Shown here: in pieces, positions 1-64,000 of the stretch | How positions within the stretch are numbered: the first letter of the stretch is position 1 | Layout of the letters: each line of letters begins with the position of its first letter | From: a virus | Direction: 5' to 3' (one strand) | DNA length: 64,000 bases | IMG/VR virus record: IMGVR_UViG_3300046463_000247 | Span: 34,046-98,045 of that record | Notes under the pieces: model-generated | Databases searched by the model: none | The model's input: only the letters and a program-made list of their open reading frames with translations | Told to the model about the DNA's origin: nothing | Program-made: the position numbers and the translations under genes

Positions 1-1473
1 CTTGATCGAGAGCCGCGCCGACGCGATGCTCGTGATGGTCTTCGCCACCCAGTTGATGCCATCGGTCGAGTACGCCGAAATGGTGCTGGAGTTGGTCTGA
101 ACTGCCGCGATCCACACGCCGTTACCGTAGGCGATGCAGGAGACCTGGCCCACGGGCAGCACGCCGGTCGAGACCATCTGCCAGTTTGCACCATCGGTCG
201 AGCTATACAGGTTGCCGCCGCTGTCACCCACCACGAACAGACCATTGCCGAAAGCGATCTTGCCCATCGTCAGGGACGACGCGGAGGTCGGCACCTTGGC
301 GAGCTTCCAAGTCACGCCGTCCGGCGAGTAGTACACCCCGTAGAGCGGTGCGCTGGTGCCGTAGGAGGCGACGTACACGCCATTGCCGTATGCAATGTCC
401 GTGGGGTAGCCCGCCGACGCGATGATCGAATCGTAGCGCGTGAAGTCGAGCGTCTGGGACACGCCGATACCCATCAGCACGTACACACCGGCTGCGTACA
501 GGCCAGTCACGCCATTTCCGCCGTCTAGGCGTCCCGTGGCGATAGAAACGGCTACCGGCGCGACCGTAGCATTGGCCTGATAGTAGAACGCCTGCCCGAT
601 CAATCCGAAGATCAGGCGACCGTTGACCAGCGCCGCACCCGTCAGCGATGTGGTCGGCGCATTCGATGCCATTGCCGTCCAGGTCAGCCCGCCATCGGTC
701 GAGTACGACGAGGTGTTCGCGCCAGCCACGCGGATATGTGCCGGGCCGGGCACACCGTTCATCGCGCCGAACAGCATGAGTCCGGTCGTGCTGCCGTTCG
801 TGGAGCCGTTGGGTGCGGTCTGCGAGGTCCAGGTGATGCCATCGGTCGAGCGGAACGCCGTCGTGCCGTTACCGCTTGCCGCGAACGCACCATTACCGAA
901 GCGGCAGGTGCCGTAGTTGGCGGACGGGAAGGCGCGTTGGGTCCACGTCACGAGGTCGGGGCTCGTGTAGTAGGCCGTGTTGACACTCCCGGCGAACATC
1001 AGGTACAGGCCGTTGCCGAAGTCAATCGAGCCAATCGCTGCCGCCGTCAGGTTCTGGTTAGCCTTCAGCGTCCAGTTGATGCCGTCCGTGGACGTGTACA
1101 CCGCGCCGGTCTTCGTGAGCGCGACGAACTGGTTATTCAGGTACTGCACGTCGCAGAAGTCCACGACGACGCCGGACAGCGCCGACTTGCTCCAGTTCAG
1201 GAAGTCGGTAGAGTAGGCGATCAGGCCGGACCTGCCCACGGCGACCGCGACGCCATTGCCATAGGCCGAGCCCGTAAAGATCGCACCGAACTGCCACGAC
1301 AGGCTCCAGTCGGAGAAGCCGTTGCGCTGGCCCATGCTGATCCCGAAGCGCGTCGGCACCACCGGGTCAGGCACCACGCGGTAGGCGGTGTCCGCCCCCG
1401 GCAGGTTGGCGAGCGCCGTGGCGACGCCGGTCGGGGCGAACGTCGAGAATGCTTCTGCCATCAGAATGGACAT
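1..1473 (-). CDS. Tail fibre / receptor-binding protein with beta-propeller (Asp-box-like SxDGxxW) repeats, 3'-truncated by the window edge
   Basis: Not in the ORF track because there is no stop in the window. Read manually from ATG at 1473 with AAGGAG SD: MSILMAEAF..., with repeated YSTDGxxW/TSTDGINW/YGNGV motifs; lies at the end of the tail cluster. Confidence 0.75.
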   Translation of the reverse strand, partial: MSILMAEAFSTFAPTGVATALANLPGADTAYRVVPDPVVPTRFGISMGQRNGFSDWSLSWQFGAIFTGSAYGNGVAVAVGRSGLIAYSTDFLNWSKSALSGVVVDFCDVQYLNNQFVALTKTGAVYTSTDGINWTLKANQNLTAAAIGSIDFGNGLYLMFAGSVNTAYYTSPDLVTWTQRAFPSANYGTCRFGNGAFAASGNGTTAFRSTDGITWTSQTAPNGSTNGSTTGLMLFGAMNGVPGPAHIRVAGANTSSYSTDGGLTWTAMASNAPTTSLTGAALVNGRLIFGLIGQAFYYQANATVAPVAVSIATGRLDGGNGVTGLYAAGVYVLMGIGVSQTLDFTRYDSIIASAGYPTDIAYGNGVYVASYGTSAPLYGVYYSPDGVTWKLAKVPTSASSLTMGKIAFGNGLFVVGDSGGNLYSSTDGANWQMVSTGVLPVGQVSCIAYGNGVWIAAVQTNSSTISAYSTDGINWVAKTITSIASARLSIK

Positions 1474-1482
1474 GGAGGCTCC

Positions 1483-2520
1483 TTAGCGCGCGGCGATGCC
1501 GAAAGTGGTGGACTCGACCTTGTTCCGGTCCCATGCCACCGCACCCGGGGCCTGTTCGAAAATGGCCTGCTGGAAGGCGTACGAGGTCGTCAGCGGAATA
1601 TCGACTTCCTGGGTAGTCGTATCCACGGTCATCACGAGGCCAATCGAGCGCGCGTCGAGGTCGCCCTTTTTCGCGTAGCTGACGAGGGCCACGGCGAACA
1701 CCTGGTTGTTGTCAGGTAGCACCGCGTTCGAGCGGAACAGGTCGGTCGTGCCCGCGACGTTGGTCTGGAGGAACACAGTCGGGTCGGCGGTGGCCGGACG
1801 CCCAGCAATCGTGTAGTGCGCCGGAGCGCCACCCTGACCTACCACGTTCCACGCGGCGGCAACGTCAGAGGTCGGGAAGCGCGTCGTGATCTGCACCGGG
1901 GACAGGCGGTCGTTGAGCCCGCCCGGCGAGTTGGAGCCGTCGATCAGGTAGAGGTCGTCAATCCACTGGGTCGTAGCGACGGTCGCAGCTTCAGACTGAC
2001 CCAGCGTAAGCACGTACGTCGTGTACGAGCCTGCGGGCAGGCCCACGGTGGCTTCGAGCGTGTCGTTCGCGAACAGCTTGATCTGGTTCAGCGTCTTGTC
2101 GATCACGATCTCGAAGTAGTACCACGCGTCGAGAATGAACACGTCCTGCGAGATCGCCGTGGCCTGTCCGGCGACCAGACTTAGCTTGCCGGTCGTCGTG
2201 TCCCACATCACGTCCACGAGGTTTTCGATCCGCGCCACGCGGGTGCGACCACCGCTGGTTTTCTGCGCGAAGCCGAAGACCACCTTGGGGTCGTTGGAGA
2301 CGAGGTTCGCCGAGAACGACGGGTTCACGGCACCGCCGTTGACGCCCATCGTCATCTTCATGGCGAGCGAGCCCGGTAGGCGACCGTCGTCCAGTGCAAA
2401 GGTCGTGCTGGAGAAGTTGCGCAGCGTGTAGCCAGCGGCTTGCAGCGCATTCGAGATATTGGTGACGGTATCGGCCTTCGTTCCGTAGTGGTCGAAGCCG
2501 TCCATGTTTTTAAGTGCCAT
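1483..2520 (-). CDS. Chi-like tail fibre/tip-associated protein (paralogue of 2549..3553)
   Basis: Starts MALKNMDGFDHY; shares WYYFE, P(V/M)QITTR(F/L)P, AVxLxxxAKK and FGxxxR motifs with its neighbour; tail context. Confidence 0.7.
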   Translation of the reverse strand: MALKNMDGFDHYGTKADTVTNISNALQAAGYTLRNFSSTTFALDDGRLPGSLAMKMTMGVNGGAVNPSFSANLVSNDPKVVFGFAQKTSGGRTRVARIENLVDVMWDTTTGKLSLVAGQATAISQDVFILDAWYYFEIVIDKTLNQIKLFANDTLEATVGLPAGSYTTYVLTLGQSEAATVATTQWIDDLYLIDGSNSPGGLNDRLSPVQITTRFPTSDVAAAWNVVGQGGAPAHYTIAGRPATADPTVFLQTNVAGTTDLFRSNAVLPDNNQVFAVALVSYAKKGDLDARSIGLVMTVDTTTQEVDIPLTTSYAFQQAIFEQAPGAVAWDRNKVESTTFGIAAR

Positions 2521-2548
2521 GCTTACCCCTGTGCAATTGATTGCAAAA

Positions 2549-3553
2549 TTACGGACGCACCACCACGCCGAACGGCAGGTTCTCTGCATCGTCCAGTGTC
2601 CAGTCCCCGCCGCCCGGAGCCTTGTCGTAGAAGGCGTAGTACATGGCCCAGTCCGTACTCAGGGTCGGTTGCACCACTTCCAGTTGCGCGCCGGGTCCGC
2701 CGAACACCATGCCCAGCTTGCGGTTGTCGATGTCAGTCTTCTTCGCCTGGGCGATCAGGCCCACGGCCAGCACCTGCGAGCCATCGGGCAGGGCAGCGGA
2801 CGACGAGAAGAGGTCCATCGCGCCGCTCACGCCAGACTGGATGTACTTGCTGCCGTCAGCGGGCAGGGAGTTCACCATCTTGTAGTGATCGCTGCCGGTG
2901 GACGGGCTCCATACCGGGGGCGCGCTGCCGCCCGAGATCACATAGTCCGCGTCAGGCAGGCGCGTCGTGATCTGCATCGGGTGCATGCGGCTGTTGATGC
3001 CCGAGGACGCGTCGCACGTGTAGAAGTCGGTGTAGCGCAGTTCGGTCGCCTTGGTCGCGTCGTACGCGCCGTTCGGAGCCAGCACCAGGTCATACGAGGT
3101 CTGCGCGGCAATCGCCGGATCGAGGTCAGCGGATACGTCTAGCGAGTCGTTGACGTAAATGTTCAGCTTCTTGTTCGCGCGGTCCACTTCCAGTTCGTAG
3201 TAGTACCAGACGTTGCGCGCTGGGATCGCCGTGCCGTTGACGCTGCCAACCGAGATTCCGGCGTGCCAGTCGAGTTTGACGCCCGCGATGCTCGCGATAG
3301 GCGCGCGCTCGGTGCCCTTGAACGCGAAGCCCACCCAGAACATGTTGGCGTTGGTGTTGATGGTGCGCCGCACGCCGGGCGCTGCCGCAGCCGTCGCCTG
3401 CTGGAAGGTGAGCGCGGTCGAGTTTGCGATGCGCCCCGGCTGAAGCGCGACGTTCGGCACCGGGTTGACCCAGCCCGCATTTGCCAGCGCAATCGCCAAA
3501 TTCGAAGCGGAGAGCCCATTGAACTGGGCAAAGCCATCCATGTGGAGAATCAT
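2549..3553 (-). CDS. Chi-like tail fibre/tip-associated protein
   Basis: MILHMDGF N-terminus; paralogous to 1483..2520; tail context. Confidence 0.7.
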   Translation of the reverse strand: MILHMDGFAQFNGLSASNLAIALANAGWVNPVPNVALQPGRIANSTALTFQQATAAAAPGVRRTINTNANMFWVGFAFKGTERAPIASIAGVKLDWHAGISVGSVNGTAIPARNVWYYYELEVDRANKKLNIYVNDSLDVSADLDPAIAAQTSYDLVLAPNGAYDATKATELRYTDFYTCDASSGINSRMHPMQITTRLPDADYVISGGSAPPVWSPSTGSDHYKMVNSLPADGSKYIQSGVSGAMDLFSSSAALPDGSQVLAVGLIAQAKKTDIDNRKLGMVFGGPGAQLEVVQPTLSTDWAMYYAFYDKAPGGGDWTLDDAENLPFGVVVRP

Positions 3554-3556
3554 CTG

Positions 3557-4291
3557 TTACCCCAGCAGCGTAAGCCGCAAATTGATGCCGATATTCTGAA
3601 AACTGTCCGGGATTTCGTTCGGACAAAGCAGGCTGAGTGCGTCACCCAATGCGAAGACCGTCGAGGTCGCCACGGAGAAGACGCCATTCACCCCATCCTT
3701 CGGGAAGGTGATCGTGCCGACCTTCACCAGCGCCCGCTCAATCGTGATGATCACGTCATCTTCTACGAGCGGTTGCATCAAAATTGCGGCCGATCCCTGC
3801 GCATTGGGCGGCAGTATAGCGGGTTGCAAGTTCGGAATAAACATAATCCGCTCGCCCGGATTCGGCTTAAACATGGCCGAACAGCCGTACTGGAGATAGT
3901 GATTCTGGGCGGGCGGGCCGGTCTGATCGACGGGCGCTCCGGTGCCTGCATCGAGCCACGCCTTGCCGTCGAACCACACCAGCTTGTCGTCCAGCGTCTT
4001 GACACGGAACTGCCACCCGTAGGACGGTTTGAAGAACTTCCACTGGCCTTCGATCTTCACCGCGACTTCGAGGTCATGGCCGGACCACGCCTGCACGGAG
4101 TTCGGCGCACAGATGAAGCGGTCCCCTTCGAGCGCGGTCTGCGGCGGCTGCGCGAGCGTGATCGACTGCACCGCGCCGTGTAGCAGGGTGTCGATCTTGA
4201 CCATGTTCTCGGTCATCGGCCCACCCCAACCGTTTTCCCCCGTGACCCAACCTTCGGACAAGCCTAGGTTGGGCGCTTTCTTTTCTGGCAT
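3557..4291 (-). CDS. DUF2793-domain tail protein
   Basis: PP...EGDRFI...AWSGHD..VAV...GQWKFFKP..GW motif typical of DUF2793; position after the tail tip. Confidence 0.7.
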   Translation of the reverse strand: MPEKKAPNLGLSEGWVTGENGWGGPMTENMVKIDTLLHGAVQSITLAQPPQTALEGDRFICAPNSVQAWSGHDLEVAVKIEGQWKFFKPSYGWQFRVKTLDDKLVWFDGKAWLDAGTGAPVDQTGPPAQNHYLQYGCSAMFKPNPGERIMFIPNLQPAILPPNAQGSAAILMQPLVEDDVIITIERALVKVGTITFPKDGVNGVFSVATSTVFALGDALSLLCPNEIPDSFQNIGINLRLTLLG

Positions 4292-7200
4292 TTAAGGCTC
4301 CGTTGGGTTTTCTACAAAAGGTTCGCCCTTATCCCACCCGCGCGACCAGTTCAGACCCCAGCCATACTCCTGCGGGGGCAGTCCACCGCCACCGTTACCG
4401 GAGCCCGGGTCACCGTCAGGTGGCGGGTTGTGCGGGTCAGCCGGGTTGTTCTCGTCGGGCGGCGTATTGCTCGTGCTGTCCGGGTTGTGCGGGTCCGGCG
4501 TGCCGGGGCTCGGGTTGCTGCCTGGCGGGCCGGGCGGCGGGTAGGGCGGCGGTGCGGTCGGGTACGACGGCCACGGCCCGCTCGAACTGGGCTCCTGACC
4601 AGGAGGCGTCTGGTACGGACCGACCACGAACACCCACATGTCGTACGGTTGCCAGCATTCGATGCCGTCGCGGATCGACTCCAGCCGCAGCAGCAACGCG
4701 TGGTTGTCGTCCAGATTGGGCTTGGGCGAGATCGCCATCCCGTTCTTGACCAGGTTGTCGTAGTCGATCTGGATCGCCGCGCGCCGGTCGTAGTAGGCCG
4801 CGTCGAACGCGTACTCCATGCTGTGCCCGGTCAGCCCGGCATAGGTGCGTAGCGTGATCAGCCCGGTCGGCCCCTGCGTCATCACGCGCACGCGGTAGGT
4901 CGTGCCGTTCTCTTCAGCCACGTCCGGGTCGGTGTGGCCGTAGGGCGTCATCTGCTGGGTAATGCGGTTGCGGCCCACCCAGGACAGCGTGATACCGCCG
5001 TCGCTGATGACTGCGCTGTCGAACCACGGGCGCGGACCCTGCGTGCCGTCCTTCATCGAGCGCTGGCCGCTCACCACCACCTGCGCGGGCGGGTAGGGGC
5101 GGGTCTGGCGCGCGCTCGCGATCACGAGGATGCGGGTGTCCGACTGGGGCACCGTCATACCGGGAAGGTCGGGCATGAACGCGAGGTACACCTTGTCCTC
5201 GAAGTAGTGCGCCTTGCCGTCGTCCGCCCAGTTGCAGATTGTCTGCCAGCGCCAGGCGAGCGTACCCGCGCCGTGGATCGCCGGGATCGTGTCGTAGCAG
5301 CCACGCTGAATGCCCACCACGCCGTGCGCGGGGTCCACCGACGTGATCACGACAAGCTCCAGCCCGAGGAACAGCATGTCGCCGACTGCCCAGCCGGTGC
5401 CCGCGAGGGTCGGGCAGTACATGAAGGCGTCCAGTTGCTTGATGTTCTGGCGTATCGGCACACCGTCCTGCCGGAACACCAGCGGGTAGCCTTCGACCTT
5501 GGCGACGCCGGTCGTGAACGGGTACGACGCGTCACTGGTGACGAACTGCTTGGTCCCGTCCGTGTAGGCCAGCTTGTAGCCGGGGCAGGGGTACTTGCGG
5601 TCGTTGATCGAGTTGGTGCCGATGTACGAGATACGCGGGTTAGCCAGCCGCAGCGTGTCCGCCGCGCCGGAGATCGACGCGAGCGGGGCGTAGGGAATCT
5701 CGTAGGCGATGGCCGTCTGGTTGTAGCGCAGCCCCGGTGAGCCGGGCACGGGTTGGCCGTCCCACAGCGAGGGGTCCACGAGGACGATGGCGGTGCGGTA
5801 GGGCTGGTAGCTCTCGTAGCCGTCCGGGCTCACGGTCGTCAGTTCGACCTGCACGACCTGCGGCGTGTGGTAGTCCACGCCATTCGGGCCGGGGTACTTC
5901 TCGCACAGCATCTTCTGGTCAAGCTGCGCCTGGTACGCCGAATAGAAGTAGAACGGGTCGGTGCCCTGGTAGTCTGCCAGTACGTCGTCGCCCGCCTTCA
6001 TGGTGAGCCGGTAGAAGCAGCCGGGCTCCAGATTGCAATCAGTTGCAAAATGGTCCACCACCGTCGTCGCCTGGGACAGCCGGTCACGGGGCTCCCACGT
6101 GAAGATCGTGTCGTAACCCTTCTGCACGTTCGCGCCGACAAACCACGGGTTATCGTTGATGCGGAACAGACCGGGCGGGTAGGGCCGGTGGCTGCGCGCT
6201 TCGATCAGTTCCGGCATGACGCCGGTCTCGTACACCTGCTGCTGATGCGCGATCAGGTCGGTATTGACGGTCTGGTCTTCGAGGTAGTTGCGCCCGTCAC
6301 TGCCCAGCGCGTTGCGCTCGAAGAACCACATGGTCGTGCCGCTCGCGTGCGACGCCGGGATCGTGTCGAGACAGCCGCGCTTGAGCTTGATCGAGCCGTG
6401 CGCGAAGTCGATGTCCACCACCTGCACGACTTCCGCATTACGCCCGTTACTGGCTTCCGAGAGCATCGCCAGCGCGCCCGGCTTCATGCCGCCCAGTGAC
6501 GTGCCGTCGCGGAAATAGACCTGCGTGTCGAATGGCTTGATGTCCTTGGGGATCAGCGCGCCGCTCTGGTTGTACGTCGGGGGCCAGCCGGTGACCGTCG
6601 CAGCCGGGGCGAACGTCGCGGTGGCCCGCTCCCGTAAAGTCTCACCTGAGCCCTGCACCGCTGTTGCCACGCCGTAGTCGGAGCCCGTGATGGTCTTCGG
6701 GTCGCGCAGCATCGCCGTGCCCACCTGATACGAGAGGTCAGCGCGTCCCGCCGCCAGAGCGCTGTAGTAGGCCCACTCGTAGATAAAACCTGCGGATAGT
6801 CGCGTCTGGTTGTCCGGGGCATCGGGCGGCACAATCAGGCCACCGTCATCCCACTGGGCGGGACTCGCCAATATCCGCATTAGCTGTTTTGCTTGCATCT
6901 GGTCCAGTGTGATCGTGAACGGCATGCTGTAGCCCTGCCAGGACTCCCAGCCGTCACGCACCGAATACAGCGCCACCCCGAGACCGTGGCTCGTGCCCGG
7001 CTCGGTGATGTTCGACCGGAACCAGTCGTACGGCAGTTCGAAGTGGTTGTCGGTCGTGGAGAACGACGCGAACTTGACCCCGTTCGAACCGTACAGGTCG
7101 ATCACGTACTGCACGCCCGCTTCCGGCCCGATGTCGCCCATCAGGTGATCAATCACCTTGTCATTCTGGCCGACCCGATCCCGGTGCGCCCACGTGAGGT

Positions 7201-7672
7201 TCAGGCCCGTGGTATCCCCGCTGCCACCGACAATCGCGCCCGCATAGAACGGGTTGCCGTTGATCTTCACGTTGCCCGGCGCGTACGGGCGCACAAACCG
7301 CGCGTCGAACGTGACACCGTAGACCGGCGATTCATCCATCGGGAGTTTGTTGCTCGTCGTGCGCGGCAGCACCTTCACGGCGATGCTTTCACCCTGGGCA
7401 TATTCCCGGCTGTCCGTGCCGATGTAGTCCTGGTAGAACCAGATTTGAGCGGAGCGGGTCCAGCGCTGGGGCACCGTGTCAAGGCACCCCCGCGCGATGG
7501 TGAGAATCCCCGTGTCGGGGTTCCACCCGTCCACCCGTACGATCTCAGCGTTGCGCGCCGCGCCGATCATGGCCGCGTGCCCCACTGCGATGTTTTCGGG
7601 GTTGGCGATACTCGACAGGCTGATCGTCGTATCCAGCCAGTAAATATCGCGGTTTAGAACGGCATTAGCCAC
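4292..7672 (-). CDS. Central tail tip/fibre protein, C-terminal part, with three tandem domain repeats and a Pro-rich tail
   Basis: Three copies of RGC(L/Y)DT(V/I)P...RPY(A/P)P...W..R.R...E(S/C)(W/Y)Q; PPPYPPPGPP linker; YGWGLNW C-terminus. Confidence 0.75.
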   Translation of the reverse strand: MANAVLNRDIYWLDTTISLSSIANPENIAVGHAAMIGAARNAEIVRVDGWNPDTGILTIARGCLDTVPQRWTRSAQIWFYQDYIGTDSREYAQGESIAVKVLPRTTSNKLPMDESPVYGVTFDARFVRPYAPGNVKINGNPFYAGAIVGGSGDTTGLNLTWAHRDRVGQNDKVIDHLMGDIGPEAGVQYVIDLYGSNGVKFASFSTTDNHFELPYDWFRSNITEPGTSHGLGVALYSVRDGWESWQGYSMPFTITLDQMQAKQLMRILASPAQWDDGGLIVPPDAPDNQTRLSAGFIYEWAYYSALAAGRADLSYQVGTAMLRDPKTITGSDYGVATAVQGSGETLRERATATFAPAATVTGWPPTYNQSGALIPKDIKPFDTQVYFRDGTSLGGMKPGALAMLSEASNGRNAEVVQVVDIDFAHGSIKLKRGCLDTIPASHASGTTMWFFERNALGSDGRNYLEDQTVNTDLIAHQQQVYETGVMPELIEARSHRPYPPGLFRINDNPWFVGANVQKGYDTIFTWEPRDRLSQATTVVDHFATDCNLEPGCFYRLTMKAGDDVLADYQGTDPFYFYSAYQAQLDQKMLCEKYPGPNGVDYHTPQVVQVELTTVSPDGYESYQPYRTAIVLVDPSLWDGQPVPGSPGLRYNQTAIAYEIPYAPLASISGAADTLRLANPRISYIGTNSINDRKYPCPGYKLAYTDGTKQFVTSDASYPFTTGVAKVEGYPLVFRQDGVPIRQNIKQLDAFMYCPTLAGTGWAVGDMLFLGLELVVITSVDPAHGVVGIQRGCYDTIPAIHGAGTLAWRWQTICNWADDGKAHYFEDKVYLAFMPDLPGMTVPQSDTRILVIASARQTRPYPPAQVVVSGQRSMKDGTQGPRPWFDSAVISDGGITLSWVGRNRITQQMTPYGHTDPDVAEENGTTYRVRVMTQGPTGLITLRTYAGLTGHSMEYAFDAAYYDRRAAIQIDYDNLVKNGMAISPKPNLDDNHALLLRLESIRDGIECWQPYDMWVFVVGPYQTPPGQEPSSSGPWPSYPTAPPPYPPPGPPGSNPSPGTPDPHNPDSTSNTPPDENNPADPHNPPPDGDPGSGNGGGGLPPQEYGWGLNWSRGWDKGEPFVENPTEP

Positions 7673-9188
7673 TTATCGTCCCATCCATCGTTGCTCGCGG
7701 AGCAAAGGCACCCTGCCCGCGTTCGGTGTAGCTGGTTTCTCCAGCCGCTTGTACTGCAATCTTGTAGTTCAGTGTGTTCGCAGACGGCGACAGCGCGGAC
7801 ACGCCGAGGTAGCACGAGGTGTCGCTGATCGTGTTGAACACGGCGGGTTGCAGGTTGTGTCGCAGGTCCGCATACGGCACCTCGAAGGCCATGAACTCTG
7901 CCGGTTTGGCGATAGGGTCAGGCGGTGACCAGTCCGGCTGCTGCGGCACCACGAAGGCGGTCTTCGGCATGCCAAACACGTCCTGCACGGCGGTGATCGT
8001 GATCGTGCCGTCCTGCACGGTGCCATCGTCAATCTTGCCAACGCGCAGGATCATTTCGCCGACGCCCCGGAACGGGTCGGCAATCCTGAAGACGCCCGCA
8101 GGCGGAATCTTCCAGCCACGGCGGTCGAGCTTGACGGTCAGCCGCTTCAGGCCCGGCGCGTTGGTGCGCAGGTCCCGCTGGGCCAGCCGGGTCGCCAGTT
8201 CGGCGGTTGGCACGCCTGCATAGGTCTTCTGGGTCGAGACGATCTGCCCGCCTGACTGCACCATTGCGAGGTTCTGCACGCGTACCTGGCGGTCGCTATC
8301 GGTGATCGGGTCGTGGTACGTGACGATGATCTCGTTCGCCCCGCCCGGAATGGTCGCGGTATTGAACTCGTCAATCGACAGCAGGCCCGAGTTGTAGTCG
8401 AACAGCGGCAGCGTCGCTGGGTCGTAGTCGTCTCGGATCAGCGCCAGCGTGATCTCGCCGGACGCGCGGTCGCCGTACAGCGCCCCGCCGCACATGTCGA
8501 GCACGGTCTGGATGAAGTTGCCGATGGAGTCGGAGCGGGTCCAGCGCATGCACAGTCCCAGACCCTCGTCGTACAGCTTGTCCGCGCAGTCGAGGAATGA
8601 CTGGTTGTTGATCAGCGACGCGGGCAGGCCCCGGCCCCACTCCTGGTTGGTCAGGCACTCATAGATGATGTGGGCGGGGTTCATCGCCATGATCTTGTTC
8701 AGGTCGAGGTGACCTTCCCACCCTGCCCCGCTCGTCGTCTTGCCCTTCTGGTCGAGCCAGATGATTGCCTTGGTGACGTTCCACGGCTCGTCGTTCATCC
8801 ACCCTTTCAGCGCGCGGCGCATACGGAACGCCCACGGCTTCGGGTACGGGTTCATCGCGCAGACTTCGCCGTCGAAGACGACCGTATAGACGCCACGGAA
8901 GGCGGGCAGCACCTTGCCGATCAGCCCTTGCAGCCAGCCGTTCACGCCCTGGGCCGCTTCGCCGCACATGACGGTCAGCTTGCCCTTGATGCCGCCCTCG
9001 CCGGAGTCGCCGCCGAACAGGTCGCCCTTGTCGATGTTGATGTCGCCGTTGTCGCGCAGCGAGCCGGTGAACAGCAGCTTGTCGCCGACCTTGATCTGGC
9101 AAACCTCGTCCAATGGACCTCGCGCCAGGCCCATGTGCATCGTCATGTAGTAACGATACCCAATTGTGGGATCAAACCCGCATGCCAT
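7665..9188 (-). CDS. Central tail tip protein (gpJ/Phage-tail_3-like), N-terminal part
   Basis: GYRYY...GLARGPLDE, LFGG..GEGG, PAFRG, MNPAHIIYECLTN.EWGRG motifs of Chi/D3112-type tail tips. Confidence 0.8.
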   Translation of the reverse strand: MACGFDPTIGYRYYMTMHMGLARGPLDEVCQIKVGDKLLFTGSLRDNGDINIDKGDLFGGDSGEGGIKGKLTVMCGEAAQGVNGWLQGLIGKVLPAFRGVYTVVFDGEVCAMNPYPKPWAFRMRRALKGWMNDEPWNVTKAIIWLDQKGKTTSGAGWEGHLDLNKIMAMNPAHIIYECLTNQEWGRGLPASLINNQSFLDCADKLYDEGLGLCMRWTRSDSIGNFIQTVLDMCGGALYGDRASGEITLALIRDDYDPATLPLFDYNSGLLSIDEFNTATIPGGANEIIVTYHDPITDSDRQVRVQNLAMVQSGGQIVSTQKTYAGVPTAELATRLAQRDLRTNAPGLKRLTVKLDRRGWKIPPAGVFRIADPFRGVGEMILRVGKIDDGTVQDGTITITAVQDVFGMPKTAFVVPQQPDWSPPDPIAKPAEFMAFEVPYADLRHNLQPAVFNTISDTSCYLGVSALSPSANTLNYKIAVQAAGETSYTERGQGAFAPRATMDGTISG

Positions 9189-9435
9189 CCTGTACTCCCT
9201 GTTCAGCGGCTGCGCGGGCCGTTGCAATCAATTGCAAAGCCAGCACGTCCTTCGTCTTGTCCAAAATCTCGGATGCCATCACGCCCCGCTGCACGAACTT
9301 CCGCCAGTCGAGCCCGCGCTGTTCCGCCCACTGCCTGCCGCCTGAGACACATACCTTCTGCCCGCCGATGCGCACCATGCGCATGTGCGTCGTGGTGACC
9401 AGCACGTCTTCGAGCCCATCCTGAGCCAGTGCCAT
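9172..9435 (-). CDS. Small Chi-like tail assembly protein
   Basis: C..G.R.W....GLDW..FV..G motif; conserved position before the tip gene. Confidence 0.65.
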   Translation of the reverse strand: MALAQDGLEDVLVTTTHMRMVRIGGQKVCVSGGRQWAEQRGLDWRKFVQRGVMASEILDKTKDVLALQLIATARAAAEQGVQDGMRV

Positions 9436-9447
9436 TGCGCCCTCCCC

Positions 9448-9687
9448 TTACTTCTTGCCGCCAGAAGACTTCACCTCGGACGTGCGGAAGTTGCCATACC
9501 ACAGCACCATCCAGTCCGCCGAGTTGCAGTCTCCGAAGACGACGCACTGCGGCGTGCCTTCCTGCGGCTGCGGCAGCGAGAAGTCCTGAAGCGAGGCGGG
9601 CTTGGGCTCGGCGGGCTTCGGCTGAAGTGCCACCGACAGCACCATGCACACGACCATAATCGCTAGGTAAATCAGGATAACTGGCAT
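9448..9687 (-). CDS. Small tail assembly protein
   Basis: Hydrophobic N-terminus then P...EG.P..VVFG...VLWYG...SGGKK motif. Confidence 0.7.
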   Translation of the reverse strand: MPVILIYLAIMVVCMVLSVALQPKPAEPKPASLQDFSLPQPQEGTPQCVVFGDCNSADWMVLWYGNFRTSEVKSSGGKK

Positions 9688-9699
9688 GTTCTTAGATCC

Positions 9700-11091
9700 T
9701 TAGAAAACCGGGTCGCCATCATACGGGCTTTTGCCGGGCAAGTACGGAACGCCGCCGTAGTTGTCGGCGTTATTGAACTTGTTCGCACAGGTCAGGATCG
9801 TGCGGTCACAGCCCGCGTACACCTGGATCACCTGCCCGCCCTCGAAGCCGTCACTGAAGCCCAGCAGCGAGAGCTTGGTGCCCTGGTGCCAGTCGATGCC
9901 GCGCCGCTCGGGGACGCCCTGGGCGATCTGCCATTCCACGAACCCGCCGTCAAACCAGCCGTCCGGCAGGCGACCGACTTCGGGGCAGTCAAGCTGGCCC
10001 TGGGCCGCGAGGCCGATGGTTGCGGTGATCTTGTAGGTCGCCTTGTTCACCTTGCATGAGTTCTGGTCGTACAGCACGTGCGGGCACATGCGCGACCAGC
10101 ACAGCCGCAGCCCGTTGGCTTGGAAGCTGGAGCCGATGTTCTCGCACGAGATAACCAGCGACCCGGGCGTCGGGCGGTCCGCGCTCGTGATCGTGCCGAC
10201 GTACACGGCAATCGGGGCCTCCACACTGCCCCACTGCCAGCGCCTTACGCGAATCCAGACGTTGCCGCTCGGTGGGGTGCCGACGAACAGCGCCGCGATC
10301 TCGGTGTCGGCCTGCATCGTGACCTTCAGCGTGTCCGCGCCTGGGCCGCTGATCTTGATCCCGTCGTCGCTGATCTGGACCCCCTTGTAGGTGATCCCAT
10401 AGGTGACGTTCGGGTCCGGCTGGGTCTGGACCGCCAGCGTGACTTCGGTGTACGCGTAGGGGTCACCAGACGGCGTAAAGAGGGTGGCGTCCTGGCCCGC
10501 GTACCGCTCGGTGCCATTGCCCTCGCCCACGCCCGGCACGCCCACGAGGATGTAGGAACTGCGGTACTGGATCGCGTCGAGTGTGCTGCCCCGCGCGCCG
10601 CAGCGAATGAGGGCCGCGCGCAGTCCCGGGGTAAGGTTGGACTGGGGCTCGTCGCCCGTCCAGATGATCACCGTCACACCTGAGTCCAGATGGTTCAGGT
10701 CCGTGCCGAGGCGGTCGGCTTCCGTCGCGCCGGGCGTACCGGTCTGCACGTTGTCGTAGGCGTCCACGAAGACGAACTCGCCGTTCGGGTCGATATAGCC
10801 CATGTGCCATGAGCGGTGCTTCCAGCCCGCGTACTTCGCGCCGGACTGCGGGTCGTACACGCCCATGGCGTCTGCGAACGCGTTGTTGCCACCGTTCCAC
10901 GAGAAGCCCGCCGACACAATGCGGAGATTGACCGTCTTCGGGGTCGGGCGCGGGGGTCCGCCAATCGTGATGTCGCGGTCCGCCTGCGCATAGAACCACG
11001 TCTTGCCGTAGCGCATGAATTCGTATAGCTGGACCTCATAGGACTGGTGATTCGAGGTTTCGCTTGTGGAGTACTGATAGCCGCCTGCCAT
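9700..11091 (-). CDS. BR0599/DUF2163-family (gpL-like) tail hub protein with an inserted ILEI/GG-like domain
   Basis: C-terminal CPHVLYD..C and GCDRT..TC..KFNN..NYGG.PYLP; ~180 aa insertion containing DEP..NL...RSSYILVG. Confidence 0.75.
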   Translation of the reverse strand: MAGGYQYSTSETSNHQSYEVQLYEFMRYGKTWFYAQADRDITIGGPPRPTPKTVNLRIVSAGFSWNGGNNAFADAMGVYDPQSGAKYAGWKHRSWHMGYIDPNGEFVFVDAYDNVQTGTPGATEADRLGTDLNHLDSGVTVIIWTGDEPQSNLTPGLRAALIRCGARGSTLDAIQYRSSYILVGVPGVGEGNGTERYAGQDATLFTPSGDPYAYTEVTLAVQTQPDPNVTYGITYKGVQISDDGIKISGPGADTLKVTMQADTEIAALFVGTPPSGNVWIRVRRWQWGSVEAPIAVYVGTITSADRPTPGSLVISCENIGSSFQANGLRLCWSRMCPHVLYDQNSCKVNKATYKITATIGLAAQGQLDCPEVGRLPDGWFDGGFVEWQIAQGVPERRGIDWHQGTKLSLLGFSDGFEGGQVIQVYAGCDRTILTCANKFNNADNYGGVPYLPGKSPYDGDPVF

Positions 11092-11099
11092 GGGTCGCC

Positions 11100-12497
11100 T
11101 TATGGGTTGGGGAACATCGCGGGCATCAGGTTCGTGTCCCACAACCGGTCTGGCTGCGGCCATTCGGCCACATCCCGGATCGGCCACGGGCCATCGTTAC
11201 TTGCTGCCTGCTGGTTGCGGTTCTCGAACGTTTCCTTGAACGTGAGCACCACATCAGCTACGCCGTTCACATCCGTAATGTGTTCGATCTCAATCTGGTC
11301 CTGATCCAGACGCACGAGAACCAGGAGGCAAATCTTGCGGATTTCCTCAATCTGGTAGTCCTTGTCGAGCGTCGAATCGAGGGTGAGCCATTCTACAGAT
11401 TCCTCGGCGCGCGAAGCAATGACGCGGCGGTAAACGGGCGGTTTTCCGACGAAAAAGATTGCGATGTAGGTCGAGGTGCCCTGGTCGAAACCGTACTGCG
11501 TGTAGCCACACTTCTTCACGCAGATAGCCCCGTCCACGCGCATGAGCGGCTTCTGGAGCACGAAGTCTTCGTTCCACGACGGCACGTAGAACGGGTGCCG
11601 CGAGCCGCGCACGCCGTGCAGGAACATCAGCATCGCGTAGTAGTCGGCGACGCCGTACAGGGTGTAGCGGAACTGCAAGCTGGCCCGGCCATAGCGCGCG
11701 GTCGTGTATTCGAACGGCAGCGCCACCTGCTGATCCAGCTTGTCGAGCAGGTAGGTGTAGCCGTTGGTCTGGTCCTCGCGTTCATTGGGCGGGATCGCCA
11801 TCACCTCGAAGACGTTCAGCGAGTTCTGGAGAATCGCGGGCGGCACCACGGTCGGCTCCATCAGCCTGAAGCGCAGTTGCGCCCTCGAAATGGTGGACGT
11901 GGTGCGGGTGATCTGCGGGTCGGTGTCGAGTCGTGCGACCTTGAGCGGGAACACGCGGGTGCCAGCAGGCCACGACCGGGCGTTCGGGCTGATCGTCCAC
12001 GGCCCGGGGATGTTGCCCTCGTAGCCGCCGATGCGCACGAGTTCGAAGTCCGTCAGGTAGTTGCCCAGAATCAGCATCATCGTGCCGGGCATCACGTCCG
12101 GCCACGCCCCCACCCCGACATTCATCGTCGTGCTGGCCGGTCGCAGCGACTCCACCAAGTTCAGCCCCTCGTGCCACATGGGCAGCAGCCAGTCAGATTC
12201 GTGCGCACGCTGAAGCGACAGGTCCATCGCCACGCGGTACTCGTCGTAGACCAGGTATTCGGCTTCGAGCATGCGACGCGGCGCAAGCCGTTTGGCGTTG
12301 CGCTGTTCGGCCCCGATGGGGTTGTCCAGGATGTCCGTCAGGAACTGGTACGTCTCGGTGACGCTGTTATCCCAGTTGGGCGGCACCAGCCATACCGGCA
12401 GGTTGGCGACCGCCGCGAACGACGGGATGGGCGGGATTTCCCCGCTCCACGCGTCCTGTGGGTAAGGCTGTACGTCACTCCATGTTTGCCACGTCAT
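11100..12497 (-). CDS. Distal tail / tail assembly protein
   Basis: PNW...VTE.Y.FLTDIL...GAEQR..R..PRR motif; immediately follows the tape measure gene. Confidence 0.65.
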   Translation of the reverse strand: MTWQTWSDVQPYPQDAWSGEIPPIPSFAAVANLPVWLVPPNWDNSVTETYQFLTDILDNPIGAEQRNAKRLAPRRMLEAEYLVYDEYRVAMDLSLQRAHESDWLLPMWHEGLNLVESLRPASTTMNVGVGAWPDVMPGTMMLILGNYLTDFELVRIGGYEGNIPGPWTISPNARSWPAGTRVFPLKVARLDTDPQITRTTSTISRAQLRFRLMEPTVVPPAILQNSLNVFEVMAIPPNEREDQTNGYTYLLDKLDQQVALPFEYTTARYGRASLQFRYTLYGVADYYAMLMFLHGVRGSRHPFYVPSWNEDFVLQKPLMRVDGAICVKKCGYTQYGFDQGTSTYIAIFFVGKPPVYRRVIASRAEESVEWLTLDSTLDKDYQIEEIRKICLLVLVRLDQDQIEIEHITDVNGVADVVLTFKETFENRNQQAASNDGPWPIRDVAEWPQPDRLWDTNLMPAMFPNP

Positions 12498-15400
12498 TAC
12501 TTGATCCCCAGCATGGTTTTCAGCGTCGGCACGTCGCGTTGCAGGTGCATGAATACGATGTCCTTGCCGTCAGAGCCCGACATCGCCTGCGGCACGCGCT
12601 TGCGCTCGTCCACCAGCACGAAGCGGGACCCGCCATCGCCCTTGCCACCCTTCGGTGCGCCGCCGCCCGCGTCCGTGCCTTTTGCAATTGATTGCAAACC
12701 GGAAGGCATGCCACCGTCCGCGAATTTGTTGATCGAAGACGACATGCGGTTCCTGATCGAGCCCGTCTGGCCGGAATTTAGCGCATAAAGCAGCGGCAGG
12801 TGTTCCTTCGTCGCCTTCTCGTTGACGATAAACTCGTTGTTCGCGACCATCGCCGGGATGCTGTCCGACCGGCCCGTTCCGGGTCCGCTAATCAGGCCGT
12901 GGTTGAGCCGCTTGAAGTCGTCCATGCCGAAGCCGTCCGCGAACTTGCGCACCGGCACGACGCCGCGACGACCCTGTGACGGCAGGCCACCATCGGCGAG
13001 CATCATCATCGCCATCATCGCCATCTGGCCGATCATCTGCCCCCACTGCGCGCCCTGCTTGCCGCCAATTGCCCCACCAATCGCGCCCCCGGCCATGCCG
13101 CCCATCGAGCCCGCCATACCGCCGCCACCGCCAGCCCCACCGTCCGAAAACATGCTGTTGATGCTGTCGAACATCCCGCCCAAGCTGTCCTGCGTCTGGC
13201 CCAGCACACCGCTCAGGCCGGTCGTCAGCGCGTTGCCCATCGAGTCAATCCCGAACCCGCCGTTCGACGCGGTGTTGCCGAGGTCGGTGAACGTCGTATT
13301 CAGGCCGGTTTCGAGGCTGCTCTGGAACGTCGAGAAGCCGTCACCGCCGCCCAGCCCGAACAGCGCGGAGCCGCCCGTGGAGGTCGAGCTATCGAGGTTG
13401 CCGCCGCCCGCGTCGAAGCCGTAGTCATTGCTCGCGGTGTTCCCCATGTTGAACAGGGAGCCAAGGCCCATCGCAGCCCCGCCACGCTTGCCGAAGTTGC
13501 CCATGAGGGTGTTGACAGCCCCCATCAGTCCCGGACCGCCCTGCGTGCTGCCGTTGGTCGTGAAGGTCTGCTTGGTCGCGTCCGCCGAGCGCACCCACAT
13601 CGCGTTGCTCGCGTCCTCACCCAGTTGCCTGCCGCTCTTGCCGCCCAGCCCTTCAGCCAGCTTGTCGAAGATCGAATTGCCCTCGCCGCCCGTCTGATCC
13701 ACGATCCACGAGGTGATCTTCTGCGACAGGTCCTTGGCGATAACCTGGTTGATCGAGTTGACGAAGCTCAGCGCCGCGCCCCGGAAAGCCTCACCAATCG
13801 ACTTCGAGTGCGACATCACGTCGTAGATGCCCTGCGTCAGCGCCTCGGAGAAGTTCGTGCGGATCGAATCGCCCAGCGTGTGGTAGGCCGACGCAAGCTG
13901 GAGAATCTGGTTCTGGTACGAAGCGGCCTTGGTGCGCGCGTCGTCGTACTCCTTCTCCATGCCCAGCGCCTTGTACTGCTCGGCCTGCTCCTGCTCAACC
14001 GCCATCAGCTTGCGGACGTTCTCGATCTCGGCGGTGATCAGTGCGTTGTCGGCGTTGGCGGCACTGATGTCCGTCAGCGCGCCGCGCGAGTTCGCGAGCG
14101 CCACCTGGGCGCGGGCGTTCTCCAGCAGGGTCGCTTGCAGGTTGCCCTGGCGCGTCGTGGCGTCGTTCAGTTGCTGCATCGCCAGCACGTCGGCCTTGCG
14201 TGCGTATTCGGCGTCCAGCAGTTCCTTCGCGCCCTTCACGCTGTCCAGCTTCTTGTGCAGGTCCTCGTACTGCTGCGCGAGCGCGGCCTGAGACCCGGCC
14301 AGCTTCTGGTCGGTCTCCTGCATCGCCTGGAACTTGACGTTGGCGACTTCCTTGTCCAGCGCTTCCTGCTCCTGCGCGCGGGCAATCGCTTCACGCGACT
14401 CGTCGGCTGCGGCCTGGGCGTTGATCTGCTTGATATGGTCGCGCTGCGCCTGAATCTGGTTGTCGATGCCGACGCGCTCGCTGCCGGTCTTGGCCGCACC
14501 CTTGTCGATCTGGAGCGCCTTGATCTGCGCATTCGCCACCGCGACTTCCTGCGCGGCGTTCGCCTTGATCACCTCGGCACGCTTGTTGTAATACGTGTCG
14601 AGGTTCACCAGACCCTGCTGGTAGCCATACTGGTCCGCATCGAGCGCCGCCTGGTTGGCGATCTTCGTCAGCGCGGCGGTGTTCTGCGCGGCCTCCACAA
14701 TCGCCTGCGCGCGAGCCTTGGCAATCGCCCGGCCTTCGTTCAGTGCGGACTCGCCGCCCGCCTTCAGTGCGGCCTGCGCTTCCTTCTCGTGCTGCTTGGC
14801 CTGCCCCATCGCGCCATTCAGCGACGACGTGATGTCCACGCCCGCCGTCTGGGCCATCGCCTTCAGGGCCTCGCCAGCCGCCTGGAATTTCTTCAGTTCC
14901 TCTGGCGACGACACGGTGTCGGCCAGCTTCTCGAACTCCAGCAGCATCGCGTTCAGCAGCGTCTTCGACTGGGCCGAGCCGTCCTTGACGAACGCCTGCG
15001 CGGAGACAATCACGTCCGCCGCCTCGGAGAACTTCTGGGCGATGCCGGTGGTGGCCTGCGACACGTCGATGCCTGCCGCCTGCGCGGCCTCAGCGAAGTT
15101 CTGCCATGCCTTGCTGGCCTCAACCATCGCCTTGGTCTGCGCAGCGGAGCCATCCAGAATCACCTGAATCTGCTTGCGCTGGGCGTCCGACAGGTCGGCG
15201 TTCATCAGGGAGTCGCGCTGCTCCTTGATCGAAGCGTTGGTGTCCTTGATCTGCTTCTGGAGGTCAGCCTGTTGCTGCTTGAGCGTCAGCACGTCCGACG
15301 CCGCCGACGAGCGCGCCTGCGGGGTGGCCTTCTCGTCGTTGGCGATCAGGTTCTTGTCGCTGATCTGGCGCGCGAGGTCCAGGTTCTGCTTCTGCTGGGC

Positions 15401-16996
15401 GGCGAGGTCGGTGTACTTCTGCTTCAGCGTGTCAATCGCCTTCTGCACGTCGCCCGTGGACTTAGCGGTCTTGTCCGCGCCATCGGACGACGACAGCCAC
15501 GCACCCAGCGCCACCGCGCCGAGCGCCGTGAGGGCCGTCACGATCAGGCCGATAGGACCGGCGAGCGCACCCATCGCCACCTCGGTCACGATAGCGCCCG
15601 TGCGCAGCGCCTTGAGCACCGTCACCGCGCCGCTGATGCCTTCCACGAAGAGCGGCAGGAGCGACGTGATCTTCGAAATGATCGTCAGGCCCGCGTACGC
15701 GATAGCCACGTCGCGCAGCACCGTCCCGGTCTCCACCAGCACGTCCTTGTGGTCCTTGAACCACTGGATAGCCTGAACGATCAGCGCAGAGGTCTGGTGG
15801 ATCGCGTCGGCGAGCCCACGGAAAGACTGGTCGGTGCGGTCGGCAGCGGTGCCGAACAGGTCAGCGTTCTTGCCGGTCGTCTGGAACGAGGCGGCGAGGT
15901 CGTTGAGCGACGACAGGATGTCGATTGCGCCCTTCACCAGTTCCGAGTAGACCGGCAGCAGTTCCTGGCCGAGCGAGTTCTTGAGCGTCTCGATATAGCG
16001 CGGCAGGGACGTAAGCTGCTTGCCCACGTCACCCATCGACGCTTCATAGGTGCCCTGAATTGTGACGGCCTGCGCGAGCACCGCATTGGCGAATGCCTGC
16101 TTCTGCTGGTTGGCGTCGAGCGCGTGACCCACCACTTCCGTGGCGTGCTGGATCGCGGACTGGCGGTCGATCACAATGCCCATCCACCGCAGACCCACCG
16201 TGTCCATCTGGTTGATGTTCGTGATCAGGCGCGAGAACGTCTCGGACGAGTTCCACCCGGCGATCACGGCCAGGTCCTGCGACGCGCGGGCGAGCGGCGC
16301 GGCGAGGTTGATGTTCAGTCCGGCAGAGATAAGCTGGGCCAGCGACTCGCGCGAGGCCGCAGCCGTGATGCCCATCTTCTGCACTTCCTTGTCGGCAGCG
16401 GTGATCTGCTGCGACGTGTAGCCCGCGTTCTTGCCCACCGTGTCCAGCACGGTTGCCAGCACCTGCGTGCGCGCAGCGGTGTCGGCGAGGTCCTTCAGGA
16501 ACGAAATGGCTTCAAAGGCGAGGAAGCCCCCGGCTGCGAACTTAAGCGCCTTCGTCAGGCCCTCCACGGACCCAATGAGTACGTCCACGCCTTCCTTCGA
16601 CTTGCGCGCGTCGTCGCCCGGCTTCCGCAGACCGCCGCCCTGCCCCGCCTCATTGGCGTTCTTCGCGAGGTCTGCCAGCGCCTTCGACGCCGTGCCCACA
16701 TCGGTGATCAGCGCGCGGGTCGCGTCGTCCAGTTCGCCGAACGCGGTGGCCGTGCCCTTGCCTGCCGTGGCTGCGGTGGCATTGAGTTCCTTCATCGCCG
16801 CGCCGACCGCCTTCGTGTCGGTGGCGAGGTTGTTCGCTTCCTTGGCAGCAGTAACGAACTGGGCGGCAGCAGAACCAAGGTCTGAACTCGTCAGCGCGGC
16901 GAGTACCGACTTGAGGTCGTTCTGAATCTGCTGGAGCGCGCCAGCGGTCTCGTTCGCTACGGAGATTAGAATCTTCAGTTCTGCTTGACCGGCCAT
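12497..16996 (-). CDS. Tape measure protein
   Basis: 1499 aa Ala/Gln-rich helical protein; C-terminal FADGG / GPGTGRSDSIPA...EFIVN; follows tail chaperones. Confidence 0.92.
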   Translation of the reverse strand: MAGQAELKILISVANETAGALQQIQNDLKSVLAALTSSDLGSAAAQFVTAAKEANNLATDTKAVGAAMKELNATAATAGKGTATAFGELDDATRALITDVGTASKALADLAKNANEAGQGGGLRKPGDDARKSKEGVDVLIGSVEGLTKALKFAAGGFLAFEAISFLKDLADTAARTQVLATVLDTVGKNAGYTSQQITAADKEVQKMGITAAASRESLAQLISAGLNINLAAPLARASQDLAVIAGWNSSETFSRLITNINQMDTVGLRWMGIVIDRQSAIQHATEVVGHALDANQQKQAFANAVLAQAVTIQGTYEASMGDVGKQLTSLPRYIETLKNSLGQELLPVYSELVKGAIDILSSLNDLAASFQTTGKNADLFGTAADRTDQSFRGLADAIHQTSALIVQAIQWFKDHKDVLVETGTVLRDVAIAYAGLTIISKITSLLPLFVEGISGAVTVLKALRTGAIVTEVAMGALAGPIGLIVTALTALGAVALGAWLSSSDGADKTAKSTGDVQKAIDTLKQKYTDLAAQQKQNLDLARQISDKNLIANDEKATPQARSSAASDVLTLKQQQADLQKQIKDTNASIKEQRDSLMNADLSDAQRKQIQVILDGSAAQTKAMVEASKAWQNFAEAAQAAGIDVSQATTGIAQKFSEAADVIVSAQAFVKDGSAQSKTLLNAMLLEFEKLADTVSSPEELKKFQAAGEALKAMAQTAGVDITSSLNGAMGQAKQHEKEAQAALKAGGESALNEGRAIAKARAQAIVEAAQNTAALTKIANQAALDADQYGYQQGLVNLDTYYNKRAEVIKANAAQEVAVANAQIKALQIDKGAAKTGSERVGIDNQIQAQRDHIKQINAQAAADESREAIARAQEQEALDKEVANVKFQAMQETDQKLAGSQAALAQQYEDLHKKLDSVKGAKELLDAEYARKADVLAMQQLNDATTRQGNLQATLLENARAQVALANSRGALTDISAANADNALITAEIENVRKLMAVEQEQAEQYKALGMEKEYDDARTKAASYQNQILQLASAYHTLGDSIRTNFSEALTQGIYDVMSHSKSIGEAFRGAALSFVNSINQVIAKDLSQKITSWIVDQTGGEGNSIFDKLAEGLGGKSGRQLGEDASNAMWVRSADATKQTFTTNGSTQGGPGLMGAVNTLMGNFGKRGGAAMGLGSLFNMGNTASNDYGFDAGGGNLDSSTSTGGSALFGLGGGDGFSTFQSSLETGLNTTFTDLGNTASNGGFGIDSMGNALTTGLSGVLGQTQDSLGGMFDSINSMFSDGGAGGGGGMAGSMGGMAGGAIGGAIGGKQGAQWGQMIGQMAMMAMMMLADGGLPSQGRRGVVPVRKFADGFGMDDFKRLNHGLISGPGTGRSDSIPAMVANNEFIVNEKATKEHLPLLYALNSGQTGSIRNRMSSSINKFADGGMPSGLQSIAKGTDAGGGAPKGGKGDGGSRFVLVDERKRVPQAMSGSDGKDIVFMHLQRDVPTLKTMLGIK

Positions 16997-16997
16997 G

Positions 16998-17378
16998 TTA
17001 TTCCTTCAGTAATTCATTCAGGGTTTTCACGAAATCCTTGCCTTCCTGCGTGTGCGCCACCGACCGGTCTATCGTCGCCTGGGTCGCCATCCACGCCTTG
17101 CGGCGCGCGAACGCGGCTTTCACGAGGTGATCAATCGTGCGCAGCGAGTAGCCCCAGATGTCCTGCAACCGGTGCCCCTCACTGGCAAGGAATTCAACAC
17201 TTTCGACCCATGAGTCCGACAGTTCCTCTACGCGGAGAGCAACGGCTCGGTCGATGGCGTCAACGGTGCTGCTTCCTGAGTTGCTGCCTGCGGCTGCTGC
17301 TCGATCCTGGCGCTGGCGTTCTTGCCAAGCTGCCGCAGCGCCGCCGTCGCCTCGGACAACAACTCTTGGAGCTTTTTT
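16998..17378 (-). CDS. Tail assembly chaperone frameshift extension (gpT-like part of gpGT)
   Basis: Open -1 frame entered at the A_AAA_AAG slippery site; ends 2 nt before the tape measure start. Confidence 0.7.
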   Translation of the reverse strand, partial: KKAPRVVVRGDGGAAAAWQERQRQDRAAAAGSNSGSSTVDAIDRAVALRVEELSDSWVESVEFLASEGHRLQDIWGYSLRTIDHLVKAAFARRKAWMATQATIDRSVAHTQEGKDFVKTLNELLKE

Positions 17379-17704
17379 GCGTCGGGCACCGACAGCTTGT
17401 AAATCTTCTGGATTGCAATCAATTGCACGGTGCCGGGCAGGCGCTTGATCACGTCGAGATCGTCTTCCGCGTCGGTTCCCATCTTGATCACCTGTGCGAT
17501 GAAGTCCGGCGCGGCCAGCAGGAACTGCGTGTAGTTCGGCTCCTTCTTCTGCGCTTCGGCGTACAGCGAGACGAACGCGTGCTGGTGGTTCATCATCAGT
17601 TCGACAATCTGCAACAGGGACAGTGGGTGCAGGTCGAGCGGGACGCCGGGTGCAACTTCGACCGTCTCGGGTTTGGCGAGCAGGTCGGCAATCTTGATAC
17701 CCAT
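17228..17704 (-). CDS. Tail assembly chaperone (gpG-like)
   Basis: Between the tail tube and tape measure genes; strong SD; contains the slippery heptamer. Confidence 0.8.
   Translation of the reverse strand: MGIKIADLLAKPETVEVAPGVPLDLHPLSLLQIVELMMNHQHAFVSLYAEAQKKEPNYTQFLLAAPDFIAQVIKMGTDAEDDLDVIKRLPGTVQLIAIQKIYKLSVPDAKKLQELLSEATAALRQLGKNASARIEQQPQAATQEAAPLTPSTEPLLSA
17372..17378 (-). other. -1 programmed ribosomal frameshift site A AAA AAG
   Basis: Codons GCA AAA AAG in the gpG frame; a -1 shift reads KKAPRV... into the ORF ending at 16998. Confidence 0.75.
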
Positions 17705-17737
17705 GAGGTTTCACTCCTTGAACTGGGTCTATAAATG

Positions 17738-17762
17738 AAAAAGGGCGGGCCTAAGCCCACCC
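17738..17762 (-). terminator. Rho-independent terminator after the tail tube gene
   Basis: GGGTGGGC-TTAG-GCCCGCCC-TTTTT on the minus strand. Confidence 0.7.
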
Positions 17763-17801
17763 GGATACTACGCTTCCTAACGGGAAACTACAGCTTTTCG
17801 C

Positions 17802-18836
17802 TTACGCTTGAGCCAGCAGCTTGCGCACCGTGAAGAAGCGCGAGCCCACCGCGCGCATCGGGTCCGACAGCACCGAACCTTCGAGCGTGATCTGGCCGAA
17901 CGTATCGCTGATCAGCGACAGTTCCTTCAGCGGGTCCGTCGAGAACTTGAAGATTTCCACGACGACCGGGCTGTTGCCTTCGGCGGTGTTGAGACCTTCG
18001 AAGCGCAGATAGACTTCTGCCTGAGCCTGCGTCAGCGAATCGGTCAGCGTCTGGTCCACGAAGTCGTAGTCCACCGTCAGTTCCATGCCGTCGAACACGG
18101 CCTTCGGCGTGGCCGTCGCGGTGATGACCTTGCCCGTGGTGTCGAGTCCGATGGTCAGGTCCGCACCCGTGGACGACAGCACCGTGAACGTCTTGTTGTT
18201 CAGCACCGCAGCGTCCGCGCCGTCGAAGCCGTAGAACGACGCCTGGTCACCCGTGCTCAACGTGTTCGGCACCGTGATCTTGGTCGTGGCACCGACCGTG
18301 ACGCCCGTCACCGCGACGCCCAGCGTGTCCAGCGGCGTGATTGAACCGTCGTTGATCTTGATCGAGCCCGCGTCGAGATTGACCGCGTAGTCGTACGGCG
18401 TCGCGTCGTCCGTGTAGGGCGTCAGCGGGTTTGCGCCCTGGTTCACGATGACGTTCGACACGCCAATGTTCGCCAGTGCGGAGATCGCGCCCGTGTAGCC
18501 GATGATCGGCTCTGCCGTGACCTTGCCGCCGACGAGCGTCTTGGACTCGCCGCGCATTGCGACAGCCATGTTCTCCGGCGACCAGTTTTCCAGCGTGGCC
18601 GACAGGGTAACCTTGGTGTCGGTCGAGAGACGCTTGTCCGTCGCGCGCTGGCCCGAGTGCGATTCCTTGTGCTCGACCACGGTCGTCGCGACGCTGATCT
18701 TCAGGTCCGGCACGTTGCCGACTGCCCGCAGACCACGCGGCTTGCCCGTGACGGCATCGCGGACGCCCAGCATCAGGACGCCCTGACCCGAGTAGTAATG
18801 GTCCTTCGTGTCCCACTTACGATTTACTTCGCTCAT
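17802..18836 (-). CDS. Major tail tube protein (with a probable internal accessory beta domain)
   Basis: YYSGQG...VGNVPDL.I...EHKESHSG.R..D motif; LRFEGLN; position before chaperones. Confidence 0.85.
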   Translation of the reverse strand: MSEVNRKWDTKDHYYSGQGVLMLGVRDAVTGKPRGLRAVGNVPDLKISVATTVVEHKESHSGQRATDKRLSTDTKVTLSATLENWSPENMAVAMRGESKTLVGGKVTAEPIIGYTGAISALANIGVSNVIVNQGANPLTPYTDDATPYDYAVNLDAGSIKINDGSITPLDTLGVAVTGVTVGATTKITVPNTLSTGDQASFYGFDGADAAVLNNKTFTVLSSTGADLTIGLDTTGKVITATATPKAVFDGMELTVDYDFVDQTLTDSLTQAQAEVYLRFEGLNTAEGNSPVVVEIFKFSTDPLKELSLISDTFGQITLEGSVLSDPMRAVGSRFFTVRKLLAQA

Positions 18837-18907
18837 AAAAGCTCTCCTTTTCCCGGGAAATGTTACGAGCCGAAGTGTATCGGCCCGGGGTGCACCTAAC
18901 AAAAGAA

Positions 18908-19342
18908 TCAGACCAGTTGAACCGGCACGGACCACCGTTGCAGGTACAGGAGCACCGTGTCTTTCTTAGCCGCCTGGGCTTCCACCAGGAACTTCCAGTG
19001 CGCCGCCACCGGGGAGCGGCCCTCGCGCATCGCGGCGCGTACGTCGTCCAGCAGGGCAATCGCGGACGCCTTGTTGTTGTGCCCGGCAAGCTGTTCGATC
19101 TTCGTCATGATCACGAGACCGAACACCGCTTCGCACGAGATACCGCGCTGCTCCTTCGTGTCCACCGACCGCATGCCCTCGTACAGGTAGCAGACCTGCG
19201 GAAACGACGTGCCCTTGATCTTGTTCAGCGCTTCGTCGTCATCGAGCACGAACAGCACGCGCCCCTTCAGAATTGCAATTGATTGCAAACGGGCGTCGAT
19301 GTCGTCCAGGCACTTCTGGACCAGGTTCTCATTCACTCTCAT
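18908..19342 (-). CDS. Putative tail terminator
   Basis: 144 aa, upstream of the tail tube; pattern resembles Mu gp37-like terminators. Confidence 0.55.
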   Translation of the reverse strand: MRVNENLVQKCLDDIDARLQSIAILKGRVLFVLDDDEALNKIKGTSFPQVCYLYEGMRSVDTKEQRGISCEAVFGLVIMTKIEQLAGHNNKASAIALLDDVRAAMREGRSPVAAHWKFLVEAQAAKKDTVLLYLQRWSVPVQLV

Positions 19343-19779
19343 GTCAAAGCCTTCAGGATTCGCATCATTACGAGTTGTTCGGCAAGGTTTATGTCGTCCC
19401 GCCCGATGCCCAGAAACTCGCGCTGCGGGGTCCGGCCCGTACCGAAGTTATGGTAGGGGCCATAGGGCACGTTGGAGCCGATCTCGCGCGCATTCGGGCC
19501 TGCTGCGAACAGTTGCAGCGAACGGAACAGATTGCCGGTGTCGTAGAGCGTGCCGCCGCCCCGGCCTGTCTTCGCGCGGGTGAGCGCGGCGAGGCTGGGT
19601 TTCCACGGCTGGTTGCTTGAATCGACCTGCTGGAGAAAGCGGGTGCGGATACGGTTGAAGATCAGCGCGCCCGCCTCGTCGGCGATCAGCGTCGGGTTGA
19701 TCGCGGTATTGAGCGCGGCGATCCGGGCCTCGACTTCAGGCAGGCCCTGTACCCGGATATTCAGCAGCGGGCCTGCCAT
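19339..19779 (-). CDS. Phage virion morphogenesis / tail completion protein
   Basis: RF....P W.P...L.DTG.L..S...IGSNVPY...HNFG...PQREFLGI motif. Confidence 0.8.
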   Translation of the reverse strand: MAGPLLNIRVQGLPEVEARIAALNTAINPTLIADEAGALIFNRIRTRFLQQVDSSNQPWKPSLAALTRAKTGRGGGTLYDTGNLFRSLQLFAAGPNAREIGSNVPYGPYHNFGTGRTPQREFLGIGRDDINLAEQLVMMRILKALT

Positions 19780-19780
19780 G

Positions 19781-20677
19781 TCACATTACCGGACGCAGAC
19801 AGAAGCCCAGCGAGTCGCGCGTGTACGGTGCTGCCACCGCGAGCGCATGCTGGCCGCTGGCCTGGTAGTTCTTGATCGTGCCGCTCTGCTCGGCCTGCGA
19901 CAGCCCTGCGGCCATCACGGCGGGTACATAGCCCAGCACTGCCTCCACCAGCCAGTCCGGCGCGAGGTCGGTCGTCTGGGGCACGGGCGTCGGTTCTGCA
20001 ATTGATTGCAGCGGCGTGTCGGACGTGCTGATCAGCCGGTCGTACGGGTAGGCGCTGTCACCGAACAGCGTCACGCCAGGCGAGCCGCCCGCATTGTCGC
20101 CCGTGGTGCCCACCAGACCTGTGTCCTGATCGCCGGTAGGCGGCGTGCCACCCGCCCCCGTACCGCTGCCATCATCCGTAGTGGGAGGCGGCGAATCGGT
20201 CGGAGGCGGGTCGCCAGAAGGGTCGCCCGACGGGTCAGGTTGCGGTGTCGGCTCGGGGATCGGTTCGAAGCCCGCGTTGAACGTCACGCGGATAAAGCGC
20301 TCGTTGTACTTCTTGCGCGGGATCGAAACGACGCCTTTCACATAGTCGATATGGAAGTCCAGCACGGGCACGGGGATCGTGCACCGGTTGTAGTCCGAAC
20401 CCCAATACACTGCCTCGCTGCCCGGCTTGAGCAGACCAGAACGAAGCCGGAGCCGGTAGAGACCGGCAGGCTGAACCCCGCTGAAGCTGTCGGAGTCCAG
20501 GTAAAACACGTCTTCAAAGTCTTTCGACTGAAGCGTTGAGTCAATCAGCGTGCCGATGCGGAGTTGGGCGGCGTCGATGGCGTTCGTGATTGCTTCGTCC
20601 ACCTCGGGCGCTGCAAGCTCTGAAGAGATTTGCATCCGCGTGCGCACCTGCGCGACCGTCACAATACGTGCTGTCAT
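19781..20677 (-). CDS. Head-tail adaptor with a low-complexity P/D/G/T insertion
   Basis: VT...VR.RM N-terminus, YVKGVV, IRVTFNAGF, PDWL.EA motifs of adaptors; neck position. Confidence 0.6.
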   Translation of the reverse strand: MTARIVTVAQVRTRMQISSELAAPEVDEAITNAIDAAQLRIGTLIDSTLQSKDFEDVFYLDSDSFSGVQPAGLYRLRLRSGLLKPGSEAVYWGSDYNRCTIPVPVLDFHIDYVKGVVSIPRKKYNERFIRVTFNAGFEPIPEPTPQPDPSGDPSGDPPPTDSPPPTTDDGSGTGAGGTPPTGDQDTGLVGTTGDNAGGSPGVTLFGDSAYPYDRLISTSDTPLQSIAEPTPVPQTTDLAPDWLVEAVLGYVPAVMAAGLSQAEQSGTIKNYQASGQHALAVAAPYTRDSLGFCLRPVM

Positions 20678-20694
20678 GTCTGCCGCCCTCGTCC

Positions 20695-21093
20695 TTAGAC
20701 TGCTTCGCCTTCGTCCATGATCTCGATGCCCTTCTTCGCGGCACCCTCCACAGCGGTCTGGTCGTCCGCGTCGGTCACTTCCGGTGCCGGGGGCACTTCA
20801 GCGGTGACGACTTCGACCGGGCCGTTGACCTTCGCCTCGACGGCTTCCTGCGTCGGCAGGGCTACCTTGGTCGGCGTCGCCCACTCGCGGTCGCCGTTGC
20901 TGTCCACGCGGCCCAGCAGGTCGAGCGCGGTGGCCTGGTCGAACGCGTAGCGCACGCCAGCGGTGTACAGCTTGTTGCCCAGGTTCAGGCGCTTGGCCCG
21001 CGCGAGCACCAGTTCGATGCGAGCCGGGGCTGCTGCCTGTGCCTCTTCCTGCTTGCCCTTTGCGGCGTCTTCATTCTTCACGGTTACACCCAT
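20695..21093 (-). CDS. Hypothetical head-associated protein
   Basis: 132 aa ORF directly after the capsid gene, with its own candidate promoter. Confidence 0.55.
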   Translation of the reverse strand: MGVTVKNEDAAKGKQEEAQAAAPARIELVLARAKRLNLGNKLYTAGVRYAFDQATALDLLGRVDSNGDREWATPTKVALPTQEAVEAKVNGPVEVVTAEVPPAPEVTDADDQTAVEGAAKKGIEIMDEGEAV

Positions 21094-21157
21094 TTTTCAC
21101 CTCTCAAACGTGGATTGGAAAGCGCGGCGAATATATGCCGCTGTGCAATTGATTGCA

Positions 21158-21195
21158 AGAAAAAAGAAGGGCGGGTCCCTTGCGAGAGCCGCCCC
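21158..21195 (-). terminator. Rho-independent terminator after the major capsid gene
   Basis: GGGCGG...GCAA...CCGCCC followed by TTCTTTTTTC on the minus strand. Confidence 0.7.
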
Positions 21196-21215
21196 AAGTA
21201 CTACCCGACTACGGT

Positions 21216-22157
21216 TTAACCCGAAATGTTACGGGTGCGCACGATAGCTTCGTGCTCTTCAATTTCGAACGCGACGCGGGCCGTGAGCACGATGATGAAC
21301 ACGCGCTTGCTGATGTCCTTGTCGTACTCGATGCTGATGTCGCGCTGGATACCGAAGATCAGGTTCGACGGGTCCGTGAACAGGCCATCCGTGGACGGCA
21401 TCATCGACGCGCCGACGATCTGCGAGCCATGCGCGTACAGCGGCGTGAGCGCCTGCACTTGCTGGTCACCGAACGGGGTCTGGCGGTCACCGAAGCGGTC
21501 GCGCAGTTCCGTCTCGTTGTCCACCGACACGAAGTGCTTCAGGGCTGCGCGGTTGCGCAGATACTTGTCCGGCATGGTCTTCACGACGCGCTTGATCACC
21601 GGACGGTCGAACGTCGAGCCGCCTGCGTCCACGATGTTCTGGTCCGCACCCTTGAGCCAGCCATCCGTCAGCTTCAGGTACGTGTCAGCCGAGTTCGTGT
21701 CACCCAGCAGGCCGAGTTCTTCGAGGTCGAGCGCCGCGCGCTGGGCCATCAGTGCGACGATGGTCGAGTGCAGGCCACCCGGCGACGAGAACGCACCGGC
21801 TTCGACGTTGCCGCCTTCAATGTTGTCTTCCAGCACGTCGTACGGCAGGTGCACTTCGGCGATCACTTCGTCCGTGTTCAGCACGATCTGTTCGAGCGAC
21901 GGCTTGATGCGGTCCACGTCTGCTAGGGCCGTTGCCGACACTGCCGGACGCAGCATGCGCTGGCCGATACCGATCTTCGGAATCTTGCGCTGCGGGCCGG
22001 TCATCGTGACGACGCGCGAGCTTTGCAGGATCGTCGGCGTGTCCATCAGCTTGCGGATGAAGGTCGCAGCCTGTTCCGGGTTCAGCTTACCGGCAGTTGC
22101 GAGGTCCGCCAGCGTCATGTCGGCCTTGCGGATGATTTCTTGATTGCTCATACCCAT
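21216..22157 (-). CDS. Major capsid protein (HK97 fold)
   Basis: G.LNPEQA..FI, LEDNIEG, DLEEL...GD, DGWLK, T.PSNLIFG motifs; follows scaffold; strong codon bias. Confidence 0.88.
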   Translation of the reverse strand: MGMSNQEIIRKADMTLADLATAGKLNPEQAATFIRKLMDTPTILQSSRVVTMTGPQRKIPKIGIGQRMLRPAVSATALADVDRIKPSLEQIVLNTDEVIAEVHLPYDVLEDNIEGGNVEAGAFSSPGGLHSTIVALMAQRAALDLEELGLLGDTNSADTYLKLTDGWLKGADQNIVDAGGSTFDRPVIKRVVKTMPDKYLRNRAALKHFVSVDNETELRDRFGDRQTPFGDQQVQALTPLYAHGSQIVGASMMPSTDGLFTDPSNLIFGIQRDISIEYDKDISKRVFIIVLTARVAFEIEEHEAIVRTRNISG

Positions 22158-22225
22158 GATTCTTACCCCTTAGAATGGTCCAAAACTGTTTGAGTTGCCT
22201 ACTTGCCCAGCACCATCAGCCGCGT

Positions 22226-23527
22226 TTAGCGCTTGTGGAACGCGGAGTCGAAGCCATTCCAGAATCGGTCTGTATCGGCTTCGCTCTTTCGTACCGCTTC
22301 CTGCGCACCTTCTTCAGCAGCCGGGGCGTCACCGGGCGTAGCGCCTGCAACCACCGCCGACTTCACAGCAGAGGCAGCGTTATCCGCCTTGCTTGCCACC
22401 TGCTTGACCTGGCCTTCAAGCTCACCGTGCTTTTGGGTCAGGGTTTCGAGACCTTCCTTGATCGGGGCAATCGCCTTCGCGATGCTCGATTCAATCGACG
22501 CCAGCAAGCCAGCGTGGGCCTCTGCCTGCGGTGCCACAGCCGGGTCAGCCTGAACCGGAGCGCCCGCAGCCGGAGCGGCACCCTCAGCAGCGCCCGTGTC
22601 GGTTGCGCCAGCGGCAGCGGTATTCGCGCCTTCCGTCTGGGCTTCCGTACCGGCAGCAGCCTGGGTAGCCGACGTGTCTGCGGTGCCCGGGGCATCCGTC
22701 TGTTCACCTTCGGACTTCTTTGCCTTCTTCGCGGCGTTGGCCTTCGACCACTTCGTCTTGTCGTCCTTCGACATGGCGTCCCAGTCTGCTTTCGTGCCAC
22801 CGCCCGCGATGTAGTCGGCCTGATCGTCGTCGCCGTCACCGTCCGGGTCCTTGGCCGAAGCCTTCGACTTGGACTTGTCGGCCTTGATCGCTTCACCGAT
22901 TTCCTTTTCCAGCTTCCATGCGACGCTCGGCACCGCCTTTACCAGCGTCGTGACGTACGTCTCGAACTTCTGCACCGCGTCGGAGATTGCCGTTTCGGCA
23001 GCAGCCTGGTCTTCCGAGGCGTAGCAGGCGTTGCGGACCGTGGTGCCCAGCGCGTCGGTGGCGGTGCTCACGCCCGAGTAGAAGCTGCACGCGGCCAGCA
23101 CTTCGTTGAAGTCCTTCGAGCTATCGAGACCTGACGACCACAGTTGCATGCCCTTGACCACCAGGCAGACTTCCTCGCTCAGGCGGACCAGCTTGAACTG
23201 GCCTTCTGCCGGGACTTCCTTCGACAGCATGACGGTGCCGTCTTCGTTCTTCTGAACGGTGGACAGGTCACCCAGACCCAGTTCCGCGAGCTTCGCGGTC
23301 GTGGCTTCACCCGGCTCGGCGTCGAACACCACGCCAGCGATAGTCGGAGCTTCCGGCTTCTTTTCGCCCTTGAATACGTGGCGCAGATTCGACAGGTCGA
23401 TCATCGGTTCTTCCTTTTCGGATTTGGTGATACGGATCGGGATTCGGTTGGCGGCACGACGCACCAGACTGATCTGTCGAACGTCTGCGTTCTTCATTTC
23501 CTGCATCGTCGTTTTTTCTTGAGCCAT
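22226..23527 (-). CDS. Capsid scaffolding-like protein
   Basis: N-terminal ISLVRRAAN motif; long Ala/Lys/Glu-rich coiled coil; between protease and capsid genes. Confidence 0.6.
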   Translation of the reverse strand: MAQEKTTMQEMKNADVRQISLVRRAANRIPIRITKSEKEEPMIDLSNLRHVFKGEKKPEAPTIAGVVFDAEPGEATTAKLAELGLGDLSTVQKNEDGTVMLSKEVPAEGQFKLVRLSEEVCLVVKGMQLWSSGLDSSKDFNEVLAACSFYSGVSTATDALGTTVRNACYASEDQAAAETAISDAVQKFETYVTTLVKAVPSVAWKLEKEIGEAIKADKSKSKASAKDPDGDGDDDQADYIAGGGTKADWDAMSKDDKTKWSKANAAKKAKKSEGEQTDAPGTADTSATQAAAGTEAQTEGANTAAAGATDTGAAEGAAPAAGAPVQADPAVAPQAEAHAGLLASIESSIAKAIAPIKEGLETLTQKHGELEGQVKQVASKADNAASAVKSAVVAGATPGDAPAAEEGAQEAVRKSEADTDRFWNGFDSAFHKR

Positions 23528-23582
23528 TGCCGCCTCTGAAAATGTGAGCGGATTTTACGGTAGCGTTTTCGTACCTAACAAA

Positions 23583-24209
23583 TCATTCCGGTACGATTTC
23601 AATGGAATCGACAGCAGAGAAGCGGTGACGGTGCGCGGTATCGCCCGCTTCCTCGGTGATCGTGCCCGCGAGGATCACGTGCACATGCCCTTCCACCATG
23701 TCCGTGCGCCCGCCGAGGAACTTGCCATCGTCGTCATAGGCGACGTAAAACTTGTGCTCGTGCTCGACGCCGGATTCACTCTTGGTCGTCATGCCGGAGA
23801 CAATCGGCGGAATGTTCAGCGTCACCTCGCGCTCTTCGCGCACCACCAGCGCCTCCATCGACAGCCCGTTGATTTCACCCTTCTTCACCATGTCCCACAG
23901 GTCGTCGTCCGGGATGTGGATGCCCACCACCCACGCGCCTTCGATGAAGTCGGGGTCTCCCTTGCGCGCGATGAACGACTCCACCACCGCGCACGAGGTG
24001 TTCTTGTTGTCGTGGAAAACATCGACGCAGTGCATGTCCCCCTTCTTCGCGAAGCGGTGCGCCATTGCCTCGATCTCGTCGGCGACCATGAATTCGCCGT
24101 CCGCATCGGGTCGGTTCGGGGCGTACACGGTGGAGAAGATCAGGCGCTTTTCCGGCTCGGCGTTCTCGTCCTTGACGACGAGTTCGTGGACTTGCGGCAC
24201 TTCAGGCAT
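23583..24209 (-). CDS. XkdF-like prohead serine protease
   Basis: VYAPN..DADGE...EIE..AH.F...VD..H...VVESFIA...GAWV...W..VKKGEING.S. Confidence 0.8.
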   Translation of the reverse strand: MPEVPQVHELVVKDENAEPEKRLIFSTVYAPNRPDADGEFMVADEIEAMAHRFAKKGDMHCVDVFHDNKNTSCAVVESFIARKGDPDFIEGAWVVGIHIPDDDLWDMVKKGEINGLSMEALVVREEREVTLNIPPIVSGMTTKSESGVEHEHKFYVAYDDDGKFLGGRTDMVEGHVHVILAGTITEEAGDTAHRHRFSAVDSIEIVPE

Positions 24210-24255
24210 GACTAGACTCCGTGCAATTGATTGCAGCGGAATCTAGCAGAGAGGA

Positions 24256-24414
24256 TCACTTCGGAACAACGATTTGCTTCGCTTTATCGGCGTCAAAGCT
24301 GAGTTTCGCGGCCAGTGCGCGGGTGGCGTCCGGGTCAGGCGGGGGCACGAGCTTCAGCAGCACCTCGTCGGCTACGTCGTCCTTGCCGTTCTTCGCTCGA
24401 AAAGTGGGCTTCAC
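24256..24414 (-). CDS. Small hypothetical protein (52 aa), translationally coupled to MuF
   Basis: GTG start overlapping the MuF stop (GTGA), AAGGAG SD; MKPTFRAKNGKDDVADEVLLKL...; below the ORF-track cutoff. Confidence 0.55.
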   Translation of the reverse strand: MKPTFRAKNGKDDVADEVLLKLVPPPDPDATRALAAKLSFDADKAKQIVVPK

Positions 24415-26039
24415 AGAATCTCCTTGTACTGCTTGACCGCCGCCTTATCGGACAGGTCCAGCGTCAGTTCGAGGTCCACGCCGTCCAGCAGAAGCTGGTA
24501 CAACGGTCGCCCGTCGATCTCGATGGCAAGCGTCATCAGGTCCGCGAGGCCGCGCACGCTCGACTGGTTCAGCACCGCCTCCACGAACGCAAGCTGCACC
24601 TGGTTCAGCTTTCCTGCAATTGATTGCAACCGGCCACCCGGCTCCATGCCGTCCAGAATCTGAGCACGCAGCCCGTACCAGTCCGACAGTGACGGCGCGT
24701 AGCCCATCGTCGTGTAGGCGGCAATCGACGCGGCGCTGGTCGCGCTGACGACGATCTGGTTGAGCCCGCCTGACTGCGCGACGTGCAGGATGCCCGCCTC
24801 TACGCGCTTGAAGAAAGGCAGGATCGTGTCCGGCGCGAGCTTCTGGAACTCGATGTATGACTTGTAGAGCGTGCCGCTGTACGGGTCGATCACGATGGAG
24901 GCACCGACCGTGCCGTCGCCGAGCTTGTGCTTGGTCGTGACGGTGATGTCGCCGCCCGGCGCGATCTTGATCGGCGTCTTGTTGATCAGCGACCCTTCGA
25001 GGATGTCGAGCGGCTGCACTCCGGCCACCTCAGCGACGACCGCGACCGGCGACAGCGGCAGGTACGCATTCCAGTGATCCAGTTGCGCGGTGTCCACCTT
25101 CACGCCCAGTTCGGTGAAGGCGTCGGCGTCCACGTGCTGCTTCGGAATCACCTGCTCTTCTGCCGTGACGACCGGCGCTTGCAGCTTTGGGGCCTGCCCG
25201 GTGCGGATCAGGATGGTCCGGCAGTTCGGGTGAAACGGCGGGATCATCAGCCCTTCCTCGGTCAGTTGCGCCGCCGACATGTCGCGGTAACGCCCCATTG
25301 AGGTCTTGTCCTGCTTCGGCCATGGCTGGGCCGCTTTTACCGCGTCCGGTGTATCGAGCGACAGGATGTGGACGATGGATGCCCGCGCGTCGGCGACGCG
25401 GAAGCGCTTGCCATTGATCGCGCGACAAAACTCGGACGTGCGTCCGTCCATGACGGCGGATAGCTCGTACTCTTCGATGCCCAGCAGTTCGGCTTCTGCG
25501 GTGAAGCCCCACGTAGCCAGACGGCTACTATGGAGCGACGAAGCCAGCTTGATCGTGTCATTCCCTTCCTCTGCGAACGAAACGAAGTCCTTGACGAAGC
25601 GTTCGGCCTTCTTGACGGTGCTGTTGGCCTCGACCCAGTTTGCAATTGATTGCAACGCGGCCTTCACGACGGCCTGCGAGCCGTTGTACTTCAAGCCCTG
25701 CGTGAAGTTGTCGGCGACGGTGTTCAGCAGCGTGTCGAACTTGCCGACCCCGACAAAGGTCTTGCTCGCGTCGTGCGCGGCGTTCCCGGCCCCATAGACG
25801 GCCATCGCCCGCAGCAGGTACTTGATGTACTCGCGGTTTTTCGTCGCCACCGGGGTCATGTCGATAGCGTGCGCTTCGGTGTAGGCCCCGGCGAGGTCGT
25901 TGGCCTTCAGCCTGGCCGCGATAGCCTGGTAGTACGACGCTGCCAGCGGTTGCCACGTGCGGCGCAGCCGTTGGGTAAGCGCCGTCTCCAGCGCCAGATA
26001 GGTTCGGAAGTCCTGTGCCATCAGTGGACGTGGTTGCAC
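24411..26039 (-). CDS. MuF / SPP1 gp7-like head morphogenesis protein with a C-terminal extension
   Basis: AVMDGRTSEFC...NGK and PPFHPNCRT motifs; follows the portal gene. Confidence 0.8.
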   Translation of the reverse strand: MQPRPLMAQDFRTYLALETALTQRLRRTWQPLAASYYQAIAARLKANDLAGAYTEAHAIDMTPVATKNREYIKYLLRAMAVYGAGNAAHDASKTFVGVGKFDTLLNTVADNFTQGLKYNGSQAVVKAALQSIANWVEANSTVKKAERFVKDFVSFAEEGNDTIKLASSLHSSRLATWGFTAEAELLGIEEYELSAVMDGRTSEFCRAINGKRFRVADARASIVHILSLDTPDAVKAAQPWPKQDKTSMGRYRDMSAAQLTEEGLMIPPFHPNCRTILIRTGQAPKLQAPVVTAEEQVIPKQHVDADAFTELGVKVDTAQLDHWNAYLPLSPVAVVAEVAGVQPLDILEGSLINKTPIKIAPGGDITVTTKHKLGDGTVGASIVIDPYSGTLYKSYIEFQKLAPDTILPFFKRVEAGILHVAQSGGLNQIVVSATSAASIAAYTTMGYAPSLSDWYGLRAQILDGMEPGGRLQSIAGKLNQVQLAFVEAVLNQSSVRGLADLMTLAIEIDGRPLYQLLLDGVDLELTLDLSDKAAVKQYKEIL

Positions 26040-27937
26040 TCTGCGAGGTGGATCAGGTCCGGCGTGCTGCCGCCGAACGACAGCGCGGCGACCATCGAGT
26101 AGAACGCGTGCTTTTCGTCCCCCTCTAGGTCGTCCACCTCGGCCAGCACCTCAGACTTCTCGGCGTCCGACAGTTCGTGCTTCAGCGCAATGGTGCCGCG
26201 CACGCCCGCGTAGTCCATCGCCAGTTGCAGCAGTTCACCGCCGCCCTTCTTGGCCTTGCCAGGGGCTTTGCCCGCCGTGGTAGTAGCGGTGGCCGTGTCC
26301 TTGCCGTTCGCGGGCGCGGTGGGCTTGCCAGAGGCTTTCGCCGGGGTCGCCGCCTTGGCCTGGGCCGCAGCGGTGGCCTTGCCCTCGGTCGGGGTCGGCT
26401 TGCCGGGGGCCTGGTTGGGCGTGACCGGGTTCTGGCCCGGCACCATCGCCTCGGTGATCGTCACGCGGTCCGGCGCGGCGTTCGGGTCGTACTTCAGGTT
26501 CGTGCCGCTGATCTGGTTCACTTCCTTCACGAAAGTCGCGCCGTCCGACAGGTCCTTGGCGAGCGTAAGGCCCTTGATCTGGCTGTCCACGTTCTTCAGC
26601 GTGATCCCGTTCGACTTCATCAGAATGTCGGTGCAGCCCAGCGCTTTCATGATCGTGGAATTCATCGTCGCGTCGAACTCCGCACGCTCCGGCTGGAACA
26701 CCTGCTCTTCGGCGACCATGTAGGCGACCACAGCGGTGGCGTAGTTGTAGTCGGCAGCACGGCCCGTGAAGAGCGGCGGCAGGCGGAAGCCCGTGCGCAC
26801 GTGATCCTCAGCGGCCTTATCGTAGTTGGCGAACATGTTGTCGCCACCGGCCTGCGAGCCGAAGCGCTCGACCTTGACCTGCACCGACCCGGCGCTATCG
26901 AGCGTGCCCGACGTGGACTGGGCCTCAACCACGACTGCGCGGTTCTTGCTCTTGTTCTTGCCGGACAGGTAGTTCCGAAGCTGGTCGCTGGTCGAGCCCG
27001 CGAGCGAGCCACCCTGCACGAAGATGATTGCAGGCGGCAGGCCACCCGAATCGAAGAACTCCAGGTTCTGCTCTTCGGCCTTGCGCGAGCCGACCACAGA
27101 CGGAAGCTGGTTGATCCAGCGCGGCGTGAAGTAGCTCGATTCCACGTCCGGGTTGACGCCGAACATGATCACTTCGGTTGCGCGGTCCTGCGGCTGGACG
27201 GGCGCGGTATTGCTTTCCCACTCGCCGGTCTTCTTGTTCAACTGGCGGCTCGCCCCGAACTCGCGGTAGTAGGTCTGGTTCTTCGAGTAGCGCGTCATGT
27301 AGCGCCGTTCGCGGTCCAGCATCGTGATCGGAACATCGACGCCGTTGCGCTCGACCGACCGGGTGACCTCGACCGGCTCGTCCAGCTTCACAAGGCGCGT
27401 GTGCACCGCCGACAGATGCCGCAGCGCGACGACCTCGCCTTCGAGGTTGCGCAGCACTTCGAGGAACGAGTAGCCGACGCTCTCGATCTCGCGGCGCAGC
27501 AACCGGCGAATCTGCTGGAAGGTCTTGCCCGGAAAAGGCTCGTTGAAGAACGACTTGGCGATCTTGAGTTGCTTCGCGTCTGGTTGCTTGGTTTCATCCT
27601 TGGCGACGAACTCATGGCCGGTCGAATCGACGTTGACTTCCATCGCCTCGATGCACTGGTTCAGGATGTTGTTGCGCGTCGCCAGGCCCATCAGCACCTT
27701 CGGCTGGAAGGGCGGGCGCAGCACGACGGCGGACGAACTGCTCGCCGTGAAGTACAGACCCGCGAACTCGTCCTCCGGCGCATAGGCGCTATCGGCCAGC
27801 ACCATATAGGTGTCGCCGCCGATGACCTTCTGGATCGGAGTCAGTTTGGAACTGGGTTTGGGCTTCGAGGGCGTGCTGGTCGGGCGCGTCGGGTTGCCCG
27901 AGTCAGACGTGTCGATGCTGTTCGTTTTGCCTGCCAT
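26021..27937 (-). CDS. Portal protein
   Basis: GYSFLEVLRN, PRW, FFDSGGLP, FRLPP...G...DYN.ATA, EQVFQPER motifs; first head gene. Confidence 0.85.
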   Translation of the reverse strand: MAGKTNSIDTSDSGNPTRPTSTPSKPKPSSKLTPIQKVIGGDTYMVLADSAYAPEDEFAGLYFTASSSSAVVLRPPFQPKVLMGLATRNNILNQCIEAMEVNVDSTGHEFVAKDETKQPDAKQLKIAKSFFNEPFPGKTFQQIRRLLRREIESVGYSFLEVLRNLEGEVVALRHLSAVHTRLVKLDEPVEVTRSVERNGVDVPITMLDRERRYMTRYSKNQTYYREFGASRQLNKKTGEWESNTAPVQPQDRATEVIMFGVNPDVESSYFTPRWINQLPSVVGSRKAEEQNLEFFDSGGLPPAIIFVQGGSLAGSTSDQLRNYLSGKNKSKNRAVVVEAQSTSGTLDSAGSVQVKVERFGSQAGGDNMFANYDKAAEDHVRTGFRLPPLFTGRAADYNYATAVVAYMVAEEQVFQPERAEFDATMNSTIMKALGCTDILMKSNGITLKNVDSQIKGLTLAKDLSDGATFVKEVNQISGTNLKYDPNAAPDRVTITEAMVPGQNPVTPNQAPGKPTPTEGKATAAAQAKAATPAKASGKPTAPANGKDTATATTTAGKAPGKAKKGGGELLQLAMDYAGVRGTIALKHELSDAEKSEVLAEVDDLEGDEKHAFYSMVAALSFGGSTPDLIHLAECNHVH

Positions 27938-27996
27938 TTGCGCCTCTTTACGGAAGAATGGCGCATTCTACGGTAGCGGCTCGATGGCGAACAAGC

Positions 27997-28031
27997 AAAA
28001 AAGAGGGGCCACCCGGTACATGAGTGGCCCC
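27997..28031 (-). terminator. Rho-independent terminator after the DNA polymerase operon
   Basis: GGGGCCAC...GTGGCCCC-TCTTTTTT on the minus strand. Confidence 0.7.
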
Positions 28032-28152
28032 GAAGCATGCCGTGGGCGGGGAGCCCTGCCGCACAACCAACTGCATTTTGCAATCAATTGCACAACGGTA
28101 GAGATTCTACAGGCAGCGGCGGATTCTGCAAACAACCGAAAAGTTCTGGGAA

Positions 28153-30540
28153 TCAGACTTTCAGTTTCAGTTCCGCCATGTTTTTGCCCGCCTTCCCATC
28201 GGCAGTGAATTTAAGCTGCGGGTGCCAATTCACGGTTTCGAACGGAAGATTTTCCATCAGTTCGATCTCGCGCTTCGCGTAGAACTCCCAGTTGTCCTCG
28301 GGGATGTACGTGTACTTCGCGTCGTGCACCGCGCCGAATGCCGGGCAGGTCTTGGTCCAGCCGTTCTTGTGCGCGAGCGCGAACGTCCACAGCATCATGT
28401 CGGACAGCGTGGACTGGATCGGCGAGTTGATCGCCTGGCGTTCGGCCCCGCTGCGTACCATCCGGTTCGGCGAGTTGATCAGCGGCAGGTGGCGGATACG
28501 GCCCAGCGGCGAGCGCACCATGCCGGTCTTGCTGGCCTCACGCTTGTAGTTGCGGTGGTACACCGGCAGCATCTGGTACGTGTTGAAGAACTGGTTACGG
28601 AAGTCTTCCGCCTCTTCCATCTTCAGCGACACGCCATAGTTGGTCTCCGCGTACGCATGGAAGCCCTGCGCCGACATCCCGTAGATCAGACCGAAGTTGC
28701 CTGCCTTGCCAAGCTGGCGGGTTGCCTCGTACAGCGCCACCTCGTCGGGGTCGTCGCTGTTCTTCATCGCCATCATCCGCTCGTACGTGTAGCCCGCGAA
28801 GTTGCCGGACGTGATCGCGTGCAGGTCCTTGCCGTTGCGGTACGCGTCGATCATCGTGGGCTCGTCGGCCACACAGGCGATCACCTTCAGTTCGCCCTGC
28901 GAGTAGTCGTTCTCCAGGATCAGGTAGCCCTCGGGCGCGATGAAGCACTTGCGCAGCTTCTTCGCCCATTTGGTGTGCTTCGGGATCGTCTGGAAGGCGG
29001 GGTCCTTGCACGAGAGCCGCCCGGTCACGGTGCCGCCCTCGCCCTCGTCGCGGTTGCCCGCGAAGAAGTAATAGCTGGGGTGAAAGCGCCCGTCGCTGCG
29101 TATGTGCTTCTGGAACCCGTGCACGTAGGTCGAGAGGGTCTTGGCCGCGCTCGAATAGTCCGACAGCAGCGCAATGAACGGCGCGGCGCGCTCGTCCTTC
29201 TTGAACATCATCAGGTGCTCTTCTGCCGTCGAAGGCTTGCCGCTTTTCTCGGTCATCATCTTCGGCTTCAGATTCAGACCTTGGGGCGTGAACATGAAGT
29301 CGTTCAGCAGCGATGCCTTCGTGATGTTCAGCCCACCAGGCTTCGAATCGTCCCAGTGCTTCGCGACGAGGTGCCCGCCCAGGTGGCGCTTCGCCTCGAC
29401 AGTCAGCTTCGCCATTTCGGTCACGAGGTCCGCTTCCAGTTCCTTGTACGCGTCCATGTCCACCAGCACGCCACCCTGCTCGATGGCCTCGAACGAACGC
29501 GCGGCTGGGTGCAGGATGTTGACGTAGAAGCGGGTCAGCGCCTCGTCTTTCAGCAGTTCCTCCTTCATCACCTTGCGCACGCGCAGCCCCGCGTCGGTGT
29601 CGCCCCCGGCGTAGCCCAGCAGCCGGTCGTCAGGTGGTAGCTTGTCCATGCGCGACTTGTCCACGATCCGGTCGAACTCGTCGGAGTAGCCCCCCATCGT
29701 CGTGTAAATCTTCGCGTGGATGTCGAGCCCGTTGGAGCGGTTTTCGTCCAGCAGCGAGCCTACCAGTGTCGAGTCGAAGCGGAAGTTGCCGCAGTGCAGC
29801 CCACCCCACACCGCGAGCCAGTGCAGGTCGAACTTCAGGTTCGCACCGCCCATGCTGATCTTCGGGCTGTTCAGCAGTTCGCCCATCATCACGGCGTTGT
29901 CGAAGTTGCTGAACCACGCGATGCACTCGTCACGCGACTTGAAGTGGATCAGGTCGGAGCGGCCCACCTCGCACGAGAACTGGATCGTGACGATGTACGC
30001 GCCGGGGTGGCCGGGCTCCACTTCACCGGGCTTGGCATACGGATCGAGCCCGACCGTCTCCAGGTCGAGCACGCATTCGACGGGTCTGCCGGTCTCCGCA
30101 TACAGCGCGTCGATGCGCGTCAGCATGTCGTGGAAGTCGGTGACCCACCGGTAGTCGCCGGTCGCGGGCTCGTAGCGGCCTGTCTTCAGCACCCGCACCA
30201 CGCTCGATGTGTCGCACAGCACGTCGATGAACTTCGCGTAGTCGATCTCGCCGATGCCGGACGAGTAGGTGAACATCAGCGGCGCGGCGATGCCTTGGAA
30301 CTGGTGCACGCGGGAGCGCTGCGAGGTCAGCGAGCGGTTCTTTGGCAGCAGGCCCGAGCGTTGGAACAGGTCGAGCGTCTTGGTGCCCATGCACAGGATG
30401 GCGCGGGTCCCCTCGTACGCTGGCAGGCGGCTTACGTCGCTGTCCAGCAGCACGGGGAGATCGGAGTGGTGCCGGAGCACCGGGGACAGGTGCGATATGG
30501 TCTGGTGGTTGACCGTATCGCCCCAGAGTACGAGAGACAT
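28153..30540 (-). CDS. DNA polymerase family A with 3'-5' exonuclease and a degenerate N-terminal UDG-like region
   Basis: Exo I LDLET; TVTGRLS; motif A DYSQGELK; motif B RQLGKAGNFGLIYG; motif C VHD. Confidence 0.93.
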   Translation of the reverse strand: MSLVLWGDTVNHQTISHLSPVLRHHSDLPVLLDSDVSRLPAYEGTRAILCMGTKTLDLFQRSGLLPKNRSLTSQRSRVHQFQGIAAPLMFTYSSGIGEIDYAKFIDVLCDTSSVVRVLKTGRYEPATGDYRWVTDFHDMLTRIDALYAETGRPVECVLDLETVGLDPYAKPGEVEPGHPGAYIVTIQFSCEVGRSDLIHFKSRDECIAWFSNFDNAVMMGELLNSPKISMGGANLKFDLHWLAVWGGLHCGNFRFDSTLVGSLLDENRSNGLDIHAKIYTTMGGYSDEFDRIVDKSRMDKLPPDDRLLGYAGGDTDAGLRVRKVMKEELLKDEALTRFYVNILHPAARSFEAIEQGGVLVDMDAYKELEADLVTEMAKLTVEAKRHLGGHLVAKHWDDSKPGGLNITKASLLNDFMFTPQGLNLKPKMMTEKSGKPSTAEEHLMMFKKDERAAPFIALLSDYSSAAKTLSTYVHGFQKHIRSDGRFHPSYYFFAGNRDEGEGGTVTGRLSCKDPAFQTIPKHTKWAKKLRKCFIAPEGYLILENDYSQGELKVIACVADEPTMIDAYRNGKDLHAITSGNFAGYTYERMMAMKNSDDPDEVALYEATRQLGKAGNFGLIYGMSAQGFHAYAETNYGVSLKMEEAEDFRNQFFNTYQMLPVYHRNYKREASKTGMVRSPLGRIRHLPLINSPNRMVRSGAERQAINSPIQSTLSDMMLWTFALAHKNGWTKTCPAFGAVHDAKYTYIPEDNWEFYAKREIELMENLPFETVNWHPQLKFTADGKAGKNMAELKLKV

Positions 30541-30935
30541 TACTTACGTTTCCAGTCGTCGCTTGTGTATTCGTAGGAGCAGACAATGCCCTTGTCGAGT
30601 GCCGCGAGGGTCTTGTCCGCATCACCCCGTGCAACGAATTCCAGTGTCGAGAGCGACAGGCCACACAGGTTTCCGTTGAGGACGTGGCAGGTCAGGGCCT
30701 TGCCCAGGTTCTCGGAGACGAAGTATAGCCACAAATCTTTCCGCACTTTCATGAAAGCGGACGATTTTTCCTTGGATACCTGGTCAGTGATCAGGGACAC
30801 GTCCACCGGGAAGCGGAACGGGCCGATTTCCAGCACGCGGGACTTCAGACCGCGCCAGCTATTGTTGCCCTGGTGATCGAGCGGGATTTCGGCAGCGTCA
30901 ACGATGGTCAGCAGGGATAGAACTTCGATGCTCAC
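30540..30935 (-). CDS. Hypothetical protein
   Basis: Coupled ORF upstream of pol. Confidence 0.55.
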   Translation of the reverse strand: MSIEVLSLLTIVDAAEIPLDHQGNNSWRGLKSRVLEIGPFRFPVDVSLITDQVSKEKSSAFMKVRKDLWLYFVSENLGKALTCHVLNGNLCGLSLSTLEFVARGDADKTLAALDKGIVCSYEYTSDDWKRK

Positions 30936-31192
30936 AGGGCCTCCAGCGACACAATGGTTTCGATCACTTCGACGGTGAATTCCCCCATCGACACACCCTG
31001 CCAGTACAGCCCAAGCCGGAACCACCGGTCGTCGGACGCCTCCAGCACCACCGCCTGCGCGTCCACCGGGTCGATGCCCGGCACCGGGCTCGCGATAGGC
31101 AGGCTCTGGCCGACCGGCGTCGCGCGCAGATTCGCCAGCAGCTTCTCAGCGTCCGGCGAAGTCGTTTTCATTTCGGTTACTTCGCGGCTCAT
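30932..31192 (-). CDS. Hypothetical protein
   Basis: Overlapping start/stop coupling with both neighbours. Confidence 0.55.
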   Translation of the reverse strand: MSREVTEMKTTSPDAEKLLANLRATPVGQSLPIASPVPGIDPVDAQAVVLEASDDRWFRLGLYWQGVSMGEFTVEVIETIVSLEAL

Positions 31193-32136
31193 TCGGTCAC
31201 CCCGATCTGTTTTACGTTCTTGATCTGTTCATCGAAGTCCACGCCCAGGCCCATCAGGAACGCGCCAATCACGCGGCCCACCGGCACGCCGTTGGTCTGG
31301 AAGTGGATTGAGTAGTGGCCCTGCGTGCTCGGGTTCATGCTCGCGGCCTTCAGCGCGTTGCGAATCTCGGCGTTGAACGGACCCTCGGCGCGGATGCTGA
31401 CGCTGGCCCCGTCTGCAATTGATTGCACGCGAGCGGCGAGCTTGACCCGCTCCGACAGCGCAATGCACAGGTACACGCTGTGCGCGTCGGTGCCCTTCAC
31501 CTTCTGGCCGATCTGCGTGGCGTCCTTCAGCGCAACCACCCCTGCGGGCATCACCGGAGCCTTCGGCTTGACACTGGGGTCCACCTTGAACGGCATCGCC
31601 TCGGCGTGCAGGTCAGCCGCCTGTTCAGCCGGGGGCACCTTCTTCGTCGGCTTCGGGGTCACCATGTTGCCGGACAGCGAGCCGGGGAAGTCCCCGCCAC
31701 TGGTGAACTGCACCTTCTTCGTCGGCTTGATCTTCTCGGCCTCGGCGAAAAACTGCTCTGCCGGGCTCGGGATTACCGTCTTGATCGCCTCCATCGCGTT
31801 CTCCGCGACGCTGCCGCCGTTCGCATCGAGAAAGCCCCACGCGTCCGCCAGCACCTGCTCGACCAGCGTCTTGCATGAGGCTTTCACCCCTGCGTCGGCG
31901 GTGCCCTTGATCAGCGAGACCGTCGAGGCGGGTAGCGTCACGCCGTACGTGAAGGGCATCCCGTTCTTCGCGGTGCCGCTCACGCCGATATTGAAAAACG
32001 CCTGGTTCACTTCGATGTGCTGGCTATTGGCCTCCAGCGCGTGAAACTCTACCAGCAGGTCCGGGTAGACCTTACCGAGAAACGACCCGTCACCGGGGGC
32101 CGATTTGGGCTGATTTATTTTGAGGTTTAGTGCCAC
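31189..32136 (-). CDS. Hypothetical protein (315 aa)
   Basis: First gene after the promoter at 32170-32197; phage-like codon usage. Confidence 0.65.
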   Translation of the reverse strand: MALNLKINQPKSAPGDGSFLGKVYPDLLVEFHALEANSQHIEVNQAFFNIGVSGTAKNGMPFTYGVTLPASTVSLIKGTADAGVKASCKTLVEQVLADAWGFLDANGGSVAENAMEAIKTVIPSPAEQFFAEAEKIKPTKKVQFTSGGDFPGSLSGNMVTPKPTKKVPPAEQAADLHAEAMPFKVDPSVKPKAPVMPAGVVALKDATQIGQKVKGTDAHSVYLCIALSERVKLAARVQSIADGASVSIRAEGPFNAEIRNALKAASMNPSTQGHYSIHFQTNGVPVGRVIGAFLMGLGVDFDEQIKNVKQIGVTE

Positions 32137-32193
32137 AGTGTCACTCCAAGACCTGTTTGACCTGACTGCATTCTAACACAATCAGCCGGATAG

Positions 32194-32982
32194 TCAAACA
32201 GTATCGTTGCGCATCGCGCGCTTGACCCAGATGTTCTTGCGGGATTGCATCGGGCGGATCGACGGCAGCTTGCGCGGGCCGCTGGCTTTCTTCTCCCGCG
32301 TGCCGACGCCCATCGAGCCCCAGCCGTCACCGTAGATCGGGTCGGCCTTGCCACCGCCGCCGTTACTGCTGACGCGCCCGGTCGTCGGGGCGTGGCTGTC
32401 GAAGTTATCGAAGGGGGCGCTACCGAACAGGTCGCTGCCATACAGGTTCGACGGCGACCACTTGCCGGTCGAATACGTGCGGCTCTTCGACCCGGCCACC
32501 GGCTTGACCCCGTAGTGCTTCTCCAGGAACTTGATCTGCGACTCCGACTCGACCGCCTTCTGGCAGTAGTGCTTGCGCACGTAGGTGATCGCATCGGTCT
32601 CGCCGGTCATGAAGGCGACCAGTGCGGCGAAGAACGTGCCCGTGCGGCCATGTCCGCCGATGCACCCGGCGTGGACCTTCTTGCCCGCCTTGATCTGCGC
32701 TGCCGTCCACTCGACCAGGTTGCGGAACTCCACCGCGTCCATCGGCGCGTGCATGTCGGTCACCGGGAAGTACACCTCGACCGGCCCCTTGTCCGCATGC
32801 CACGGCCAGCTTGCCGCCGTCAGCTTCATCCCGTGATCGAATCCGATGTACACGTCCGCATCGAAGACGGCAGGGCTCAGGCACGAGCCGCCATACACTT
32901 CCCAGTCGCCGACTTTCAGCGCCGGGTGATCGTGGTAGCACATCTTGTAGCCACCGTTGCTCTTGCCGTTCTTTGCTTTCAT
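32194..32982 (-). CDS. CX5R (PTP/dual-specificity) phosphatase 2
   Basis: VTDMHAP acid loop; VHAGCIGGHGRTG P-loop; AVE..SQ motif. Confidence 0.85.
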   Translation of the reverse strand: MKAKNGKSNGGYKMCYHDHPALKVGDWEVYGGSCLSPAVFDADVYIGFDHGMKLTAASWPWHADKGPVEVYFPVTDMHAPMDAVEFRNLVEWTAAQIKAGKKVHAGCIGGHGRTGTFFAALVAFMTGETDAITYVRKHYCQKAVESESQIKFLEKHYGVKPVAGSKSRTYSTGKWSPSNLYGSDLFGSAPFDNFDSHAPTTGRVSSNGGGGKADPIYGDGWGSMGVGTREKKASGPRKLPSIRPMQSRKNIWVKRAMRNDTV

Positions 32983-33011
32983 GCAATCGACTCCTTCGAT
33001 TGTTGCTGGTT

Positions 33012-34064
33012 TCAGGCCGTAGCCTTGGATTTGGTTTTGCCGCGTTCGAGGATCGCGACGGACTGCCCGGGGAACACCTGCCACTCACCCAGCACCTTCG
33101 TGAAGCCCGGGGGCAAGGTGACCTGCTTGCCCGGCTCGCCGTACTTCTCGGCCTGCATCTGCTTCTCGTGCGGGTACTTCTTCAGCGCGCCCAGCGCTTC
33201 GACCTTGTACCAGTCGCAGTACTGGCCGAATTCGTCAGGCCACTCGGTGCGTGCGGCCATCGCAAGCGCGTACAGGTCGGAGAACTTCTTCGCGAAACTG
33301 TGCGACTCGTACATGTCGATCAGCAGTTCGACGCACTGGCCGCTGCGCTGCACGTCGAGAATCTTGTAGATCAGTGCCGAGTAGTCGTCGTACAGCATGC
33401 CCTTGTTGAACATTGGGCCGTTATTGTGCGCGAGCGTCCACGCGGTGTCGATCATCACCTCCAGGCTCGTCTCGCCGTTCACGAAGCGCGAGAGCGTCTG
33501 TGCGATGTTGCCCCACGGCTTGCCGCCGTAGCCACCCGAGAAGTTGCCCTCGTTGAACAGGAACGTCAGCCCCTCGCAGTACGGGCCAAGCTGCATTTCG
33601 GGCGGGTTGTCGAGTAGCGCTTCCACCGCAGTGTGCGATCCGCCGCCCTTGATCAGCTTGTTAAACGCGTAGAAGGCGCTGCCGTACTTCTCTTTCGCCA
33701 GCTTCGGCGTGGCTTCGTCCTTCACGTGGCGCGACTCGCGGGTCGTGATCAGCAGCATGTAGTGGAACAGCCGCAGCCCCTGCGACGCGAGGGCCGAGGT
33801 GTAGGCTTCCATGACCTTGCGCGCCAGCGGCGTGAGGAACTGGTGTCGGGTGAAACGCTTCTGGACGACTGCCGCCAGGTGATTCAGCGCGTAGAAGCGC
33901 AGCGCGTCGGTGTCCGGCTCGGCGAGGCCACCGGGACCTCCGTTCTCCTTGTACGTTTTGCAATTGATTGCAACGCGGGAGACGAGGTAATGGCCGACGC
34001 CTTGCGGGTGCATCTGGGGAGCGCTGAGGTAGTACGCGAGGGTATTCTTGTCTTCGAATCGCAT
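33012..34064 (-). CDS. Conserved-looking hypothetical protein (350 aa) in the dikinase/phosphatase module
   Basis: Motifs TRESRH, GGYGGKPWGNIA, HNNGPMFNKG; has its own promoter and hairpin SD. Confidence 0.7.
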   Translation of the reverse strand: MRFEDKNTLAYYLSAPQMHPQGVGHYLVSRVAINCKTYKENGGPGGLAEPDTDALRFYALNHLAAVVQKRFTRHQFLTPLARKVMEAYTSALASQGLRLFHYMLLITTRESRHVKDEATPKLAKEKYGSAFYAFNKLIKGGGSHTAVEALLDNPPEMQLGPYCEGLTFLFNEGNFSGGYGGKPWGNIAQTLSRFVNGETSLEVMIDTAWTLAHNNGPMFNKGMLYDDYSALIYKILDVQRSGQCVELLIDMYESHSFAKKFSDLYALAMAARTEWPDEFGQYCDWYKVEALGALKKYPHEKQMQAEKYGEPGKQVTLPPGFTKVLGEWQVFPGQSVAILERGKTKSKATA

Positions 34065-34097
34065 GGCGGCTTCACTCCTTGAATGCCGATCTGATAC

Positions 34098-34589
34098 TTA
34101 GGATTCTACCACAAACGACCCGTTTGTCAAACATGTGCGAAATTGAAACAGCGCCTTGATCCGGGCTTTCCGCAGCATTTTCTTCACTTCAGCCGGGATC
34201 GGGTAATCCAGCACGAACTGGTACTGGTCATCCGTCTCGACCGCGTGCGGGTAGTAATGCTCGCGCACGTACTCGACCGGCATCTTCACGCCAAAAGCCT
34301 TCGCCAGGATCGACAGGAACAGCCCTGTGCGGCCCCGTCCCGCGTAGCAGCCCACATACACCTGCTGCCCGGCGAGGACCGCTGCGACCGCCTGCGTCAG
34401 CCCGGCATCGAGCAGGTCTTTCGACGGGACACTGAAGTCCTGCGTCGGAATGTCAATGTCGGCCTTTGCGCCGATTTCCTTCGCCATCTTGACGCCGACC
34501 ATGTTCGCCGGACGCGCCAGATACGGACCGCCTGCGACCGTGAAGTGCTTCAGACCCATGAGTACCGGGAGATTGAGGGTTCCGTTCAT
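34098..34589 (-). CDS. CX5R (PTP/dual-specificity) phosphatase 1
   Basis: IPTQDFSVP acid loop; VYVGCYAGRGRTG P-loop; AVET..Q motif. Confidence 0.85.
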   Translation of the reverse strand: MNGTLNLPVLMGLKHFTVAGGPYLARPANMVGVKMAKEIGAKADIDIPTQDFSVPSKDLLDAGLTQAVAAVLAGQQVYVGCYAGRGRTGLFLSILAKAFGVKMPVEYVREHYYPHAVETDDQYQFVLDYPIPAEVKKMLRKARIKALFQFRTCLTNGSFVVES

Positions 34590-34920
34590 GCTTGTGCAAC
34601 TCCTTTGCGTGTGGCCCGTAGACCGTTTTGATTTGACCAACATAGCCGCAGTGCTTGCAGCCTTCTCCTTCACAGTGCTCGCATTCGTCCCACGCGGTGA
34701 GACTGGTGCGGGCGCTCAACTGGCGTTCCGGGGGCGCGACGTGGGTCATGCTGTGCACCCGCGCGCCGTCCACTTCGAACAGCCAGTTATTGAACCTGCG
34801 GTTGCCGCGTTCGTGCGTGATCAGCGCGGCGCACCGGACCATCTGCTGCAATGCTTCGGGGGTGATACTCTCGGCAGCGCAGACACGCGCCACCTGGTCA
34901 GATTGTTCTAATGCGGACAT
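34453..34920 (-). CDS. Hypothetical protein with a DnaJ-type Zn finger
   Basis: CEHCEGEGCKHCG motif; the 3' end overlaps phosphatase 1. Confidence 0.55.
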   Translation of the reverse strand: MSALEQSDQVARVCAAESITPEALQQMVRCAALITHERGNRRFNNWLFEVDGARVHSMTHVAPPERQLSARTSLTAWDECEHCEGEGCKHCGYVGQIKTVYGPHAKELHKHERNPQSPGTHGSEALHGRRRSVSGASGEHGRRQDGEGNRRKGRH

Positions 34921-35155
34921 GGGTCGGGGCCTCGAAAGCCAGTCGGGGGCGCTGGCTCGCGTCGTGATGCCGAAGCCCGTAACTGACGAATGTTTCATCC
35001 ATGAGTTCGACCCGCGCCTGATCCGTGACCTCGTACGTGCGACCGTTGAATTCGACCGTCACCGAGTTGCCCCGCTGCACGGCCACCACGTTCAGCACGC
35101 CGTTCGTGCCCACCTGAATCTTCGTGCCGCGCGAAACGCCAATACTAAGTGCCAT
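34898..35155 (-). CDS. CsrA/RsmA-like small beta protein (apparent tandem duplication)
   Basis: By eye: N-half MALSIGVSRGTKIQVG..VLNVVAV.RGNSV resembles CsrA beta1-4, and C-terminal RLAFEAPTHVRIR resembles CsrA RIGVNAPKEVSVHR. Confidence 0.55.
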   Translation of the reverse strand: MALSIGVSRGTKIQVGTNGVLNVVAVQRGNSVTVEFNGRTYEVTDQARVELMDETFVSYGLRHHDASQRPRLAFEAPTHVRIRTI

Positions 35156-35579
35156 CGGGTTGCTCCATCAGGTCAGTACATTCATCTGTCAGTGCCCAGA
35201 CACTGCCACCGGGCAGGTTCTTGCGGGCGTGTACCCGGTACACCAGTTTCATGCCCATGAGTACGGTCAGGCAGGTCGATGCCTCGCTTACAGTGAAGCG
35301 CTCGCCTCTGGCTTGCAGCCGGGCGGCAACTTCCCCCGAGTTTGGCTCGTCCAGTTCGGCGAGCATTGCCAGCGTCTTGTACAGGCGGGAGCCGACCTTG
35401 GGGAGCCGTACCCGCGCCTTGTCCGACACTTTCTCGGGGATCACTATCTCCTGCAAGGTGGTTTCCATGACCTTGTTCAGTCCGCACAGACAGTGGAGTA
35501 CGAGGTCAGGACCATCCCATCGCTGGAAAGCCCCGCCAGAGCCGCACTTCGGACACTTCAATCGAGTCATATTCGCCAC
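35145..35579 (-). CDS. Zn-ribbon plus winged-helix putative transcription regulator
   Basis: CPKC...CLCG ribbon; SGEVAARL...TVSEASTCL..L..MKLV.R...GGSVWALT winged-HTH pattern. Confidence 0.6.
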   Translation of the reverse strand: MANMTRLKCPKCGSGGAFQRWDGPDLVLHCLCGLNKVMETTLQEIVIPEKVSDKARVRLPKVGSRLYKTLAMLAELDEPNSGEVAARLQARGERFTVSEASTCLTVLMGMKLVYRVHARKNLPGGSVWALTDECTDLMEQPDGT

Positions 35580-35614
35580 TACTTGCTGAAAGTGGCGGCG
35601 AATATAGCCGTAAA

Positions 35615-37570
35615 TCAGTCGTGGAGCAACTTCGAAACGACAACACTTTCACTCAGAAACGACAGCCCGTTAGGATTGAGCGTGCCGGGCGCGGCCATCA
35701 GGGACAGTCCGTCCTCTTTCTTCTTCCAGGCCATCACCTTCTGCACTGCCGCGCTGTCCTCGCCGGACCACATCAGCACGTTCGACGCGAGCACCAGTTG
35801 CTCCAAGGTCTCGGCCACGCTCAGGCGCGGCAGCTTGGTCTGGCACGTGGTGATGATGCACACGCGGTCCGGGTTCAGCGACACCGACTCCAGCAGGTGT
35901 ACGAGGGCCTGTTCGCGATCCGTCTCGACCGGCGCACCGAACGGCTGAAGGAAAGCGGCCTCGGCCTCTTCGAGCTTCAGCGTCGTGTCGATGTACAGGC
36001 AGGCGGTGGCGTCGTACATGCCCTTCACGAGCTTCGCGAGGCGGTTCTGCGGCCACGTCAGCTTGTCGGCAAGGCGCAGATAGCCCACCGTACCCGAGCC
36101 CGTCTCGTGGCTGATCGGCACCGCGTTCAGCGACTCGAACATCAGGCGGCGGAACTCAGCCAGCGTCGCGTCCTGCGAGCCCGGCACGACCGGCACTTCG
36201 GTCTTCCACACGCGCCCCGTCGCGCCGTCGATGCTCACGCTGCTGCCCTCGGGGAACTGGTTGATCGACACCGACAGGCCCACCACACACGGCTTGTTCA
36301 TCGAACGCGCCACTACTGCGGCGTGCGAGGTCGAGCCGCCCGTCATGGTCAGAATCCCGCGTGCCGCGTTCATTCCGGCGATGTCATCCGGGGTCGTTTC
36401 GCTGGTTACCAGGATACACGGCTTTTTGCAATCAATTGCAGCCTGTGCCGACCGCACGACTACGCCGGTCACGATGCCCGAACACGCGGCGATGCCGGTA
36501 AAGTCCGGTTTCGTGGTGAAAGACGGGTCGATCACGTCGAGCTTAGCGCGGTCGTAGTCGCTGGCCTTCACGCGCTCGAACATCTGCGGCAGCGTCAGCA
36601 TTGCCTCCTTGTGCATGTCCAGCGCGATCTTCACCGCAGCCTTCGCGCTGCGCTTGGCGTTGCGGGTTTGCAGGATGTACAGCTTGCCGTCCTCGACCGT
36701 GAATTCCACGTCCTGCACGTCACCCTTCAGCGATTCCAGCCGCAGCACGGTCTCGATCAGTTCATCGTAGACCGGGTGATTCCAGTCCTTCATCGCGGCG
36801 AGCTTCAGCGGCGTCTTGATGCCTGCCACCACGTCCTCACCCTGCGCATTCGGCAGAAACTCGCCGGTCACGACGTTCTCGCCGGAATCAGGGTTGCGGG
36901 TGAACAGTACGCCGGTTGCCGACTGGTCGTTGAGGTTGCCGAACACCATCGCCTGGATCACCACGGCGGTGCCCCAGTCGTCGGGGATATTGTTCATCTT
37001 GCGGTAGAAAACCGCGCGTTCGTTGTTCCAGGAGTTGAACACCGCCTCAATCGCCTCGGCGATCTGCTGGTCGGTGTCGGGGAACGCGGTGCCGGTCATG
37101 TACGAGTAGATCGACCGGTATTCGTCCGGCGTCGTGCAGTCCTCGAACTCGTGGCGGTCGATGCCCTTGACCACGTTGCCGAACATTTCGATCAGGCGGC
37201 ATTCGCTGTCGGTCACGCAGTGTGCGCCGAGCTTGCTGATCCAGACGTTGCGCGTCGCGCCGTCGATGCCGACGTTCAGCACCGTGTCCATCATGCCGGG
37301 CATCGAGACGCGGGCACCGGAGCGCACCGACACGAGCGGCATGTGGCCCATGTACTGCTTGAAAAATGCGCGGATGTCCGGCAGCGCCTTCTGGATTGCG
37401 GCGCGCACGTACTCGGGGTTCTTCATGTATTCGACGCACACTGTCGTCGGGATGATCAGCGCGGGCGGGACAGTGATGCCGTTCTGCTGCATCCACCACA
37501 GGCCGAAGCCCTTGCCACCCAGGCGCTCGGCGTTGAATTCGCCCTTGGAATAAACGGAAAAGAGTTCCAT
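35615..37570 (-). CDS. Pyruvate phosphate dikinase-like protein lacking the PEP/pyruvate-binding TIM barrel
   Basis: LGGKG, VSVRSGARVSMPGMMDT, QAMVFGN, NAQGEDVVAG, LYILQTR and the phospho-His motif TSHAAVVAR; the last ~190 aa lack PPDK barrel motifs. Confidence 0.9.
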   Translation of the reverse strand: MELFSVYSKGEFNAERLGGKGFGLWWMQQNGITVPPALIIPTTVCVEYMKNPEYVRAAIQKALPDIRAFFKQYMGHMPLVSVRSGARVSMPGMMDTVLNVGIDGATRNVWISKLGAHCVTDSECRLIEMFGNVVKGIDRHEFEDCTTPDEYRSIYSYMTGTAFPDTDQQIAEAIEAVFNSWNNERAVFYRKMNNIPDDWGTAVVIQAMVFGNLNDQSATGVLFTRNPDSGENVVTGEFLPNAQGEDVVAGIKTPLKLAAMKDWNHPVYDELIETVLRLESLKGDVQDVEFTVEDGKLYILQTRNAKRSAKAAVKIALDMHKEAMLTLPQMFERVKASDYDRAKLDVIDPSFTTKPDFTGIAACSGIVTGVVVRSAQAAIDCKKPCILVTSETTPDDIAGMNAARGILTMTGGSTSHAAVVARSMNKPCVVGLSVSINQFPEGSSVSIDGATGRVWKTEVPVVPGSQDATLAEFRRLMFESLNAVPISHETGSGTVGYLRLADKLTWPQNRLAKLVKGMYDATACLYIDTTLKLEEAEAAFLQPFGAPVETDREQALVHLLESVSLNPDRVCIITTCQTKLPRLSVAETLEQLVLASNVLMWSGEDSAAVQKVMAWKKKEDGLSLMAAPGTLNPNGLSFLSESVVVSKLLHD

Positions 37571-37661
37571 CTGGCTATTCACTCCTTGAATTGGCCGTTG
37601 AGTCATCAGAATAACACACCGGCCCGGATTGTCAAACAGTATTTCAGGCCGGTGCCGGTCG

Positions 37662-37949
37662 TCAGTACGGGGGCTGTAGCTGTTCGGGCGTCAGGTCTTC
37701 GTGGCCGGATGCGGGCTCGAACTCGGGCTTTACCGCGTCGGTCAGCTTCTTCCAGTAGGGCGTCCAGTTGCCGACCCGTCCGGTCCGCGAGTTGTCCCAG
37801 TCGCCACCGGGATTCTGCACTGGCTTGCCCTTGGCGGTCTGCACGCCGATGTACTGCCACACCTCTCCCAGCGGGCTCAGGCCGTACACCACGTCCTCGC
37901 CGTTGTCGTTGGTGGATGCGGTGATCTGCGAAAAACGGATGCCTGCCAT
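37662..37949 (-). CDS. Hypothetical protein
   Basis: 95 aa ORF after the ligase. Confidence 0.55.
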   Translation of the reverse strand: MAGIRFSQITASTNDNGEDVVYGLSPLGEVWQYIGVQTAKGKPVQNPGGDWDNSRTGRVGNWTPYWKKLTDAVKPEFEPASGHEDLTPEQLQPPY

Positions 37950-37952
37950 GCT

Positions 37953-38870
37953 TTAGCCCTCACTCATATCAAAACGTTCACGGAACATCTGGTGCGTCGG
38001 GAAACGCGGCTTGTCTTTCACGCCGACCGGGAAGTGGCGGAACTTGCTGATGCGGCCCAGCAGCTTCTGCGGGTTCTGGAACAGGTCGGTTGCCTCGGCC
38101 ACCGTCATGCGGCCCGGGCTGATCGTCACGACCTGATCCTTGAAGATGCCCGTCAGCACGCGGCCCGTCAGCGAACCAATCTGGCCGTTGGGCACCTGGT
38201 TGGCCTTGTGGCTGCTGCGCTCGGTGTGGCCCAGTTCGTTGGTCTTCGCCTCGTTCAGGTTCTTGCGGCCTTCCTCGAACCCGATGATCTCGGCCTCGTC
38301 GTCCGCGAAGGTCTTGATCCGCAGCACCTCGCACTTGGTCAGCGTCGAGCGGCCATGCTTGTAGAACGAATCCGGGCGACGCACGATGCTGCCCTCGTAG
38401 CCCACCTCCAGGTGCACCTTGTCCTGCTCTAGCACCTGTTCGAGGTTTTCCACGATGCCAAAGGGCATCGGCACCAATGCGAGGTCCCCCAGCCCGTTTA
38501 GACGGTTCAGCAGCGCTTCATACCGCGCCTCATAGCACAGGCCCATCGTCGCGGCGGTCAGGTAGTCGAACACGTACCATGTCAGCACGGGTGAACCCTC
38601 CTGCGTGCTCAGCGCGCTCGTCGTCGCACGGCACAGGTCTGTCGCCTGCGGGTTCGCACCGACGATCATTTCACCGTCCAGGCCGTGGTAGTCCGCCCCG
38701 CCGAAGCGCTTCTGCACGTACAGGTTGCCGGGCTTCTTCAGCGAGCGGCCCACCGCCACGCCGTCACGGTTGAGCGTGCGCACGCCGTCGATCTTGGGCT
38801 GCTGCCATGCGGGAAACTGGAGTTTTTCGAGCACCGCGTCTTCGGCGAGCATAGGCTTGAAGCTGGTCAT
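37953..38870 (-). CDS. ATP-dependent DNA ligase (minimal type)
   Basis: KPMLA, KIDGVR (motif I), LDGE, VFD, YEG, RIK, PRFP. Confidence 0.92.
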   Translation of the reverse strand: MTSFKPMLAEDAVLEKLQFPAWQQPKIDGVRTLNRDGVAVGRSLKKPGNLYVQKRFGGADYHGLDGEMIVGANPQATDLCRATTSALSTQEGSPVLTWYVFDYLTAATMGLCYEARYEALLNRLNGLGDLALVPMPFGIVENLEQVLEQDKVHLEVGYEGSIVRRPDSFYKHGRSTLTKCEVLRIKTFADDEAEIIGFEEGRKNLNEAKTNELGHTERSSHKANQVPNGQIGSLTGRVLTGIFKDQVVTISPGRMTVAEATDLFQNPQKLLGRISKFRHFPVGVKDKPRFPTHQMFRERFDMSEG

Positions 38871-38898
38871 GCTGAGGTCCTTTCTGGTTGGTATCGGG

Positions 38899-39228
38899 TC
38901 AGGCGTTTGCAATCAATTGCAGCCCGCACTCGGGCGCGTCGAGCCGCCGTGCGTTGTGCTGGTAGCAGTCGTAGGTCCAGCCGGTCAGCCAGCCCCGGCC
39001 CACCGTCAGCCGGTATTCGCGGGCCACCGCGACGTAAGGCGGGTCGTTCTCATAGTCGTGGCTCGGCACCGCCACCGGGCGCTCCAGGCCGTGCGCGATC
39101 AGCACCTCGTCGTCGGCGCGCATGGTGCGCAGCAGCCCCAGTGCGACACACACGTGCAGCTTGATCCGGTAGAAGCGGGAAACGGCCTGCTGGTGCCCTT
39201 GCGTGAGCAGCATCTTTTCGATTGTCAT
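38899..39228 (-). CDS. Hypothetical protein
   Basis: ORF in the operon upstream of the ligase. Confidence 0.5.
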   Translation of the reverse strand: MTIEKMLLTQGHQQAVSRFYRIKLHVCVALGLLRTMRADDEVLIAHGLERPVAVPSHDYENDPPYVAVAREYRLTVGRGWLTGWTYDCYQHNARRLDAPECGLQLIANA

Positions 39229-39242
39229 GGTTGGTCCCTCGA

Positions 39243-39509
39243 TTATCGGTAAAACGACGACCGGACTGCGCGATGGTCGCCCTGCCACTTCTGGCGTACG
39301 GGTGAAATGATGCGGGTGCCGACGATGATGAAGCCGTTGCGCCGCGCCGTGTCCACGATGTCGGCGAGCATCCAGCCCTGCCGCTGCATGGCCTCGGTCA
39401 GCAGCCGGTTGCGCTCGCGCTCGGTGAGCCCGCGCCGGTTATGCGGGGCGTCGCGGTCGGCGAGCAGCAGGTCCAGTTCATCCATGAAGCGTTGCTGTAC
39501 GGAACTCAT
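39243..39509 (-). CDS. Hypothetical protein
   Basis: 88 aa with SD. Confidence 0.5.
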   Translation of the reverse strand: MSSVQQRFMDELDLLLADRDAPHNRRGLTERERNRLLTEAMQRQGWMLADIVDTARRNGFIIVGTRIISPVRQKWQGDHRAVRSSFYR

Positions 39510-39552
39510 GTCGGTCTCCCGAAAGAGGCCCGGGCGGTGCCGGGCAGCGGGC

Positions 39553-39975
39553 TCAGGCGAGGGCTTTCTTCAGCGCTTCGGCGCGGTCAGCCTGGTAGAC
39601 CCAGAACACGTCCATGCCGCCGACCGTGATCCAGATTTTCTTGCCATCGACGCGCTCGCCGACTTCGCCGGTCACGTTCAGGGTGTCGATGTAGCGCTTG
39701 GCGCGGGTGACCCAGCCGCCTGCATCCACCGCGTGCTTGCGGCCTGCCTGCGGCGCGGGGGGCGTCAGGTCCAGCACCGTGACGAAGACCTTCTTGCCCT
39801 CGCCCTTCACGCGGGACGTGATGTGGAACTTCGCACCGGCTTCCAGCGCGCCGATCTCTTCGAGCGCGACGGAGAAGCGTTGCTTGCGGATCACCGGTTT
39901 CACCAGAGCCTTGAGGTCTTCGAGGCTGGCAACCGTGTGCAGTTCGTTGGCGATGGTAACTTGGAAGGCTTTCAT
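39553..39975 (-). CDS. Hypothetical protein
   Basis: First gene after the promoter at 40037-40064, with hairpin SD. Confidence 0.6.
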   Translation of the reverse strand: MKAFQVTIANELHTVASLEDLKALVKPVIRKQRFSVALEEIGALEAGAKFHITSRVKGEGKKVFVTVLDLTPPAPQAGRKHAVDAGGWVTRAKRYIDTLNVTGEVGERVDGKKIWITVGGMDVFWVYQADRAEALKKALA

Positions 39976-40164
39976 GTTCGTCACTCCTTGACGGGTTAGA
40001 AGGCGGTGTTTGTGTTCAGCAATCACCGTAAGAATGATTCTACCCCAACCCTGCGGATAGTCAAACACTCTTTGCAATTGATTGCAAACTCTTTTGTAAC
40101 AGCGGCGGATGTGAAAACGGGGACCGAAGCCCCCGTCTGTCCTGCTTCTGCCTGTGGGTCGGTG

Positions 40165-40512
40165 TCAGTGCACCGGCCTCGTCTGTGTCGCGGTGGTCCC
40201 CGGGATCACGTTTTCACCCGGGTACGGGACGGGCAAATCGTCCTGTATCGGGTGCCCTGCTACAGCGGACAACTGAAACGACCGCTGCCGTGCCCCGCTG
40301 TACTGCAACGGGGTCATTTCTGCCATCACCACCAGCATCGTCATGCACCAGTTCTGGAGCGCGTCCAGGTCGTCCTCGCTGACCGCGCCATCGCGGATCG
40401 CATTGAAGGTGCGGTTGATGTTGGGGCGGTATTCCTGCTCGACCGCATTCGCGAAGTCGAAGTTCTTGATCTTCAGCAGCTTCTCACGCACGTCCACGGG
40501 CTTACGCGCCAT
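40165..40512 (-). CDS. Hypothetical protein
   Basis: GGAG SD, start MARKPVDV. Confidence 0.5.
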   Translation of the reverse strand: MARKPVDVREKLLKIKNFDFANAVEQEYRPNINRTFNAIRDGAVSEDDLDALQNWCMTMLVVMAEMTPLQYSGARQRSFQLSAVAGHPIQDDLPVPYPGENVIPGTTATQTRPVH

Positions 40513-40774
40513 GATCTTCTCCGACCGTCGCGGGCGACACGACCTCCAGTTCATAGCGGCGCACCTTCGCGCCACCCTCGACATCGACCCAGCCGTAGAA
40601 CTCGGCGTTCGGGCGCGTGTAGATCGTCGGGGGCCACACGCCATCGAGCGGCACGTACAGCACCACGTCCGCGCCGTCTTCCTCGCGTTTCGCGTGACCG
40701 ATGATCTCGTAGGTGGTGCCCTTATAGTGCCGGGCGCGGAGGGACGGGTGATTCGTGGAATTGATCAGCAGCAT
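40502..40774 (-). CDS. DUF1653-family protein
   Basis: RHYKG..YEIIG.A...VVLY......YTRP..EF motif. Confidence 0.7.
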   Translation of the reverse strand: MLLINSTNHPSLRARHYKGTTYEIIGHAKREEDGADVVLYVPLDGVWPPTIYTRPNAEFYGWVDVEGGAKVRRYELEVVSPATVGEDHGA

Positions 40775-41204
40775 AGTCAGCGCGCAATTGTTCGACCGCA
40801 TGGATGCAGTCGTGGATTATCTCTACGCGAGCCACTGGAGTTTCGGCGCACACATAGCGGACCAGTCCGTCGAAGAACGTCCGTGCAGCCTCAACGGGTT
40901 CGGCGTCGCGGTAGGCCCAGAGGCTTTCCAGTACGACTTCCAGCGCCGAACCCGTGAGGGTCACGAACGGCACAAGTCCGATGTTCGAAGTTTCATCGGT
41001 CATGTACCAGACCGCCTTGCCCAGGTCCTTGTAGGCGGTGCCCTTCTCGTCGCGTCGGGTGACGTACTTGAAGGCATCGGCCATGTTCGACCCAAGCATG
41101 CGCTTGACTACAATGCACTCTACCCCAGACGGGTGACGGTTATAGTGCGCGGCGTGATTGATCCCTTCCGGGTCGATCATCATTCCTGTGGTGCTGTGGT
41201 CCAT
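40722..41204 (-). CDS. DUF3310 (SaV / T7 gp1.7-like) domain protein
   Basis: INH..HY...SGVECI...AFKYV.R...KG...KDL.KA.WY motif. Confidence 0.7.
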   Translation of the reverse strand: MDHSTTGMMIDPEGINHAAHYNRHPSGVECIVVKRMLGSNMADAFKYVTRRDEKGTAYKDLGKAVWYMTDETSNIGLVPFVTLTGSALEVVLESLWAYRDAEPVEAARTFFDGLVRYVCAETPVARVEIIHDCIHAVEQLRADYAADQFHESPVPPRPAL

Positions 41205-41812
41205 ACTCTGCACTCGTTTGCACAACCGTCGTCCGTCCATAGCCTGCTTCAGACTCCCGGCAACCTGGAAGCCATCACGTCGCGGCAAGCCAGCGCTACG
41301 TGTCGGTGCCCTGCATGCGTGCTACCCGTGAAGGTGCGCGCTCTCTTTGATTCGGTGATTCCTTCCGGCAGCGCTGCGCGGGCGACATCCTTCGCCACGG
41401 TCAGGTCGTGCGCCTTCAGGTCATAGACATGGATGGGCGGTTTCGGTTGAAATGGTTTTCCGCCCAATCTCGCAGCGACGGCACGCGTCACATTGAAACC
41501 GCCCATCCTTGCCCACGCCCGCCTTACGTTCCCTGCACCCGCAGCCGGGGTCTGCGCTGTGGAACACGCAGTAATTACCGGATTTGTGTGGGGCACCAGA
41601 CGGACTCGCATTTATTTCCAACCTTTCTAATCTGACGGCGATTATACAAGTCGCTAACGTTTCCGCAACAGATTTCGTAACATCTTATGCAACGGATTTG
41701 CTTGACGGCAGACGCTTAATTGTTGTAGTCAGGCCGACTATCGCGCCAGTTGTAACGGTGCCGATGCGGCTCGCATATTACGCAGACGAATTTTGCAATT
41801 GATTGCAAAGAT

Positions 41813-41995
41813 TCATAGCCAGTATGTGTATTTTCCGGGCTGCGAGTTCCACGAATGGATCAACCGGTGTGCGGACAGCAGCGGCATACCCCACTCGTCA
41901 AAGCGGTGGCCCGCTGCCTTGAAGTCCGCCTGCGTGAAGGGCACCACGACCGTCTCCAGTGTGGCATTGTCGCGTCGCTTGTAGACTGAAATCAT
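41813..41995 (-). CDS. Hypothetical protein (60 aa)
   Basis: Downstream of the promoter at 42017-42045. Confidence 0.5.
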   Translation of the reverse strand: MISVYKRRDNATLETVVVPFTQADFKAAGHRFDEWGMPLLSAHRLIHSWNSQPGKYTYWL

Positions 41996-42046
41996 CGTAT
42001 TCCCCGGTTCAACCGCAGAATACGGCGAGCCGGGGCACCTAACAAG

Positions 42047-42790
42047 TCACTCCACGTCGATCACGTCGTCCAGCGTGCCTTCCTTCTTGCCGCCCTTGAA
42101 GGTCAGCACCGGCATCTTGCCCTGGAGCGCGTTCAGTCCGACCTGCTGTACCGCGTGCGTCGCGTACGCGTTGATCTCGACCTTGGCGTGCTGCACGACC
42201 GTCTCCATGTACTCGCCGAACTGCTGCGCGACGAATTCGACGTTCGGCTTGACGTTGCGCGACGCGGTGGCGACCTTATCCAGCAGTTCCTTCTTCGCCT
42301 TGACCGACAGGTTCAGCCCTTCAATCGCCTCGCGCAGTTCGGCCAGCGCTTCCATCGAGCGCTCCATCCGCTCGGTCGCCTCGCCACCAAACTGCTCGGT
42401 GCGGCTCTTCGGGTCCGGCAGGCGCGGCGTGTGCTCGCCCTTGACGTGACACAGCGTGCACGGCACGCCGAAGCCGATGTTGAAGCTCGACACGAAGGTC
42501 GCCCACTGCGCCTCCGACATATCGACCTCGATCAGTTCGTTGCCGCCGTGATACCAGTCGTTTGCGAGTTCACGGGTCAGGCTGGAGCGGCGCACGGTGA
42601 GCCGGATAAACTGGTTGTGCTGGAAGTCGCTGCCGTACAGAATCTTTCCGCCGCTCACGCGAGACACGCCGATCATCGCGTAGGCCGGGTGGTGGTACGT
42701 CTTGCCCCCTTTCTTTCCGGCCAGCCCCTCGTCCGTCTCGGTCGGCTCTACCACCTGGCTCCAGATGGGTTTCTCTTTGTCGCTGCTCAT
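42047..42790 (-). CDS. Hypothetical phage protein (~247 aa)
   Basis: Start MSSDKEK with AAGGA SD after the promoter at 42823-42850. Confidence 0.65.
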   Translation of the reverse strand: MSSDKEKPIWSQVVEPTETDEGLAGKKGGKTYHHPAYAMIGVSRVSGGKILYGSDFQHNQFIRLTVRRSSLTRELANDWYHGGNELIEVDMSEAQWATFVSSFNIGFGVPCTLCHVKGEHTPRLPDPKSRTEQFGGEATERMERSMEALAELREAIEGLNLSVKAKKELLDKVATASRNVKPNVEFVAQQFGEYMETVVQHAKVEINAYATHAVQQVGLNALQGKMPVLTFKGGKKEGTLDDVIDVE

Positions 42791-42860
42791 GTTCCGGTCC
42801 TTGCTTGGGGATGTACCTGCACAGTATAACCCAGTCATACGGATTGTCAAACACGCGGGC

Positions 42861-42898
42861 AAAAAAAGACCCGAACCACTTCGAATATGGCTCGGGTC
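42861..42898 (-). terminator. Rho-independent terminator
   Basis: GACCCGAGCCA-loop-TGGTTCGGGTC-TTTTTTT on the minus strand. Confidence 0.8.
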
Positions 42899-43056
42899 GA
42901 AAGTCCGGTTGAGGGGTAAATGACAACCGGGGACCACCGGATGCCGCCGCGCGACCATTGTGCGCTTGCAGCAAATTCTGTTCAGTTCAGGGGACGGGTA
43001 CTCCGCATCGGCGATGTCGCCGGAATCAGACCGCACTCCTTGCAGGCCCTGTATGG
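42861..43056 (-). ncRNA. Candidate structured small RNA (~195 nt)
   Basis: Promoter TTTACA-16-TACACT (43062-43089), five consecutive hairpins, intrinsic terminator at 42861-42898, no credible ORF. Confidence 0.55.
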
Positions 43057-43141
43057 GCTACAGTGTAACACAAGCGACCGGGTTGTAAACACGAGGCGTC
43101 CGCCAATCGCCAGCGGGTGTGCGCCAGACCGCATATTGGCC

Positions 43142-43459
43142 CTATCGGACCGGGTTCGGGCGTGCGCTTTTGCAATCAATTGCAAGCCCGGCTTCCGCCG
43201 CGTCTTCCGCCGTCACCACCACCCGCGCCAGCCCCTGCCAGTTCGCCAGCCGCGTATTCAGGTTGCGGGCGGCTTCGACCAGCCGGGGCCGGTGGGTTTC
43301 GATCACGTCGCACTCGGCGGGCGTCGCGTAGTTCAGCAGCGTCGCGAGTACTTCGCGTTCCAGCGCCATGAAATCTACGACGATTACCTGCTGATCGAGC
43401 GTCAGGGACCGGGGCCGCAGGTCTGGTTTCCCTGGCAGGTGAATCGTCAGCTTGCCCAT
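43142..43459 (-). CDS. Hypothetical protein
   Basis: 105 aa with a purine-rich SD. Confidence 0.5.
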   Translation of the reverse strand: MGKLTIHLPGKPDLRPRSLTLDQQVIVVDFMALEREVLATLLNYATPAECDVIETHRPRLVEAARNLNTRLANWQGLARVVVTAEDAAEAGLAIDCKSARPNPVR

Positions 43460-43606
43460 GCAGCCCCTTCCCTTTCGTTCTAAGTGTCCGTTTATAAAGG
43501 ACTTTTACCTTGTTGCAGCACGGTAAGAATCCTATCATCAGCGGAATCACGGTCAAGGGTCGCCGGGAAATTCAGTGTCAGGACTTTGTAACAGGACGTT
43601 GCAGCG

Positions 43607-44095
43607 TCACAGCATCTGGGATTCTGCGGCCAGCTTCGCCGCGCGCTCCCGACCCAGCAGGTTCGCGAACTTCAGCTTTACGGCCAGCGGAATCTCGGGT
43701 AACGGTTGCCACAGCAGGCACTGGTAGTCCCAGTCGTCCGCGCCGACCGGTCGCCATCCCCACACGCGGTGAAACTCCATTTCGCCGACGTGCAGCTTCT
43801 TCGAAAAGTGCGAGTGGTAAATCCCCCACACAGCGACGCCCTTGCGGCGCGGTGAGCCATCGTGCTCGGGCTTCGCGGTCGCGGGGGTGCACCAGTGCCC
43901 GGTCGGCGGCACGGGGGCGCTGCCGGGCTGACTGCCAGTCTGACTGCCGGGCCGGAACAGGTCGGTGATCTGGTAGCCCTGCGCGGTGGCCTGCTGCCGC
44001 TCGGCGTCGGACAGGAACAGGCGGATGTCGGGGACCAGCCCCGGGCCTTCCAGCAGGTAGCCTGCCGGTTTGCTGGTGCGGAGATTAAGCGCCAT
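43607..44095 (-). CDS. Hypothetical protein with a DUF551-like WQPLP domain
   Basis: HVGE..FH...GWRPVG...W....WQPLP. Confidence 0.55.
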   Translation of the reverse strand: MALNLRTSKPAGYLLEGPGLVPDIRLFLSDAERQQATAQGYQITDLFRPGSQTGSQPGSAPVPPTGHWCTPATAKPEHDGSPRRKGVAVWGIYHSHFSKKLHVGEMEFHRVWGWRPVGADDWDYQCLLWQPLPEIPLAVKLKFANLLGRERAAKLAAESQML

Positions 44096-44477
44096 GCGGC
44101 TCCTTCGTCGTGGTGAGGTCGAGCAGGTCGGTCGGGTCGAACACGGGCAGCGGTTGCCAGGCGGTGACGGCCCAGGCCCAGCCCATCACGCCCACGGGTC
44201 GCCAGCCGTTGACCGGGTGATAGACGACCTCGCCCACGTGCACCTGCGCGCCGTCCATGACGGTCGAGCGATAGGCGGCGAGCACGCGCACCGGGTTCAG
44301 GCCATCCGTGTCGGGCAGGCACTCAGCCGGGTTGAGCCAGCCATGGGCGTAGAGCGCCACCACCGGCACGCCGTTCGCACGCGCGTAGCTGCGCGCTTCC
44401 TGGCTCATGTGGGCGGCGTAAATGGGAGCGCCTTCCGGCACGTGAATGCGGAAGGCGTCGGGTGTTCGGTCGATCAT
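44085..44477 (-). CDS. Hypothetical protein with a DUF551-like WQPLP domain (paralogue of 43607..44095)
   Basis: HVGE..YH...GWRPVG...W....WQPLP. Confidence 0.55.
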   Translation of the reverse strand: MIDRTPDAFRIHVPEGAPIYAAHMSQEARSYARANGVPVVALYAHGWLNPAECLPDTDGLNPVRVLAAYRSTVMDGAQVHVGEVVYHPVNGWRPVGVMGWAWAVTAWQPLPVFDPTDLLDLTTTKEPHGA

Positions 44478-44555
44478 GTAGCGAGCCCCTGTCGGTGGCG
44501 TGGCTACCCCTTACCGTTGCGCCCCCGATCACAGGCGGGCGCGGGTCCATATAGT

Positions 44556-45140
44556 TCAGCCAGCGTCTGATGCGCCGGGCATTGATTGCTGCGATTGCTG
44601 CGGGTGCTGCGGTGCTGCCGGGTGTGTCGTGACGGGGACCGCGACCCCCGCCAGTTGTTCGAGTTCGGCGATGCGCTCACGCGCGGCGGACAGTTCGAAC
44701 AGCGCGGACATGATGAACTTGCCGCCCACCTCCTGCGCGATGTCCGCGATCCACGGCTCGCCGTAGCGCAGCACCGGTATGGTGCCATTGGTGCCGAGGA
44801 TCGCCGTGTACTTGCCGTCCACTGTCAGCCGCGAATATTCGGTCACGCCGTCCGGCACGCCGGGTGTCATCGACACAGCAGCGGCGGCGGGGTCGAGGTT
44901 CACTTCCATCGGCTCGTCGTCGGGCGCATCGCTCGCGAGGATCGGCGGCAGTTCGAACACGGCGGCAATCGCACTCAGGCGGCACTGGCCGCTATCCCCG
45001 TCACCCAGTGGTGGCGTGTAGTGGATGCTGCCGTCCGCTGCCTGGTGCGTCACGGTGACGAGTTGCTGGGTCTGCCTGCTCTGGAGCACCGTGCCTTCGG
45101 GCACGCCTGTGCTGCTGGTGAGATCAATTATGTCTGCCAC
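44556..45140 (-). CDS. Hypothetical protein
   Basis: First gene after the promoter at 45165-45192, with hairpin SD. Confidence 0.6.
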   Translation of the reverse strand: MADIIDLTSSTGVPEGTVLQSRQTQQLVTVTHQAADGSIHYTPPLGDGDSGQCRLSAIAAVFELPPILASDAPDDEPMEVNLDPAAAAVSMTPGVPDGVTEYSRLTVDGKYTAILGTNGTIPVLRYGEPWIADIAQEVGGKFIMSALFELSAARERIAELEQLAGVAVPVTTHPAAPQHPQQSQQSMPGASDAG

Positions 45141-45574
45141 GTCGCACTCCTTGCGCTGGGGTAAATTCTACCTGCTGGGTTGGGATTGTCAAATACGATT
45201 CTGCTGCAATTGATTGCAGGCAGCGGGTTCGCTGACGGCGCTCGGAGCGGCCTCCGGCTCCGGCGCTTCGGCCTCGCCCTTCGCGCGTTGCGCGGCCATG
45301 GACGACTGGCTCCACGTATGGTCGTCGGGCAGCGCCGGTTGGCGGGTGGCGGACAGCAGCGTCTTCAGCAGCGTGGCGAGTCGGGTCAGCATCGGTGGTC
45401 TCTCTCAGGTGGTTGTGTGGTCGGGTTTACCCTCTACAGGACTTTCCCGGATTGTGCTTATCGTCTTACTGTGGTAGTGCGTGGCTGTGTCAGGACCCGG
45501 ACCTTACAGATAAATAACGGAGCGGGTGCTAACCAGTTTTATGTCAAATGGTATTGGCGGGTGTTTCCTTACAG

Positions 45575-45997
45575 TCACCCTTCTGTTTGCGGCGGTGCAA
45601 CAGCCGGGTCCGGGCCGTCGTCCGATCCTTTGGCCGCTTGCTTTACCACCGGACTCGTGATAGCGCTGCGCATGTTCTCCTGGTCCCAGCGCCCGCTCGT
45701 CCCCAGTGATGCGATGAACGCCTTCGCCTCGGCGAGCGTGTCGAAGCTGTGCGTCTCGGTGGGCGAGTAGTACTTGAAGCTGATCTCCACCTCGAAGCCG
45801 AAGTCGCCACCGCGCAGCAGATGGTCGTACTTGTCCACGACCGCACGGGCGCGCGAATACTTCTCGTCCAGCCGGGGCACCGCATCGTCCAGCAGCATGC
45901 GGATCACGTCGTGCTTCAGCTTCTCACGGGCCGTGTCGGCGATGCCCTGCTCGGATGTGGACAGGCCCGCGTACCACTCGTTGTAGTCCTGGCTCAT
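45575..45997 (-). CDS. Hypothetical protein
   Basis: GAGG SD, coupled to the upstream gene. Confidence 0.55.
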   Translation of the reverse strand: MSQDYNEWYAGLSTSEQGIADTAREKLKHDVIRMLLDDAVPRLDEKYSRARAVVDKYDHLLRGGDFGFEVEISFKYYSPTETHSFDTLAEAKAFIASLGTSGRWDQENMRSAITSPVVKQAAKGSDDGPDPAVAPPQTEG

Positions 45998-46539
45998 TGC
46001 GGCACCTCGCTCTGGATCGCCTGCTGGTAGTCGGCGCGCTTCAGTTCGGCTTCGAGCACGGCCTTGGCGTCCACGATGATCTGGAACGCCTCCGGGTCCT
46101 GACCCATCCCCTGAAGGATCGCGCCCGTGAGCGCCACCATGTTTTCGAGCGCCTGCCGCTTGGTGGGCAGAACCGCGCTCGGCTGTTTCTTGTCGGTCGT
46201 TACTGGCATGCTGGCCTCCACTGGTACGTTATAACGTTGCGTCCTTGGTGCTGGGCTGTATCGAAGATACTCAGTGCCCTTGCGGTAGAACACCACGCCG
46301 GGTTCACTTCTTACTGCGTCGTCAACCTTCCTGTTGCCAACCTCGCTGAATTCCCTGCGAAACCGGCTCAGAGGCATCCGAAAGCCGTGCGCCTCCAGTG
46401 CGCTCGCCGCTGCTGCCTGCGACGTTGCTGAGATCAGCACCGCTGTGAACCTGCGGGTGCCGTCCTGCGGTAGGTGCAGCATGCCGGAGTACACCATCAG
46501 TTTGTCGGCTGCTTCTGGCACGGTCTGCTCCTTTTGCAA
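45994..46539 (-). CDS. Hypothetical protein (start uncertain)
   Basis: ORF track; coupled to the downstream gene. Confidence 0.45.
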   Translation of the reverse strand: MQKEQTVPEAADKLMVYSGMLHLPQDGTRRFTAVLISATSQAAAASALEAHGFRMPLSRFRREFSEVGNRKVDDAVRSEPGVVFYRKGTEYLRYSPAPRTQRYNVPVEASMPVTTDKKQPSAVLPTKRQALENMVALTGAILQGMGQDPEAFQIIVDAKAVLEAELKRADYQQAIQSEVPQ

Positions 46540-46553
46540 TTGATTGCAGGTGG

Positions 46554-46829
46554 TTAGATGAAGCCCTTGGCGCGAAGGGCACTGACGGCGGTCTGTGCGT
46601 CCCCAGCCCCAAGGTGGATGAAGCCCTGGAACGCGCGGTCGGTGACCAGCACGCCGTCGAACTCGCCCTGGCTGTCGCGGTACACGAAGGTCGCGCTGCG
46701 TCGGATGTAGCTGCCGTCGATCAGGTGCTTTACCACCGCGTCGATGTCGTTCGTGACGCTCACCGCGCCGTTCTGGTCGAGCACGACCACGGTGTCGCCG
46801 ACGCGGGTGATCTGGATCGTCGCTCTCAT
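46554..46829 (-). CDS. Hypothetical protein
   Basis: SVTNDID.VV...VYRDS.G.FDG motif seen in small phage proteins. Confidence 0.55.
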   Translation of the reverse strand: MRATIQITRVGDTVVVLDQNGAVSVTNDIDAVVKHLIDGSYIRRSATFVYRDSQGEFDGVLVTDRAFQGFIHLGAGDAQTAVSALRAKGFI

Positions 46830-47128
46830 TCGTCGTCCTTGTATTCGCGCTTGGCGTTGGTCCGGTTATCCGGGTTCAGCGTGCCGTCGATGCGCTTCGC
46901 CTCAATCCACGAGGTCCACGGGTCCGGCTCGACCTTGAAGTAGAAGCCGTCGCGGTTCTGCACCAGCAGTCCCATTTCCAGCAGCTTGCCGAGAATCGCG
47001 CCAGCGGTGCGCCCGTGCGCGGTGGCAAGGGCTTCGAGGTCCATGCCCTGCGCCAGCCGTTCACGAAGCTCGCGCCGTTCTTCCAGCAGCCATGTCTTGC
47101 CCGCGTTGCGGGGCGGGGTCGTGCTCAC
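46826..47128 (-). CDS. Small Myb/HTH-like protein
   Basis: NAGKTW..EE...L....G.....A..HGRT.GAI..KL..MGL pattern. Confidence 0.55.
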   Translation of the reverse strand: MSTTPPRNAGKTWLLEERRELRERLAQGMDLEALATAHGRTAGAILGKLLEMGLLVQNRDGFYFKVEPDPWTSWIEAKRIDGTLNPDNRTNAKREYKDDE

Positions 47129-47451
47129 TCCAGGTCCTCCCACTTCACCACCTCGAACTGGGCGATGCCCTCGCCGTCCGTGTGGTGCCACCAGAAGCCG
47201 ATGCCGTCGATGCGCGCCTTCACGTCAGACGGCTCGATCAGGCTGAAGCCTTGCAGCATCGTCACGCCGCGCAGTGCCAGCTTCTCCAGCGCCTGTGTAC
47301 GGTACTGGAGCACCAGAGCATCCAGTTCGTCATGCGCGGCCTTCTGGGCGCTGTCTCGCAGCAGCCGGGCCGCATATACCACCTGGTCATGCAGTTCTTC
47401 GGCCTTGTGGATGTTGCGCCATTCAGTTTCGGCTTTCTGTTTGGGGTTCAT
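47125..47451 (-). CDS. Hypothetical protein
   Basis: First gene after the promoter at 47490-47518. Confidence 0.55.
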   Translation of the reverse strand: MNPKQKAETEWRNIHKAEELHDQVVYAARLLRDSAQKAAHDELDALVLQYRTQALEKLALRGVTMLQGFSLIEPSDVKARIDGIGFWWHHTDGEGIAQFEVVKWEDLE

Positions 47452-47730
47452 CGTTCGGTTGCCCTCTGGGTTGTGATTGTGTAAGGGTCATTGTGCCCTC
47501 ACTGTAAGGGATTGTCAAACGCTCTTTGCAATCAGTTGCAAAAAAGCCCCTTGCGGGGCCGGGTGTTGCGGTGGAGTGCGGGCGCGATCAGATACGCAGG
47601 AGTTTCGCCGGGTGCGCGGTCCGGTAGCTCGTGTCGGGGGTGTGCCGCTCGGGCGCGCGGGGTGCCTCGGCCTTCAGCAGACCGACCGCCAGCAGGAACC
47701 CGGCGACGAGGCCGATCAGGATTCCGCGCT

Positions 47731-48060
47731 TCACAGCACCGGCTCCCACAGCATCGAGCCGACCGGGCGGGCCATCATTTCGCGGGCCACCATCTTGTGC
47801 AGCGGCGCGCGGCGGTCGTCGCACTTGGCCGGGTCCTCGCAGCGGCCACCGTAGACGATCACGCCATCCGAGTTGAACAGCGCGAACTCGTGCGTCCAGT
47901 CGGTGTCGCTCGTGTAGCCCCGGATGAACTCGCGGCGTTCGGCCACCGGCATCTTCTCCAGTTCTTCCTTGGCCTTGTCGGACACGAACACGGTGCCCCA
48001 GCCGATCCGGTTGTGTGTCTTGGCGTGATCCGAGCGATCCATCGTGATTACCCACTTCAT
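47731..48060 (-). CDS. Hypothetical protein
   Basis: Hairpin SD after the promoter at 48096-48123. Confidence 0.55.
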   Translation of the reverse strand: MKWVITMDRSDHAKTHNRIGWGTVFVSDKAKEELEKMPVAERREFIRGYTSDTDWTHEFALFNSDGVIVYGGRCEDPAKCDDRRAPLHKMVAREMMARPVGSMLWEPVL

Positions 48061-48535
48061 TTCCGCACTCCTTGCGCAGTTATCTGATGCTTTTAATTCT
48101 AGCGCAAGCGTGCGGCGTGTCAAACAGACTTTGCAATTCTTTGCCGGTCTTTTGTAACACGGTGTTCTATTTCCGGGCTAGAACTTCACGAAGCCGGGAC
48201 GTTTTGCAATTGATTGCACGGGCATTCGGCGAGGCCGCGCCATTCGAAGCCGCCGAGCCAGCCGCAACTCCGAAGGTCCGTGCCGCCCGCTCGACCCACT
48301 TCCTTGGCCTTGCCGTTCTCGACCTCGATATAGGCGACGGTGCCCTCTTCGTTCGTCAGCCCGGCGCGCTCGTACTCGAACGGCGAGCCCTTCCAGTCCC
48401 GCTTGCGGACTTCGTACCAGCCGCTGCGTGCCGGAGGCTCACCGCTCACGTTGAACCACTGGGTGCGCGGTGCGGTGGCGAACGGCTCACGGATCGCGAG
48501 GATCGTCGGGTCGGTCTTCATCTTCATGGGCGTGC

Positions 48536-48718
48536 TCATTGTCGGTTCAGGTAGCGGGTCAGTCGGAGCAGCTTCGTGGCGGCGTACACCACGAGGCCAG
48601 CGAGGATCAGGTGCCACGGGTTGTGCGTCGTGACCAGCAGGTAGACCTCGCCGACGACCAGTGCGACCAGACCGGCCACCACCAGCAGGAACAGCGCGGC
48701 GTAGAGTTTGAAGATCAT
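48536..48718 (-). CDS. Small two-TM membrane protein
   Basis: Two hydrophobic segments in 60 aa. Confidence 0.5.
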   Translation of the reverse strand: MIFKLYAALFLLVVAGLVALVVGEVYLLVTTHNPWHLILAGLVVYAATKLLRLTRYLNRQ

Positions 48719-49020
48719 GCGACCACCTTGGCGTCGGGTGCGACCCAGCCGTGCTGCACGCGCAACTGGTGCAGCCGGGCCGCGTAGGCGAGCGTCGAGT
48801 CAGCGTTCATCGCAGCGCGGAGTTTCTTCAGCGCGCCGTCCAGCGTGTAGGTCGGGCTGATCACCGTCGCTAGGTCGTCGTCCGTGCACGTCACCGCGAT
48901 ACGCGTCCACTCGTCGGCCTGTTCCGGCTCGTTCATCGACGCGTAGTGCGTCGCCTGGCTGGCCGCATGCTGGCGGACTTCGGCCAGTAGCTCCATCTTC
49001 CAGTCGGGCATCTTTGCCAT
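48715..49020 (-). CDS. Hypothetical protein
   Basis: AGGAG SD, coupled to the next gene. Confidence 0.55.
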   Translation of the reverse strand: MAKMPDWKMELLAEVRQHAASQATHYASMNEPEQADEWTRIAVTCTDDDLATVISPTYTLDGALKKLRAAMNADSTLAYAARLHQLRVQHGWVAPDAKVVA

Positions 49021-49065
49021 TGCTAGGCTCCTGTGAAAACCGCCCCTTTCGGAGCGGCTGGCGGG

Positions 49066-49332
49066 TTAGTGGACGAGCTTCAGGACGAGGGCGGATATGA
49101 GGCCGGTCTGGATCACGCCGACCCCCACCATCGCGAGGATCATCTGCACCTTGGTCTCGGACAGCGCAGCGCGCAGGTCGGACGCTGTAACCAGCAGGTC
49201 CTGCTTGGTGGCGACCTGCCCTTCCAGCGCGCGGTTCACTGCGTTCGCGAGTGTTTCCGCATTGTGCTCACTGAGGGTGCCATCCGAGGTCAGGTCCTTG
49301 ATCAAAGCGTGTGTGTCGATAAATGCTGCCAC
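49066..49332 (-). CDS. DUF1640/CCDC90-like coiled-coil protein with a C-terminal TM anchor
   Basis: IDTHALIK.L..G.LSE..AE.L...VATKQDL...TM. Confidence 0.65.
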   Translation of the reverse strand: MAAFIDTHALIKDLTSDGTLSEHNAETLANAVNRALEGQVATKQDLLVTASDLRAALSETKVQMILAMVGVGVIQTGLISALVLKLVH

Positions 49333-49376
49333 TTCCCGCACTCCTTGCAGTAGGTTGTTTTGTTGACTACCCCTGT

Positions 49377-52300
49377 AGTATAGCACAATCGCTGGTTTAG
49401 TCAAACAATTGCAATTGATTGCAAAACCCGGTCAGCCCAGCTTCTCCCAGTCGCCCCGCGCGATTGCGGCCTTGCTGACGAACCACGCCATCAGCGCTTT
49501 CAGTTCCTCGAAGGTTGCAGCCGCCTCGATGCGCTCGCCCAGCACGTCGCGGGTGGCGTCGTCCCAGTAGTCCTGCGGGGTATCGTACGAATACTGGCGG
49601 GCGCGGTTCGCGATGCTGGCCTCCAGTTCAGCGAGGTCTAGTTCGTAGCTCATGCTGTACCTCTACCATACGCGGCGCTGAACTCGTGCATCAGCGTGAT
49701 CGCTACTATCTGGAATGCCGCCGACTCCGGTTTGCCTTCGAAGCGGCGGGCGTATTCGCCGTACAGCGGCTTGTCGGTGAGCACCAGCAGCAGTTCCAAC
49801 CAGGAGAGCCCGCCCCGCTCTGCGAGCCTGTCCACGGTCTGCCCGTGGTTTGCCAGCGCCTGCTTCTCGTGGCGCTTCACGAGGTCGTACGGCACTACCA
49901 GCGGCGAGTGGAAGTGCTGTTCCCGGCACCGTCGCACGCATGAGTCCAGTATCGGGAACGTCTTCATGCCGCCTCCAGCACGCGCTTGCCACCCTTGAAC
50001 GCGAACGCCACCGGCTTGGCAGGCGGGACAAACGGCTCAGCCAGTACGGTGCCGCCCTCGTCAGTCAGCACGCCAGGCTGGCCGAATGCGTTGACCATCT
50101 GCTGCGCCTCGATGTGCGCGTCCTCGATCATGCTGGCGTCGAGCTTCTGGATGCCGGGGCCGATCTTCAGGCGGAAAGGTTTCTTCATGGCCTCAGCCCC
50201 CCAATGCTGCTTGCGTAGAAGCCGTCCGAGTACTCCAGCACCCGGTTGCTCATAGTGTCGTCCGTCGTTTCCACCAGCAGCAGTTCGCCGTAGCGTCCGT
50301 CCGCCTGGGAGTACGCCTCCAGCACTATTCCATGCTTGCGGCATACCTCGGCCAGTTCGTCCACTGCGGCCTGTAGCTCTTCTTTCGTCTTCATGCTCAG
50401 TCACCCCACCGGCTCAGGTCTTCGTCCACCGCTTCTTCCGGCGTATCGTCTTCCTCGCGGTCTTCCCAGAGCGCCAGTGCAAAGTCGCGCGCCTGCGGGG
50501 TCGATACCCCTGCCCTGTCCACGTAGCGGGTCGTGGCCCGTGTAATCCATTCTTCCTTCGTCATCCTATGCCTCGAATTTATGGCCGACAGCGATGTCTT
50601 CGGCCTTCATCAGAGTATCGCACATGATCTCGGTCTCCGACTCCCGGCCCCATGAGTTGTACCGCACCTTCACCCACCAGTGCCCGTATTCGTAGCGGGG
50701 CTGGGCCAGCACGCGCACCACCACGCAGTCCACGAGGTTCATCCGCCGTTCTCCCGGTCGTCCTGCACCAGAATCTGAATCGCCGTCTCGCCACCCTGCA
50801 CAATGCGCTCTTCCAAGGTCTGCGTGGAGAAGCCCCGGTCGATCAGGGTCTGGTAGGCGTCACGCTCCAGCACCGCCTTCTCGGCTCGGCCTAGCGCGCG
50901 CTCGTACTCGCGCAGCGGGCGGGTCACCAGCAGGTCGGTGCGGAGATTGGCGGGCAGGTTCTTCAGCACCTCCATCGCGAGCGACGCCTGGCTGAGGTCC
51001 TTGTACTGACGCATGCGCGCGGCAATGCGGGCGAGTTCGTCGGCTGCGTGTTGCATGCCCGCTGCGATCTGGTCGATCACCTCGGCAGTCGGTTCGACGT
51101 TCAGTTGCTGGGTCATGGTGCCACCGCCTTGTAGCCACGGTCGTACACGATGCGCGCCACGACTGCGTACGTCTCGGCGTCCACGATGTTGGCGGTCTCG
51201 CACAGGTTGCGGCAGCGGTCCACCGCCTCGACCTTGGCTTCTTCGAGTTCGGTTGCGTGCATCGGGCGCACGACCCCGGATTGAAACGACAGGACCAGTA
51301 TCACGGTGCCTCCTGAAAGAACGACCAGCACGCCCAGCCGGGCGAGGTCTGCATGTTGATCTTGCGGCCCACGTCGGCCTTGCGGATATGGTACGTCGCG
51401 TGGCCGTGGCCCAGGTAGTTGGGCTTCTGCGCGCCGATGTCCGACTCTTCTATCTCGAACGTCTGTTCATCGAACGTGCCATCACCGCCCCACGCGTTCT
51501 TGCGCGTCACGCGCTTCTTCTCGGTGAGTGCTTTCATGCGAAAGGCCCCTCCACGTAAATTTCCTTGCGGATCGTGCCCGGGTAGCTCACCACCGTTGAC
51601 ACCAGCCGCAGGCACGTCCCCACGTCGATGTTGGCGGGCACCGGCTCGTTGCCACCGTACAGCACGTCGGTGATGTACTGCTCCGTGCGCCCGTCCTGCT
51701 TGAGGATCACGCGGGCCGCGTTGCATAGGGCGTCGCGGTCGTTCACGCGGACGAAAGTCTTGACCTCGTACAGGTTGCTCGCCATCACAGCGGCCCGAAG
51801 TCGTTGGTCGGCTCGCGCTCCATGCCCGAGTACTTGGTCCACAGCTTGTCGTTGAACGACTCGTAGCGGGCCACGTTGGCGATGAAGGTCGGGGTCGGGA
51901 AGGTGCTGTACGCGTCACGCGGGCGGAACACCTGCTCCAGCGTCTCCGGGTTGTTGCCGGTCAGGATCGCGATTTCCCGCAGGAAGCCCCCTGCCACACG
52001 GTTGTACTGGTAGCACGCTTCGGCCCACTCGCGCATCAGCTTCTCGCCGTCCATGTCCGGCCCGAACAGGTTCTGGAACGCAGTGTCCACCTGCTCATAC
52101 ACAGGATTCAGTAGCTTGGCGATCTCGAAGATGCGCTTGGCGTGGACGGTGATCGGTGCGGGCGTGCGGCCCGTCTGAGTGCCCTTGTCCATCGTGTAGG
52201 TCTTGGGATCGAATCGGTCGTCTGACTCAGGTGCCTTGGGCGTCATAGCCGCTACGTGGGCGCTTGCCGCCTCTTCTGCGGTCTTGCCCAGCCCGAAGTA

Positions 52301-52499
52301 ATACGTGGCAGCGTTCCAGTCTACCGTGCCCACCAGCGACGGCACAGCCTTCACCACGTGCTCTTCGAAGGCGGTCATCCACTCGGCCTGCTGCTCTGCT
52401 TTACTCTTCGCCATGTTCACTCCTTGAATGTGGCTGTTTTGAACTAAAGCCAGTATAGCACAATCGCTGGTTTAGTCAAACATTTGCAATTGATTGCAA
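49377..52499 (+). repeat. 48-bp direct repeat (47/48 identical) at 49377-49424 and 52452-52499
   Basis: AGTATAGCACAATCGCTGGTTTAGTCAAACA(A/T)TTGCAATTGATTGCAA, i.e. promoter plus palindrome. Confidence 0.9.
51785..52414 (-). CDS. Hypothetical protein; first of a coupled run of ~9 short ORFs extending to 49432
   Basis: Hairpin SD after the promoter at 52452-52479; downstream ORFs overlap by ATGA/GTGA. Confidence 0.6.
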   Translation of the reverse strand: MAKSKAEQQAEWMTAFEEHVVKAVPSLVGTVDWNAATYYFGLGKTAEEAASAHVAAMTPKAPESDDRFDPKTYTMDKGTQTGRTPAPITVHAKRIFEIAKLLNPVYEQVDTAFQNLFGPDMDGEKLMREWAEACYQYNRVAGGFLREIAILTGNNPETLEQVFRPRDAYSTFPTPTFIANVARYESFNDKLWTKYSGMEREPTNDFGPL

Positions 52500-53253
52500 C
52501 TCAGGTCCACGAGTGCATCACGGCGAAGTTGTCGAGCGCACGCAAGGCGGTGCGGGCCAGCGCCAGTTCACTGCCGATGCGCTTGTCGATCTCGGTCTGC
52601 ACGACGCCCTTGTCTGGCCCCTGCCTGCGGCGCACCACCGCCACGTCGGGCTGGTCGAGGAACGTGAGGGCGCGGGTTAGCTGATCACGAATGCGGTCGA
52701 TCTCGGCGCGCTGCTTGCGGGTCAGGGTTGCCATCGTTGCGCTCCAGTTGGACTACGCGCCCAGTCTAGCCCACCGCAGTGCGGCGGCGAGCGTCAAGGT
52801 CACTGCATGTTTCGCCAGCACCTTCAGGTCGTCTTCGATGTAGATGGTTTTCGGCATGAACGACCATGCGTCGATGCGGGCGTGGTAGTAGCGCAGCGCG
52901 CGGCTGTGCAGCCAGAAGTTCTTGTACACGTAGGGGAGTTCGCCACCCCAAGGGAGTGGTGTTTTCAGGCCGGGTGCGTAGGTGCGGACCTGGTAGCGCC
53001 ACGAATGGGCACCTGTGCGGTCGGATACGAGGGCGATCTCCGCGATGCCCCCGCTCCTGACCTGGACCAGCTTTCTGAGGCCGTTTTTCACTGCCGACTC
53101 CTTCGGGTTGTGTGGTTGCCTGAGACACAATTTAACACAACCCTGCGGTTAGTCAATCAGTGCGGTCGGTTTTTGCAATTGATTGCAACTTTTGTGGCGG
53201 ATTCCACGCGTACAGCCATGCGCGCCACCACAGCGTCGTGAGCGTCAGCAGGC

Positions 53254-53697
53254 TCATGCGCCGGTACTGCCGAAGCCAGCGGCACCACGGGCCGTGTCGT
53301 CCAGTTCATCGGCTTCCTGAAACTGCACGAACGGTACGGGCTCGACCATGGCCTGTGCGATGCGGTCGCCATGCTTGACCAGCAGAGTGCGGCCATACGG
53401 GCTGTCACAGGTCAGCTTCACCTTGACCTCGCCCCGGTAGTCGCTGTCGATGATGCCCACGCAGTTGGCGAGCCGCGTGTCCAGGTTGAAGCCATGCCCG
53501 CTGCGGCTGTATATCTTCATCACGTAGCCCTTCGGCACCGCGAACGCGAGTCCGGTATCCACGACCACCGGTCGGCCCTGCTCCACCAGCAGCACGTCGT
53601 CCGGCACGTACGCCTCCAGGTCGAAGCACGCGGCACCCTCGGTCGCGTAGGCGGGCAGGTTGACGTTCGGGTACAGCCTCTTCACTTTCACCAGCAT
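53254..53697 (-). CDS. dut: dUTPase (trimeric)
   Basis: AACFDL, RSG, GIIDSDYRGE, RIAQ, RGAAGFGSTG (motifs I-V). Confidence 0.95.
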   Translation of the reverse strand: MLVKVKRLYPNVNLPAYATEGAACFDLEAYVPDDVLLVEQGRPVVVDTGLAFAVPKGYVMKIYSRSGHGFNLDTRLANCVGIIDSDYRGEVKVKLTCDSPYGRTLLVKHGDRIAQAMVEPVPFVQFQEADELDDTARGAAGFGSTGA

Positions 53698-54642
53698 GTC
53701 TTGTCCTTTGCAATTGATTGCAGAATTCAGTCTTCGCCCACGATCACCAGCAGCACGGCCAGTAATGCGGCCAGCCACGGCATGTGAGCGGCGATGGCGG
53801 TCATCAGCGCGATAAACACGGGCACGACGACCATCACGTTCTCCCCTGTGCGCGGCAGGCGCGGCAGCGGGTCCCGCTGTATATCCACTTCCCGCATTTC
53901 CTCACCTTGCACTTCTTCACGTCGTAGCGGGGGCGTCCACCGCCTGTATGCCGCCGCCAGAACTCTTCGCGCCACGCCATCTGCGCCATCAGCCACGCCC
54001 ACATGAATCGGATCATGCCCCCTCCTGTGCGAATGCCTCCTGCCTGGCCTGCGTCTGCTGGTACATGCTCGCCTGCATCATGACCGCATGGAAGGGCTCG
54101 GCAGGTATCAGGTAGAACGACCTACCGGCGTAGGCCAACGGGACCGGCTGGGCGCGATCTGCGTGCTTTGCCAGGGCATCCATGGCGCGCTTGCGCTGCC
54201 ACGTGGCGAAGCCCCAGCCCACTACGAACGCGGCGGCTACGGCGAGGGCGATCATTTCAGCACCCCACCCACGATCCACACGATCATCGACACCAGCGAT
54301 GCGGAGCCGACCATAAAGACGCGGGCCACGCCCGTCCAGTCGTCGGACGGCCACAGCACGGACCACAGGTACAGCAGCACGGTCACCAGCAGCGGCACAT
54401 GCCACCATGCGAGGTCGAAAGCTATGTGCATGTCGATCCCTTATTTGACGTGTGCGCCGACCCACTCACCCGCCGCCCACGCGGCGACCGGCTGGCCGTC
54501 CCTGCCCCAGATGACCAGCACCCCGGCGTCGATCTGGAACGACATGCCCTGCACGGTCTCCCGCACCATCTTGCCGTCACGGCGCATCGTCACATCGAAT
54601 TCCGTTTCCTGCGTATTCGGTTTCTTGCTCATGGTCGGCCCC

Positions 54643-56097
54643 TTACTTGACGATGCACCAGCCCGCGAACTCGCCGAAGCGGAACACTTCGCGCGCACCC
54701 AGTTGCGTGAACAGCAGCATGTCGGGGCGAATCGGGCGCTGCGCACCTGCGAGGCTCAGTTCCTTCAGGATGATCTCGTCAGCCGGTACACCAGCGGCTA
54801 CCTTGCCTGCCAGCGTGAGGCGGTGCGTGACCGTGCCCAGATAGCCGTCGAACGTGTCTGTCTTGTCGAAGATCACTAGGCAACCACCCGGGTTGAGCTT
54901 GTCCACCATGCGCTTGAGCACGTCGCGCTGTTCCATCGGCGGCAGGAACATTAGCAGCAGGAAGCACACGCCGAAGTCATACGGCTGATACTCGAAGTCC
55001 CGCACGTCCGCCACTTCGAACTCGCCGACACCGCGCCACACGTTCGCCATTTCCTGACTGTTGTCGAGGCTCACCGCGCGCACGCCGCGTTTCTCGATCT
55101 CCTTCTTCAGGGCCAGCGTGATATTGCCGGTCGATGCGCCCATGTCGTACATGCGGCCACCCTGCGGCAGGTAGTGGCGACCGAAGTGCGCGACGAGGCC
55201 GGTTGCCATGTCGTACCACGGAAGCTGCTCGCGCACGTGCAGGTCGAAGTTATCGGCGATGCTCTGGTTGTGGAAGGACCAGTCCACGGGGATGTCCATG
55301 CCGCGCGTGCCCCGTGCGTCGCGGTCGTGTTCGTACTGCTGGGCGGGGGTCAGCTTCAGGGCGTCGGACATGGCGTTCTGGATGTTGTCGCCACCGTAGG
55401 CGGCGTAGGCGTCACCCGGTATGGGCTCACCGTGGGCTTCGCGGGGCATCGGTTGATACGGATGATCGGTCTTGTCTGCGGAGCCGTCTACGAGGTTGGC
55501 TTCCTGCTCGATGCGCGCGGTGTTGAACGCGGTGAAGTCGTCTACACCAGCGACGCCGCCCACCTCTGCCTGCTCTCTGCCGTCAAAGTCGGGATCACGA
55601 AAGGAACCCACACCCTCGGATGCGAAGGTCGCTCCGCTCTGGATGATCTTGTAGGCGGCACTGTTCGGGTCGGGCGTGAAGCGGGCGGCTGCACCCACGG
55701 CGGCGTCGATGTCGGCCTGCGTGACCGTCTTCACCTCTGGCGTGCCGGTGGCGATGGCCTTGTCGAGATCGGCCTTGCCTGCGGGTGCCGTCTTGGCGGG
55801 TGTGACCTTACCCTTGACGACTGTCGGGGCACGGCGTTCGGCGCGCGGCTCTTCGGGCAGGCGCTTGGCGGGCTTGGTCGGCACGTTGTAGTTGGTCTTG
55901 CTGGCGACAGCGGAGCGCGTCTTGGCCTTCTCCACTTCCACCCGGGCGGGGGCCAGCTTGCCCTCGTACTCAGGCGCGACCTGCTTCGTCACGTCTTTCG
56001 CCTTGAAGTCCCCGGAGGTGCCGAAGCCGGTCACCTGGCCGAACGGGGTACGTGCGTCAACGATAGGGCGTACGCAGCCCTTTATGCCGTTTGTCAT
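54643..56097 (-). CDS. CmoA-like class I SAM-dependent methyltransferase with a long N-terminal extension
   Basis: DWSF...IADNFD.HVREQLPWY...YDMGASTG, DNSQEM, LMFLP, LNPGG..VIFDK. Confidence 0.75.
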   Translation of the reverse strand: MTNGIKGCVRPIVDARTPFGQVTGFGTSGDFKAKDVTKQVAPEYEGKLAPARVEVEKAKTRSAVASKTNYNVPTKPAKRLPEEPRAERRAPTVVKGKVTPAKTAPAGKADLDKAIATGTPEVKTVTQADIDAAVGAAARFTPDPNSAAYKIIQSGATFASEGVGSFRDPDFDGREQAEVGGVAGVDDFTAFNTARIEQEANLVDGSADKTDHPYQPMPREAHGEPIPGDAYAAYGGDNIQNAMSDALKLTPAQQYEHDRDARGTRGMDIPVDWSFHNQSIADNFDLHVREQLPWYDMATGLVAHFGRHYLPQGGRMYDMGASTGNITLALKKEIEKRGVRAVSLDNSQEMANVWRGVGEFEVADVRDFEYQPYDFGVCFLLLMFLPPMEQRDVLKRMVDKLNPGGCLVIFDKTDTFDGYLGTVTHRLTLAGKVAAGVPADEIILKELSLAGAQRPIRPDMLLFTQLGAREVFRFGEFAGWCIVK

Positions 56098-56179
56098 TAT
56101 GTCTGGTCCTGAGTTTTTGCAATTGATTGCAAGACGCCGTACCCCTACGACGCCCTGTTTGCTGCTGAATCTGGCGGCT

Positions 56180-58048
56180 CTAGTCTCTCTTAACTTTGGC
56201 CGATTCCTGCGCGATTCTAACCGATTCTGGAACTCGCACAAGCGGAATGTTGAACGCGCCCCAGATTTCCCGGCGCATCGTCAGTCCGTACTGCACGCCG
56301 GTCATGGCGTCCGAACAGTCCTTGCTGCCATTTGGCGGGTGGTCGATCTTCTTTCGAATCACGTCCTTTTCCAGCGTCAGGAACTCCTTCTGGGCCACGG
56401 CGTGCGCCGGGTGCGAGATACGCCCGTCGAGGAAGGCGCTCTTCTCCATTTCGTACGGCAGCATCGACGTGTCCATCGAGATATAGCCGGTCGTGTAGCC
56501 CTTCTGGCGGAATATCTGCATCGAGTCTACGGACTGGAACGAGTCGAAGCTGATCCAGCGGATATTGATGCCGAATACATCTTTGAGCTTGTACACGAAG
56601 TCACGTATCAGGTGGAACTTGATCTCGTCCCCGGTCGGCGGCACGACCCGCAACGTGAAGTCGTAGTGGAAGTCCGGCATCACTTCTTCCACGTCGTTGG
56701 CGAGGGTCTGCTTGAAGCCCTTCACCGTGCCCATGCTGACGCCCGCCGCATCACCCGTGACACCCAGGTCGATGTGCACCCAGCGCGGCAGGTCGGGCCG
56801 ATAGATGTGCTTGCGGATCACCTTCAGCGGGCCGGTATCGGTGCCGACTGCGACGCCATCGAAGCAGTGCTGCTCCTTGTTCAGGATCGACGCGTGCGTG
56901 CCGAATCCCGCCACGACCTTCTCGTGGTTCAGGATGAACGGGAAGCGGGCCATGGTGGCGATACCGGCGATGTCGCGCAGCGCGCCAATGATGTCGCCGT
57001 CGAACTGGTTGCGGTGCTCGACCGGCACTTCGATCACCAGGTGGCGATGGTCGGCAGGCACCTCTTCCACGGTCTGTATGAGCTTGGGGCGGGTCACTTC
57101 GTCCCCGGCATAGACGAGGAAGCGTTCACCACTGTACGTGCCCGCTGGCTTGATTTCCCACACGCGCTTGTCGTACACGTAGATCGTCGGGTCGGTGGCT
57201 GCTGCCGCCTGAATCTGGTCGGTGAGCGCACCCGGGTAGTTCTTGGACGACACCATGCACAGGATGCCGGGCTGTCCGCCGTTGTTGACGAAGCGCGACT
57301 TGATACGGCGGCTGATGCTCTCGTAGATCACCTTGGCCTGATCGTACACCCCGCCCTGCCCGCCGTTGCCCTTCTTCGAGTTCTGCACCACCTCCATGAA
57401 GTCCACCTCGTCAATGATGCCGCCGATCACGTTCTGACCGATGGCCCCACCGTCGCTTGTCATCGGCTTCGCCTCAACCCGGTTCGGGAAAATCAGCGCC
57501 GACTTGATGTCCTTCTTGTACGGGTACACCGTGTTGAAGTAGTACGACTGCTCGATGATCGCCCGGAAGCGCGTGTAGTCCACGTCGGACGCGAGCGCCG
57601 CATTCATTGACTGGAAGATCACGAGGATTTCGGAGGTCGAGTCCAACTGGAACATCGAATGCGGGCTCTTGTAGCACGAGGTCAGGTATAGCTGGTACGC
57701 ATTCACGTAGAGCGCCGTGGTGGTCTTCGCCGAGCCAATGCCGCCCGTGAACACGCCCTGCGTCCAGCCATTCGTGAGCCGTCCGTTCTTCTCGTTGATG
57801 GCGATCAGTTCGTCCACCACAGCCGGGTACAGTTCGGATTTGGGGCGGGCCAGAAAGTGCTTGCTGAACAGGAATTCCTCCACGTGCACCGGGTACGTGT
57901 GGATGTTCAGGGCGTGGCGTAGCTGGTTGACGTTGCCGTCGTCGTACGCGCGCTCGATGCCTTCCAGCAGGAAGGTCCGCAACTCGGGGTTGTTCACGCA
58001 CGCAGCCGCCGCCTTGACCTTCTTGTAATCTAGGGTTTTGATGTCCAT
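56180..58048 (-). CDS. terL: Terminase large subunit
   Basis: Walker A TGGIGSAKT, Walker B IIDE, nuclease HIDLG..D and DH...GSKD.SDA. Confidence 0.9.
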   Translation of the reverse strand: MDIKTLDYKKVKAAAACVNNPELRTFLLEGIERAYDDGNVNQLRHALNIHTYPVHVEEFLFSKHFLARPKSELYPAVVDELIAINEKNGRLTNGWTQGVFTGGIGSAKTTTALYVNAYQLYLTSCYKSPHSMFQLDSTSEILVIFQSMNAALASDVDYTRFRAIIEQSYYFNTVYPYKKDIKSALIFPNRVEAKPMTSDGGAIGQNVIGGIIDEVDFMEVVQNSKKGNGGQGGVYDQAKVIYESISRRIKSRFVNNGGQPGILCMVSSKNYPGALTDQIQAAAATDPTIYVYDKRVWEIKPAGTYSGERFLVYAGDEVTRPKLIQTVEEVPADHRHLVIEVPVEHRNQFDGDIIGALRDIAGIATMARFPFILNHEKVVAGFGTHASILNKEQHCFDGVAVGTDTGPLKVIRKHIYRPDLPRWVHIDLGVTGDAAGVSMGTVKGFKQTLANDVEEVMPDFHYDFTLRVVPPTGDEIKFHLIRDFVYKLKDVFGINIRWISFDSFQSVDSMQIFRQKGYTTGYISMDTSMLPYEMEKSAFLDGRISHPAHAVAQKEFLTLEKDVIRKKIDHPPNGSKDCSDAMTGVQYGLTMRREIWGAFNIPLVRVPESVRIAQESAKVKRD

Positions 58049-58142
58049 TTCGTGAGTGCGTCGAGTAAGTCCGCGCGATTCTGCACGAACCCGACCCGGA
58101 AGTCACGCACTCACTTTTGCAATTGATTGCAACGGACGTTTC

Positions 58143-58361
58143 TTACTCGATCACCTCAATGTACACGGCCACGATGCGCAGCGAATCGAATCCGATGCCG
58201 TCGTTACTGGCTAACTTCAGGCCGTTCTGCACCGTCCCAACGGCGGTCTCTAACGTCTGGATGTCATTGACCCACGTCTTCCACTCTCGCTTGCCAGACC
58301 CCACCGGGTAGTGGCCTTCCACGGCGTAGTGGCTGGGTGTGGCGCTCTTGTCCAGGGGCAT
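58143..58361 (-). CDS. Hypothetical protein
   Basis: Hairpin SD. Confidence 0.55.
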   Translation of the reverse strand: MPLDKSATPSHYAVEGHYPVGSGKREWKTWVNDIQTLETAVGTVQNGLKLASNDGIGFDSLRIVAVYIEVIE

Positions 58362-58766
58362 GCTTCACTCCTTGAAGTCTTGGGTTGGCCCGCCGAAGCG
58401 GTTGTCATTCACATTGATCTTGCCGCGCCTCTAGGATCAGGCGCACGCATTCTGCTATGGCTTCGCCGCGCCGATACGTGCGCGGGCTTACGCCGACGAT
58501 GGACCACAGGTGCGTAAAGTCGTCACGCTCAACAAGAAATCTTCCTACCCGGAAGGTTGTGCGACGAACCCATTTACCACCTAGCTTGACGCGCACTGCG
58601 TTGTCCGTTGAGACCGTGATCGAGTTGATGCTGGCTAGGTCGATTGCGTCGCGCTCGTTCATCGTCATTCCCCTTCGTTGTTGGTAGGTGCCTTTTGACA
58701 CCGTACCCCTAGTTTAACCCAACGCGCCGGGATTGTCAAACACACTTTGCAATCAATTGCAAAATA

Positions 58767-59690
58767 TCACTGCCCCCGTGGTGGCACTTCGTCCACCGGC
58801 CCCGCGTCTTTCGTGGTGCGGGAATTTGCAATCAATTGCAAAAACTGATTCATGTCGTTCTCGTCGCTGTACGAACCCTGACGGCCCGTGTTGATCGCGG
58901 CAAACGGATCGGTCGGCGCGGCAATCTTGAACAGGCCCACGCGGGTCAGGAAGTTGTGCTTGGCGTCCTCAGCCCGCAACGCCACCTGCAATGCGGCGAC
59001 CTGCACCTTGCCCTCCCGCTTCTGGTCCATTGCCATCCGCAGCGACTGGGTGCGCACCTCGTCGTACAGGGCCATCGACATGCCGATGTAGGTCGGGTAG
59101 TCGAAGTTGCGCAGTTCCTCACGCATCGCGAATTGCAGCGCCATCCGGTCCTCGTGCACCTGCCGCACGGTCAGCGCCAAGTGGGCGGCGATGGTCTTCG
59201 TCGGCACGCCGTTCAGCATCAGTCGCAGCACCTGCTTGCGGCGGAACTCGATGTCCTCGGCAGTCGGCTTGTGGCGGCGTCCATCTGCGGCCAGCTTGAA
59301 CTCGCCTGCCCGTTGCGAACCCGTGCGCGGCACCTTCGCCTGATCCAGCAGGGCGTCCAGTTCCTCGGCGGTCTGCGGCACCTCGCGGCCCTTGGTGGTC
59401 GGCGCACCGTACGCCCCGCCATTCAGGTCGATACTCGCGTCGGGCAAAATCTCTTCCACCTTGAGGCTCGGGCGACCCACCCGCCCACGTTTCTTTTTCC
59501 CGTGCGAGGCCCCGGCAGGCTGCGACGGGCCAGCGACCGGGGATTTGACGGTGTTCGGTGGGGTACTGAAGTCCACGTCCTCTACTTGTGGGGAGTTGAA
59601 CGTCAGTGTGGGCAGGTCGTCTTCTTCGTCGGTTTCCTGTTTACGGTCAACGACTTGCGACGGTTGCTTGGTGAGGAAGTTGAGTGCCAT
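58767..59690 (-). CDS. Putative terminase small subunit / HTH DNA-binding protein
   Basis: RRKQVLRLML.G.....IAAHL.LTVRQV..D HTH; AT-hook-like KRGRVGRP; upstream of terL. Confidence 0.55.
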   Translation of the reverse strand: MALNFLTKQPSQVVDRKQETDEEDDLPTLTFNSPQVEDVDFSTPPNTVKSPVAGPSQPAGASHGKKKRGRVGRPSLKVEEILPDASIDLNGGAYGAPTTKGREVPQTAEELDALLDQAKVPRTGSQRAGEFKLAADGRRHKPTAEDIEFRRKQVLRLMLNGVPTKTIAAHLALTVRQVHEDRMALQFAMREELRNFDYPTYIGMSMALYDEVRTQSLRMAMDQKREGKVQVAALQVALRAEDAKHNFLTRVGLFKIAAPTDPFAAINTGRQGSYSDENDMNQFLQLIANSRTTKDAGPVDEVPPRGQ

Positions 59691-59955
59691 ACGCTCTATA
59701 CGGGTATCGGGTGGTGGCCTTCCCTCGATATGTAGCTTATCGCTATCTATAGCGGGGAATACCGTAAAGTTGGCGCATGGTATCGGTTGCTGGTTGATGG
59801 GTCAATCTATGGGTGTTTCCTCTCTATGTGTGTCTAGTGTATTTAGTTCTTTCGCCCGCAAAGTTGCCCACCCTCGAATTGCAATTGATTGCAGCCGACA
59901 ACAAAAAAAAAGCCCGCACGGGGCGGGCATGAAGTACTGCTGTTGCTACGTGGTT

Positions 59956-60447
59956 CTATGCGGCCAGCTTCCACTCGATCAGCGGTGTGTCGCCCTTCAC
60001 GTACAGCGGATGTCGCGGTGAGCCGTTGGCGGTTGTGCCCAGACACAGCACCTGCCGGTTGCGGCCCGTCTTCGTGAATATGTCGTACACCTGCTTCACG
60101 CGATCAGGGCGTGCATTCGTGCCCCATGCGAATACGACGGTTTCGAACTCCAGCGCCAGCTTGCGCAGGTAGTAGTCGTTCTCCGGTCCAACAGGATCGT
60201 GGTGCTCCCACAGGGCGGCAGGCTTGGTCGAGCGCAGCGCGTACAGATTCGCCACCACAATGCCGTTGCAGTCCCATGACTCGGCAAAGCGGCGGCAACG
60301 CCTGATCGTGTGGTCGTCCAGTACGGCGTCCGCCTTGCTCGGGTTGAGCATGATGAACAGCGCCGTGCCCTTGTACGGGTTTCTCTGCGTGGCCGGGCGG
60401 GTGAGCGTGTAGCGGTAGGTTCCGCAGTCACTGATGATCGCGGTCAT
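59956..60447 (-). CDS. DUF1643-family protein
   Basis: YRY.L.R...FIMLNPS.AD...DD.T..RC...NLYA.RST.P...AWG...PRHPLY. Confidence 0.85.
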   Translation of the reverse strand: MTAIISDCGTYRYTLTRPATQRNPYKGTALFIMLNPSKADAVLDDHTIRRCRRFAESWDCNGIVVANLYALRSTKPAALWEHHDPVGPENDYYLRKLALEFETVVFAWGTNARPDRVKQVYDIFTKTGRNRQVLCLGTTANGSPRHPLYVKGDTPLIEWKLAA

Positions 60448-61810
60448 GCGGGCACCTGTTCGAGTTGATGGGCTACCCGTAGGATTTCCCCGTGTGAGAC
60501 CGTGCGCAGCATTTCCGAGCGGCCACGCTTCACGTATTCGTCCACCGACATCTTGCGCCAGTCCGGGTGCGGTCGGTCGTTGCACAGCGTCCACGGCGCG
60601 TCGGGGCTCGCCCGGCGATGCACATAGACGCCCACCGAACGATGCAGGCCCAGCCCGAAGAATTCTTCCGCCGTGATCCTGACCTCGGAGCCGTCGTCCC
60701 GCTTGATGGTCTGCACTGCCTTTGCCATTTCAGTCCTCCAGTGCTTTCAGCACCTTCTTCAGTTCTTCTTTGCCGTATTCCGTCGCGTGTACCTGCTGCG
60801 TCGCGATGGTGTTCAGTTCTTCGATGATCGCGGTCAGGGTCTCCCTGTTATCACCCCGCATGCGCTTCACCAGGTCGCGCAGCTTGTCGAGCGGTTCTTG
60901 CAGGAAGTCTTCGCTGGGGAACTGGCCCATTGCCTCATGTACACAGGGCGCTGAGGCCACCGCCTCGCTCAGTAGTGGCGCAACATCCAGCAGTTCCTCG
61001 ATCCGGTCTGCGGGCAGGGTGCCGGTCAGACTGTAGACCTCTTCGTCGGACAGGCACGAGGTGGCTTGCGGGTTGAACCGGGTCAGCGTGCCACTCGTAG
61101 CGGGTTTGGTGATCGTGAGCATTCGGGTCAGTGTTCGTCGCAGTAGAAGTCCACAGCCAGCGCGTACTGCGGGTCCAGGATGCGGATGATGGTGCCGAAG
61201 TCATCCGTGGTTTGGCGTGCCCACCAGAGCGCGCTGAAGTACAGGTCGCTTGGCATCACCGGCTCTTCGGGAATGCCCAACCGCCACGGTTGCGGTCGAA
61301 GTAGTAGGCGGTTATTGCGTCGTCTTTCACGTGAGCGTTCAACGCGCGGGCGGCGTCCTTGTGGTTGTTCAGGTACAGCCAGTTGATGCAGTCGTCCGTG
61401 TTCTTGAACTCGCGCAAGTCCTTGCCGTCTTCGTCGGACAGCAGCACACCTGCCGTGCCGTCCCACGCGTGCCAGTTCTGGAAGATGAAGGGTTTCATAC
61501 CGACCCCCGTCCCAGCGTCACGCACTTCTCACGCATCGTGCACGCGCCACCCTCACACGACTCACACGGTGCGCAGTCCTTGTCGAGCGGCTTGCCGTTG
61601 AAGCCCTGCATGTACATGACGTGCTGCGCGCCGGTCTTGCCGATGCTCGTGGGTGCCCAGCCGTAGGCGCGGTGCTTCTGGCCCATGCCATAGCACTGCT
61701 CGTCGGTCGGGCAGGTATCGAGTTGGTGCTGAAGTTCAGCGAAGTTGATTTCGGGCATTCGTAGCTCCTGCAATCAATTGCAAAAGCCCGCGCATGGCGG
61801 GCCGGGTTCG

Positions 61811-62107
61811 TTACATGAGTCCGAGTTCGCGGGCTTCGTTGAACAGGCGGAATTGGTCGCGGGTGCGGTTGGTCGCCTGGAGTTCGGTCGCGCCGTTCGC
61901 CATCAGTTCGGCGATCACCTCAGCGCGGAATTCCGGGGAGGTGTAGTACTCGGCGTCCGACTGGCGCGTCACAGCGTCTTCCTTGGCAGCAATCTTCTGA
62001 ATCTCGCGCTCCGAAAACACGTTGGTGCGACCCGTCCGGTAAATCGGCTTGAGGTCGTGGCGGCGGATGATGGCGAGTTCTTCTTTGGAGAGGGCTACCA
62101 GGGACAT
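61811..62107 (-). CDS. Hypothetical protein
   Basis: First gene after the TTGACA-16-TATAAT promoter, with hairpin SD. Confidence 0.6.
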   Translation of the reverse strand: MSLVALSKEELAIIRRHDLKPIYRTGRTNVFSEREIQKIAAKEDAVTRQSDAEYYTSPEFRAEVIAELMANGATELQATNRTRDQFRLFNEARELGLM

Positions 62108-62415
62108 TTGCGACTCCTTCGCATGTGTTGGTTAAGTCAGTGAGAGAATTATAACCCACCCAGCCGGATTGTCAAACATTCTTTTCAGAAAGGCGGGCCG
62201 AACTGCATCGCGTGGACGATGGCCTGACGCGGCGTCGGCTCGCGCTTGAAGTTGTTGCCGCCCACCCACGGCTCGGCCTCGCTATACTGGGTCTGGGTGT
62301 GGAACACGGCGTAGCCCTCGTGTGCGTGGTCCACGTACGCTTCGTTGGCGATCAGCCACCCCAGCATTTCGGTGTCGGTTCTGGTCTTCATGTCGGTTTG
62401 CAATTGATTGCAACG

Positions 62416-63081
62416 TCAGGCGGCGAGCGCCTGCGCTTTAAGGTGAGGTGCATTGTGCAGGAATACGGCCTGTGCGAACCCCATTGGCGTCGCGCTGCGG
62501 ATGTTGCCACGCTCTTTCGACGGCGGGGCCTTGTGGATGCGGTCGTCAGGTACGCCCAGCGACAGGTCCTCGCACTTGGGCGGCATCACGAAGTCGCCAA
62601 TCGGCCAGATTTGCGTGTTCTTCGTGTAGTTGTCCTCCGCACAGTAGCCCGTGTAGTGGTGCGGGTGGAACGAGTGCTTGGCCTTGCCGAACACGCGCGA
62701 CAGCACGCTTACCGGATTCTCCACCAGCCCGGCTGCGCCGCTCAGTTCGGCGATCATGCGGCACTGCTCGGCCACCGCGACGGCCTTCGCCTGGAACATC
62801 GGGTCGAGTGAGCGCTTGTGCTCGAACCACCGCGCGCCGGAGACGGCCATGTCCGTGCAGGGCGGGAAGCCTGCGACGAACACCACGTTTTCTTCGCGGA
62901 TGATCCGGCCCAGTTCGCGCACGCAGCCCAGTATCGTGTACGGGTAGCGCCGGATGTTGCCGCTGATCGAGAACACCCCGTGCTGCCGGTCCACCAGCAC
63001 TGCGCGGTAGCCCGCCTTTACCCAAGGTTCCACGAAGTTGCCCGTGAGGTCGCACAGGCTGATAATCGTACCCCTATCCAT
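62416..63081 (-). CDS. Small phage DNA cytosine methyltransferase (Dcm-like)
   Basis: ISLCD.TG (motif I), FPPCT (motif IV), ENP (motif VI), YTK.T, RSATP.GFA. Confidence 0.75.
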   Translation of the reverse strand: MDRGTIISLCDLTGNFVEPWVKAGYRAVLVDRQHGVFSISGNIRRYPYTILGCVRELGRIIREENVVFVAGFPPCTDMAVSGARWFEHKRSLDPMFQAKAVAVAEQCRMIAELSGAAGLVENPVSVLSRVFGKAKHSFHPHHYTGYCAEDNYTKNTQIWPIGDFVMPPKCEDLSLGVPDDRIHKAPPSKERGNIRSATPMGFAQAVFLHNAPHLKAQALAA

Positions 63082-63163
63082 TGCCGGTCCTTTTGGTCCA
63101 TTTTTGTTGTCGGCATTCTAGCTGGCGGCGGTTTCCCTGTCTCGCCTTTTGCAATCAATTGCA

Positions 63164-63952
63164 CTAGCGCGGCTTCTTTTCCAGCGTCTGCGCGTCCACT
63201 AACGGGAACAGCCTGTCCACCTCGTTGGGCGAATCCGGTAGGTAGGCGTCGGCCACGCCCTTGCCCCGGTTCGAATGCACGCTGGCAGCGGGCTTGCCGG
63301 TGAGCGTGTTATGCCAGTTATGCAGAAGCGCGGCGGTGGTCACCAAGTGATGCCGGGCCTTGGCACCGTCGCCCTCGCCCGATTTGCAGGCCGCAAGCGC
63401 CTTGCCCGCCAGATAGCCGACCACCCAGAACCACTGATGCCAGTCGTAGCGCGCATCGGTGTCGTCCACGCCGTGTAGCTGGCGCTGGTACTCTGCCTCA
63501 ATCGACACGCCCTTCAGGAAGTCGTCGGACTCCGGGGAGTGGATGATCGAGTGCAGGCGTGCGACTTCCATTTCAGCGTCATGCGTGGCCTTTTCGACCC
63601 CATGCGCTTCGACATACTGCCCGCCGTCGCGGTGGATGCGGGCCAGCAGGTTCAGCAGCAGTGCGCGCGGGCTCGGGTGCGGCGACACATACCCGCTGTG
63701 CTTGTCCGCGTCGTAGTCCAGCAGGAACGGTTCCTTGTCCAGTTCACCAATCATCCAGCGCATGCGGTCCGCCTCGTAGCGAACGCGGTCCTCGTACTCC
63801 GACATCGCCAGCGTGATCCCTCGCGACACGTCGCCGTTGTGCAGGATCGCCGTCCAGTTTGTCTTGCCGTTGCTCTCCGGCATCGTGCCGTACCAGACGG
63901 TCAGCTTTAGCGCTGCCACCTTTTCGGTGGTGAGAGCGGAGCGGGCTTGCAT
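63164..63952 (-). CDS. Hypothetical protein (possible all-alpha C-terminal domain)
   Basis: 262 aa ORF; function not recognised. Confidence 0.55.
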   Translation of the reverse strand: MQARSALTTEKVAALKLTVWYGTMPESNGKTNWTAILHNGDVSRGITLAMSEYEDRVRYEADRMRWMIGELDKEPFLLDYDADKHSGYVSPHPSPRALLLNLLARIHRDGGQYVEAHGVEKATHDAEMEVARLHSIIHSPESDDFLKGVSIEAEYQRQLHGVDDTDARYDWHQWFWVVGYLAGKALAACKSGEGDGAKARHHLVTTAALLHNWHNTLTGKPAASVHSNRGKGVADAYLPDSPNEVDRLFPLVDAQTLEKKPR

Positions 63953-64000
63953 AATTCCAGCTTCCCAGCCCTTGCGGAACGTGAATTGATCCGCGTGTTC

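What the first reader, a model, noticed from the sequence alone, without database searches (positions are those of the whole stretch)
2532..63163. Genome-wide lattice of a 14-bp near-palindrome, TGCAAT(TG/CA)ATTGCA, written into coding sequence
Seen in sequence: at least 33 exact copies and 2 one-mismatch copies, about one per 2 kb across the structural, replication and accessory regions, often extended to TTGCAATnnATTGCAA. The central dinucleotide is always TG/CA (23 copies TG on +, 10 CA on +), so the site is asymmetric but used in both orientations. About 16 copies sit inside genes, including tape measure, tail chaperone, tail terminator, adaptor, MuF (two copies), the PPDK-like gene and terS. 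They occur in all frames (LQSIA, LQLIA, AINC, AIDC, CNQLQ) and force AT-rich codons into a GC-rich genome. A rough expectation assuming ~64% GC is about 1e-4 copies per window. Established: mycobacteriophage stoperators are mostly intergenic and oriented, whereas dispersed intragenic palindromes are typical of chromosome-organising sites (parS, matS, SlmA/Noc sites). Inference: a dimeric protein coats the whole phage chromosome here, acting as a silencer/roadblock or in genome organisation, protection, segregation or packaging/ejection, or these are programmed nick/modification sites. Candidate binders in the window: the Zn-ribbon/wHTH protein (35145..35579), the HTH terS-like protein (58767..59690) and the Myb-like protein (46826..47128).
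Basis: partly seen in the sequence, partly recalled or inferred. Interest (0 to 1): 0.92.

Follow-up and report, generated by a model that had tools for sequence, protein, structure and literature searches.

The report
Phage-wide lattice of protein-binding palindromes
A 98-kb phage carries 50 identical, evenly spaced copies of a 14-base near-palindrome that is kept, even inside genes, across a wide group of phages of Vibrio, Rhodobacter, Rhizobium and Stenotrophomonas, and it is most likely the docking site of a previously unnoticed phage protein that resembles the DNA-binding part of plasmid partition and silencing proteins.

Summary
The window has 33 exact and 2 one-mismatch copies of TGCAAT(TG/CA)ATTGCA, and the whole 98,045-bp genome has 50. 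None are expected by chance.

It is not private to this phage. The same site, or variants with matched changes in both arms, occurs 13-50 times in diverged ~80-100-kb siphophages with 38-62% GC. These include the cultured phages DLP5, Summit, SIO-2, RcZahn, RHph_TM16 and RcTiptonus.

- Sites are spaced more evenly than chance.
- About 60% are intergenic, against 13.5% non-coding DNA.
- A subset ends 4-20 nt upstream of sigma70-type -35 boxes.
- Copies inside genes keep all 14 bases at orthologous positions while neighbouring codons drift. TG/CA flips change the encoded residue, so selection acts on the DNA.

The best candidate reader lies outside the window, at genome 10735-11538. It is a 267-aa protein of no Pfam family, present in every lattice-bearing phage examined. 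Its model matches ParB/KorB DNA-binding domains at middling scores. Its recognition helix changes where the motif changes.

The function, KorB- or stoperator-like control or chromosome organisation, is inferred. Another window of this genome was flagged for the same motif earlier in this scan.

The parts
2532..2545 (.). Exact site at a gene junction. It lies 3 nt after the TAA stop of gene 2549..3553 and 11 nt before an ATG with an RBS.
6034..6047 (.). One-mismatch copy, TGCAATCAGTTGCA
9223..9236 (.). Exact site at a junction between tail genes, upstream of the start of 7665..~9190
12683..12696 (.). Exact site inside the tape measure gene 12497..16996 (peptide LQSIAK)
17414..17427 (.). Exact site inside gene 17228..17704 (peptide VQLIAI)
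19274..19287 (.). Exact site inside gene 18908..19342 (LQSIAI). The position is kept in G001, DLP5 and Summit, with all 14 nt identical.
19997..20010 (.). Exact site inside gene 19781..20677 (LQSIAE)
21144..21157 (.). Exact intergenic site, directly after the terminator-like hairpin and T-run that follow the capsid gene 21216..22157
24222..24235 (.). Exact intergenic site 12 nt upstream of the protease gene 23583..24209. The position is kept in G001, DLP5 and Summit.
24615..24628 (.). Exact site inside the MuF-like gene 24411..26039 (LQSIAG). Orthologues have unrelated residues here.
25641..25654 (.). Exact site inside the MuF-like gene (LQSIAN). The same position holds a site in DLP5 and Summit, and in G001 the centre is flipped (LQLIAN).
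28079..28092 (.). Exact intergenic site between the DNA polymerase gene 28153..30540 and the portal gene 26021..27937
31414..31427 (.). Exact site inside gene 31189..32136 (VQSIAD)
33959..33972 (.). Exact site in the N-terminal part of gene 33012..34064 (VAINCK). G001 has a site at the same position; DLP5 and Summit have other residues.
36427..36440 (.). Exact site inside the PPDK-like gene 35615..37606 (AAIDCK). The position is kept in DLP5 and Summit, and flipped in G001 (AAINCK).
38908..38921 (.). Exact site at the junction of gene 38899..39288 (last codons) and the ligase gene 37953..38912
40073..40086 (.). Exact site ending 8 nt upstream of the -35 box of a TTGACT-N16-TAGAAT promoter
41794..41807 (.). 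Exact intergenic site, 5 nt after a stop codon
43171..43184 (.). Exact site in the last 29 nt of gene 43142..43459
45205..45218 (.). Exact site in the last codons of gene 45189..45392, ending 12 nt upstream of the -35 box of a TTGACA-N16-TAGAAT promoter
46535..46548 (.). Exact intergenic site directly upstream of the RBS of gene 45994..~46520
47527..47540 (.). One-mismatch copy, TGCAATCAGTTGCA
48205..48218 (.). Exact intergenic site
49410..49423 (.). Exact site ending 5 nt upstream of the -35 box of a TTGACT-N16-TATACT promoter
52485..52498 (.). Exact site ending 5 nt upstream of the -35 box of a TTGACT-N16-TATACT promoter
53174..53187 (.). Exact site ending 17 nt upstream of the -35 box of a TTGACT-N16-TAAATT promoter
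53709..53722 (.). Exact intergenic site between a TGA stop and the next RBS and ATG
56118..56131 (.). Exact site just downstream of the large terminase gene 56180..58048, upstream of the next gene's ATG
58118..58131 (.). Exact intergenic site upstream of the large terminase gene
58748..58761 (.). Exact site 5 nt after the stop of 58767..59690, ending 8 nt upstream of the -35 box of a TTGACA-N17-TAAACT promoter
58827..58840 (.). Exact site inside gene 58767..59690 (LQLIAN)
59880..59893 (.). Exact intergenic site after a terminator-like hairpin and T-run
61769..61782 (.). Exact intergenic site between a terminator-like hairpin and the next RBS
62399..62412 (.). Exact site at a gene junction, 7 nt before an ATG
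63150..63163 (.). Exact site immediately after the TAG stop of gene 63164..63952

Best explanation
The 14-bp element (16 bp with its flanks: not-A, TGCAAT, TG or CA, ATTGCA, not-T) is a double-stranded binding site. It is read by a phage-encoded, probably dimeric, DNA-binding protein and is kept as an evenly spaced array over the whole chromosome.

The most likely reader is a 267-aa protein encoded outside the window, at genome 10735-11538 on the - strand (DLP5 gp066 is its orthologue). It is the last gene of the recombination/replication module. Its model shows three parts:
- residues ~57-166: a helix-turn-helix domain of the ParB/KorB/Noc/SopB type;
- residues ~175-223: a ribbon-helix-helix-like domain that would make the dimer;
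- no ParB N-terminal CTPase domain.

At about a fifth of the sites the protein would sit 4-20 bp upstream of the -35 box of strong sigma70-type promoters. That is where KorB sits at its promoter-proximal operators, so there it probably controls initiation. The other sites lie at gene junctions, after terminator-like hairpins and inside genes. They would act as roadblocks or insulators, or as anchors that organise or coat the episomal or replicating genome.

Shown here: the enrichment, conservation across the clade, selection at the DNA level, even spacing, placement next to promoters, matched arm changes, co-occurrence with the protein, and fold resemblance.

For: 1. Enrichment. 33 copies in the window and 50 in the genome, against 0 in shuffles.

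2. Conservation across a clade. Exact copies number 47, 40, 25, 13, 13, 26 and 26 in seven diverged relatives with 38-62% GC. These share no megablast-level DNA identity with the window and only 25-60% protein identity. Cultured SIO-2, RcZahn, RHph_TM16 and RcTiptonus also carry the lattice; reversed-pattern controls gave 0-2 for SIO-2, RcZahn and RcTiptonus, and for RHph_TM16 the evidence is its recurrent exact palindromes.

3. Selection on the DNA. At orthologous coding positions all 14 nt are identical while flanking codons differ. The centre flips TG<->CA, changing S<->L or D<->N. Where an orthologue lacks the site, its residues are unrelated.

4. Even spacing. CV is 0.44-0.68 against ~0.97 for random placement in six of eight genomes, and 0.68 against 1.12 under a null that keeps the intergenic/coding split.

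5. Intergenic excess, P=2e-14.

6. Promoter adjacency. 9 of 30 intergenic sites end 5-20 nt upstream of a -35 box (P=2e-7), and none lies within or downstream of a promoter. G001, G004, G005 and G003 show the same pattern with gaps of 4-9 nt. KorB represses from an operator 4 bp upstream of -35 (PMC11790492).

7. Lineage variants change both arms together, which points to a two-fold symmetric reader that evolves with its sites.

8. The 267-aa protein is found in all seven relatives. Cultured phages that carry a homologue carry the lattice. RcTiptonus was examined only because its cluster appeared among the homologue's hits (28% identity, E 3e-11); it turned out to have 27 sites, 19 of them TGCAATCGATTGCA.

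9. Fold. The model has pLDDT 81. Residues 57-166 match the ParB DBD-parS complex at Z 7.1, KorB at Z 6.8 and 6.2, Spo0J at Z 6.1, and SopB, P1 ParB, VirB and StbA at Z 4.5-4.9. Residues 175-223 match RHH folds at Z 3.4-4.5.

10. Recognition helix. S-R-K-A-x-Y-L and L-G-W-T-K are almost invariant across the clade. The exceptions coincide with altered motifs:
- RTI with GGCAAT arms;
- SKA..H with TCCAAT arms;
- D or Q at position 100 with CGCAAT arms;
- RTA..Q plus VPWSK with the TGCAAC-AT-ATTGCA site of RHph_TM16.

Against: - No binding experiment exists. The fold Z-scores (6-7) are middling for an all-helical protein, and an unrelated helical protein (Raf1) scores as high.
- There is no sequence-level match to Pfam or to PDB chains.
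- The helix/motif covariation is confounded by overall divergence and is not a clean code. L172 has mostly GGCAAT arms with an unchanged RKARYL helix, and L215 has the 13-bp site with an unchanged RKA.
- All comparison loci were chosen through this protein or through the motif, so there is no negative set. The whole recombination module is co-inherited, so any of its other proteins would co-occur equally well.
- Only 9-10 of 19 promoters have a site, and 80% of sites are not at promoters.
- Strict asymmetry of the centre (TG/CA in 50 of 50 copies) and consistently asymmetric arms in some lineages (CGCAAT-TG-ATTGCA) are not what a simple symmetric dimer predicts.
Confidence: 0.5

Rival explanations
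1. The sites are bound by a different phage protein, for example the immunity repressor of these temperate, plasmid-borne phages. They would work as stoperators do in Cluster A mycobacteriophages, or as C1 operators do in P1, silencing promoters and blocking read-through in the lysogen.
For: - The density, one site per 2-4 kb, mostly in short intergenic gaps of a one-strand genome, matches the description of stoperators (PMC9283540).
- DLP5 and DLP3 are temperate and DLP5 is kept as a phagemid (PMC7326821).
- A MerR/excisionase-like HTH gene (genome 15745-16179) sits in the same module and was found in 6 of 7 relatives.
Against: - The MerR-like HTH varies freely among phages that share the identical motif. 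It was not found in the low-GC subclade or in L176, which still carry sites.
- The sites are two-fold symmetric and used in both orientations (35:15 here, 18:22 in G004). Stoperators are asymmetric and depend on orientation.
- The lattice is also present in SIO-2, which I recall as lytic (my recollection, not checked).
Confidence: 0.15
2. The sites are substrates of an enzyme and not docking sites. Candidates are programmed single-strand nicks as in T5-type phages, a site-specific modification, or crossover sites of a recombinase whose polarity is set by the asymmetric central dinucleotide.
For: - The sequence spectrum in this genome is extremely sharp: 50 exact, 2 one-mismatch and 0 two-mismatch copies.
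- The central step is strictly non-palindromic.
- The sites co-inherit with a recombination module: RecA-like recombinase, Cas4-like exonuclease, two resolvases and a ligase.
- The genome encodes two ParB_N proteins, one fused to a methyltransferase.
Against: - In related phages the site is degenerate, or its centre is a perfect palindrome (TA or CG), with the same density. The asymmetry is therefore not essential.
- The ParB_N-methyltransferase is shared in full only with G002.
- Fifty recombination sites in both orientations would scramble the genome.
- No candidate nickase is conserved with the motif.
- Placement at a fixed short distance upstream of -35 boxes is not expected for nick sites.
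Confidence: 0.12
3. The element works as a hairpin in RNA or single-stranded DNA, for example as a processing, pausing or translational-control signal, or as a priming or packaging signal. The matched arm changes would then be compensatory stem changes.
For: - All genes are on one strand, so every copy is transcribed.
- Many copies lie just upstream of ribosome-binding sites.
- Variants with both arms changed keep the base pairing.
Against: - The hairpin is weak, -4.4 kcal/mol with typical flanks, and no better than about 10% of shuffles.
- The two orientations give different loops (UCAA and UUGA) at the same orthologous position.
- In several lineages the commonest variants are asymmetric and would put a mismatch in a 6-bp stem. 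Examples are TGAAAT..ATTGCA, CGCAAT..ATTGCA, TGCAAT..ACTGCA and TGCAAC-AT-ATTGCA.
- Copies upstream of promoters would lie at the extreme 3' end of the preceding transcript or be untranscribed.
Confidence: 0.05
4. The sites are read by a conserved host protein, such as a nucleoid-associated or global regulator, that the phages exploit.
For: - The arms fit the general TGnAAn..nTTnCA shape of LacI/GalR-type operators (my recollection; a lead only).
- The site contains ATCAA, part of the IHF core.
Against: - The same site is kept in phages of Vibrio, Rhodobacter and Stenotrophomonas, and in genomes of 38-62% GC.
- Closely related phages carry private variants with both arms changed, which a shared host factor would not allow.
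- The IHF consensus is not completed by the flanks (read directly).
Confidence: 0.05

Closest known systems
KorB and its OB operators on IncP plasmid RK2
   Same: - Many copies of a short palindrome (13 bp there) are scattered over a ~60-kb mobile replicon.
- Some operators lie directly upstream of the -35 box, and KorB represses from 4 bp upstream of it (PMC11790492).
- Other operators lie far from any promoter.
   Different: - The candidate reader has no ParB_N CTPase domain, so it cannot be a CTP-gated sliding clamp.
- No ParA/IncC partner is encoded.
- A KorA-like locking partner is unknown.
- The sites are four times denser, evenly spaced, and also written into coding sequence.
- There is no detectable sequence similarity.
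Stoperators of Cluster A mycobacteriophages (L5 gp71-type repressors)
   Same: More than 20 near-identical short sites are spread across a phage genome, mostly in short intergenic gaps, at about one per 2 kb. The phages are temperate (PMC9283540).
   Different: - Stoperators are asymmetric 13-mers bound by a monomer, and they work only in one orientation relative to transcription.
- Here the arms are two-fold symmetric, both orientations occur, the putative reader has a different fold, and the hosts are Proteobacteria.
- The motif is kept across far more diverged phages.
ParB-parS, Noc-NBS, SopB-sopC and the dispersed centromere sites of plasmid prophage N15
   Same: - The sites are 14-16-bp palindromes read by a dimeric ParB-type HTH domain.
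- The sites are dispersed on a replicon that relatives of this phage keep as an episome. DLP5 is a phagemid (PMC7326821).
- The N15 and Noc details rest on my own knowledge.
   Different: - There are only a few sites per replicon, not 50.
- Those systems work with CTP-dependent spreading and, for partition, a ParA ATPase. Neither is present here.
C1 operators of plasmid prophage P1
   Same: A ~94-kb plasmid prophage carries well over a dozen repressor operators dispersed around the genome (my own knowledge, not checked here).
   Different: P1 operators are asymmetric 17-mers that overlap promoters. Here most sites are away from promoters, and those near promoters lie upstream of the -35 box.

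Membership tests
ParB/KorB-type centromere or operator system | Short palindromic DNA site (13-16 bp) present in several copies on the replicon | tested here: met
   A 14-16-bp near-palindrome occurs 50 times. The arms change together in relatives.
ParB/KorB-type centromere or operator system | Reader with a ParB-type helix-turn-helix DNA-binding domain | tested here: inconclusive
   The model of the 267-aa protein matches ParB, KorB, Spo0J, SopB, P1 ParB and VirB DNA-binding domains at Z 4.5-7.1 over residues 57-166. Foldseek gives probability 0.6-0.7 with E>1. There is no Pfam or PDB sequence match.
ParB/KorB-type centromere or operator system | N-terminal ParB_N (CTP-binding) domain in the same protein | tested here: not met
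   Pfam finds nothing in the protein. ParB_N occurs in only two other genes, at genome 4904-5125 and 5602-5814. The first 30 residues of the model are disordered and are followed directly by the helical DNA-binding domain.
ParB/KorB-type centromere or operator system | Partner ParA/IncC-type ATPase | tested here: not met
   PF13614 finds no match in the genome at E<=0.1, while the control search rang in 14 of 14 genomes. Only this one ParA family was searched.
ParB/KorB-type centromere or operator system | Binding of the protein to the site | not testable with these tools
Stoperator system of Cluster A mycobacteriophages | More than 20 near-identical sites spread over the phage genome, mostly in short intergenic gaps | tested here: met
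   50 sites, 30 of them non-coding against 13.5% non-coding DNA.
Stoperator system of Cluster A mycobacteriophages | Asymmetric site bound by a monomer | tested here: not met
   The arms are a perfect inverted repeat, and relatives change both arms together.
Stoperator system of Cluster A mycobacteriophages | Site orientation tied to the direction of transcription | tested here: not met
   The centre reads CA:TG 35:15 here, 18:22 in G004 and 3:10 in G005. Orientation also flips at the same orthologous position.
Stoperator system of Cluster A mycobacteriophages | Reader is the immunity repressor | not testable with these tools
   No immunity data exist for this phage.
Programmed nick sites (T5-type) | Strand interruptions at a consensus sequence in virion DNA | not testable with these tools

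The most novel reading that the evidence does not exclude
The lattice may be a phage-private system for marking the chromosome. A ParB-type DNA-binding protein without a CTPase domain would nucleate at evenly spaced sites and coat or organise the whole phage genome. In some lineages this protein carries histone-H1-like Ala/Lys/Pro tails (G002, RcTiptonus).

The purpose would be something other than promoter control. Possibilities include:
- an orientation-free, protein-read counterpart of Chi that protects replicating concatemers from exonucleases;
- organising recombination-dependent replication;
- segregating the episome without a ParA.

The gene's fixed place at the end of the RecA/Cas4/RuvC module fits this reading.
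Probability: 0.25. Interest if true: 0.9.

Novelty: new variant of a known kind. Interest (0 to 1): 0.8.

Why it matters
- It would add a third, independent case of whole-genome operator arrays in mobile elements, after KorB on IncP plasmids and stoperators in actinophages. This one occurs in a large and widespread clade of ~80-100-kb siphophages of Alpha-, Beta- and Gammaproteobacteria.
- The clade includes phages considered for therapy against Stenotrophomonas and for aquaculture use against Vibrio.
- The system comes with its own natural experiment. Dozens of lineages carry altered sites and altered recognition helices, so a protein-DNA recognition code could be read directly.
- A 14-bp site kept letter for letter inside unrelated genes shows how strongly a DNA-level signal can override codon usage and protein sequence.
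- Practically, the motif is a simple marker for recognising members of this clade in metagenomes.

Tried and rejected
- **Near-identical DNA in cultured phages.** Megablast of 12 kb found none. Relatives were reached through proteins instead.
Pfam found only a sub-threshold HTH_23 hit in 58767..59690 and nothing in 35145..35579 or 46826..47191. None of those compared is conserved with the motif.
- **MerR-like regulator (genome 15745-16179).**
- **Half-sites alone.** Orphan TGCAAT/ATTGCA hexamers occur about as often as expected, 32 against 23.
- **RNA hairpin.** It is weak.
- **Sequence search of the 267-aa family against PDB chains.** Only chance-level hits.
- **Protein atlas.** Scores up to 0.87, below the 0.9 level; leads only, to DUF3102 and DUF1016_N/ParB-HTH clusters.
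- **Bacterial genome collection.** Only seven MAG loci were found, so no host assignment was possible.
- **A negative control set.** I looked for phages with the Cas4-like exonuclease but without the 267-aa protein. The exonuclease hits are a subset of the same clade.
- **tRNA scan.** None found in the genome.
- **Literature.** Neither the 14-mer nor its 12-mer core appears in a phage context. The DLP3, ValSw3-3 and Rhodobacter-phage papers do not mention such a repeat. Subscription journals were not searchable.

Full report
**What is there.**
The centre is always TG or CA (23 and 10 on the + strand), and no match occurs in 100 dinucleotide-preserving shuffles. The window is bases 34046-98045 of a 98,045-bp IMG/VR virus record with 62.4% GC. 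The whole record holds 50 exact copies. There are only two one-mismatch copies, both in the window, and no two-mismatch copies. All genes are on the - strand. The flanks extend the site: position -1 is never A and mostly T, and position +1 is never T and mostly A.

**Placement.**
After start codons were refined by RBS, at most 20 of the 50 sites lie in coding sequence, although 86.5% of the genome is coding (P=2e-14). Many intergenic copies begin 0-11 nt after the stop of the upstream gene.

The genome has 19 matches to tgtTTGACW-N16/17-TAnnnT on the coding strand and none on the other strand, so these are real sigma70-type promoters. Nine of them have a site ending 5-20 nt upstream of the -35 box. 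That is 9 of 30 intergenic sites where 0.9 is expected (P=2e-7). No site lies inside or within 70 nt downstream of a promoter. Other copies follow terminator-like hairpins or sit just before ribosome-binding sites.

Spacing is more regular than chance. CV is 0.68 against 0.97 for random placement, and against 1.12 when the intergenic/coding split is kept.

**The motif belongs to a clade, not to one phage.**
The portal protein finds Stenotrophomonas phages DLP5, DLP3 and Summit at 50-58% identity, although 12 kb of DNA finds nothing by megablast. An unbiased k-mer count in DLP5 gives the very same 14-mer as the top repeat, 26 times.

Five large IMG/VR contigs found through the motif carry 47, 40, 25, 13 and 13 exact copies, at GC contents of 55, 52, 61, 38 and 60%. 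With some of these the window's genome shares only the replication/recombination module. Spacing is again regular in most of them.

Cultured phages further away also have the lattice:

| Phage | Sites |
|---|---|
| Vibrio phage SIO-2 | 24-26 |
| Rhodobacter phage RcZahn | 19-25 |
| Rhizobium phage RHph_TM16 | mainly TGCAACATATTGCA |
| Rhodobacter phage RcTiptonus | 27, of which 19 are TGCAATCGATTGCA |

Reversed-pattern controls gave 0-2 for SIO-2, RcZahn and RcTiptonus. RHph_TM16 was identified from its recurrent exact palindromes instead. I found no mention of the element in the searchable literature.

**Selection is on the DNA.**
Sites sit at the same relative position in orthologous genes of phages that are only ~40-55% identical in protein:
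- the PPDK-like gene at 0.58 of its length;
- the MuF-like gene at 0.24;
- the replication initiator at 0.82;
- a tail gene at 0.13;
- the gap upstream of the protease gene.

In codon alignments all 14 bases are identical while neighbouring codons differ. At two positions the centre is flipped between phages, which turns LQSIA into LQLIA and AIDC into AINC. Where an orthologue lacks the site, its residues are unrelated. The strong preference for one frame, 14 of 20, fits a DNA signal placed where the imposed peptide is tolerable.

**What kind of reader.**
Sixty-nine IMG/VR loci around homologues of one module gene show a family of variants:
- GGCAATCAATTGCC;
- TCCAATCAATTGGA;
- the 13-bp TGCAAC-A-GTTGCA;
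- centres TA or CG;
- CGCAATTGATTGCA;
- TGAAAT half-sites;
- degenerate forms.

Changes that hit both arms together point to a two-fold symmetric reader that evolves with its sites. They would also fit a hairpin, but the hairpin is weak (-4.4 kcal/mol). The commonest variants in several lineages are asymmetric and would break a 6-bp stem. The two orientations also give unrelated loops at the same position. A host factor is unlikely given host classes from Vibrio to Rhodobacter and the lineage-private variants.

**Which protein.**
Only the replication/recombination module is shared by all eight genomes first compared. It comprises DnaB, primase, an SSB-like protein, an SF2 helicase, a 132-aa unknown, a RecA-like recombinase, a Cas4-like exonuclease, RuvC and a 267-aa unknown. 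A MerR-like regulator is shared by six of the seven relatives.

The MerR-like HTH varies freely among phages with the identical motif and is absent from a subclade that has sites.

The 267-aa protein (genome 10735-11538, - strand; phrog_17202; no Pfam family) has two almost invariant segments, S-R-K-A-x-Y-L and L-G-W-T-K. Its AlphaFold model has pLDDT 81. It matches DNA-binding domains of the ParB family: ParB-parS at Z 7.1, KorB at Z 6.8 and 6.2, Spo0J at Z 6.1, then SopB, P1 ParB, VirB and StbA. A ribbon-helix-helix-like unit follows. The invariant S-R-K-A-x-Y-L segment is the start of the second helix of the helix-turn-helix.

The rare departures from it coincide with changed sites:
- RTI with GGCAAT arms;
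- SKA..H with TCCAAT arms;
- D or Q at position 100 with CGCAAT arms;
- RTA..Q plus VPWSK in RHph_TM16.

The strand of the RHH-like unit varies among canonical-motif phages, so that unit more likely makes the dimer than reads DNA.

RcTiptonus was examined only because its cluster appeared among the homologue's hits. It has a 28%-identical homologue, and it carries 27 sites.

In RcTiptonus and G002 the protein has long Ala/Lys/Pro tails like those of histone-H1-like proteins. About 270 homologues exist, mostly on 90-120-kb contigs. The closest, at 75% identity, is on a 98.8-kb contig of a Burkholderia ubonensis assembly.

**Limits.**
- The Z-scores are middling for helical proteins.
- There is no sequence-level link to ParB.
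- The covariation is not a clean code and is confounded by divergence.
- There is no negative set, because the module is co-inherited.

**How it probably works.**
The protein lacks the ParB CTPase domain. The genome has ParB_N only in two unrelated genes and has no ParA. It is therefore not a canonical partition or sliding-clamp system.

At promoter-proximal sites the geometry matches KorB's proximal operators, from which KorB represses (PMC11790492). The regular spacing, the copies forced into long genes and the H1-like tails suggest a wider role over the whole chromosome: roadblocks or insulators in the episomal prophage, or organisation or protection of replicating DNA. DLP5 is kept as a phagemid (PMC7326821).

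My confidence in each step:
- about 0.8 that this is a protein-binding lattice read by a phage protein;
- about 0.3 for any one function.

**Comparison and novelty.**
The nearest known systems are KorB/OB on RK2, stoperators of Cluster A mycobacteriophages (PMC9283540), dispersed C1 operators of P1, and ParB/Noc/SopB sites. This system shares the logic of many identical sites on a mobile replicon. It differs in four ways:
- the sites are symmetric, unlike stoperators;
- the sites are denser, evenly spaced and written into coding sequence;
- the motif is conserved across phages of different host classes.

I class it as a new variant of a known kind.

Noticed in passing
whole genome; in the window e.g. 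62175, 58739, 52479, 49404, 45192, 40064, 37635, 34130, 32197: Nineteen near-consensus sigma70-type promoters (tgtTTGACW-N16/17-TAnnnT) all point in the direction of the genes, and none is on the other strand. The -35 box is extended by a conserved TGT. Several promoters are followed by a conserved 'caaggagtg' ribosome-binding region.
   Followed up: partly
genome 10735-11538 (outside the window, 22.5 kb before its start); L123:6794-8161; L246: Homologues of the candidate reader in G002 and in Rhodobacter phage RcTiptonus carry long Ala/Lys/Pro-rich tails like those of histone-H1-like proteins. RcZahn and RHph_TM16 homologues are ~405 aa, with N-terminal extensions that were annotated as 'ribonuclease E/G family'.
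   Followed up: partly
P0001: The closest homologue of the candidate reader (75% identity) lies on a 98.8-kb contig of a Burkholderia ubonensis genome assembly. This suggests a Burkholderia host and carriage as an episome.
   Followed up: no
genome 3596-7092 (outside the window): An operon encodes two ParB_N-domain proteins, one of them fused to a methyltransferase, next to a 398-aa protein with no Pfam match. A full-length relative of the fusion was seen only in G002. It may be a DNA modification module.
   Followed up: partly
It contains no tRNA. DLP5 and Summit have tRNA genes about 2 kb downstream of the orthologous gene, whereas this phage has none at all.
   Followed up: partly
window 32194-38912: A block comprising a PPDK-like kinase, two phosphatase-like genes, a 350-aa unknown, small genes and a DNA ligase is shared with G001, DLP5 and Summit but not with the more distant lattice-bearing phages.
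   Followed up: no
window 48123: One promoter has only a half-site (ATTGCA) 9 nt upstream of its -35 box, not the full palindrome.
   Followed up: no
G002 (L123-L128): In this relative the commonest form is a hybrid site with one TGAAAT arm: 37 one-mismatch copies against 25 exact. The variant arm lies about twice as often on the T side of the central TG, so the two half-sites may not be equivalent.
   Followed up: partly

Follow-up and report, generated by a model that had tools for sequence, protein, structure and literature searches.

The Shine-Dalgarno (SD) sequences of a set of genes in this phage are presented in the loop of a small RNA hairpin. Together, the sites represent a single class of translation-initiation region, in which an A(N)GGAG SD makes up a loop of 5-6 nt on a weak stem of ~4 bp, 5-11 nt before the start codon. 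The hairpins are selected for pairing and specific to SD sites, and they are conserved both between orthologous genes and throughout a large group of siphoviruses with genomes of 80-120 kb. The best explanation, given a probability of roughly 45% on the sequence comparisons below, is that the hairpins would be operators for a phage CsrA-like protein, the product of the gene at 34898-35155.

The window is the whole stretch of DNA analysed (64 kb), and the complete phage genome (G000) has 98,045 bp. The phage is uncultured and derives from rhizosphere metagenomes. All 14 AGGAG-loop hairpins with an A-U closing pair that were listed in the original prediction are present at their coordinates on the minus (coding) strand of the window, and the genome has 21. 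Every window site contains an A-AGGAG-U core with 3-7 flanking Watson-Crick pairs; at the sites 49345 and 43040 the fifth pair is reached only via one G-U. An ATG or GTG lies 5-11 nt 3' of the AGGAG at 13 of the 14 sites, and a usable start codon is lacking at site 43040. Comparison of the window with Rfam gave zero matches at the gathering score. The sites and the candidate trans factor are as follows (loops in square brackets).

62109..62123, minus strand: UGCGA[AGGAG]UCGCA, ATG 62107 of a 98-aa ORF; -10 element TATAAT 29 nt upstream
58363..58377, minus strand: CUUCA[AGGAG]UGAAG, ATG 58361, 72 aa
53094..53106, minus strand: CCGA[AGGAG]UCGG, GTG 53091, 112 aa; promoter-proximal
52416..52428, minus strand: UUCA[AGGAG]UGAA, ATG 52414, 209 aa; promoter-proximal
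49336..49350, minus strand: CUGCA[AGGAG]UGCGG, GTG 49332, 88 aa; three Watson-Crick pairs, one G-U, one Watson-Crick pair; promoter-proximal
48064..48076, minus strand: CGCA[AGGAG]UGCG, ATG 48060, 109 aa; promoter-proximal
45143..45155, minus strand: CGCA[AGGAG]UGCG, GTG 45140, 194 aa; -10 element just 13 nt upstream
43031..43045, minus strand: orphan CUGCA[AGGAG]UGCGG without a start codon at SD spacing, 21 nt past a TTTACA-16-TACACT promoter
39979..39993, minus strand: CGUCA[AGGAG]UGACG, ATG 39975, 140 aa
37577..37591, minus strand: AUUCA[AGGAG]UGAAU, ATG 37570, PPDK-like gene (PF01326, PF00391); promoter-proximal
34898..35155, minus strand: 85-aa ORF (P0001), candidate trans factor with weak CsrA sequence signals
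34596..34608, minus strand: GCAA[AGGAG]UUGC, ATG 34589, DSP/PTP phosphatase
34071..34083, minus strand: UUCA[AGGAG]UGAA, ATG 34064, 350-aa protein (phrog_20946)
32984..33002, minus strand: CAAUCGA[AGGAG]UCGAUUG, ATG 32982, second phosphatase; 7 bp, the most stable (-7.0 kcal/mol)
17710..17722, minus strand: UUCA[AGGAG]UGAA, ATG 17704, pre-tape-measure chaperone (PF23789)

The orphan hairpin at 43031..43045 is located at the 5' end of a terminator-ended candidate RNA of ~195 nt, and the hairpin at 17710..17722 is the sole copy within the structural module. Orthologues of the phosphatase gene at 34589 retain the hairpin with other stems (GCUA/UAGC, UCUCA/UGAGA, ACCUA/UAGGU and CCUCA/UGAGG). Stems at orthologues of the gene for the 350-aa protein are UCCCA/UGGGA, CUCA/UGAG and GUCA/UGAC, and CUCA[AGGGAG]UGAG also occurs.

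In the whole genome, stems of at least 3 bp are found at 21 of the 77 coding-strand AGGAG sequences vs. none of the 17 on the opposite strand. The stem lengths are bimodal, with 56 AGGAG sites having 0-2 bp and 21 having 3-7 bp. AGGAG ranks first among the 1024 pentaloops on stems of at least 4 bp (18 of its 77 occurrences; the runner-up loop has 5). A comparison of SD-type with internal AGGAG sites, the refuting test named in the original prediction, left it standing: stems of at least 4 bp occur at 18/42 SD-type and 0/35 non-SD sites in this genome. The corresponding numbers for 11 pooled genomes are 110/643 and 15/933 (Fisher 5e-30), and the flanks of non-SD AGGAG are 25% paired per position, which equals chance. 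When the genomic sites were selected on sequence alone (AAGGAGT and a start codon; 21 sites), pairs 2, 3 and 4 were formed at 20, 20 and 18 of the 21 sites, vs. 11.3, 7.6 and 6.7 expected from column composition, with three or four pair types present per stem position. Pairing exceeds chance at pairs 1-4 and drops to the chance level by about pairs 5-6, giving a stem of ~4 bp. Across the 14 window sites, 90% of the cells are paired vs. 58.9% in shuffles, and slid controls for this count gave 24-43%. The covariation score of these sites is 0.796 vs. 0.179 for shuffled stems and was reached by 0/500 shuffles, in agreement with the claim that the stems covary under selection.

The SDs had also been described as locked in the hairpins. 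However, the SD occupies the loop and is thus exposed rather than locked. The predicted stem energies in the genome range from -0.1 to -7.0 kcal/mol, with a mean of only -3.2 kcal/mol, and the predicted probability of an unpaired SD is 0.76 for the hairpin SDs vs. 0.43 for 17 non-hairpin AGGAG SDs. The description of many targets as promoter-proximal holds, as 16 of the 21 hairpins are located directly 3' of near-consensus sigma-70 promoters (odds ratio 14, p 8e-7). Most copies belong to the first gene behind such a host-type promoter.

The hairpin is also present at 12-38 copies in each of 12 further genomes or contigs of related phages, among them Rhodobacter phage RcZahn and Rhizobium phage RHph_Y1_11, and the relatives together have >250 sites with GGA in the loop. 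The loop form throughout the clade is A(N)GGAG, with GGAG always at the 3' end of the loop and A as the first base in 90/125 pentaloops and 51/79 hexaloops. The base N is uniform inside each genome and differs by lineage: it is absent in G000, G004 and G010, U in Summit, G002, G003 and G005, C in RHph_Y1_11 and A in RcZahn. Some lineages favour AUGGAG or ACGGAG loops over AAGGAG, the better SD. These lineage-specific bases and preferred loops are constraints beyond pairing with the 16S rRNA. In RcZahn, 28 gene starts have the shape xxxC[AAGGAG]Gxxx, matching the CsrA/Rsm consensus CANGGANG exactly, and so does the GCUC[AUGGAG]GAGC type that makes up part of the sites of G002, G003 and G005. 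Summit has nearly no stems of at least 3 bp; it mostly has 2-bp versions, CA[AUGGAG]UG (13 copies) and UA[AUGGAG]UA (4 copies), in which the stem covaries perfectly. A 2-bp stem of this kind is unable to be stable alone. The element is also found in G011, a genome of 47% GC. Vibrio phage LV6 has no hairpins, although a homologue of the 34898-35155 gene is present.

A homologue of P0001 is encoded by 14/14 related phage genomes examined; the PPDK-like gene precedes it by 1-2 genes in Summit, RcZahn and RHph_Y1_11. The presence of such a core gene does not separate the explanations, and its tight linkage to the PPDK/phosphatase module could indicate another function. P0001 itself has no CsrA match in Pfam. 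Among 100 members of its family (531 representative sequences), 54 give sub-threshold matches to Pfam CsrA (best E 2.7e-6), and any other Pfam family is matched by at most 2. The family members remain below the PF02599 (CsrA) gathering cut-off of 27 bits, with the top at about 20 bits, and RcZahn gp7 likewise scores 20.7 bits (E 4e-4). In the reverse direction, the family HMM gives CsrA sequences 11-14 bits (P ~1e-5). An N-terminal MALSIGV and a C-terminal RLAFEAPxxIxIxR are nearly invariant in the family. In this weak HMM alignment (11-14 bits), the C-terminal motif is aligned to CsrA beta4-beta5 with R84 opposite Arg44, the RNA-contact elements compared being beta1 and beta5 (L2/L4, V42, R44). 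The AF2 model of P0001 has nine strands (pLDDT 87.7). The PDB matches listed for P0001 by Foldseek and VIA include no CsrA chain. Its nearest ESM Atlas clusters are one named 'carbon storage regulator family' (TM 0.83) and a viral one with PF02599 on 91% of its members (TM 0.80). A test for an internal repeat, half vs. half, was negative. These weak but repeated signals suggest that P0001 is CsrA-related. The earlier interpretation of the hairpins as operators for one RNA-binding protein stands in part: the architecture is of the CsrA type and a conserved protein family with weak CsrA signals accompanies it, but this family misses the Pfam threshold and the fold searches gave no CsrA.

The hairpins have the architecture of CsrA/Rsm binding sites and resemble the operators of CsrA, RsmA and RsmE in the GGA-containing loop of 5-6 nt with A first, the short stem of at most 4-5 bp and the overlap with the SD; GGA is located in the loop at 21/21 sites of the genome. 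CsrA and RsmE act on glgC and hcnA by competing with the 30S subunit at the SD, and T4 RegA acts in this way on ~30 early mRNAs. By analogy, the P0001 product would recognise the GGA loop along with the pairs that close it and compete with the 30S subunit, and the marked genes would thereby be tuned or silenced jointly. Judged by their strong sigma-70 promoters, these genes look like a regulatory class. SELEX with CsrA selected GGA in an A-first hexaloop on a stem of at most 4 bp, with the flanking AC and GU paired (PMC7652899). The SELEX consensus is RUACARGGAUGU, and the canonical site is an ANGGAN hexaloop closed by C-G (CANGGANG / AC-ARGGAU-GU). However, the window sites are A-U-closed AGGAG pentaloops rather than the canonical C[ANGGAN]G, although they are also readable as C[AAGGAGU]G, and this weakens the operator reading. 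It is also weakened by LV6, which has the gene without hairpins, and by Summit, which has the gene and almost no stems of at least 3 bp. Furthermore, GGA is part of every SD, so that any hairpin with the SD in its loop resembles a CsrA site. The system also differs from the known ones in its parts. CsrA-regulated mRNAs carry two or more sites, whereas the phage mRNAs have one each; no paired sites and no sponge RNA of the CsrB/RsmZ type were found. A single hairpin per target implies that the P0001 product would act via one binding surface. Canonical CsrA has 60 aa, whereas the putative phage protein has 85-100 aa, is divergent and falls below the Pfam threshold.

Much of the same data is accounted for by a display of the SD in cis that needs no factor, the main alternative and only somewhat less probable than the operators. 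The mini-hairpin would shield the purine-rich SD from long-range pairing and pre-stack GGAG on the 3' side of the loop, so that the 30S subunit finds the SD quickly and the weak stem melts upon binding. The genes marked by it would be those in which initiation has to be efficient whatever the context, for example first cistrons behind short leaders. The greater predicted openness of the hairpin SDs (0.76 vs. 0.43), the weak stems held to ~4 bp, the SD-normal spacing to the start codon and the enrichment at promoter-proximal first genes fit this display, and up to 38 copies in some genomes are many for a repressor regulon. However, display alone leaves unexplained the conserved first A of the loop, the preference for AUGGAG or ACGGAG over AAGGAG and the lineage-specific yet genome-uniform N. 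Moreover, the conserved 11-mer of Summit with its 2 bp cannot pre-organise alone, and the element is present in G011, where insulation from GC-rich structure counts less.

The site architecture would be identical if the operators served the host CsrA/RsmA, with the phage early mRNAs following the host Csr/Rsm state or titrating the host protein. Stenotrophomonas, the host of some phages in the clade, belongs to a group generally said to possess RsmA. This reading is nevertheless improbable, as one conserved host protein leaves the lineage-specific loop variants unexplained and RHph_Y1_11 has 22 hairpins although rhizobia, like Burkholderia, are reported to lack a chromosomal csrA (PMC7366521). 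Cleavage in or beside GGAG by an endoribonuclease (T4 RegB-like or a host RNase), inactivating or processing early mRNAs, is very unlikely. T4 RegB does cleave early-gene SDs at GG*AG (PMC3014915), and the marked genes are mostly early-type and promoter-proximal. However, RegB sites lack structure, are A-rich on the 3' side (GGAGRAYARAA) and are protected from cleavage when structured (PMC3014915), a search of the genome up to E 10 gave no RegB or RegA homologue (PF10715, PF01818), and a stem of ~4 bp is much too short for RNase III. The inverted repeats, mostly near promoters, could also be read as DNA-level palindromes (a protein operator, an N4-type hairpin promoter or a boxB/nut-like antitermination site) that overlap the SD incidentally. 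The arms are free to vary and complementarity alone is kept, which argues against sequence-specific binding of double-stranded DNA. The strict strand bias (21 on the coding strand vs. 0 on the other), the fixed SD spacing to starts, including those of genes away from promoters, and an ORF list without any ORF of virion-RNA-polymerase size make this reading highly implausible.

Among phage systems, T4 RegA represses translation of ~30 early mRNAs and the RegB nuclease targets GGAG in early SDs (PMC3014915). The hairpins are alike as candidates for phage-encoded post-transcriptional control at the initiation regions of an early-gene set, but the RegA/RegB sites are unstructured and A/U- or A-rich, whereas here they are hairpins with 3' arms that are not A-rich. 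The coat-protein operators of MS2, PP7 and Qbeta are likewise small hairpins at ribosome-binding sites, bound by a phage protein that represses; they occur once per genome, have other loops and enclose the start codon instead of the SD. A survey of phages, including those of csrA-less hosts, reported CsrA-family genes without an assigned role (Sobrero and Valverde 2020, PMC7366521). The surveyed proteins are canonical, were found via PSI-BLAST and have no target sites described, whereas the protein here is longer, highly divergent and accompanied by genome-wide candidate operators. In the literature searched, the phage csrA genes reported so far all come from sequence surveys, and none has a described target.

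Hairpins that act alone would represent a natural and widely conserved rule for designing ribosome-binding sites that do not depend on their context, useful to the engineering of such sites in high-GC hosts. Under either reading, the simple signature flags genuine starts of genes, and one class of genes, in a poorly annotated phage group. The cultured members RcZahn, RHph_Y1_11, Summit, DLP3 and DLP5 make the question directly testable. If the hairpins are operators, the phage would have a CsrA-type regulator of its own whose targets are defined across the genome, and the system would provide a compact orthogonal pair for translational control consisting of a protein of ~90 aa and a 13-nt RNA. 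It is a tentative proposal, somewhat short of even odds, that the 80-120 kb siphovirus group has its own CsrA-type regulon, with a divergent, self-contained protein of 85-100 aa that probably uses one binding surface, A(N)GGAG-loop hairpins at the ribosome-binding sites of 12-40 genes per genome, and a loop that co-evolves with the protein by lineage. The hosts of this group are alpha- and gamma-proteobacteria and possibly beta-proteobacteria, some of them reported to lack CsrA. As every hairpin-bearing phage also has a small CsrA-like gene, the hairpins may be a translation switch operated by the phage itself.

The 14 hairpins of the original prediction, in which the Shine-Dalgarno (SD) sequence AGGAG forms the loop of a short RNA stem, are all present as described. 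Over the whole 98,045-bp virus record (G000), 21 of the 77 AGGAG occurrences on the coding strand are flanked by 3-7 Watson-Crick pairs, compared with 0 of 17 on the other strand, and the stem lengths around AGGAG are bimodal. AGGAG is the commonest loop of all pentamers on hairpins of at least 4 bp (18 of its 77 occurrences, against 5 for the runner-up loop). Comparison of SD-type with non-SD AGGAG, set in advance as the refutation test, bore out the predicted difference in hairpin frequency, with stems of at least 4 bp at 18/42 SD-type and 0/35 non-SD sites in G000. Pooled over 11 genomes, the counts are 110/643 and 15/933 (Fisher 5e-30), and the flanks of non-SD AGGAG are 25% paired per position.

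In a formal pair count on the 14 window sites, 90% of cells are paired (shuffles: 58.9%) and covariation scores 0.796 (shuffles: 0.179), a value reached by 0 of 500 shuffles; slid controls were 24-43% paired. Because these 14 sites had been chosen for their pairing, a fairer test took G000 sites on sequence criteria only, AAGGAGT ahead of a start codon (n=21). Pairs 2, 3 and 4 are Watson-Crick at 20/21, 20/21 and 18/21 of these sites (11.3, 7.6 and 6.7 expected from column composition), with three or four pair types per position, while pair 5 forms in 9/21 and pair 6 no more often than by chance. All 21 G000 hairpin sites read A-AGGAG-U. At the hairpin-less SD-type AGGAG of G000, the next base is nearly always C or A (AGGAGC) and never U. 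Thus, as far as heuristic gene calls and SD classes define them, G000 has two distinct classes of strong SD. An Rfam search of the 64-kb window returned no family match.

The original prediction had the SD locked in the hairpin. The structures point instead to a displayed SD, since the stems are weak and the AGGAG loop is predicted to be mostly unpaired. Predicted hairpin energies in G000 range from -0.1 to -7.0 kcal/mol (mean -3.2), and the mean predicted probability of hairpin formation is ~0.5 in a 70-nt context. The predicted unpaired probability of AGGAG is 0.76 in the hairpin loops vs. 0.43 at 17 hairpin-less SD-type sites. The G000 coding strand has 34 near-consensus promoters (TTGACA-16/17-TAnAAT), and 16 of the 21 hairpins follow one of them at a distance of 13-48 nt, an association that, on the heuristic gene calls, is much stronger than for other gene starts (odds ratio 14, p 8e-7). 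The 30-kb structural module contains one hairpin only, at the pre-tape-measure chaperone. An orphan SD hairpin forms the 5' start of a candidate RNA, which has only an 8-codon ORF and a folding z-score of only -2.3. Just upstream of many genes that do not carry the hairpin lies a 14-bp palindrome, TGCAATCAATTGCA, intergenic and window-wide, which also occurs in Summit, G003, G004 and G011 and may mark a second class of promoter or operator.

Features of the window
42861-43089, minus strand: candidate RNA of ~195 nt between a promoter and a terminator
61769, 49032, 46532, 44104, 18848, 1483: examples of gene starts with hairpin-less AGGAG
61770-61783, and upstream of the starts at 56097, 53697, 46521, 24209 and 2520, minus strand: examples of the palindrome TGCAATCAATTGCA

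G000 has direct terminal repeats and a GC content of 62%. GC3 reaches ~0.85 in minus-strand ORFs only, indicating that all genes of the window are on its minus strand. The sequencing runs containing G000 sequence are rhizosphere metagenomes, and no RNA run is among those listed. Of the named phages, Summit, DLP3 and DLP5 of Stenotrophomonas (Delepquintavirus; portal identity ~50%) are the closest to G000, followed at a greater distance by Rhizobium phage RHph_Y1_11, Rhodobacter phage RcZahn and a group of Vibrio phages. Searches of genome and metagenome contigs for closer relatives found nothing close, and two extra viral-contig scans with distant members of the P0001 family (described below) as queries gave no additions. 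One run (X10, 2020) contains a relative of ~96% identity, with a contig up to 103 kb long. Against window 32900-52500, in the early region, this relative shows several gene-sized indels (skips of 296, 312, 358, 374 and 725 nt). The run carries an organism-name label, so a cultured or host-associated close relative of G000 may exist. Among the differences listed for the X10 relative, none falls within the hairpins at 32995, 34079 and 34604, and ~96% identity thus provides no compensatory evidence.

The SD hairpin is common to the clade. Hairpins in the relatives were counted where a stem of at least 3 bp closes an A(N)GGAG loop with a start codon 3-13 nt downstream.

SD hairpins per genome or contig under the start-codon counting rule
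G010: 38
G004: 37
RcZahn: 28
G003: 26
RHph_Y1_11: 22
G000: 20
G011 (47% GC): 20
G005: 19
G002: 16
G001: 14
G012 and G013 (two partial contigs): 12 each

Across these genomes the loop takes the general form A(N)GGAG and always ends in GGAG at its 3' side, and its first base is A in 90/125 pentaloops and 51/79 hexaloops. N is constant inside each genome and varies across lineages: it is absent in G000, G004 and G010, U in Summit, G002, G003 and G005, C in RHph_Y1_11 and A in RcZahn, whose sites have the form xxxC[AAGGAG]Gxxx on numerous different outer stems. Orthologues keep the hairpin on differing stems, both at the gene of the 350-aa protein (UUCA/UGAA, UCCCA/UGGGA, CUCA/UGAG, GUCA/UGAC and CUCA[AGGGAG]UGAG) and at the phosphatase gene (GCAA/UUGC, GCUA/UAGC, UCUCA/UGAGA, ACCUA/UAGGU and CCUCA/UGAGG). 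Stems of at least 3 bp are almost absent from Summit, whose gene starts carry CA[ATGGAG]TG 13 times and TA[ATGGAG]TA four times, the second pair covarying perfectly. This motif (CAATGGAGTGA / TAATGGAGTAA; loci L066-L069) is found at about 17-24 gene starts, e.g. record positions 29065, 53169 and 89115, and can also be read as a two-codon mini-ORF, ATG GAG TGA or TAA. An A without a pairing partner directly follows the stem in 15/17 cases, to be explained either by a stop codon or by contact with a protein. In Vibrio phage LV6, hairpins are not enriched. The feature is not universal: per 100 SD-type AGGAG, ~7 hairpins were counted at loci around the structural genes of portal relatives further removed.

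The stems of G010 (L099-L103) are near-uniform, CCCA/UGGG or GCCA/UGGC in about 25/31 sites, and a GC-rich stem-loop precedes many of them; this pattern suggests a genome-specific optimum or the spread of a cassette. At some sites, a second, unstructured SD (AAGGAG or GAGGAG) stands between hairpin and start codon (G001 64283 and 97134, G003 96673, G005 47319). The two GGA are then ~10 nt apart, an arrangement typical of two-site CsrA targets. A search for sponge RNAs found no cluster of three or more hairpins in any genome examined, and the candidate RNA at 42861-43089 holds a single canonical copy.

Several other readings of the hairpins were discarded. Extended pairing with 16S rRNA (AAGGAG-UGA with a bulged rRNA base) was rejected on the 3' arms, which vary and covary with the 5' arms. 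The mini-ORF reading fits Summit only. Lambda boxB/nut elements and N4 hairpin promoters were both rejected in view of the strand specificity, the copy number and the constant distance from SD to start codon.

The candidate trans factor is P0001, the 85-aa product of window 34898-35155 (minus strand); canonical CsrA, RegA and RegB are absent from G000. P0001 alone has no Pfam match and no PHROG. Within its family (531 cluster representatives), 54 of 100 members show sub-threshold matches to Pfam CsrA (best E 2.7e-6), and other Pfam families are matched by at most two of the 100. These matches fall on the C-terminal RLAFEAPxxIxIxR, which aligns with CsrA beta4-beta5, Arg44 included. The family HMM scores 11-14 bits against CsrA sequences (P ~1e-5 per comparison). 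The RcZahn homologue gp7 matches CsrA at E 4e-4, and its N-terminus, MALILSLKEGQDFYVGNE, appears CsrA-like by eye. Neither P0001 nor the family profile found CsrA in PDB sequence searches, and hhalign of the family with one E. coli CsrA sequence reached 15% probability; the CsrA homologue search yielded near-identical enterobacterial sequences only and hence no deep profile. Among predicted structures, the nearest ESM Atlas clusters carry the label 'carbon storage regulator family' (TM 0.83), and a nearby viral cluster has PF02599 in 91% of members (TM 0.80). The AF2 model is a confident nine-strand monomer (pLDDT 87.7), for which Foldseek and VIA-align searches of the PDB gave generic beta-sandwich matches (best Z 7.8) and no CsrA chain. 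The protein could be a pseudo-dimer made by fusion, or have a CsrA fold that carries an insertion. A 'tandem CsrA' architecture is unproven, because comparison of the N- and C-terminal halves of the family for an internal repeat was negative (E 0.14).

The P0001 gene was found in 14/14 related genomes examined. In Summit, RcZahn and RHph_Y1_11, it is annotated 'hypothetical' and comes 1-2 genes after the PPDK-like gene. Phages of alpha- and gamma-proteobacteria share the order PPDK-like dikinase, CsrA-like small protein, tyrosine/dual-specificity phosphatase, joined in the window and in Summit by the 350-aa protein (phrog_20946 in the window) and a second phosphatase. The small protein could function within this module instead of in RNA control.

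Positions of the conserved module
Window 32194-37570, minus strand
Summit 85515-90922
RcZahn 4303-8764
RHph_Y1_11 80820-85693

Two explanations agree with the data, and a hairpin that simply presents the SD, independently of any factor, is the somewhat less probable of them. It is supported by the higher predicted SD accessibility in hairpins, by stems that are weak and constant in length, by the high site count and the lack of sponge RNAs and paired sites, and by LV6 and Summit, where the P0001 gene occurs but stable hairpins are rare or missing. The small remaining probability is divided among host CsrA, a nuclease target and a DNA-level palindrome. We favour operators bound by a phage CsrA-like protein, since the loop constraints are not explained by 16S pairing, loop identity is lineage-specific, the Summit version is conserved although thermodynamically unstable, and the CsrA-like gene is conserved. 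The architecture also fits the SELEX preference of CsrA for an A-starting hexaloop, GGA in the loop, stems of at most 4 bp and paired AC/GU flanks (PMC7652899). The occurrence of hairpins in phages of Rhizobium points the same way; chromosomal csrA is reported missing in S. meliloti and Burkholderia (PMC7366521). The searched literature on DLP3 and on Rhodobacter phages does not mention SD hairpins and, as far as the searched literature shows, the only account of phage csrA genes is a sequence survey that gives no targets (PMC7366521). Tentatively, with a probability of roughly 0.45, the SD hairpins would be operators for the CsrA-like protein of the phage.

Follow-up and report, generated by a model that had tools for sequence, protein, structure and literature searches.

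The gene annotated in phage papers as the glycolytic pyruvate phosphate dikinase (PPDK) most likely encodes a cut-down ATP-driven phosphate carrier, which descends from a true PPDK and is very probably not a PEP/pyruvate enzyme. It is rather likely to act as a His-phosphate donor working together with its neighbouring genes. In our preferred reading of the locus, which we give a probability of about 0.4, the genes would form a phosphoryl-transfer pathway that supports the modification of phage nucleotides or DNA; the assignment of such a target is itself tentative.

The window analysed is a stretch of 64,000 nucleotides from a viral genome, in which the minus-strand set at 32194-37570 encodes the dikinase (651 aa), PTP1 (163 aa), unk350 (350 aa) and PTP2 (262 aa). 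The features of the locus, all on the minus strand, are:

37953-38912, minus: ATP-dependent DNA ligase, upstream flank (PHROG 114, E 5e-46)
35615-37570, minus: truncated PPDK-derived dikinase, 651 aa; start fixed by the SD hairpin, open reading frame extending to 37606
36461-37528, minus: ATP-grasp nucleotide-binding domain of the dikinase with linker, aa 15-370; ATP-site motifs invariant
36215-36427, minus: phospho-histidine swivel domain of the dikinase, aa 382-452 (Pfam: PF00391), with His416 at 36323-36325
35618-36199, minus: C-terminal 194-aa mini TIM-barrel-like domain of the dikinase (vestigial barrel), as predicted with AF2, Foldseek and VIA
35145-35579, minus: small 144-aa Cys-rich protein, between dikinase and PTP1
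34898-35155, minus: 85-aa CsrA-like protein, between dikinase and PTP1
34453-34998, minus: 181-aa open reading frame, between dikinase and PTP1
34098-34589, minus: PTP1, small CX5R cysteine phosphatase, 163 aa, with Cys81 at 34347-34349 (Pfam, motifs)
33012-34064, minus: unk350, orphan all-helical protein, candidate enzyme (conservation, AF2)
32194-32982, minus: PTP2, CX5R cysteine phosphatase, 262 aa, with Cys107 at 32662-32664 (PDB match, motifs)
31189-32136, minus: g315, 315-aa two-domain orphan in the interval between PTP2 and polA (locus conservation)
28153-30540, minus: polA, DNA polymerase I of family A (Pfam: PF00476, E 2.9e-64) with 3'-5' exonuclease (Pfam: PF01612)

The original prediction had described a dikinase, two CX5R phosphatases and a 350-aa protein, placed between the ligase and the polymerase and each preceded by an AGGAG hairpin SD. 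Every sequence claim made for these genes was borne out, including their placement, and in all four AGGAG lies 9-12 nt before the ATG within a 4-5 bp inverted repeat. Separate promoter-like sites were found for the dikinase, unk350 and g315.

A PPDK-derived dikinase without the PEP site

In Pfam the dikinase, called as a 651-aa gene in the protein collection, matches only PF01326 (E 8e-43) and PF00391 (E 4.8e-25), and in PHROG it matches PHROG 18609 'kinase' (E 7.5e-171). A PDB search aligned its residues 15-477 (27-489 of the 663-aa open reading frame) to residues 17-525 of PPDK with an E-value of 1e-94, and the family profile ends near PPDK residue 537. Its ATP-grasp and swivel domains are about 40% identical to those of PPDK (EC 2.7.9.1; Clostridium symbiosum 1KBL, maize 1VBG), with the catalytic residues and TSH kept. 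The residues of the PPDK ATP-site motifs GGKG, SVRSGA, DVEFT and LQTRN are invariant among 50 dikinase homologues, as are T414, H416 and AAVVAR, and the TSH-type motif is present in 76 out of 79 orthologues. The catalytic His is residue 416 (codon 36323-36325), within GGSTSHAAVVAR. The retention of both the ATP-grasp domain and the phospho-His swivel, read at first from the letters alone, is thus confirmed. The phage dikinases form a clade separate from PPDK (support 1.0) and are 638-773 aa long, whereas all 74 of the nearest cellular PPDKs have at least 873 aa.

The last ~190 aa had been said to show none of the PPDK barrel motifs. The motifs are indeed missing: none of 79 phage dikinases has GLxRTEH, MIExP, GTNDL or GxCGE, all of which were found in both full-length controls. 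The segment is, however, not plainly unrelated to a barrel, since a small TIM-barrel-like fold is predicted for it. In the AF2 model of the last 194 aa (pLDDT 91.3) strands alternate with helices, and nearly all Foldseek matches are TIM barrels (best E 1.6e-3). The top VIA match is the PEP-binding domain of PEP synthase (9dae_A, Z 9.3, 184 of 194 residues aligned), followed by EI (6vu0, Z 8.4) and PPDK (1vbg, Z 8.2), and the longest structural alignments, over 184-187 of the 194 residues, are to PEP-utiliser barrels. The domain order is the same as in PPDK, with the barrel-like domain at the same C-terminal position, but the phage domain has 194 aa instead of about 340 aa, all residues for PEP, pyruvate and Mg are missing from it, and its profile shows no similarity to its counterpart (hhalign probability of 0.6% against a 50-sequence PPDK barrel profile). 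The alignment has no invariant column beyond P460, nearly every conserved column in the C-terminal part is hydrophobic, and the domain evolves fast. Judging from the model, it is probably a decayed PPDK barrel.

PF02896 was not found in the dikinase, nor anywhere in the 98,045-bp genome at E<=1, in a search whose positive control gave matches in 14 out of 14 genomes. The absence of this domain had been proposed as a check. A C-terminus folding as a PEP-binding barrel had been named as a finding that would count against the prediction, and it applies by half: the fold is barrel-like in the model, but the catalytic residues are gone. Because the barrel motifs, any invariant residue after 460, a meaningful hhalign probability and a PF02896 domain in the genome are all missing, interconversion of pyruvate and PEP is very unlikely, as had been suggested.

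The closest characterised relative is the mycobacterial VadK (Rv1127c) of the short PPDK family (NF004531, PRK05878), likewise derived from PPDK and lacking a working barrel; against NF004531 the phage protein reaches 446.9 bits, under the cut-off of 456. With ATP and Mg, VadK phosphorylates its own His, and its effects on partners are exerted in trans (PMC13400623). It differs from the phage enzyme, which keeps the vestigial barrel, in that it stops after the His domain and has no linked phosphatases or unk350 beside it. From the invariant residues and the autophosphorylation shown for this truncated PPDK, we infer that the phage dikinase most likely loads ATP phosphate onto His416. The corresponding barrel domain is the dimerisation domain in PPDK and Enzyme I, and the shrunken phage barrel is therefore probably no more than a scaffold, dimer interface or docking surface. 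With a barrel reduced in this way and without a conserved polar site, the acceptor would be defined outside the dikinase.

Two phosphatases and an orphan candidate enzyme

PTP1 reaches the Pfam models PTP-SAK with 27.4 bits and Tc-R-P with 27.3 bits (cut-off 27) and carries the motifs DFSVP, CYAGRGRTG and VETDDQ; the xCX5R(T) motif is present in 77 out of 77 orthologues. PTP2 has the P-loop CIGGHGR, conserved as GC[IVML]GGHGRT in 72 out of 73 orthologues, and matches Tk-PTP in the PDB (5z59, E 3.5e-7) in an alignment that includes D, P-loop and Q-loop. Both share a DxxxP general-acid motif and a VE(T/S)xxQ loop, and the catalytic Cys, Arg, Asp and Gln are kept in nearly all orthologues of both. 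The two CX5R phosphatases are thus intact, as had been claimed, at Cys81 (CYAGRGR) and Cys107 (CIGGHGR), and by these motifs they are active cysteine phosphatases. Like small archaeal and atypical enzymes (Tk-PTP 5Z59, SsoPTP 2I6I, DUSP23/VHZ), they show the signature of the compact PTP fold, with a general-acid Asp, a P-loop of the form (H/G)CX5R(S/T)G and a Gln loop. Sequence matches to these enzymes are only weak (E 1e-7 to 1e-4), the phage proteins fall into two paralogue groups of their own with the fixed P-loops GCMGGxGRT and GCIGGHGRT, and PTP2 has in addition a long tail with a conserved peptide at its end. This low-complexity tail ends in PMQSRKNIW (32227-32253), a motif found in 45 of 73 orthologues versus 11 of 2138 control ORFs. 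Since the two P-loops differ and each is strictly conserved, PTP1 and PTP2 are probably ordinary hydrolytic phosphatases for two different phosphoesters of one pathway.

None of the 480 homologues of unk350 has a Pfam domain. About 25 mostly polar residues are invariant, among them R98, Y102, R109, E110, R112, GG..W184, E202, D206, H213, N214, K221, D237 and Q239. The enzyme-like motifs pointed out earlier (TRESRH, GGYGGKPW and HNNG) map to columns that are invariant, or nearly so, in an alignment of 56 sequences. The AF2 model is all-helical (pLDDT 92.6). It has no structural match in the PDB (Foldseek E>0.3; best VIA Z 4.3), sequence searches of the PDB, profile search included, gave no match either, and BFVD returned orthologues only. 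Similarity to any nucleotide-modifying family was not detected. On this model unk350 is a candidate enzyme with a new fold, and its invariant Arg, Lys, His, Glu and Asp suggest an active site that binds phosphate and metal. The phosphate would most likely be passed on to, or through, unk350.

Gene order and a possible link to DNA modification

The order dikinase, PTP, unk350, PTP, g315, polA is fixed in related viral contigs with enough sequence, without exception in about 68 of 68 loci located via the dikinase and 53 of 53 located via unk350, all within one lineage; co-occurrence of the four genes had been named as a check. Throughout the informative loci the block ends in polA, which is followed here by a terminator-like hairpin (28005-28031). 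g315 has no match in Pfam, PHROG, NCBIfam or Atlas; in most of the 68 informative loci its place is between PTP2 and polA, and it is probably part of the same conserved block. The upstream flank varies, with a ligase within 10 kb in only 11 of 44 loci, and so do the spacer genes between dikinase and PTP1, which occur in only some IMG/VR loci and have homologues at the same place in DLP_3. The isolates with unk350 are the identical set to those with the truncated dikinase. As the carriers, a large group of ~80-120 kb phages, are one monophyletic lineage with conserved synteny, the genes are perhaps linked partly by inheritance, and their co-occurrence in fixed order is weaker evidence for a shared function than the counts suggest.

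Non-canonical nucleotides of T4 are made by a dCTPase, a hydroxymethylase and a dNMP kinase, and thymidine hypermodification proceeds from a kinase (5-HMUDK) to substitution (aGPT-Pplase). The phage module would follow a comparable logic, with a phosphatase, a modifying enzyme and a kinase encoded together near replication genes and with restriction-resistant DNA, but no component is homologous and the parallel is an analogy. In sister lineages without the module, the same stretch from terminase to portal encodes either dUTPase, glutaredoxin and ThyX or a MazG-like NTP pyrophosphatase, and Vibrio relatives have a dCTP deaminase gene immediately upstream of that for the dikinase. The genome under study encodes a dUTPase; ThyA, ThyX and a recognisable base-modifying enzyme were not found in it. 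DNA of its nearest isolates, DLP3 and DLP5, is heavily modified: that of DLP3 resists 15 of 15 restriction enzymes (PMC7326821) and that of DLP5 is cut by only 4 of 36 (PMC5834331). These restriction data on module carriers cover DLP3 and DLP5, and the modifications could alternatively be made by the phages' own glycosyltransferase, sugar-nucleotide or methyltransferase genes.

Alternative readings of the module

The lack of a recognisable base-modifying enzyme and the possible inheritance of the linkage count against a nucleotide or DNA target, as do the separate promoter-like sites and the protein phosphatases that are the best PDB matches of PTP1 and PTP2. The fast-evolving C-terminal domain would fit a protein target too. 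It is possible, if somewhat unlikely, that the module is a protein-directed regulatory switch, in which the dikinase, once autophosphorylated, would either pass phosphate to proteins of the phage or host or control them by binding, perhaps unk350, g315 or replisome parts, and the PTPs would reverse or oppose this. VadK is such a His-autophosphorylating regulator and binds metabolic enzymes (PMC13400623). The dikinase scores just below the cut-off of the VadK-family model, rapid C-terminal change is expected of a protein-protein interface, and the PTP2 peptide is of a docking type. On the other hand, VadK has no associated phosphatases and the many invariant polar residues of unk350 look catalytic, unlike those of a passive substrate. 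The known acceptors of PPDK-type His-phosphate enzymes are pyruvate, glucan, rifampicin, water and Pi, and none of these enzymes is known that phosphorylates protein hydroxyls. If true, this reading would make the locus a write/erase module for host takeover or replication timing.

An acceptor that is a glycan or small molecule (a sugar polymer, cell-envelope component, glycosylated DNA base, antibiotic or immune signal), stripped again by dual-specificity-type phosphatases, is improbable. Its parallels are rifampicin phosphotransferase (RPH) and the plant starch phosphorylation cycle, where the His-swivel dikinases GWD/PWD are paired with two CX5R dual-specificity phosphatases, SEX4/LSF2, acting on the same non-protein substrate; no other system with such a pairing is known. 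Many relatives have glycosyltransferase and sugar-nucleotide genes, and non-protein substrates are common for atypical DSPs. But the phage proteins are related to the plant ones through shared superfamilies alone, Pfam found a carbohydrate-binding module in none of the four, and the domain order is unlike that of GWD and RPH (RPH model 56 bits, cut-off 999). Nor was a glycosyltransferase recognised among the scanned ORFs of the genome, or a match in PADLOC.

We give little credence to four independent early/middle functions that are neighbours by descent in a rarely rearranged region. The monophyletic clade, its synteny, the gene-specific promoter-like sites and the variable genes inserted before PTP1 would fit, but the upstream flank has been reshuffled and the block never, no locus has one member alone (68/68 and 53/53), and a phosphate donor beside two phosphatases is an unlikely coincidence. 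Even less credible is nucleic-acid end healing after the manner of T4 Pnkp and ligase, with the dikinase acting on 5'-OH, the CX5R enzymes on 3'-phosphate or 5'-polyphosphate and the ATP ligase sealing. The ligase is just upstream in this genome and in DLP_3, and polynucleotide 5' ends are substrates of CX5R enzymes such as baculovirus BVP and PIR1; yet few loci have a ligase nearby (11/44), known end-healing kinases are P-loop enzymes and unk350 is left without a role. A genuine PPDK auxiliary metabolic gene, as published for Vibrio phages with annotation and docking (PMC12038007), whose short barrel, alone or dimeric, binds PEP/pyruvate, is highly improbable: the C-terminus is barrel-like with PEP-utiliser barrels among its best structural matches, but the PEP/Mg ligand motifs (0/79), any invariant polar residue in that domain, PF02896, profile similarity (0.6%) and cellular length (638-773 versus at least 873 aa, n=74) are all missing.

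Under the preferred reading, a phosphoryl-transfer pathway serving nucleotide or DNA modification, the module would contribute to phage DNA synthesis by making, activating or trimming a phosphorylated nucleotide or DNA-borne intermediate for non-canonical DNA.

Gene block and its conservation

The 98,045-bp virus record, of which the window covers bases 34046-98045, is complete, with direct terminal repeats at its ends, a G+C content of 63% and essentially all genes on the minus strand. The nearest isolates are the Stenotrophomonas phages DLP_3 (DLP3), DLP_5 (DLP5) and Summit, with 52% identity in the dikinase, a 651-aa protein derived from pyruvate phosphate dikinase (PPDK). A 98.8 kb Burkholderia ubonensis contig is closer than these isolates, with 70% identity in the dikinase and 71% in unk350, an orphan protein of 350 aa. 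Farther relatives are the ~80-kb Vibrio siphophages, the Rhizobium phages TM16 and Y1_11 and the Rhodobacter phage RcZahn. Besides the dikinase and unk350, the block contains two CX5R cysteine phosphatases, PTP1 (163 aa) and PTP2 (262 aa), and g315, an orphan of 315 aa.

Features of the block and its surroundings
40037-40064, minus strand: promoter-like site of the TTGACA-16-TAGAAT family
38912-37953, minus strand: ATP ligase, followed by a 95-aa ORF and then the dikinase
37608-37635, minus strand: promoter-like site of the same family
37570-35615, minus strand: dikinase, first gene of the block
Between dikinase and PTP1, minus strand: three small genes (144-aa Cys-rich protein, 85-aa CsrA-like protein, 181-aa ORF)
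34589-34098, minus strand: PTP1
34103-34130, minus strand: promoter-like site of the same family
34064-33012, minus strand: unk350
32982-32194, minus strand: PTP2
32170-32197, minus strand: promoter-like site of the same family
32136-31189, minus strand: g315, followed by two small ORFs and then polA
30540-28153, minus strand: polA, followed by a strong terminator-like hairpin and then portal and head genes
28104-28132, minus strand: promoter-like site of the same family
28005-28031, minus strand: terminator-like hairpin, the single strong one, directly after polA

The starts of the four module genes (dikinase, PTP1, unk350 and PTP2) are set by an AGGAG positioned 9-12 nt upstream between inverted repeats of 4-5 bp, so that the hairpin Shine-Dalgarno site described in the original prediction is seen before each of them. 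Promoter-like sites (TTGACA-16-TAGAAT) are located upstream of the dikinase, unk350 and g315, and the minus strand between 27500 and 40500 has seven such sites compared to 1.9 expected. The block may be transcribed as nested transcripts with one shared terminator.

Among the small genes behind the dikinase, the 181-aa ORF (34453-34998, minus strand) carries a CxxCxGxG-type zinc-finger motif. It overlaps the SD-defined PTP1 start by ~137 nt, and its overlap with the end of the CsrA-like gene is at most 100 nt; its limits are tentative. Homologues of the 85-aa CsrA-like protein (34898-35155, minus strand) occupy the equivalent position in DLP_3 and about 30 viral loci; at this position the Vibrio relatives have a 160-aa gene annotated as CsrA, for which no homology to the 85-aa protein was detected.

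The linkage of these genes, on which the original prediction depended, is conserved across phages. We collected 80 IMG/VR loci with a dikinase profile, of which ~68 were informative (at least ~5.5 kb downstream), and every one of these has the order dikinase, zero to three small genes, PTP, unk350, PTP and polA, with a g315-like gene preceding polA in nearly all. From the unk350 side, a profile search gave 80 loci, 53 of them informative (at least 6.5 kb upstream); the dikinase was found upstream in 53 of 53, and unk350 without dikinase in none. The isolate records with unk350 are likewise the same set as those with the truncated dikinase. The upstream flank of the block is variable, with a terminase in 14 and a ligase in 11 of 44 loci, and J26-type Vibrio phages have a single detectable PTP. 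We give a smaller weight to mere synteny of the four genes. No ORF joining unk350, PTP or dikinase domains was detected, and the longer unk350 homologues have no extra Pfam domains.

The module is seen in at least 80 IMG/VR contigs and about 40 isolates, and is a fixed, ancient component of a large, widespread phage lineage of alpha-, beta- and gammaproteobacteria. Sister lineages defined by the portal protein (Rhizobium RHph_I4, Pseudomonas SM1/PaMx31) are absent from the tblastn matches for dikinase and unk350, and their terminase-to-portal stretch holds dUTPase, glutaredoxin and ThyX, or a MazG-like NTP pyrophosphatase. In Pseudomonas phage SM1 and Rhizobium phage RHph_I4, where the module is missing, nucleotide-metabolism genes precede the portal gene.

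Elsewhere in the window, the scanned ORFs included only two others that could be recognised as candidates for a part in nucleotide or DNA metabolism: a DUF1643 protein (59956-60594, minus strand, E 2e-39) and a dUTPase-family protein (53254-53778, minus strand, E 8e-21, also with a weak dCTP-deaminase-like match). Outside the window, also on the minus strand, are a ParB_N-methyltransferase fusion (3596-5329), a second ParB_N protein (5158-5880) and a protein with an H-NS-like C-terminal domain (677-1201). These genes are consistent with the life as a plasmid-prophage that DLP5 is reported to lead, and they point to DNA methylation.

A PPDK-derived dikinase with a changed C-terminus

PPDK catalyses the reaction ATP + Pi + pyruvate = AMP + PPi + PEP, and in several phage papers the gene is regarded as an auxiliary metabolic gene for PPDK (PMC12038007, PMC10141217, PMC9229204). 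The first two domains agree with this assignment. The only Pfam matches are PPDK_N (Pfam: PF01326, E 8e-43) and the PEP-utiliser mobile domain (Pfam: PF00391, E 4.8e-25), and residues 27-489 of the 663-aa ORF (15-477 in the 651-aa numbering) align to PPDK 17-525 with ~40% identity (E 1e-94). Across 50 aligned homologues, the counterparts of the motifs (GGKG, SVRSGA, DVEFT and LQTRN) of the N-terminal ATP-grasp domain, for which PPDK requires catalytic Lys, Arg, Glu and Gln, are invariant, as is the T414-S-H416 of the swivel, and there is no invariant residue past P460.

The C-terminal barrel of PPDK (Pfam: PF02896, with Arg561, Arg617, Glu745, Asn768/Asp769 and Cys831) has no such counterpart in sequence. 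PF02896, whose absence had been predicted, was found neither in the dikinase nor in the whole genome at E<=1, and the control search was positive in 14 of 14 genomes. Four of the five barrel motifs that bind PEP, pyruvate or Mg occur in none of 79 phage orthologues and all five in both full-length controls, which bears out the lack of PPDK barrel motifs noted for this one protein; the fifth, R(L/F)(L/I)D, is seen in 4 of the 79. By these sequence tests the PEP/pyruvate site has been lost from the family, and the reading of the gene as a glycolytic PPDK or auxiliary metabolic gene is very probably wrong. We rejected a true PPDK because of the motifs, the profiles and the missing PF02896, and it is the least probable of the readings of smaller weight.

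The phage dikinases are also separate from cellular PPDKs in length and descent. The phage ORFs (n=78) have 638-773 aa, compared to at least 873 aa in all of the nearest cellular PPDKs (n=74), and in a tree of the first 490 residues, 75 phage sequences group together as a single clade apart from 74 cellular ones, with support 1.0 and a stem length of 0.52. In a search of 185,579 species genomes for cellular carriers, the best 80 matches were without exception ordinary PPDKs with 37-45% identity. There are also full-length "phage" PPDKs (Listeria, Enterococcus, faecal contigs), which are 890-aa proteins of the cellular type in unverified records without the module. In the UNVERIFIED Enterococcus phage and faecal 'Bacteriophage sp.' records they keep all barrel motifs, and these contigs probably represent either DNA of bacteria or a gene acquired independently of this module.

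Modelled by itself, from an alignment of 40 sequences of viral loci, the 194-aa C-terminus gave a confident model with a pLDDT of 91.3, in which strands alternate with helices. Foldseek returned almost exclusively TIM barrels with weak E-values (best 1.6e-3). In an exhaustive VIA search the first match was the PEP-binding domain of PEP synthase (9dae_A, Z 9.3, 184 of 194 residues aligned), and the top 13 include Enzyme I (Z 8.4 and 8.2) and maize PPDK 515-875 (Z 8.2, 187 aligned) as well as unrelated TIM barrels with Z up to 8.5. These scores are tied within the error of the tool and indicate a barrel-like fold for the modelled domain, not homology. Comparing the phage C-terminus profile by hhalign with one built from 50 of the 74 cellular PPDK barrels gave a probability of 0.6%. 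Given where the domain lies, how it folds and that it aligns over a greater length to PEP-utiliser barrels, a decayed barrel would be the simplest reading of the model. The conserved columns are hydrophobic, except for one Asp (80%) at a strand end, in an LYxD motif resembling the RLLD of PPDK. A search of 1.8 billion representatives gave only four weak matches to this domain and a word search gave two, and it therefore evolves too fast for sequence searches. The corresponding domain forms the dimer interface in PPDK and Enzyme I, and if it serves here as a scaffold or for docking, this would explain a fold that is kept without its site.

Phosphatases and orphan proteins

Both phosphatases match Tk-PTP, SsoPTP, DUSP23 and receptor-PTP domains, and reach Pfam families at the threshold (cut-off 27), PTP1 with PTP-SAK (27.4) and Tc-R-P (27.3) and PTP2 with Tc-R-P (27.0). 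In both, the catalytic elements align to known small PTPs, from the general-acid Asp through the CX5R(T)G loop to the Gln loop, which in this superfamily positions the hydrolytic water. The P-loops with the nucleophilic Cys are CYAGRGRTG in PTP1 and CIGGHGRTG in PTP2, and the general-acid motifs (DFSVP and DMHAP) and Gln loops (VETDDQ and VESESQ), respectively, align to those of Tk-PTP and the receptor PTPs. The P-loop is kept in 77 of 77 PTP1 and 72 of 73 PTP2 orthologues, the lone exception being truncated by a contig end, and reads nearly always GCIGGHGRT in PTP2 and mostly GCMGGxGRT in PTP1. Because the catalytic loops align and the P-loops are kept across orthologues and differ from each other, PTP1 and PTP2 are predicted to be two distinct, active, hydrolytic enzymes and not phosphorelay carriers.

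The PTP2 tail (32194-32400, minus strand) is a Gly/Ser-rich low-complexity linker followed by a PxxSxxx(I/L)(W/F) motif, here PMQSRKNIW (32227-32253). This motif occurs in 45 of 73 PTP2 orthologues, compared to 11 of 2138 control ORFs (0.5%), and almost never in PTP1; it looks like a putative tether or docking peptide for a partner. PHROGs gives the PTP2 family (PHROG 17568) the name 'thymidylate synthase', as do the records of DLP3 and DLP5, for example for DLP3_141 (12632-13408 of its record stretch). We rejected this label, as the family is a CX5R phosphatase with no ThyA or ThyX similarity.

For unk350, none of 480 homologues has a Pfam domain. There are about 25 invariant columns, chiefly Arg, Glu, Asp, His, Asn, Lys, Gln, Tyr and Gly, and the three motifs picked out in the original prediction (TRESRH, GGYGGKPW and HNNG) are present and fall among them. 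The AF2 model (pLDDT 92.6) is all-helical with a small C-terminal hairpin and has no match in the PDB (Foldseek best E 0.36, exhaustive VIA best Z 4.3); in BFVD the orthologues are the sole matches. The protein falls in PHROG family 20946, labelled unknown, and beyond the orthologues we found nothing in Pfam, PHROGs, NCBIfam, PADLOC, PDB sequences (single and profile) or the ESM Atlas. Comparison with ThyA/dCMP-hydroxymethylase, ThyX and aGPT-Pplase gave no Pfam (E<=0.01) or PDB match, and very distant kinship could escape such searches. Going by the model, unk350 is best described as a candidate enzyme with a new fold.

The orphan protein g315 (31189-32136, minus strand) has two domains and a Pro/Lys-rich linker, and no match in Pfam, PHROG, NCBIfam or the Atlas. 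In relatives it goes under the names 'pyruvate decarboxylase' or 'transporter', for which there seems to be no basis.

Possible functions of the module

Five observations favour a role in the chemistry of nucleotides or DNA. The block never occurs apart from polA in the informative loci; the sister phages hold nucleotide-metabolism genes in the same slot; the genome has a dUTPase and no thymidylate synthase (PF00303 and PF02511 are absent); and a dCTP deaminase abuts the dikinase in some Vibrio members. The fifth is restriction resistance, as DLP3 DNA resists 15 of 15 restriction enzymes (PMC7326821) and DLP5 DNA is cut by only 4 of 36 (PMC5834331). Four observations speak against this: all carriers belong to a single lineage, DLP3 and DLP5 hold other candidate modification genes, the PTPs resemble protein phosphatases, and the fast-evolving C-terminal domain would suit a protein partner. 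On this balance we estimate a probability of about 0.4 that the module serves a nucleotide or DNA pathway.

The last two of these points would suit a protein switch like VadK (Rv1127c) of Mycobacterium tuberculosis. VadK belongs to the short PPDK family PRK05878 (NCBIfam: NF004531), with which the dikinase scores 446.9 bits, below the cut-off of 456, covering profile positions 20-477 of 534. VadK autophosphorylates His422 from ATP and Mg and works via protein partners, not on pyruvate (PMC13400623). It consists of the ATP-grasp and His domains only, whereas the phage dikinase adds the folded 194-aa domain. VadK is the closest characterised precedent, and the conserved residues suggest that the swivel His of the phage dikinase would be autophosphorylated too. 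On the same balance of observations, a VadK-like switch is possible, if on the unlikely side.

The remaining readings are less probable still. For phosphorylation of a glycan or small molecule, the relevant dikinases differ in architecture: GWD and PWD, whose partners are the SEX4/LSF2 phosphatases, have carbohydrate-binding modules and a His domain before a C-terminal ATP-grasp, in contrast to the order ATP-grasp, His, barrel found here. The Pfam search of the dikinase module gave no carbohydrate-binding module match. RPH has an ATP-grasp, a rifampicin-binding and a C-terminal His domain, which the dikinase does not match; with the RPH model NF041857 it scores 56 bits compared to a cut-off of 999, with the His domain alone aligning. 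Nucleic-acid end healing is likewise given a smaller weight.

Within the nucleotide or DNA reading, we tentatively propose, as a rather doubtful but specific possibility, that the block including g315 is an undescribed pathway making non-canonical phage DNA. The His-phosphate dikinase would activate a nucleotide or DNA-borne group, the new-fold enzyme unk350 would transform the activated group, and the two cysteine phosphatases would remove canonical or intermediate phosphates.

At least 12 phage genome papers and many database entries name the gene a glycolytic PPDK or auxiliary metabolic gene, and our literature search found no paper treating the linked genes as a unit or tying the module to DNA modification. 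The module includes a protein without known fold and adjoins the replicative polymerase. Should the module act as a protein switch, it would give the VadK type of kinase, itself newly described, its first counterpart in phages. If the non-canonical DNA pathway is true, it would explain the restriction-proof DNA of DLP3 and DLP5 and predicts the same chemistry across hundreds of uncultured 80-120 kb phages. As the source of the modification in these Stenotrophomonas phages, a His-phosphate dikinase with Cys phosphatases would be new enzymology in DNA hypermodification.
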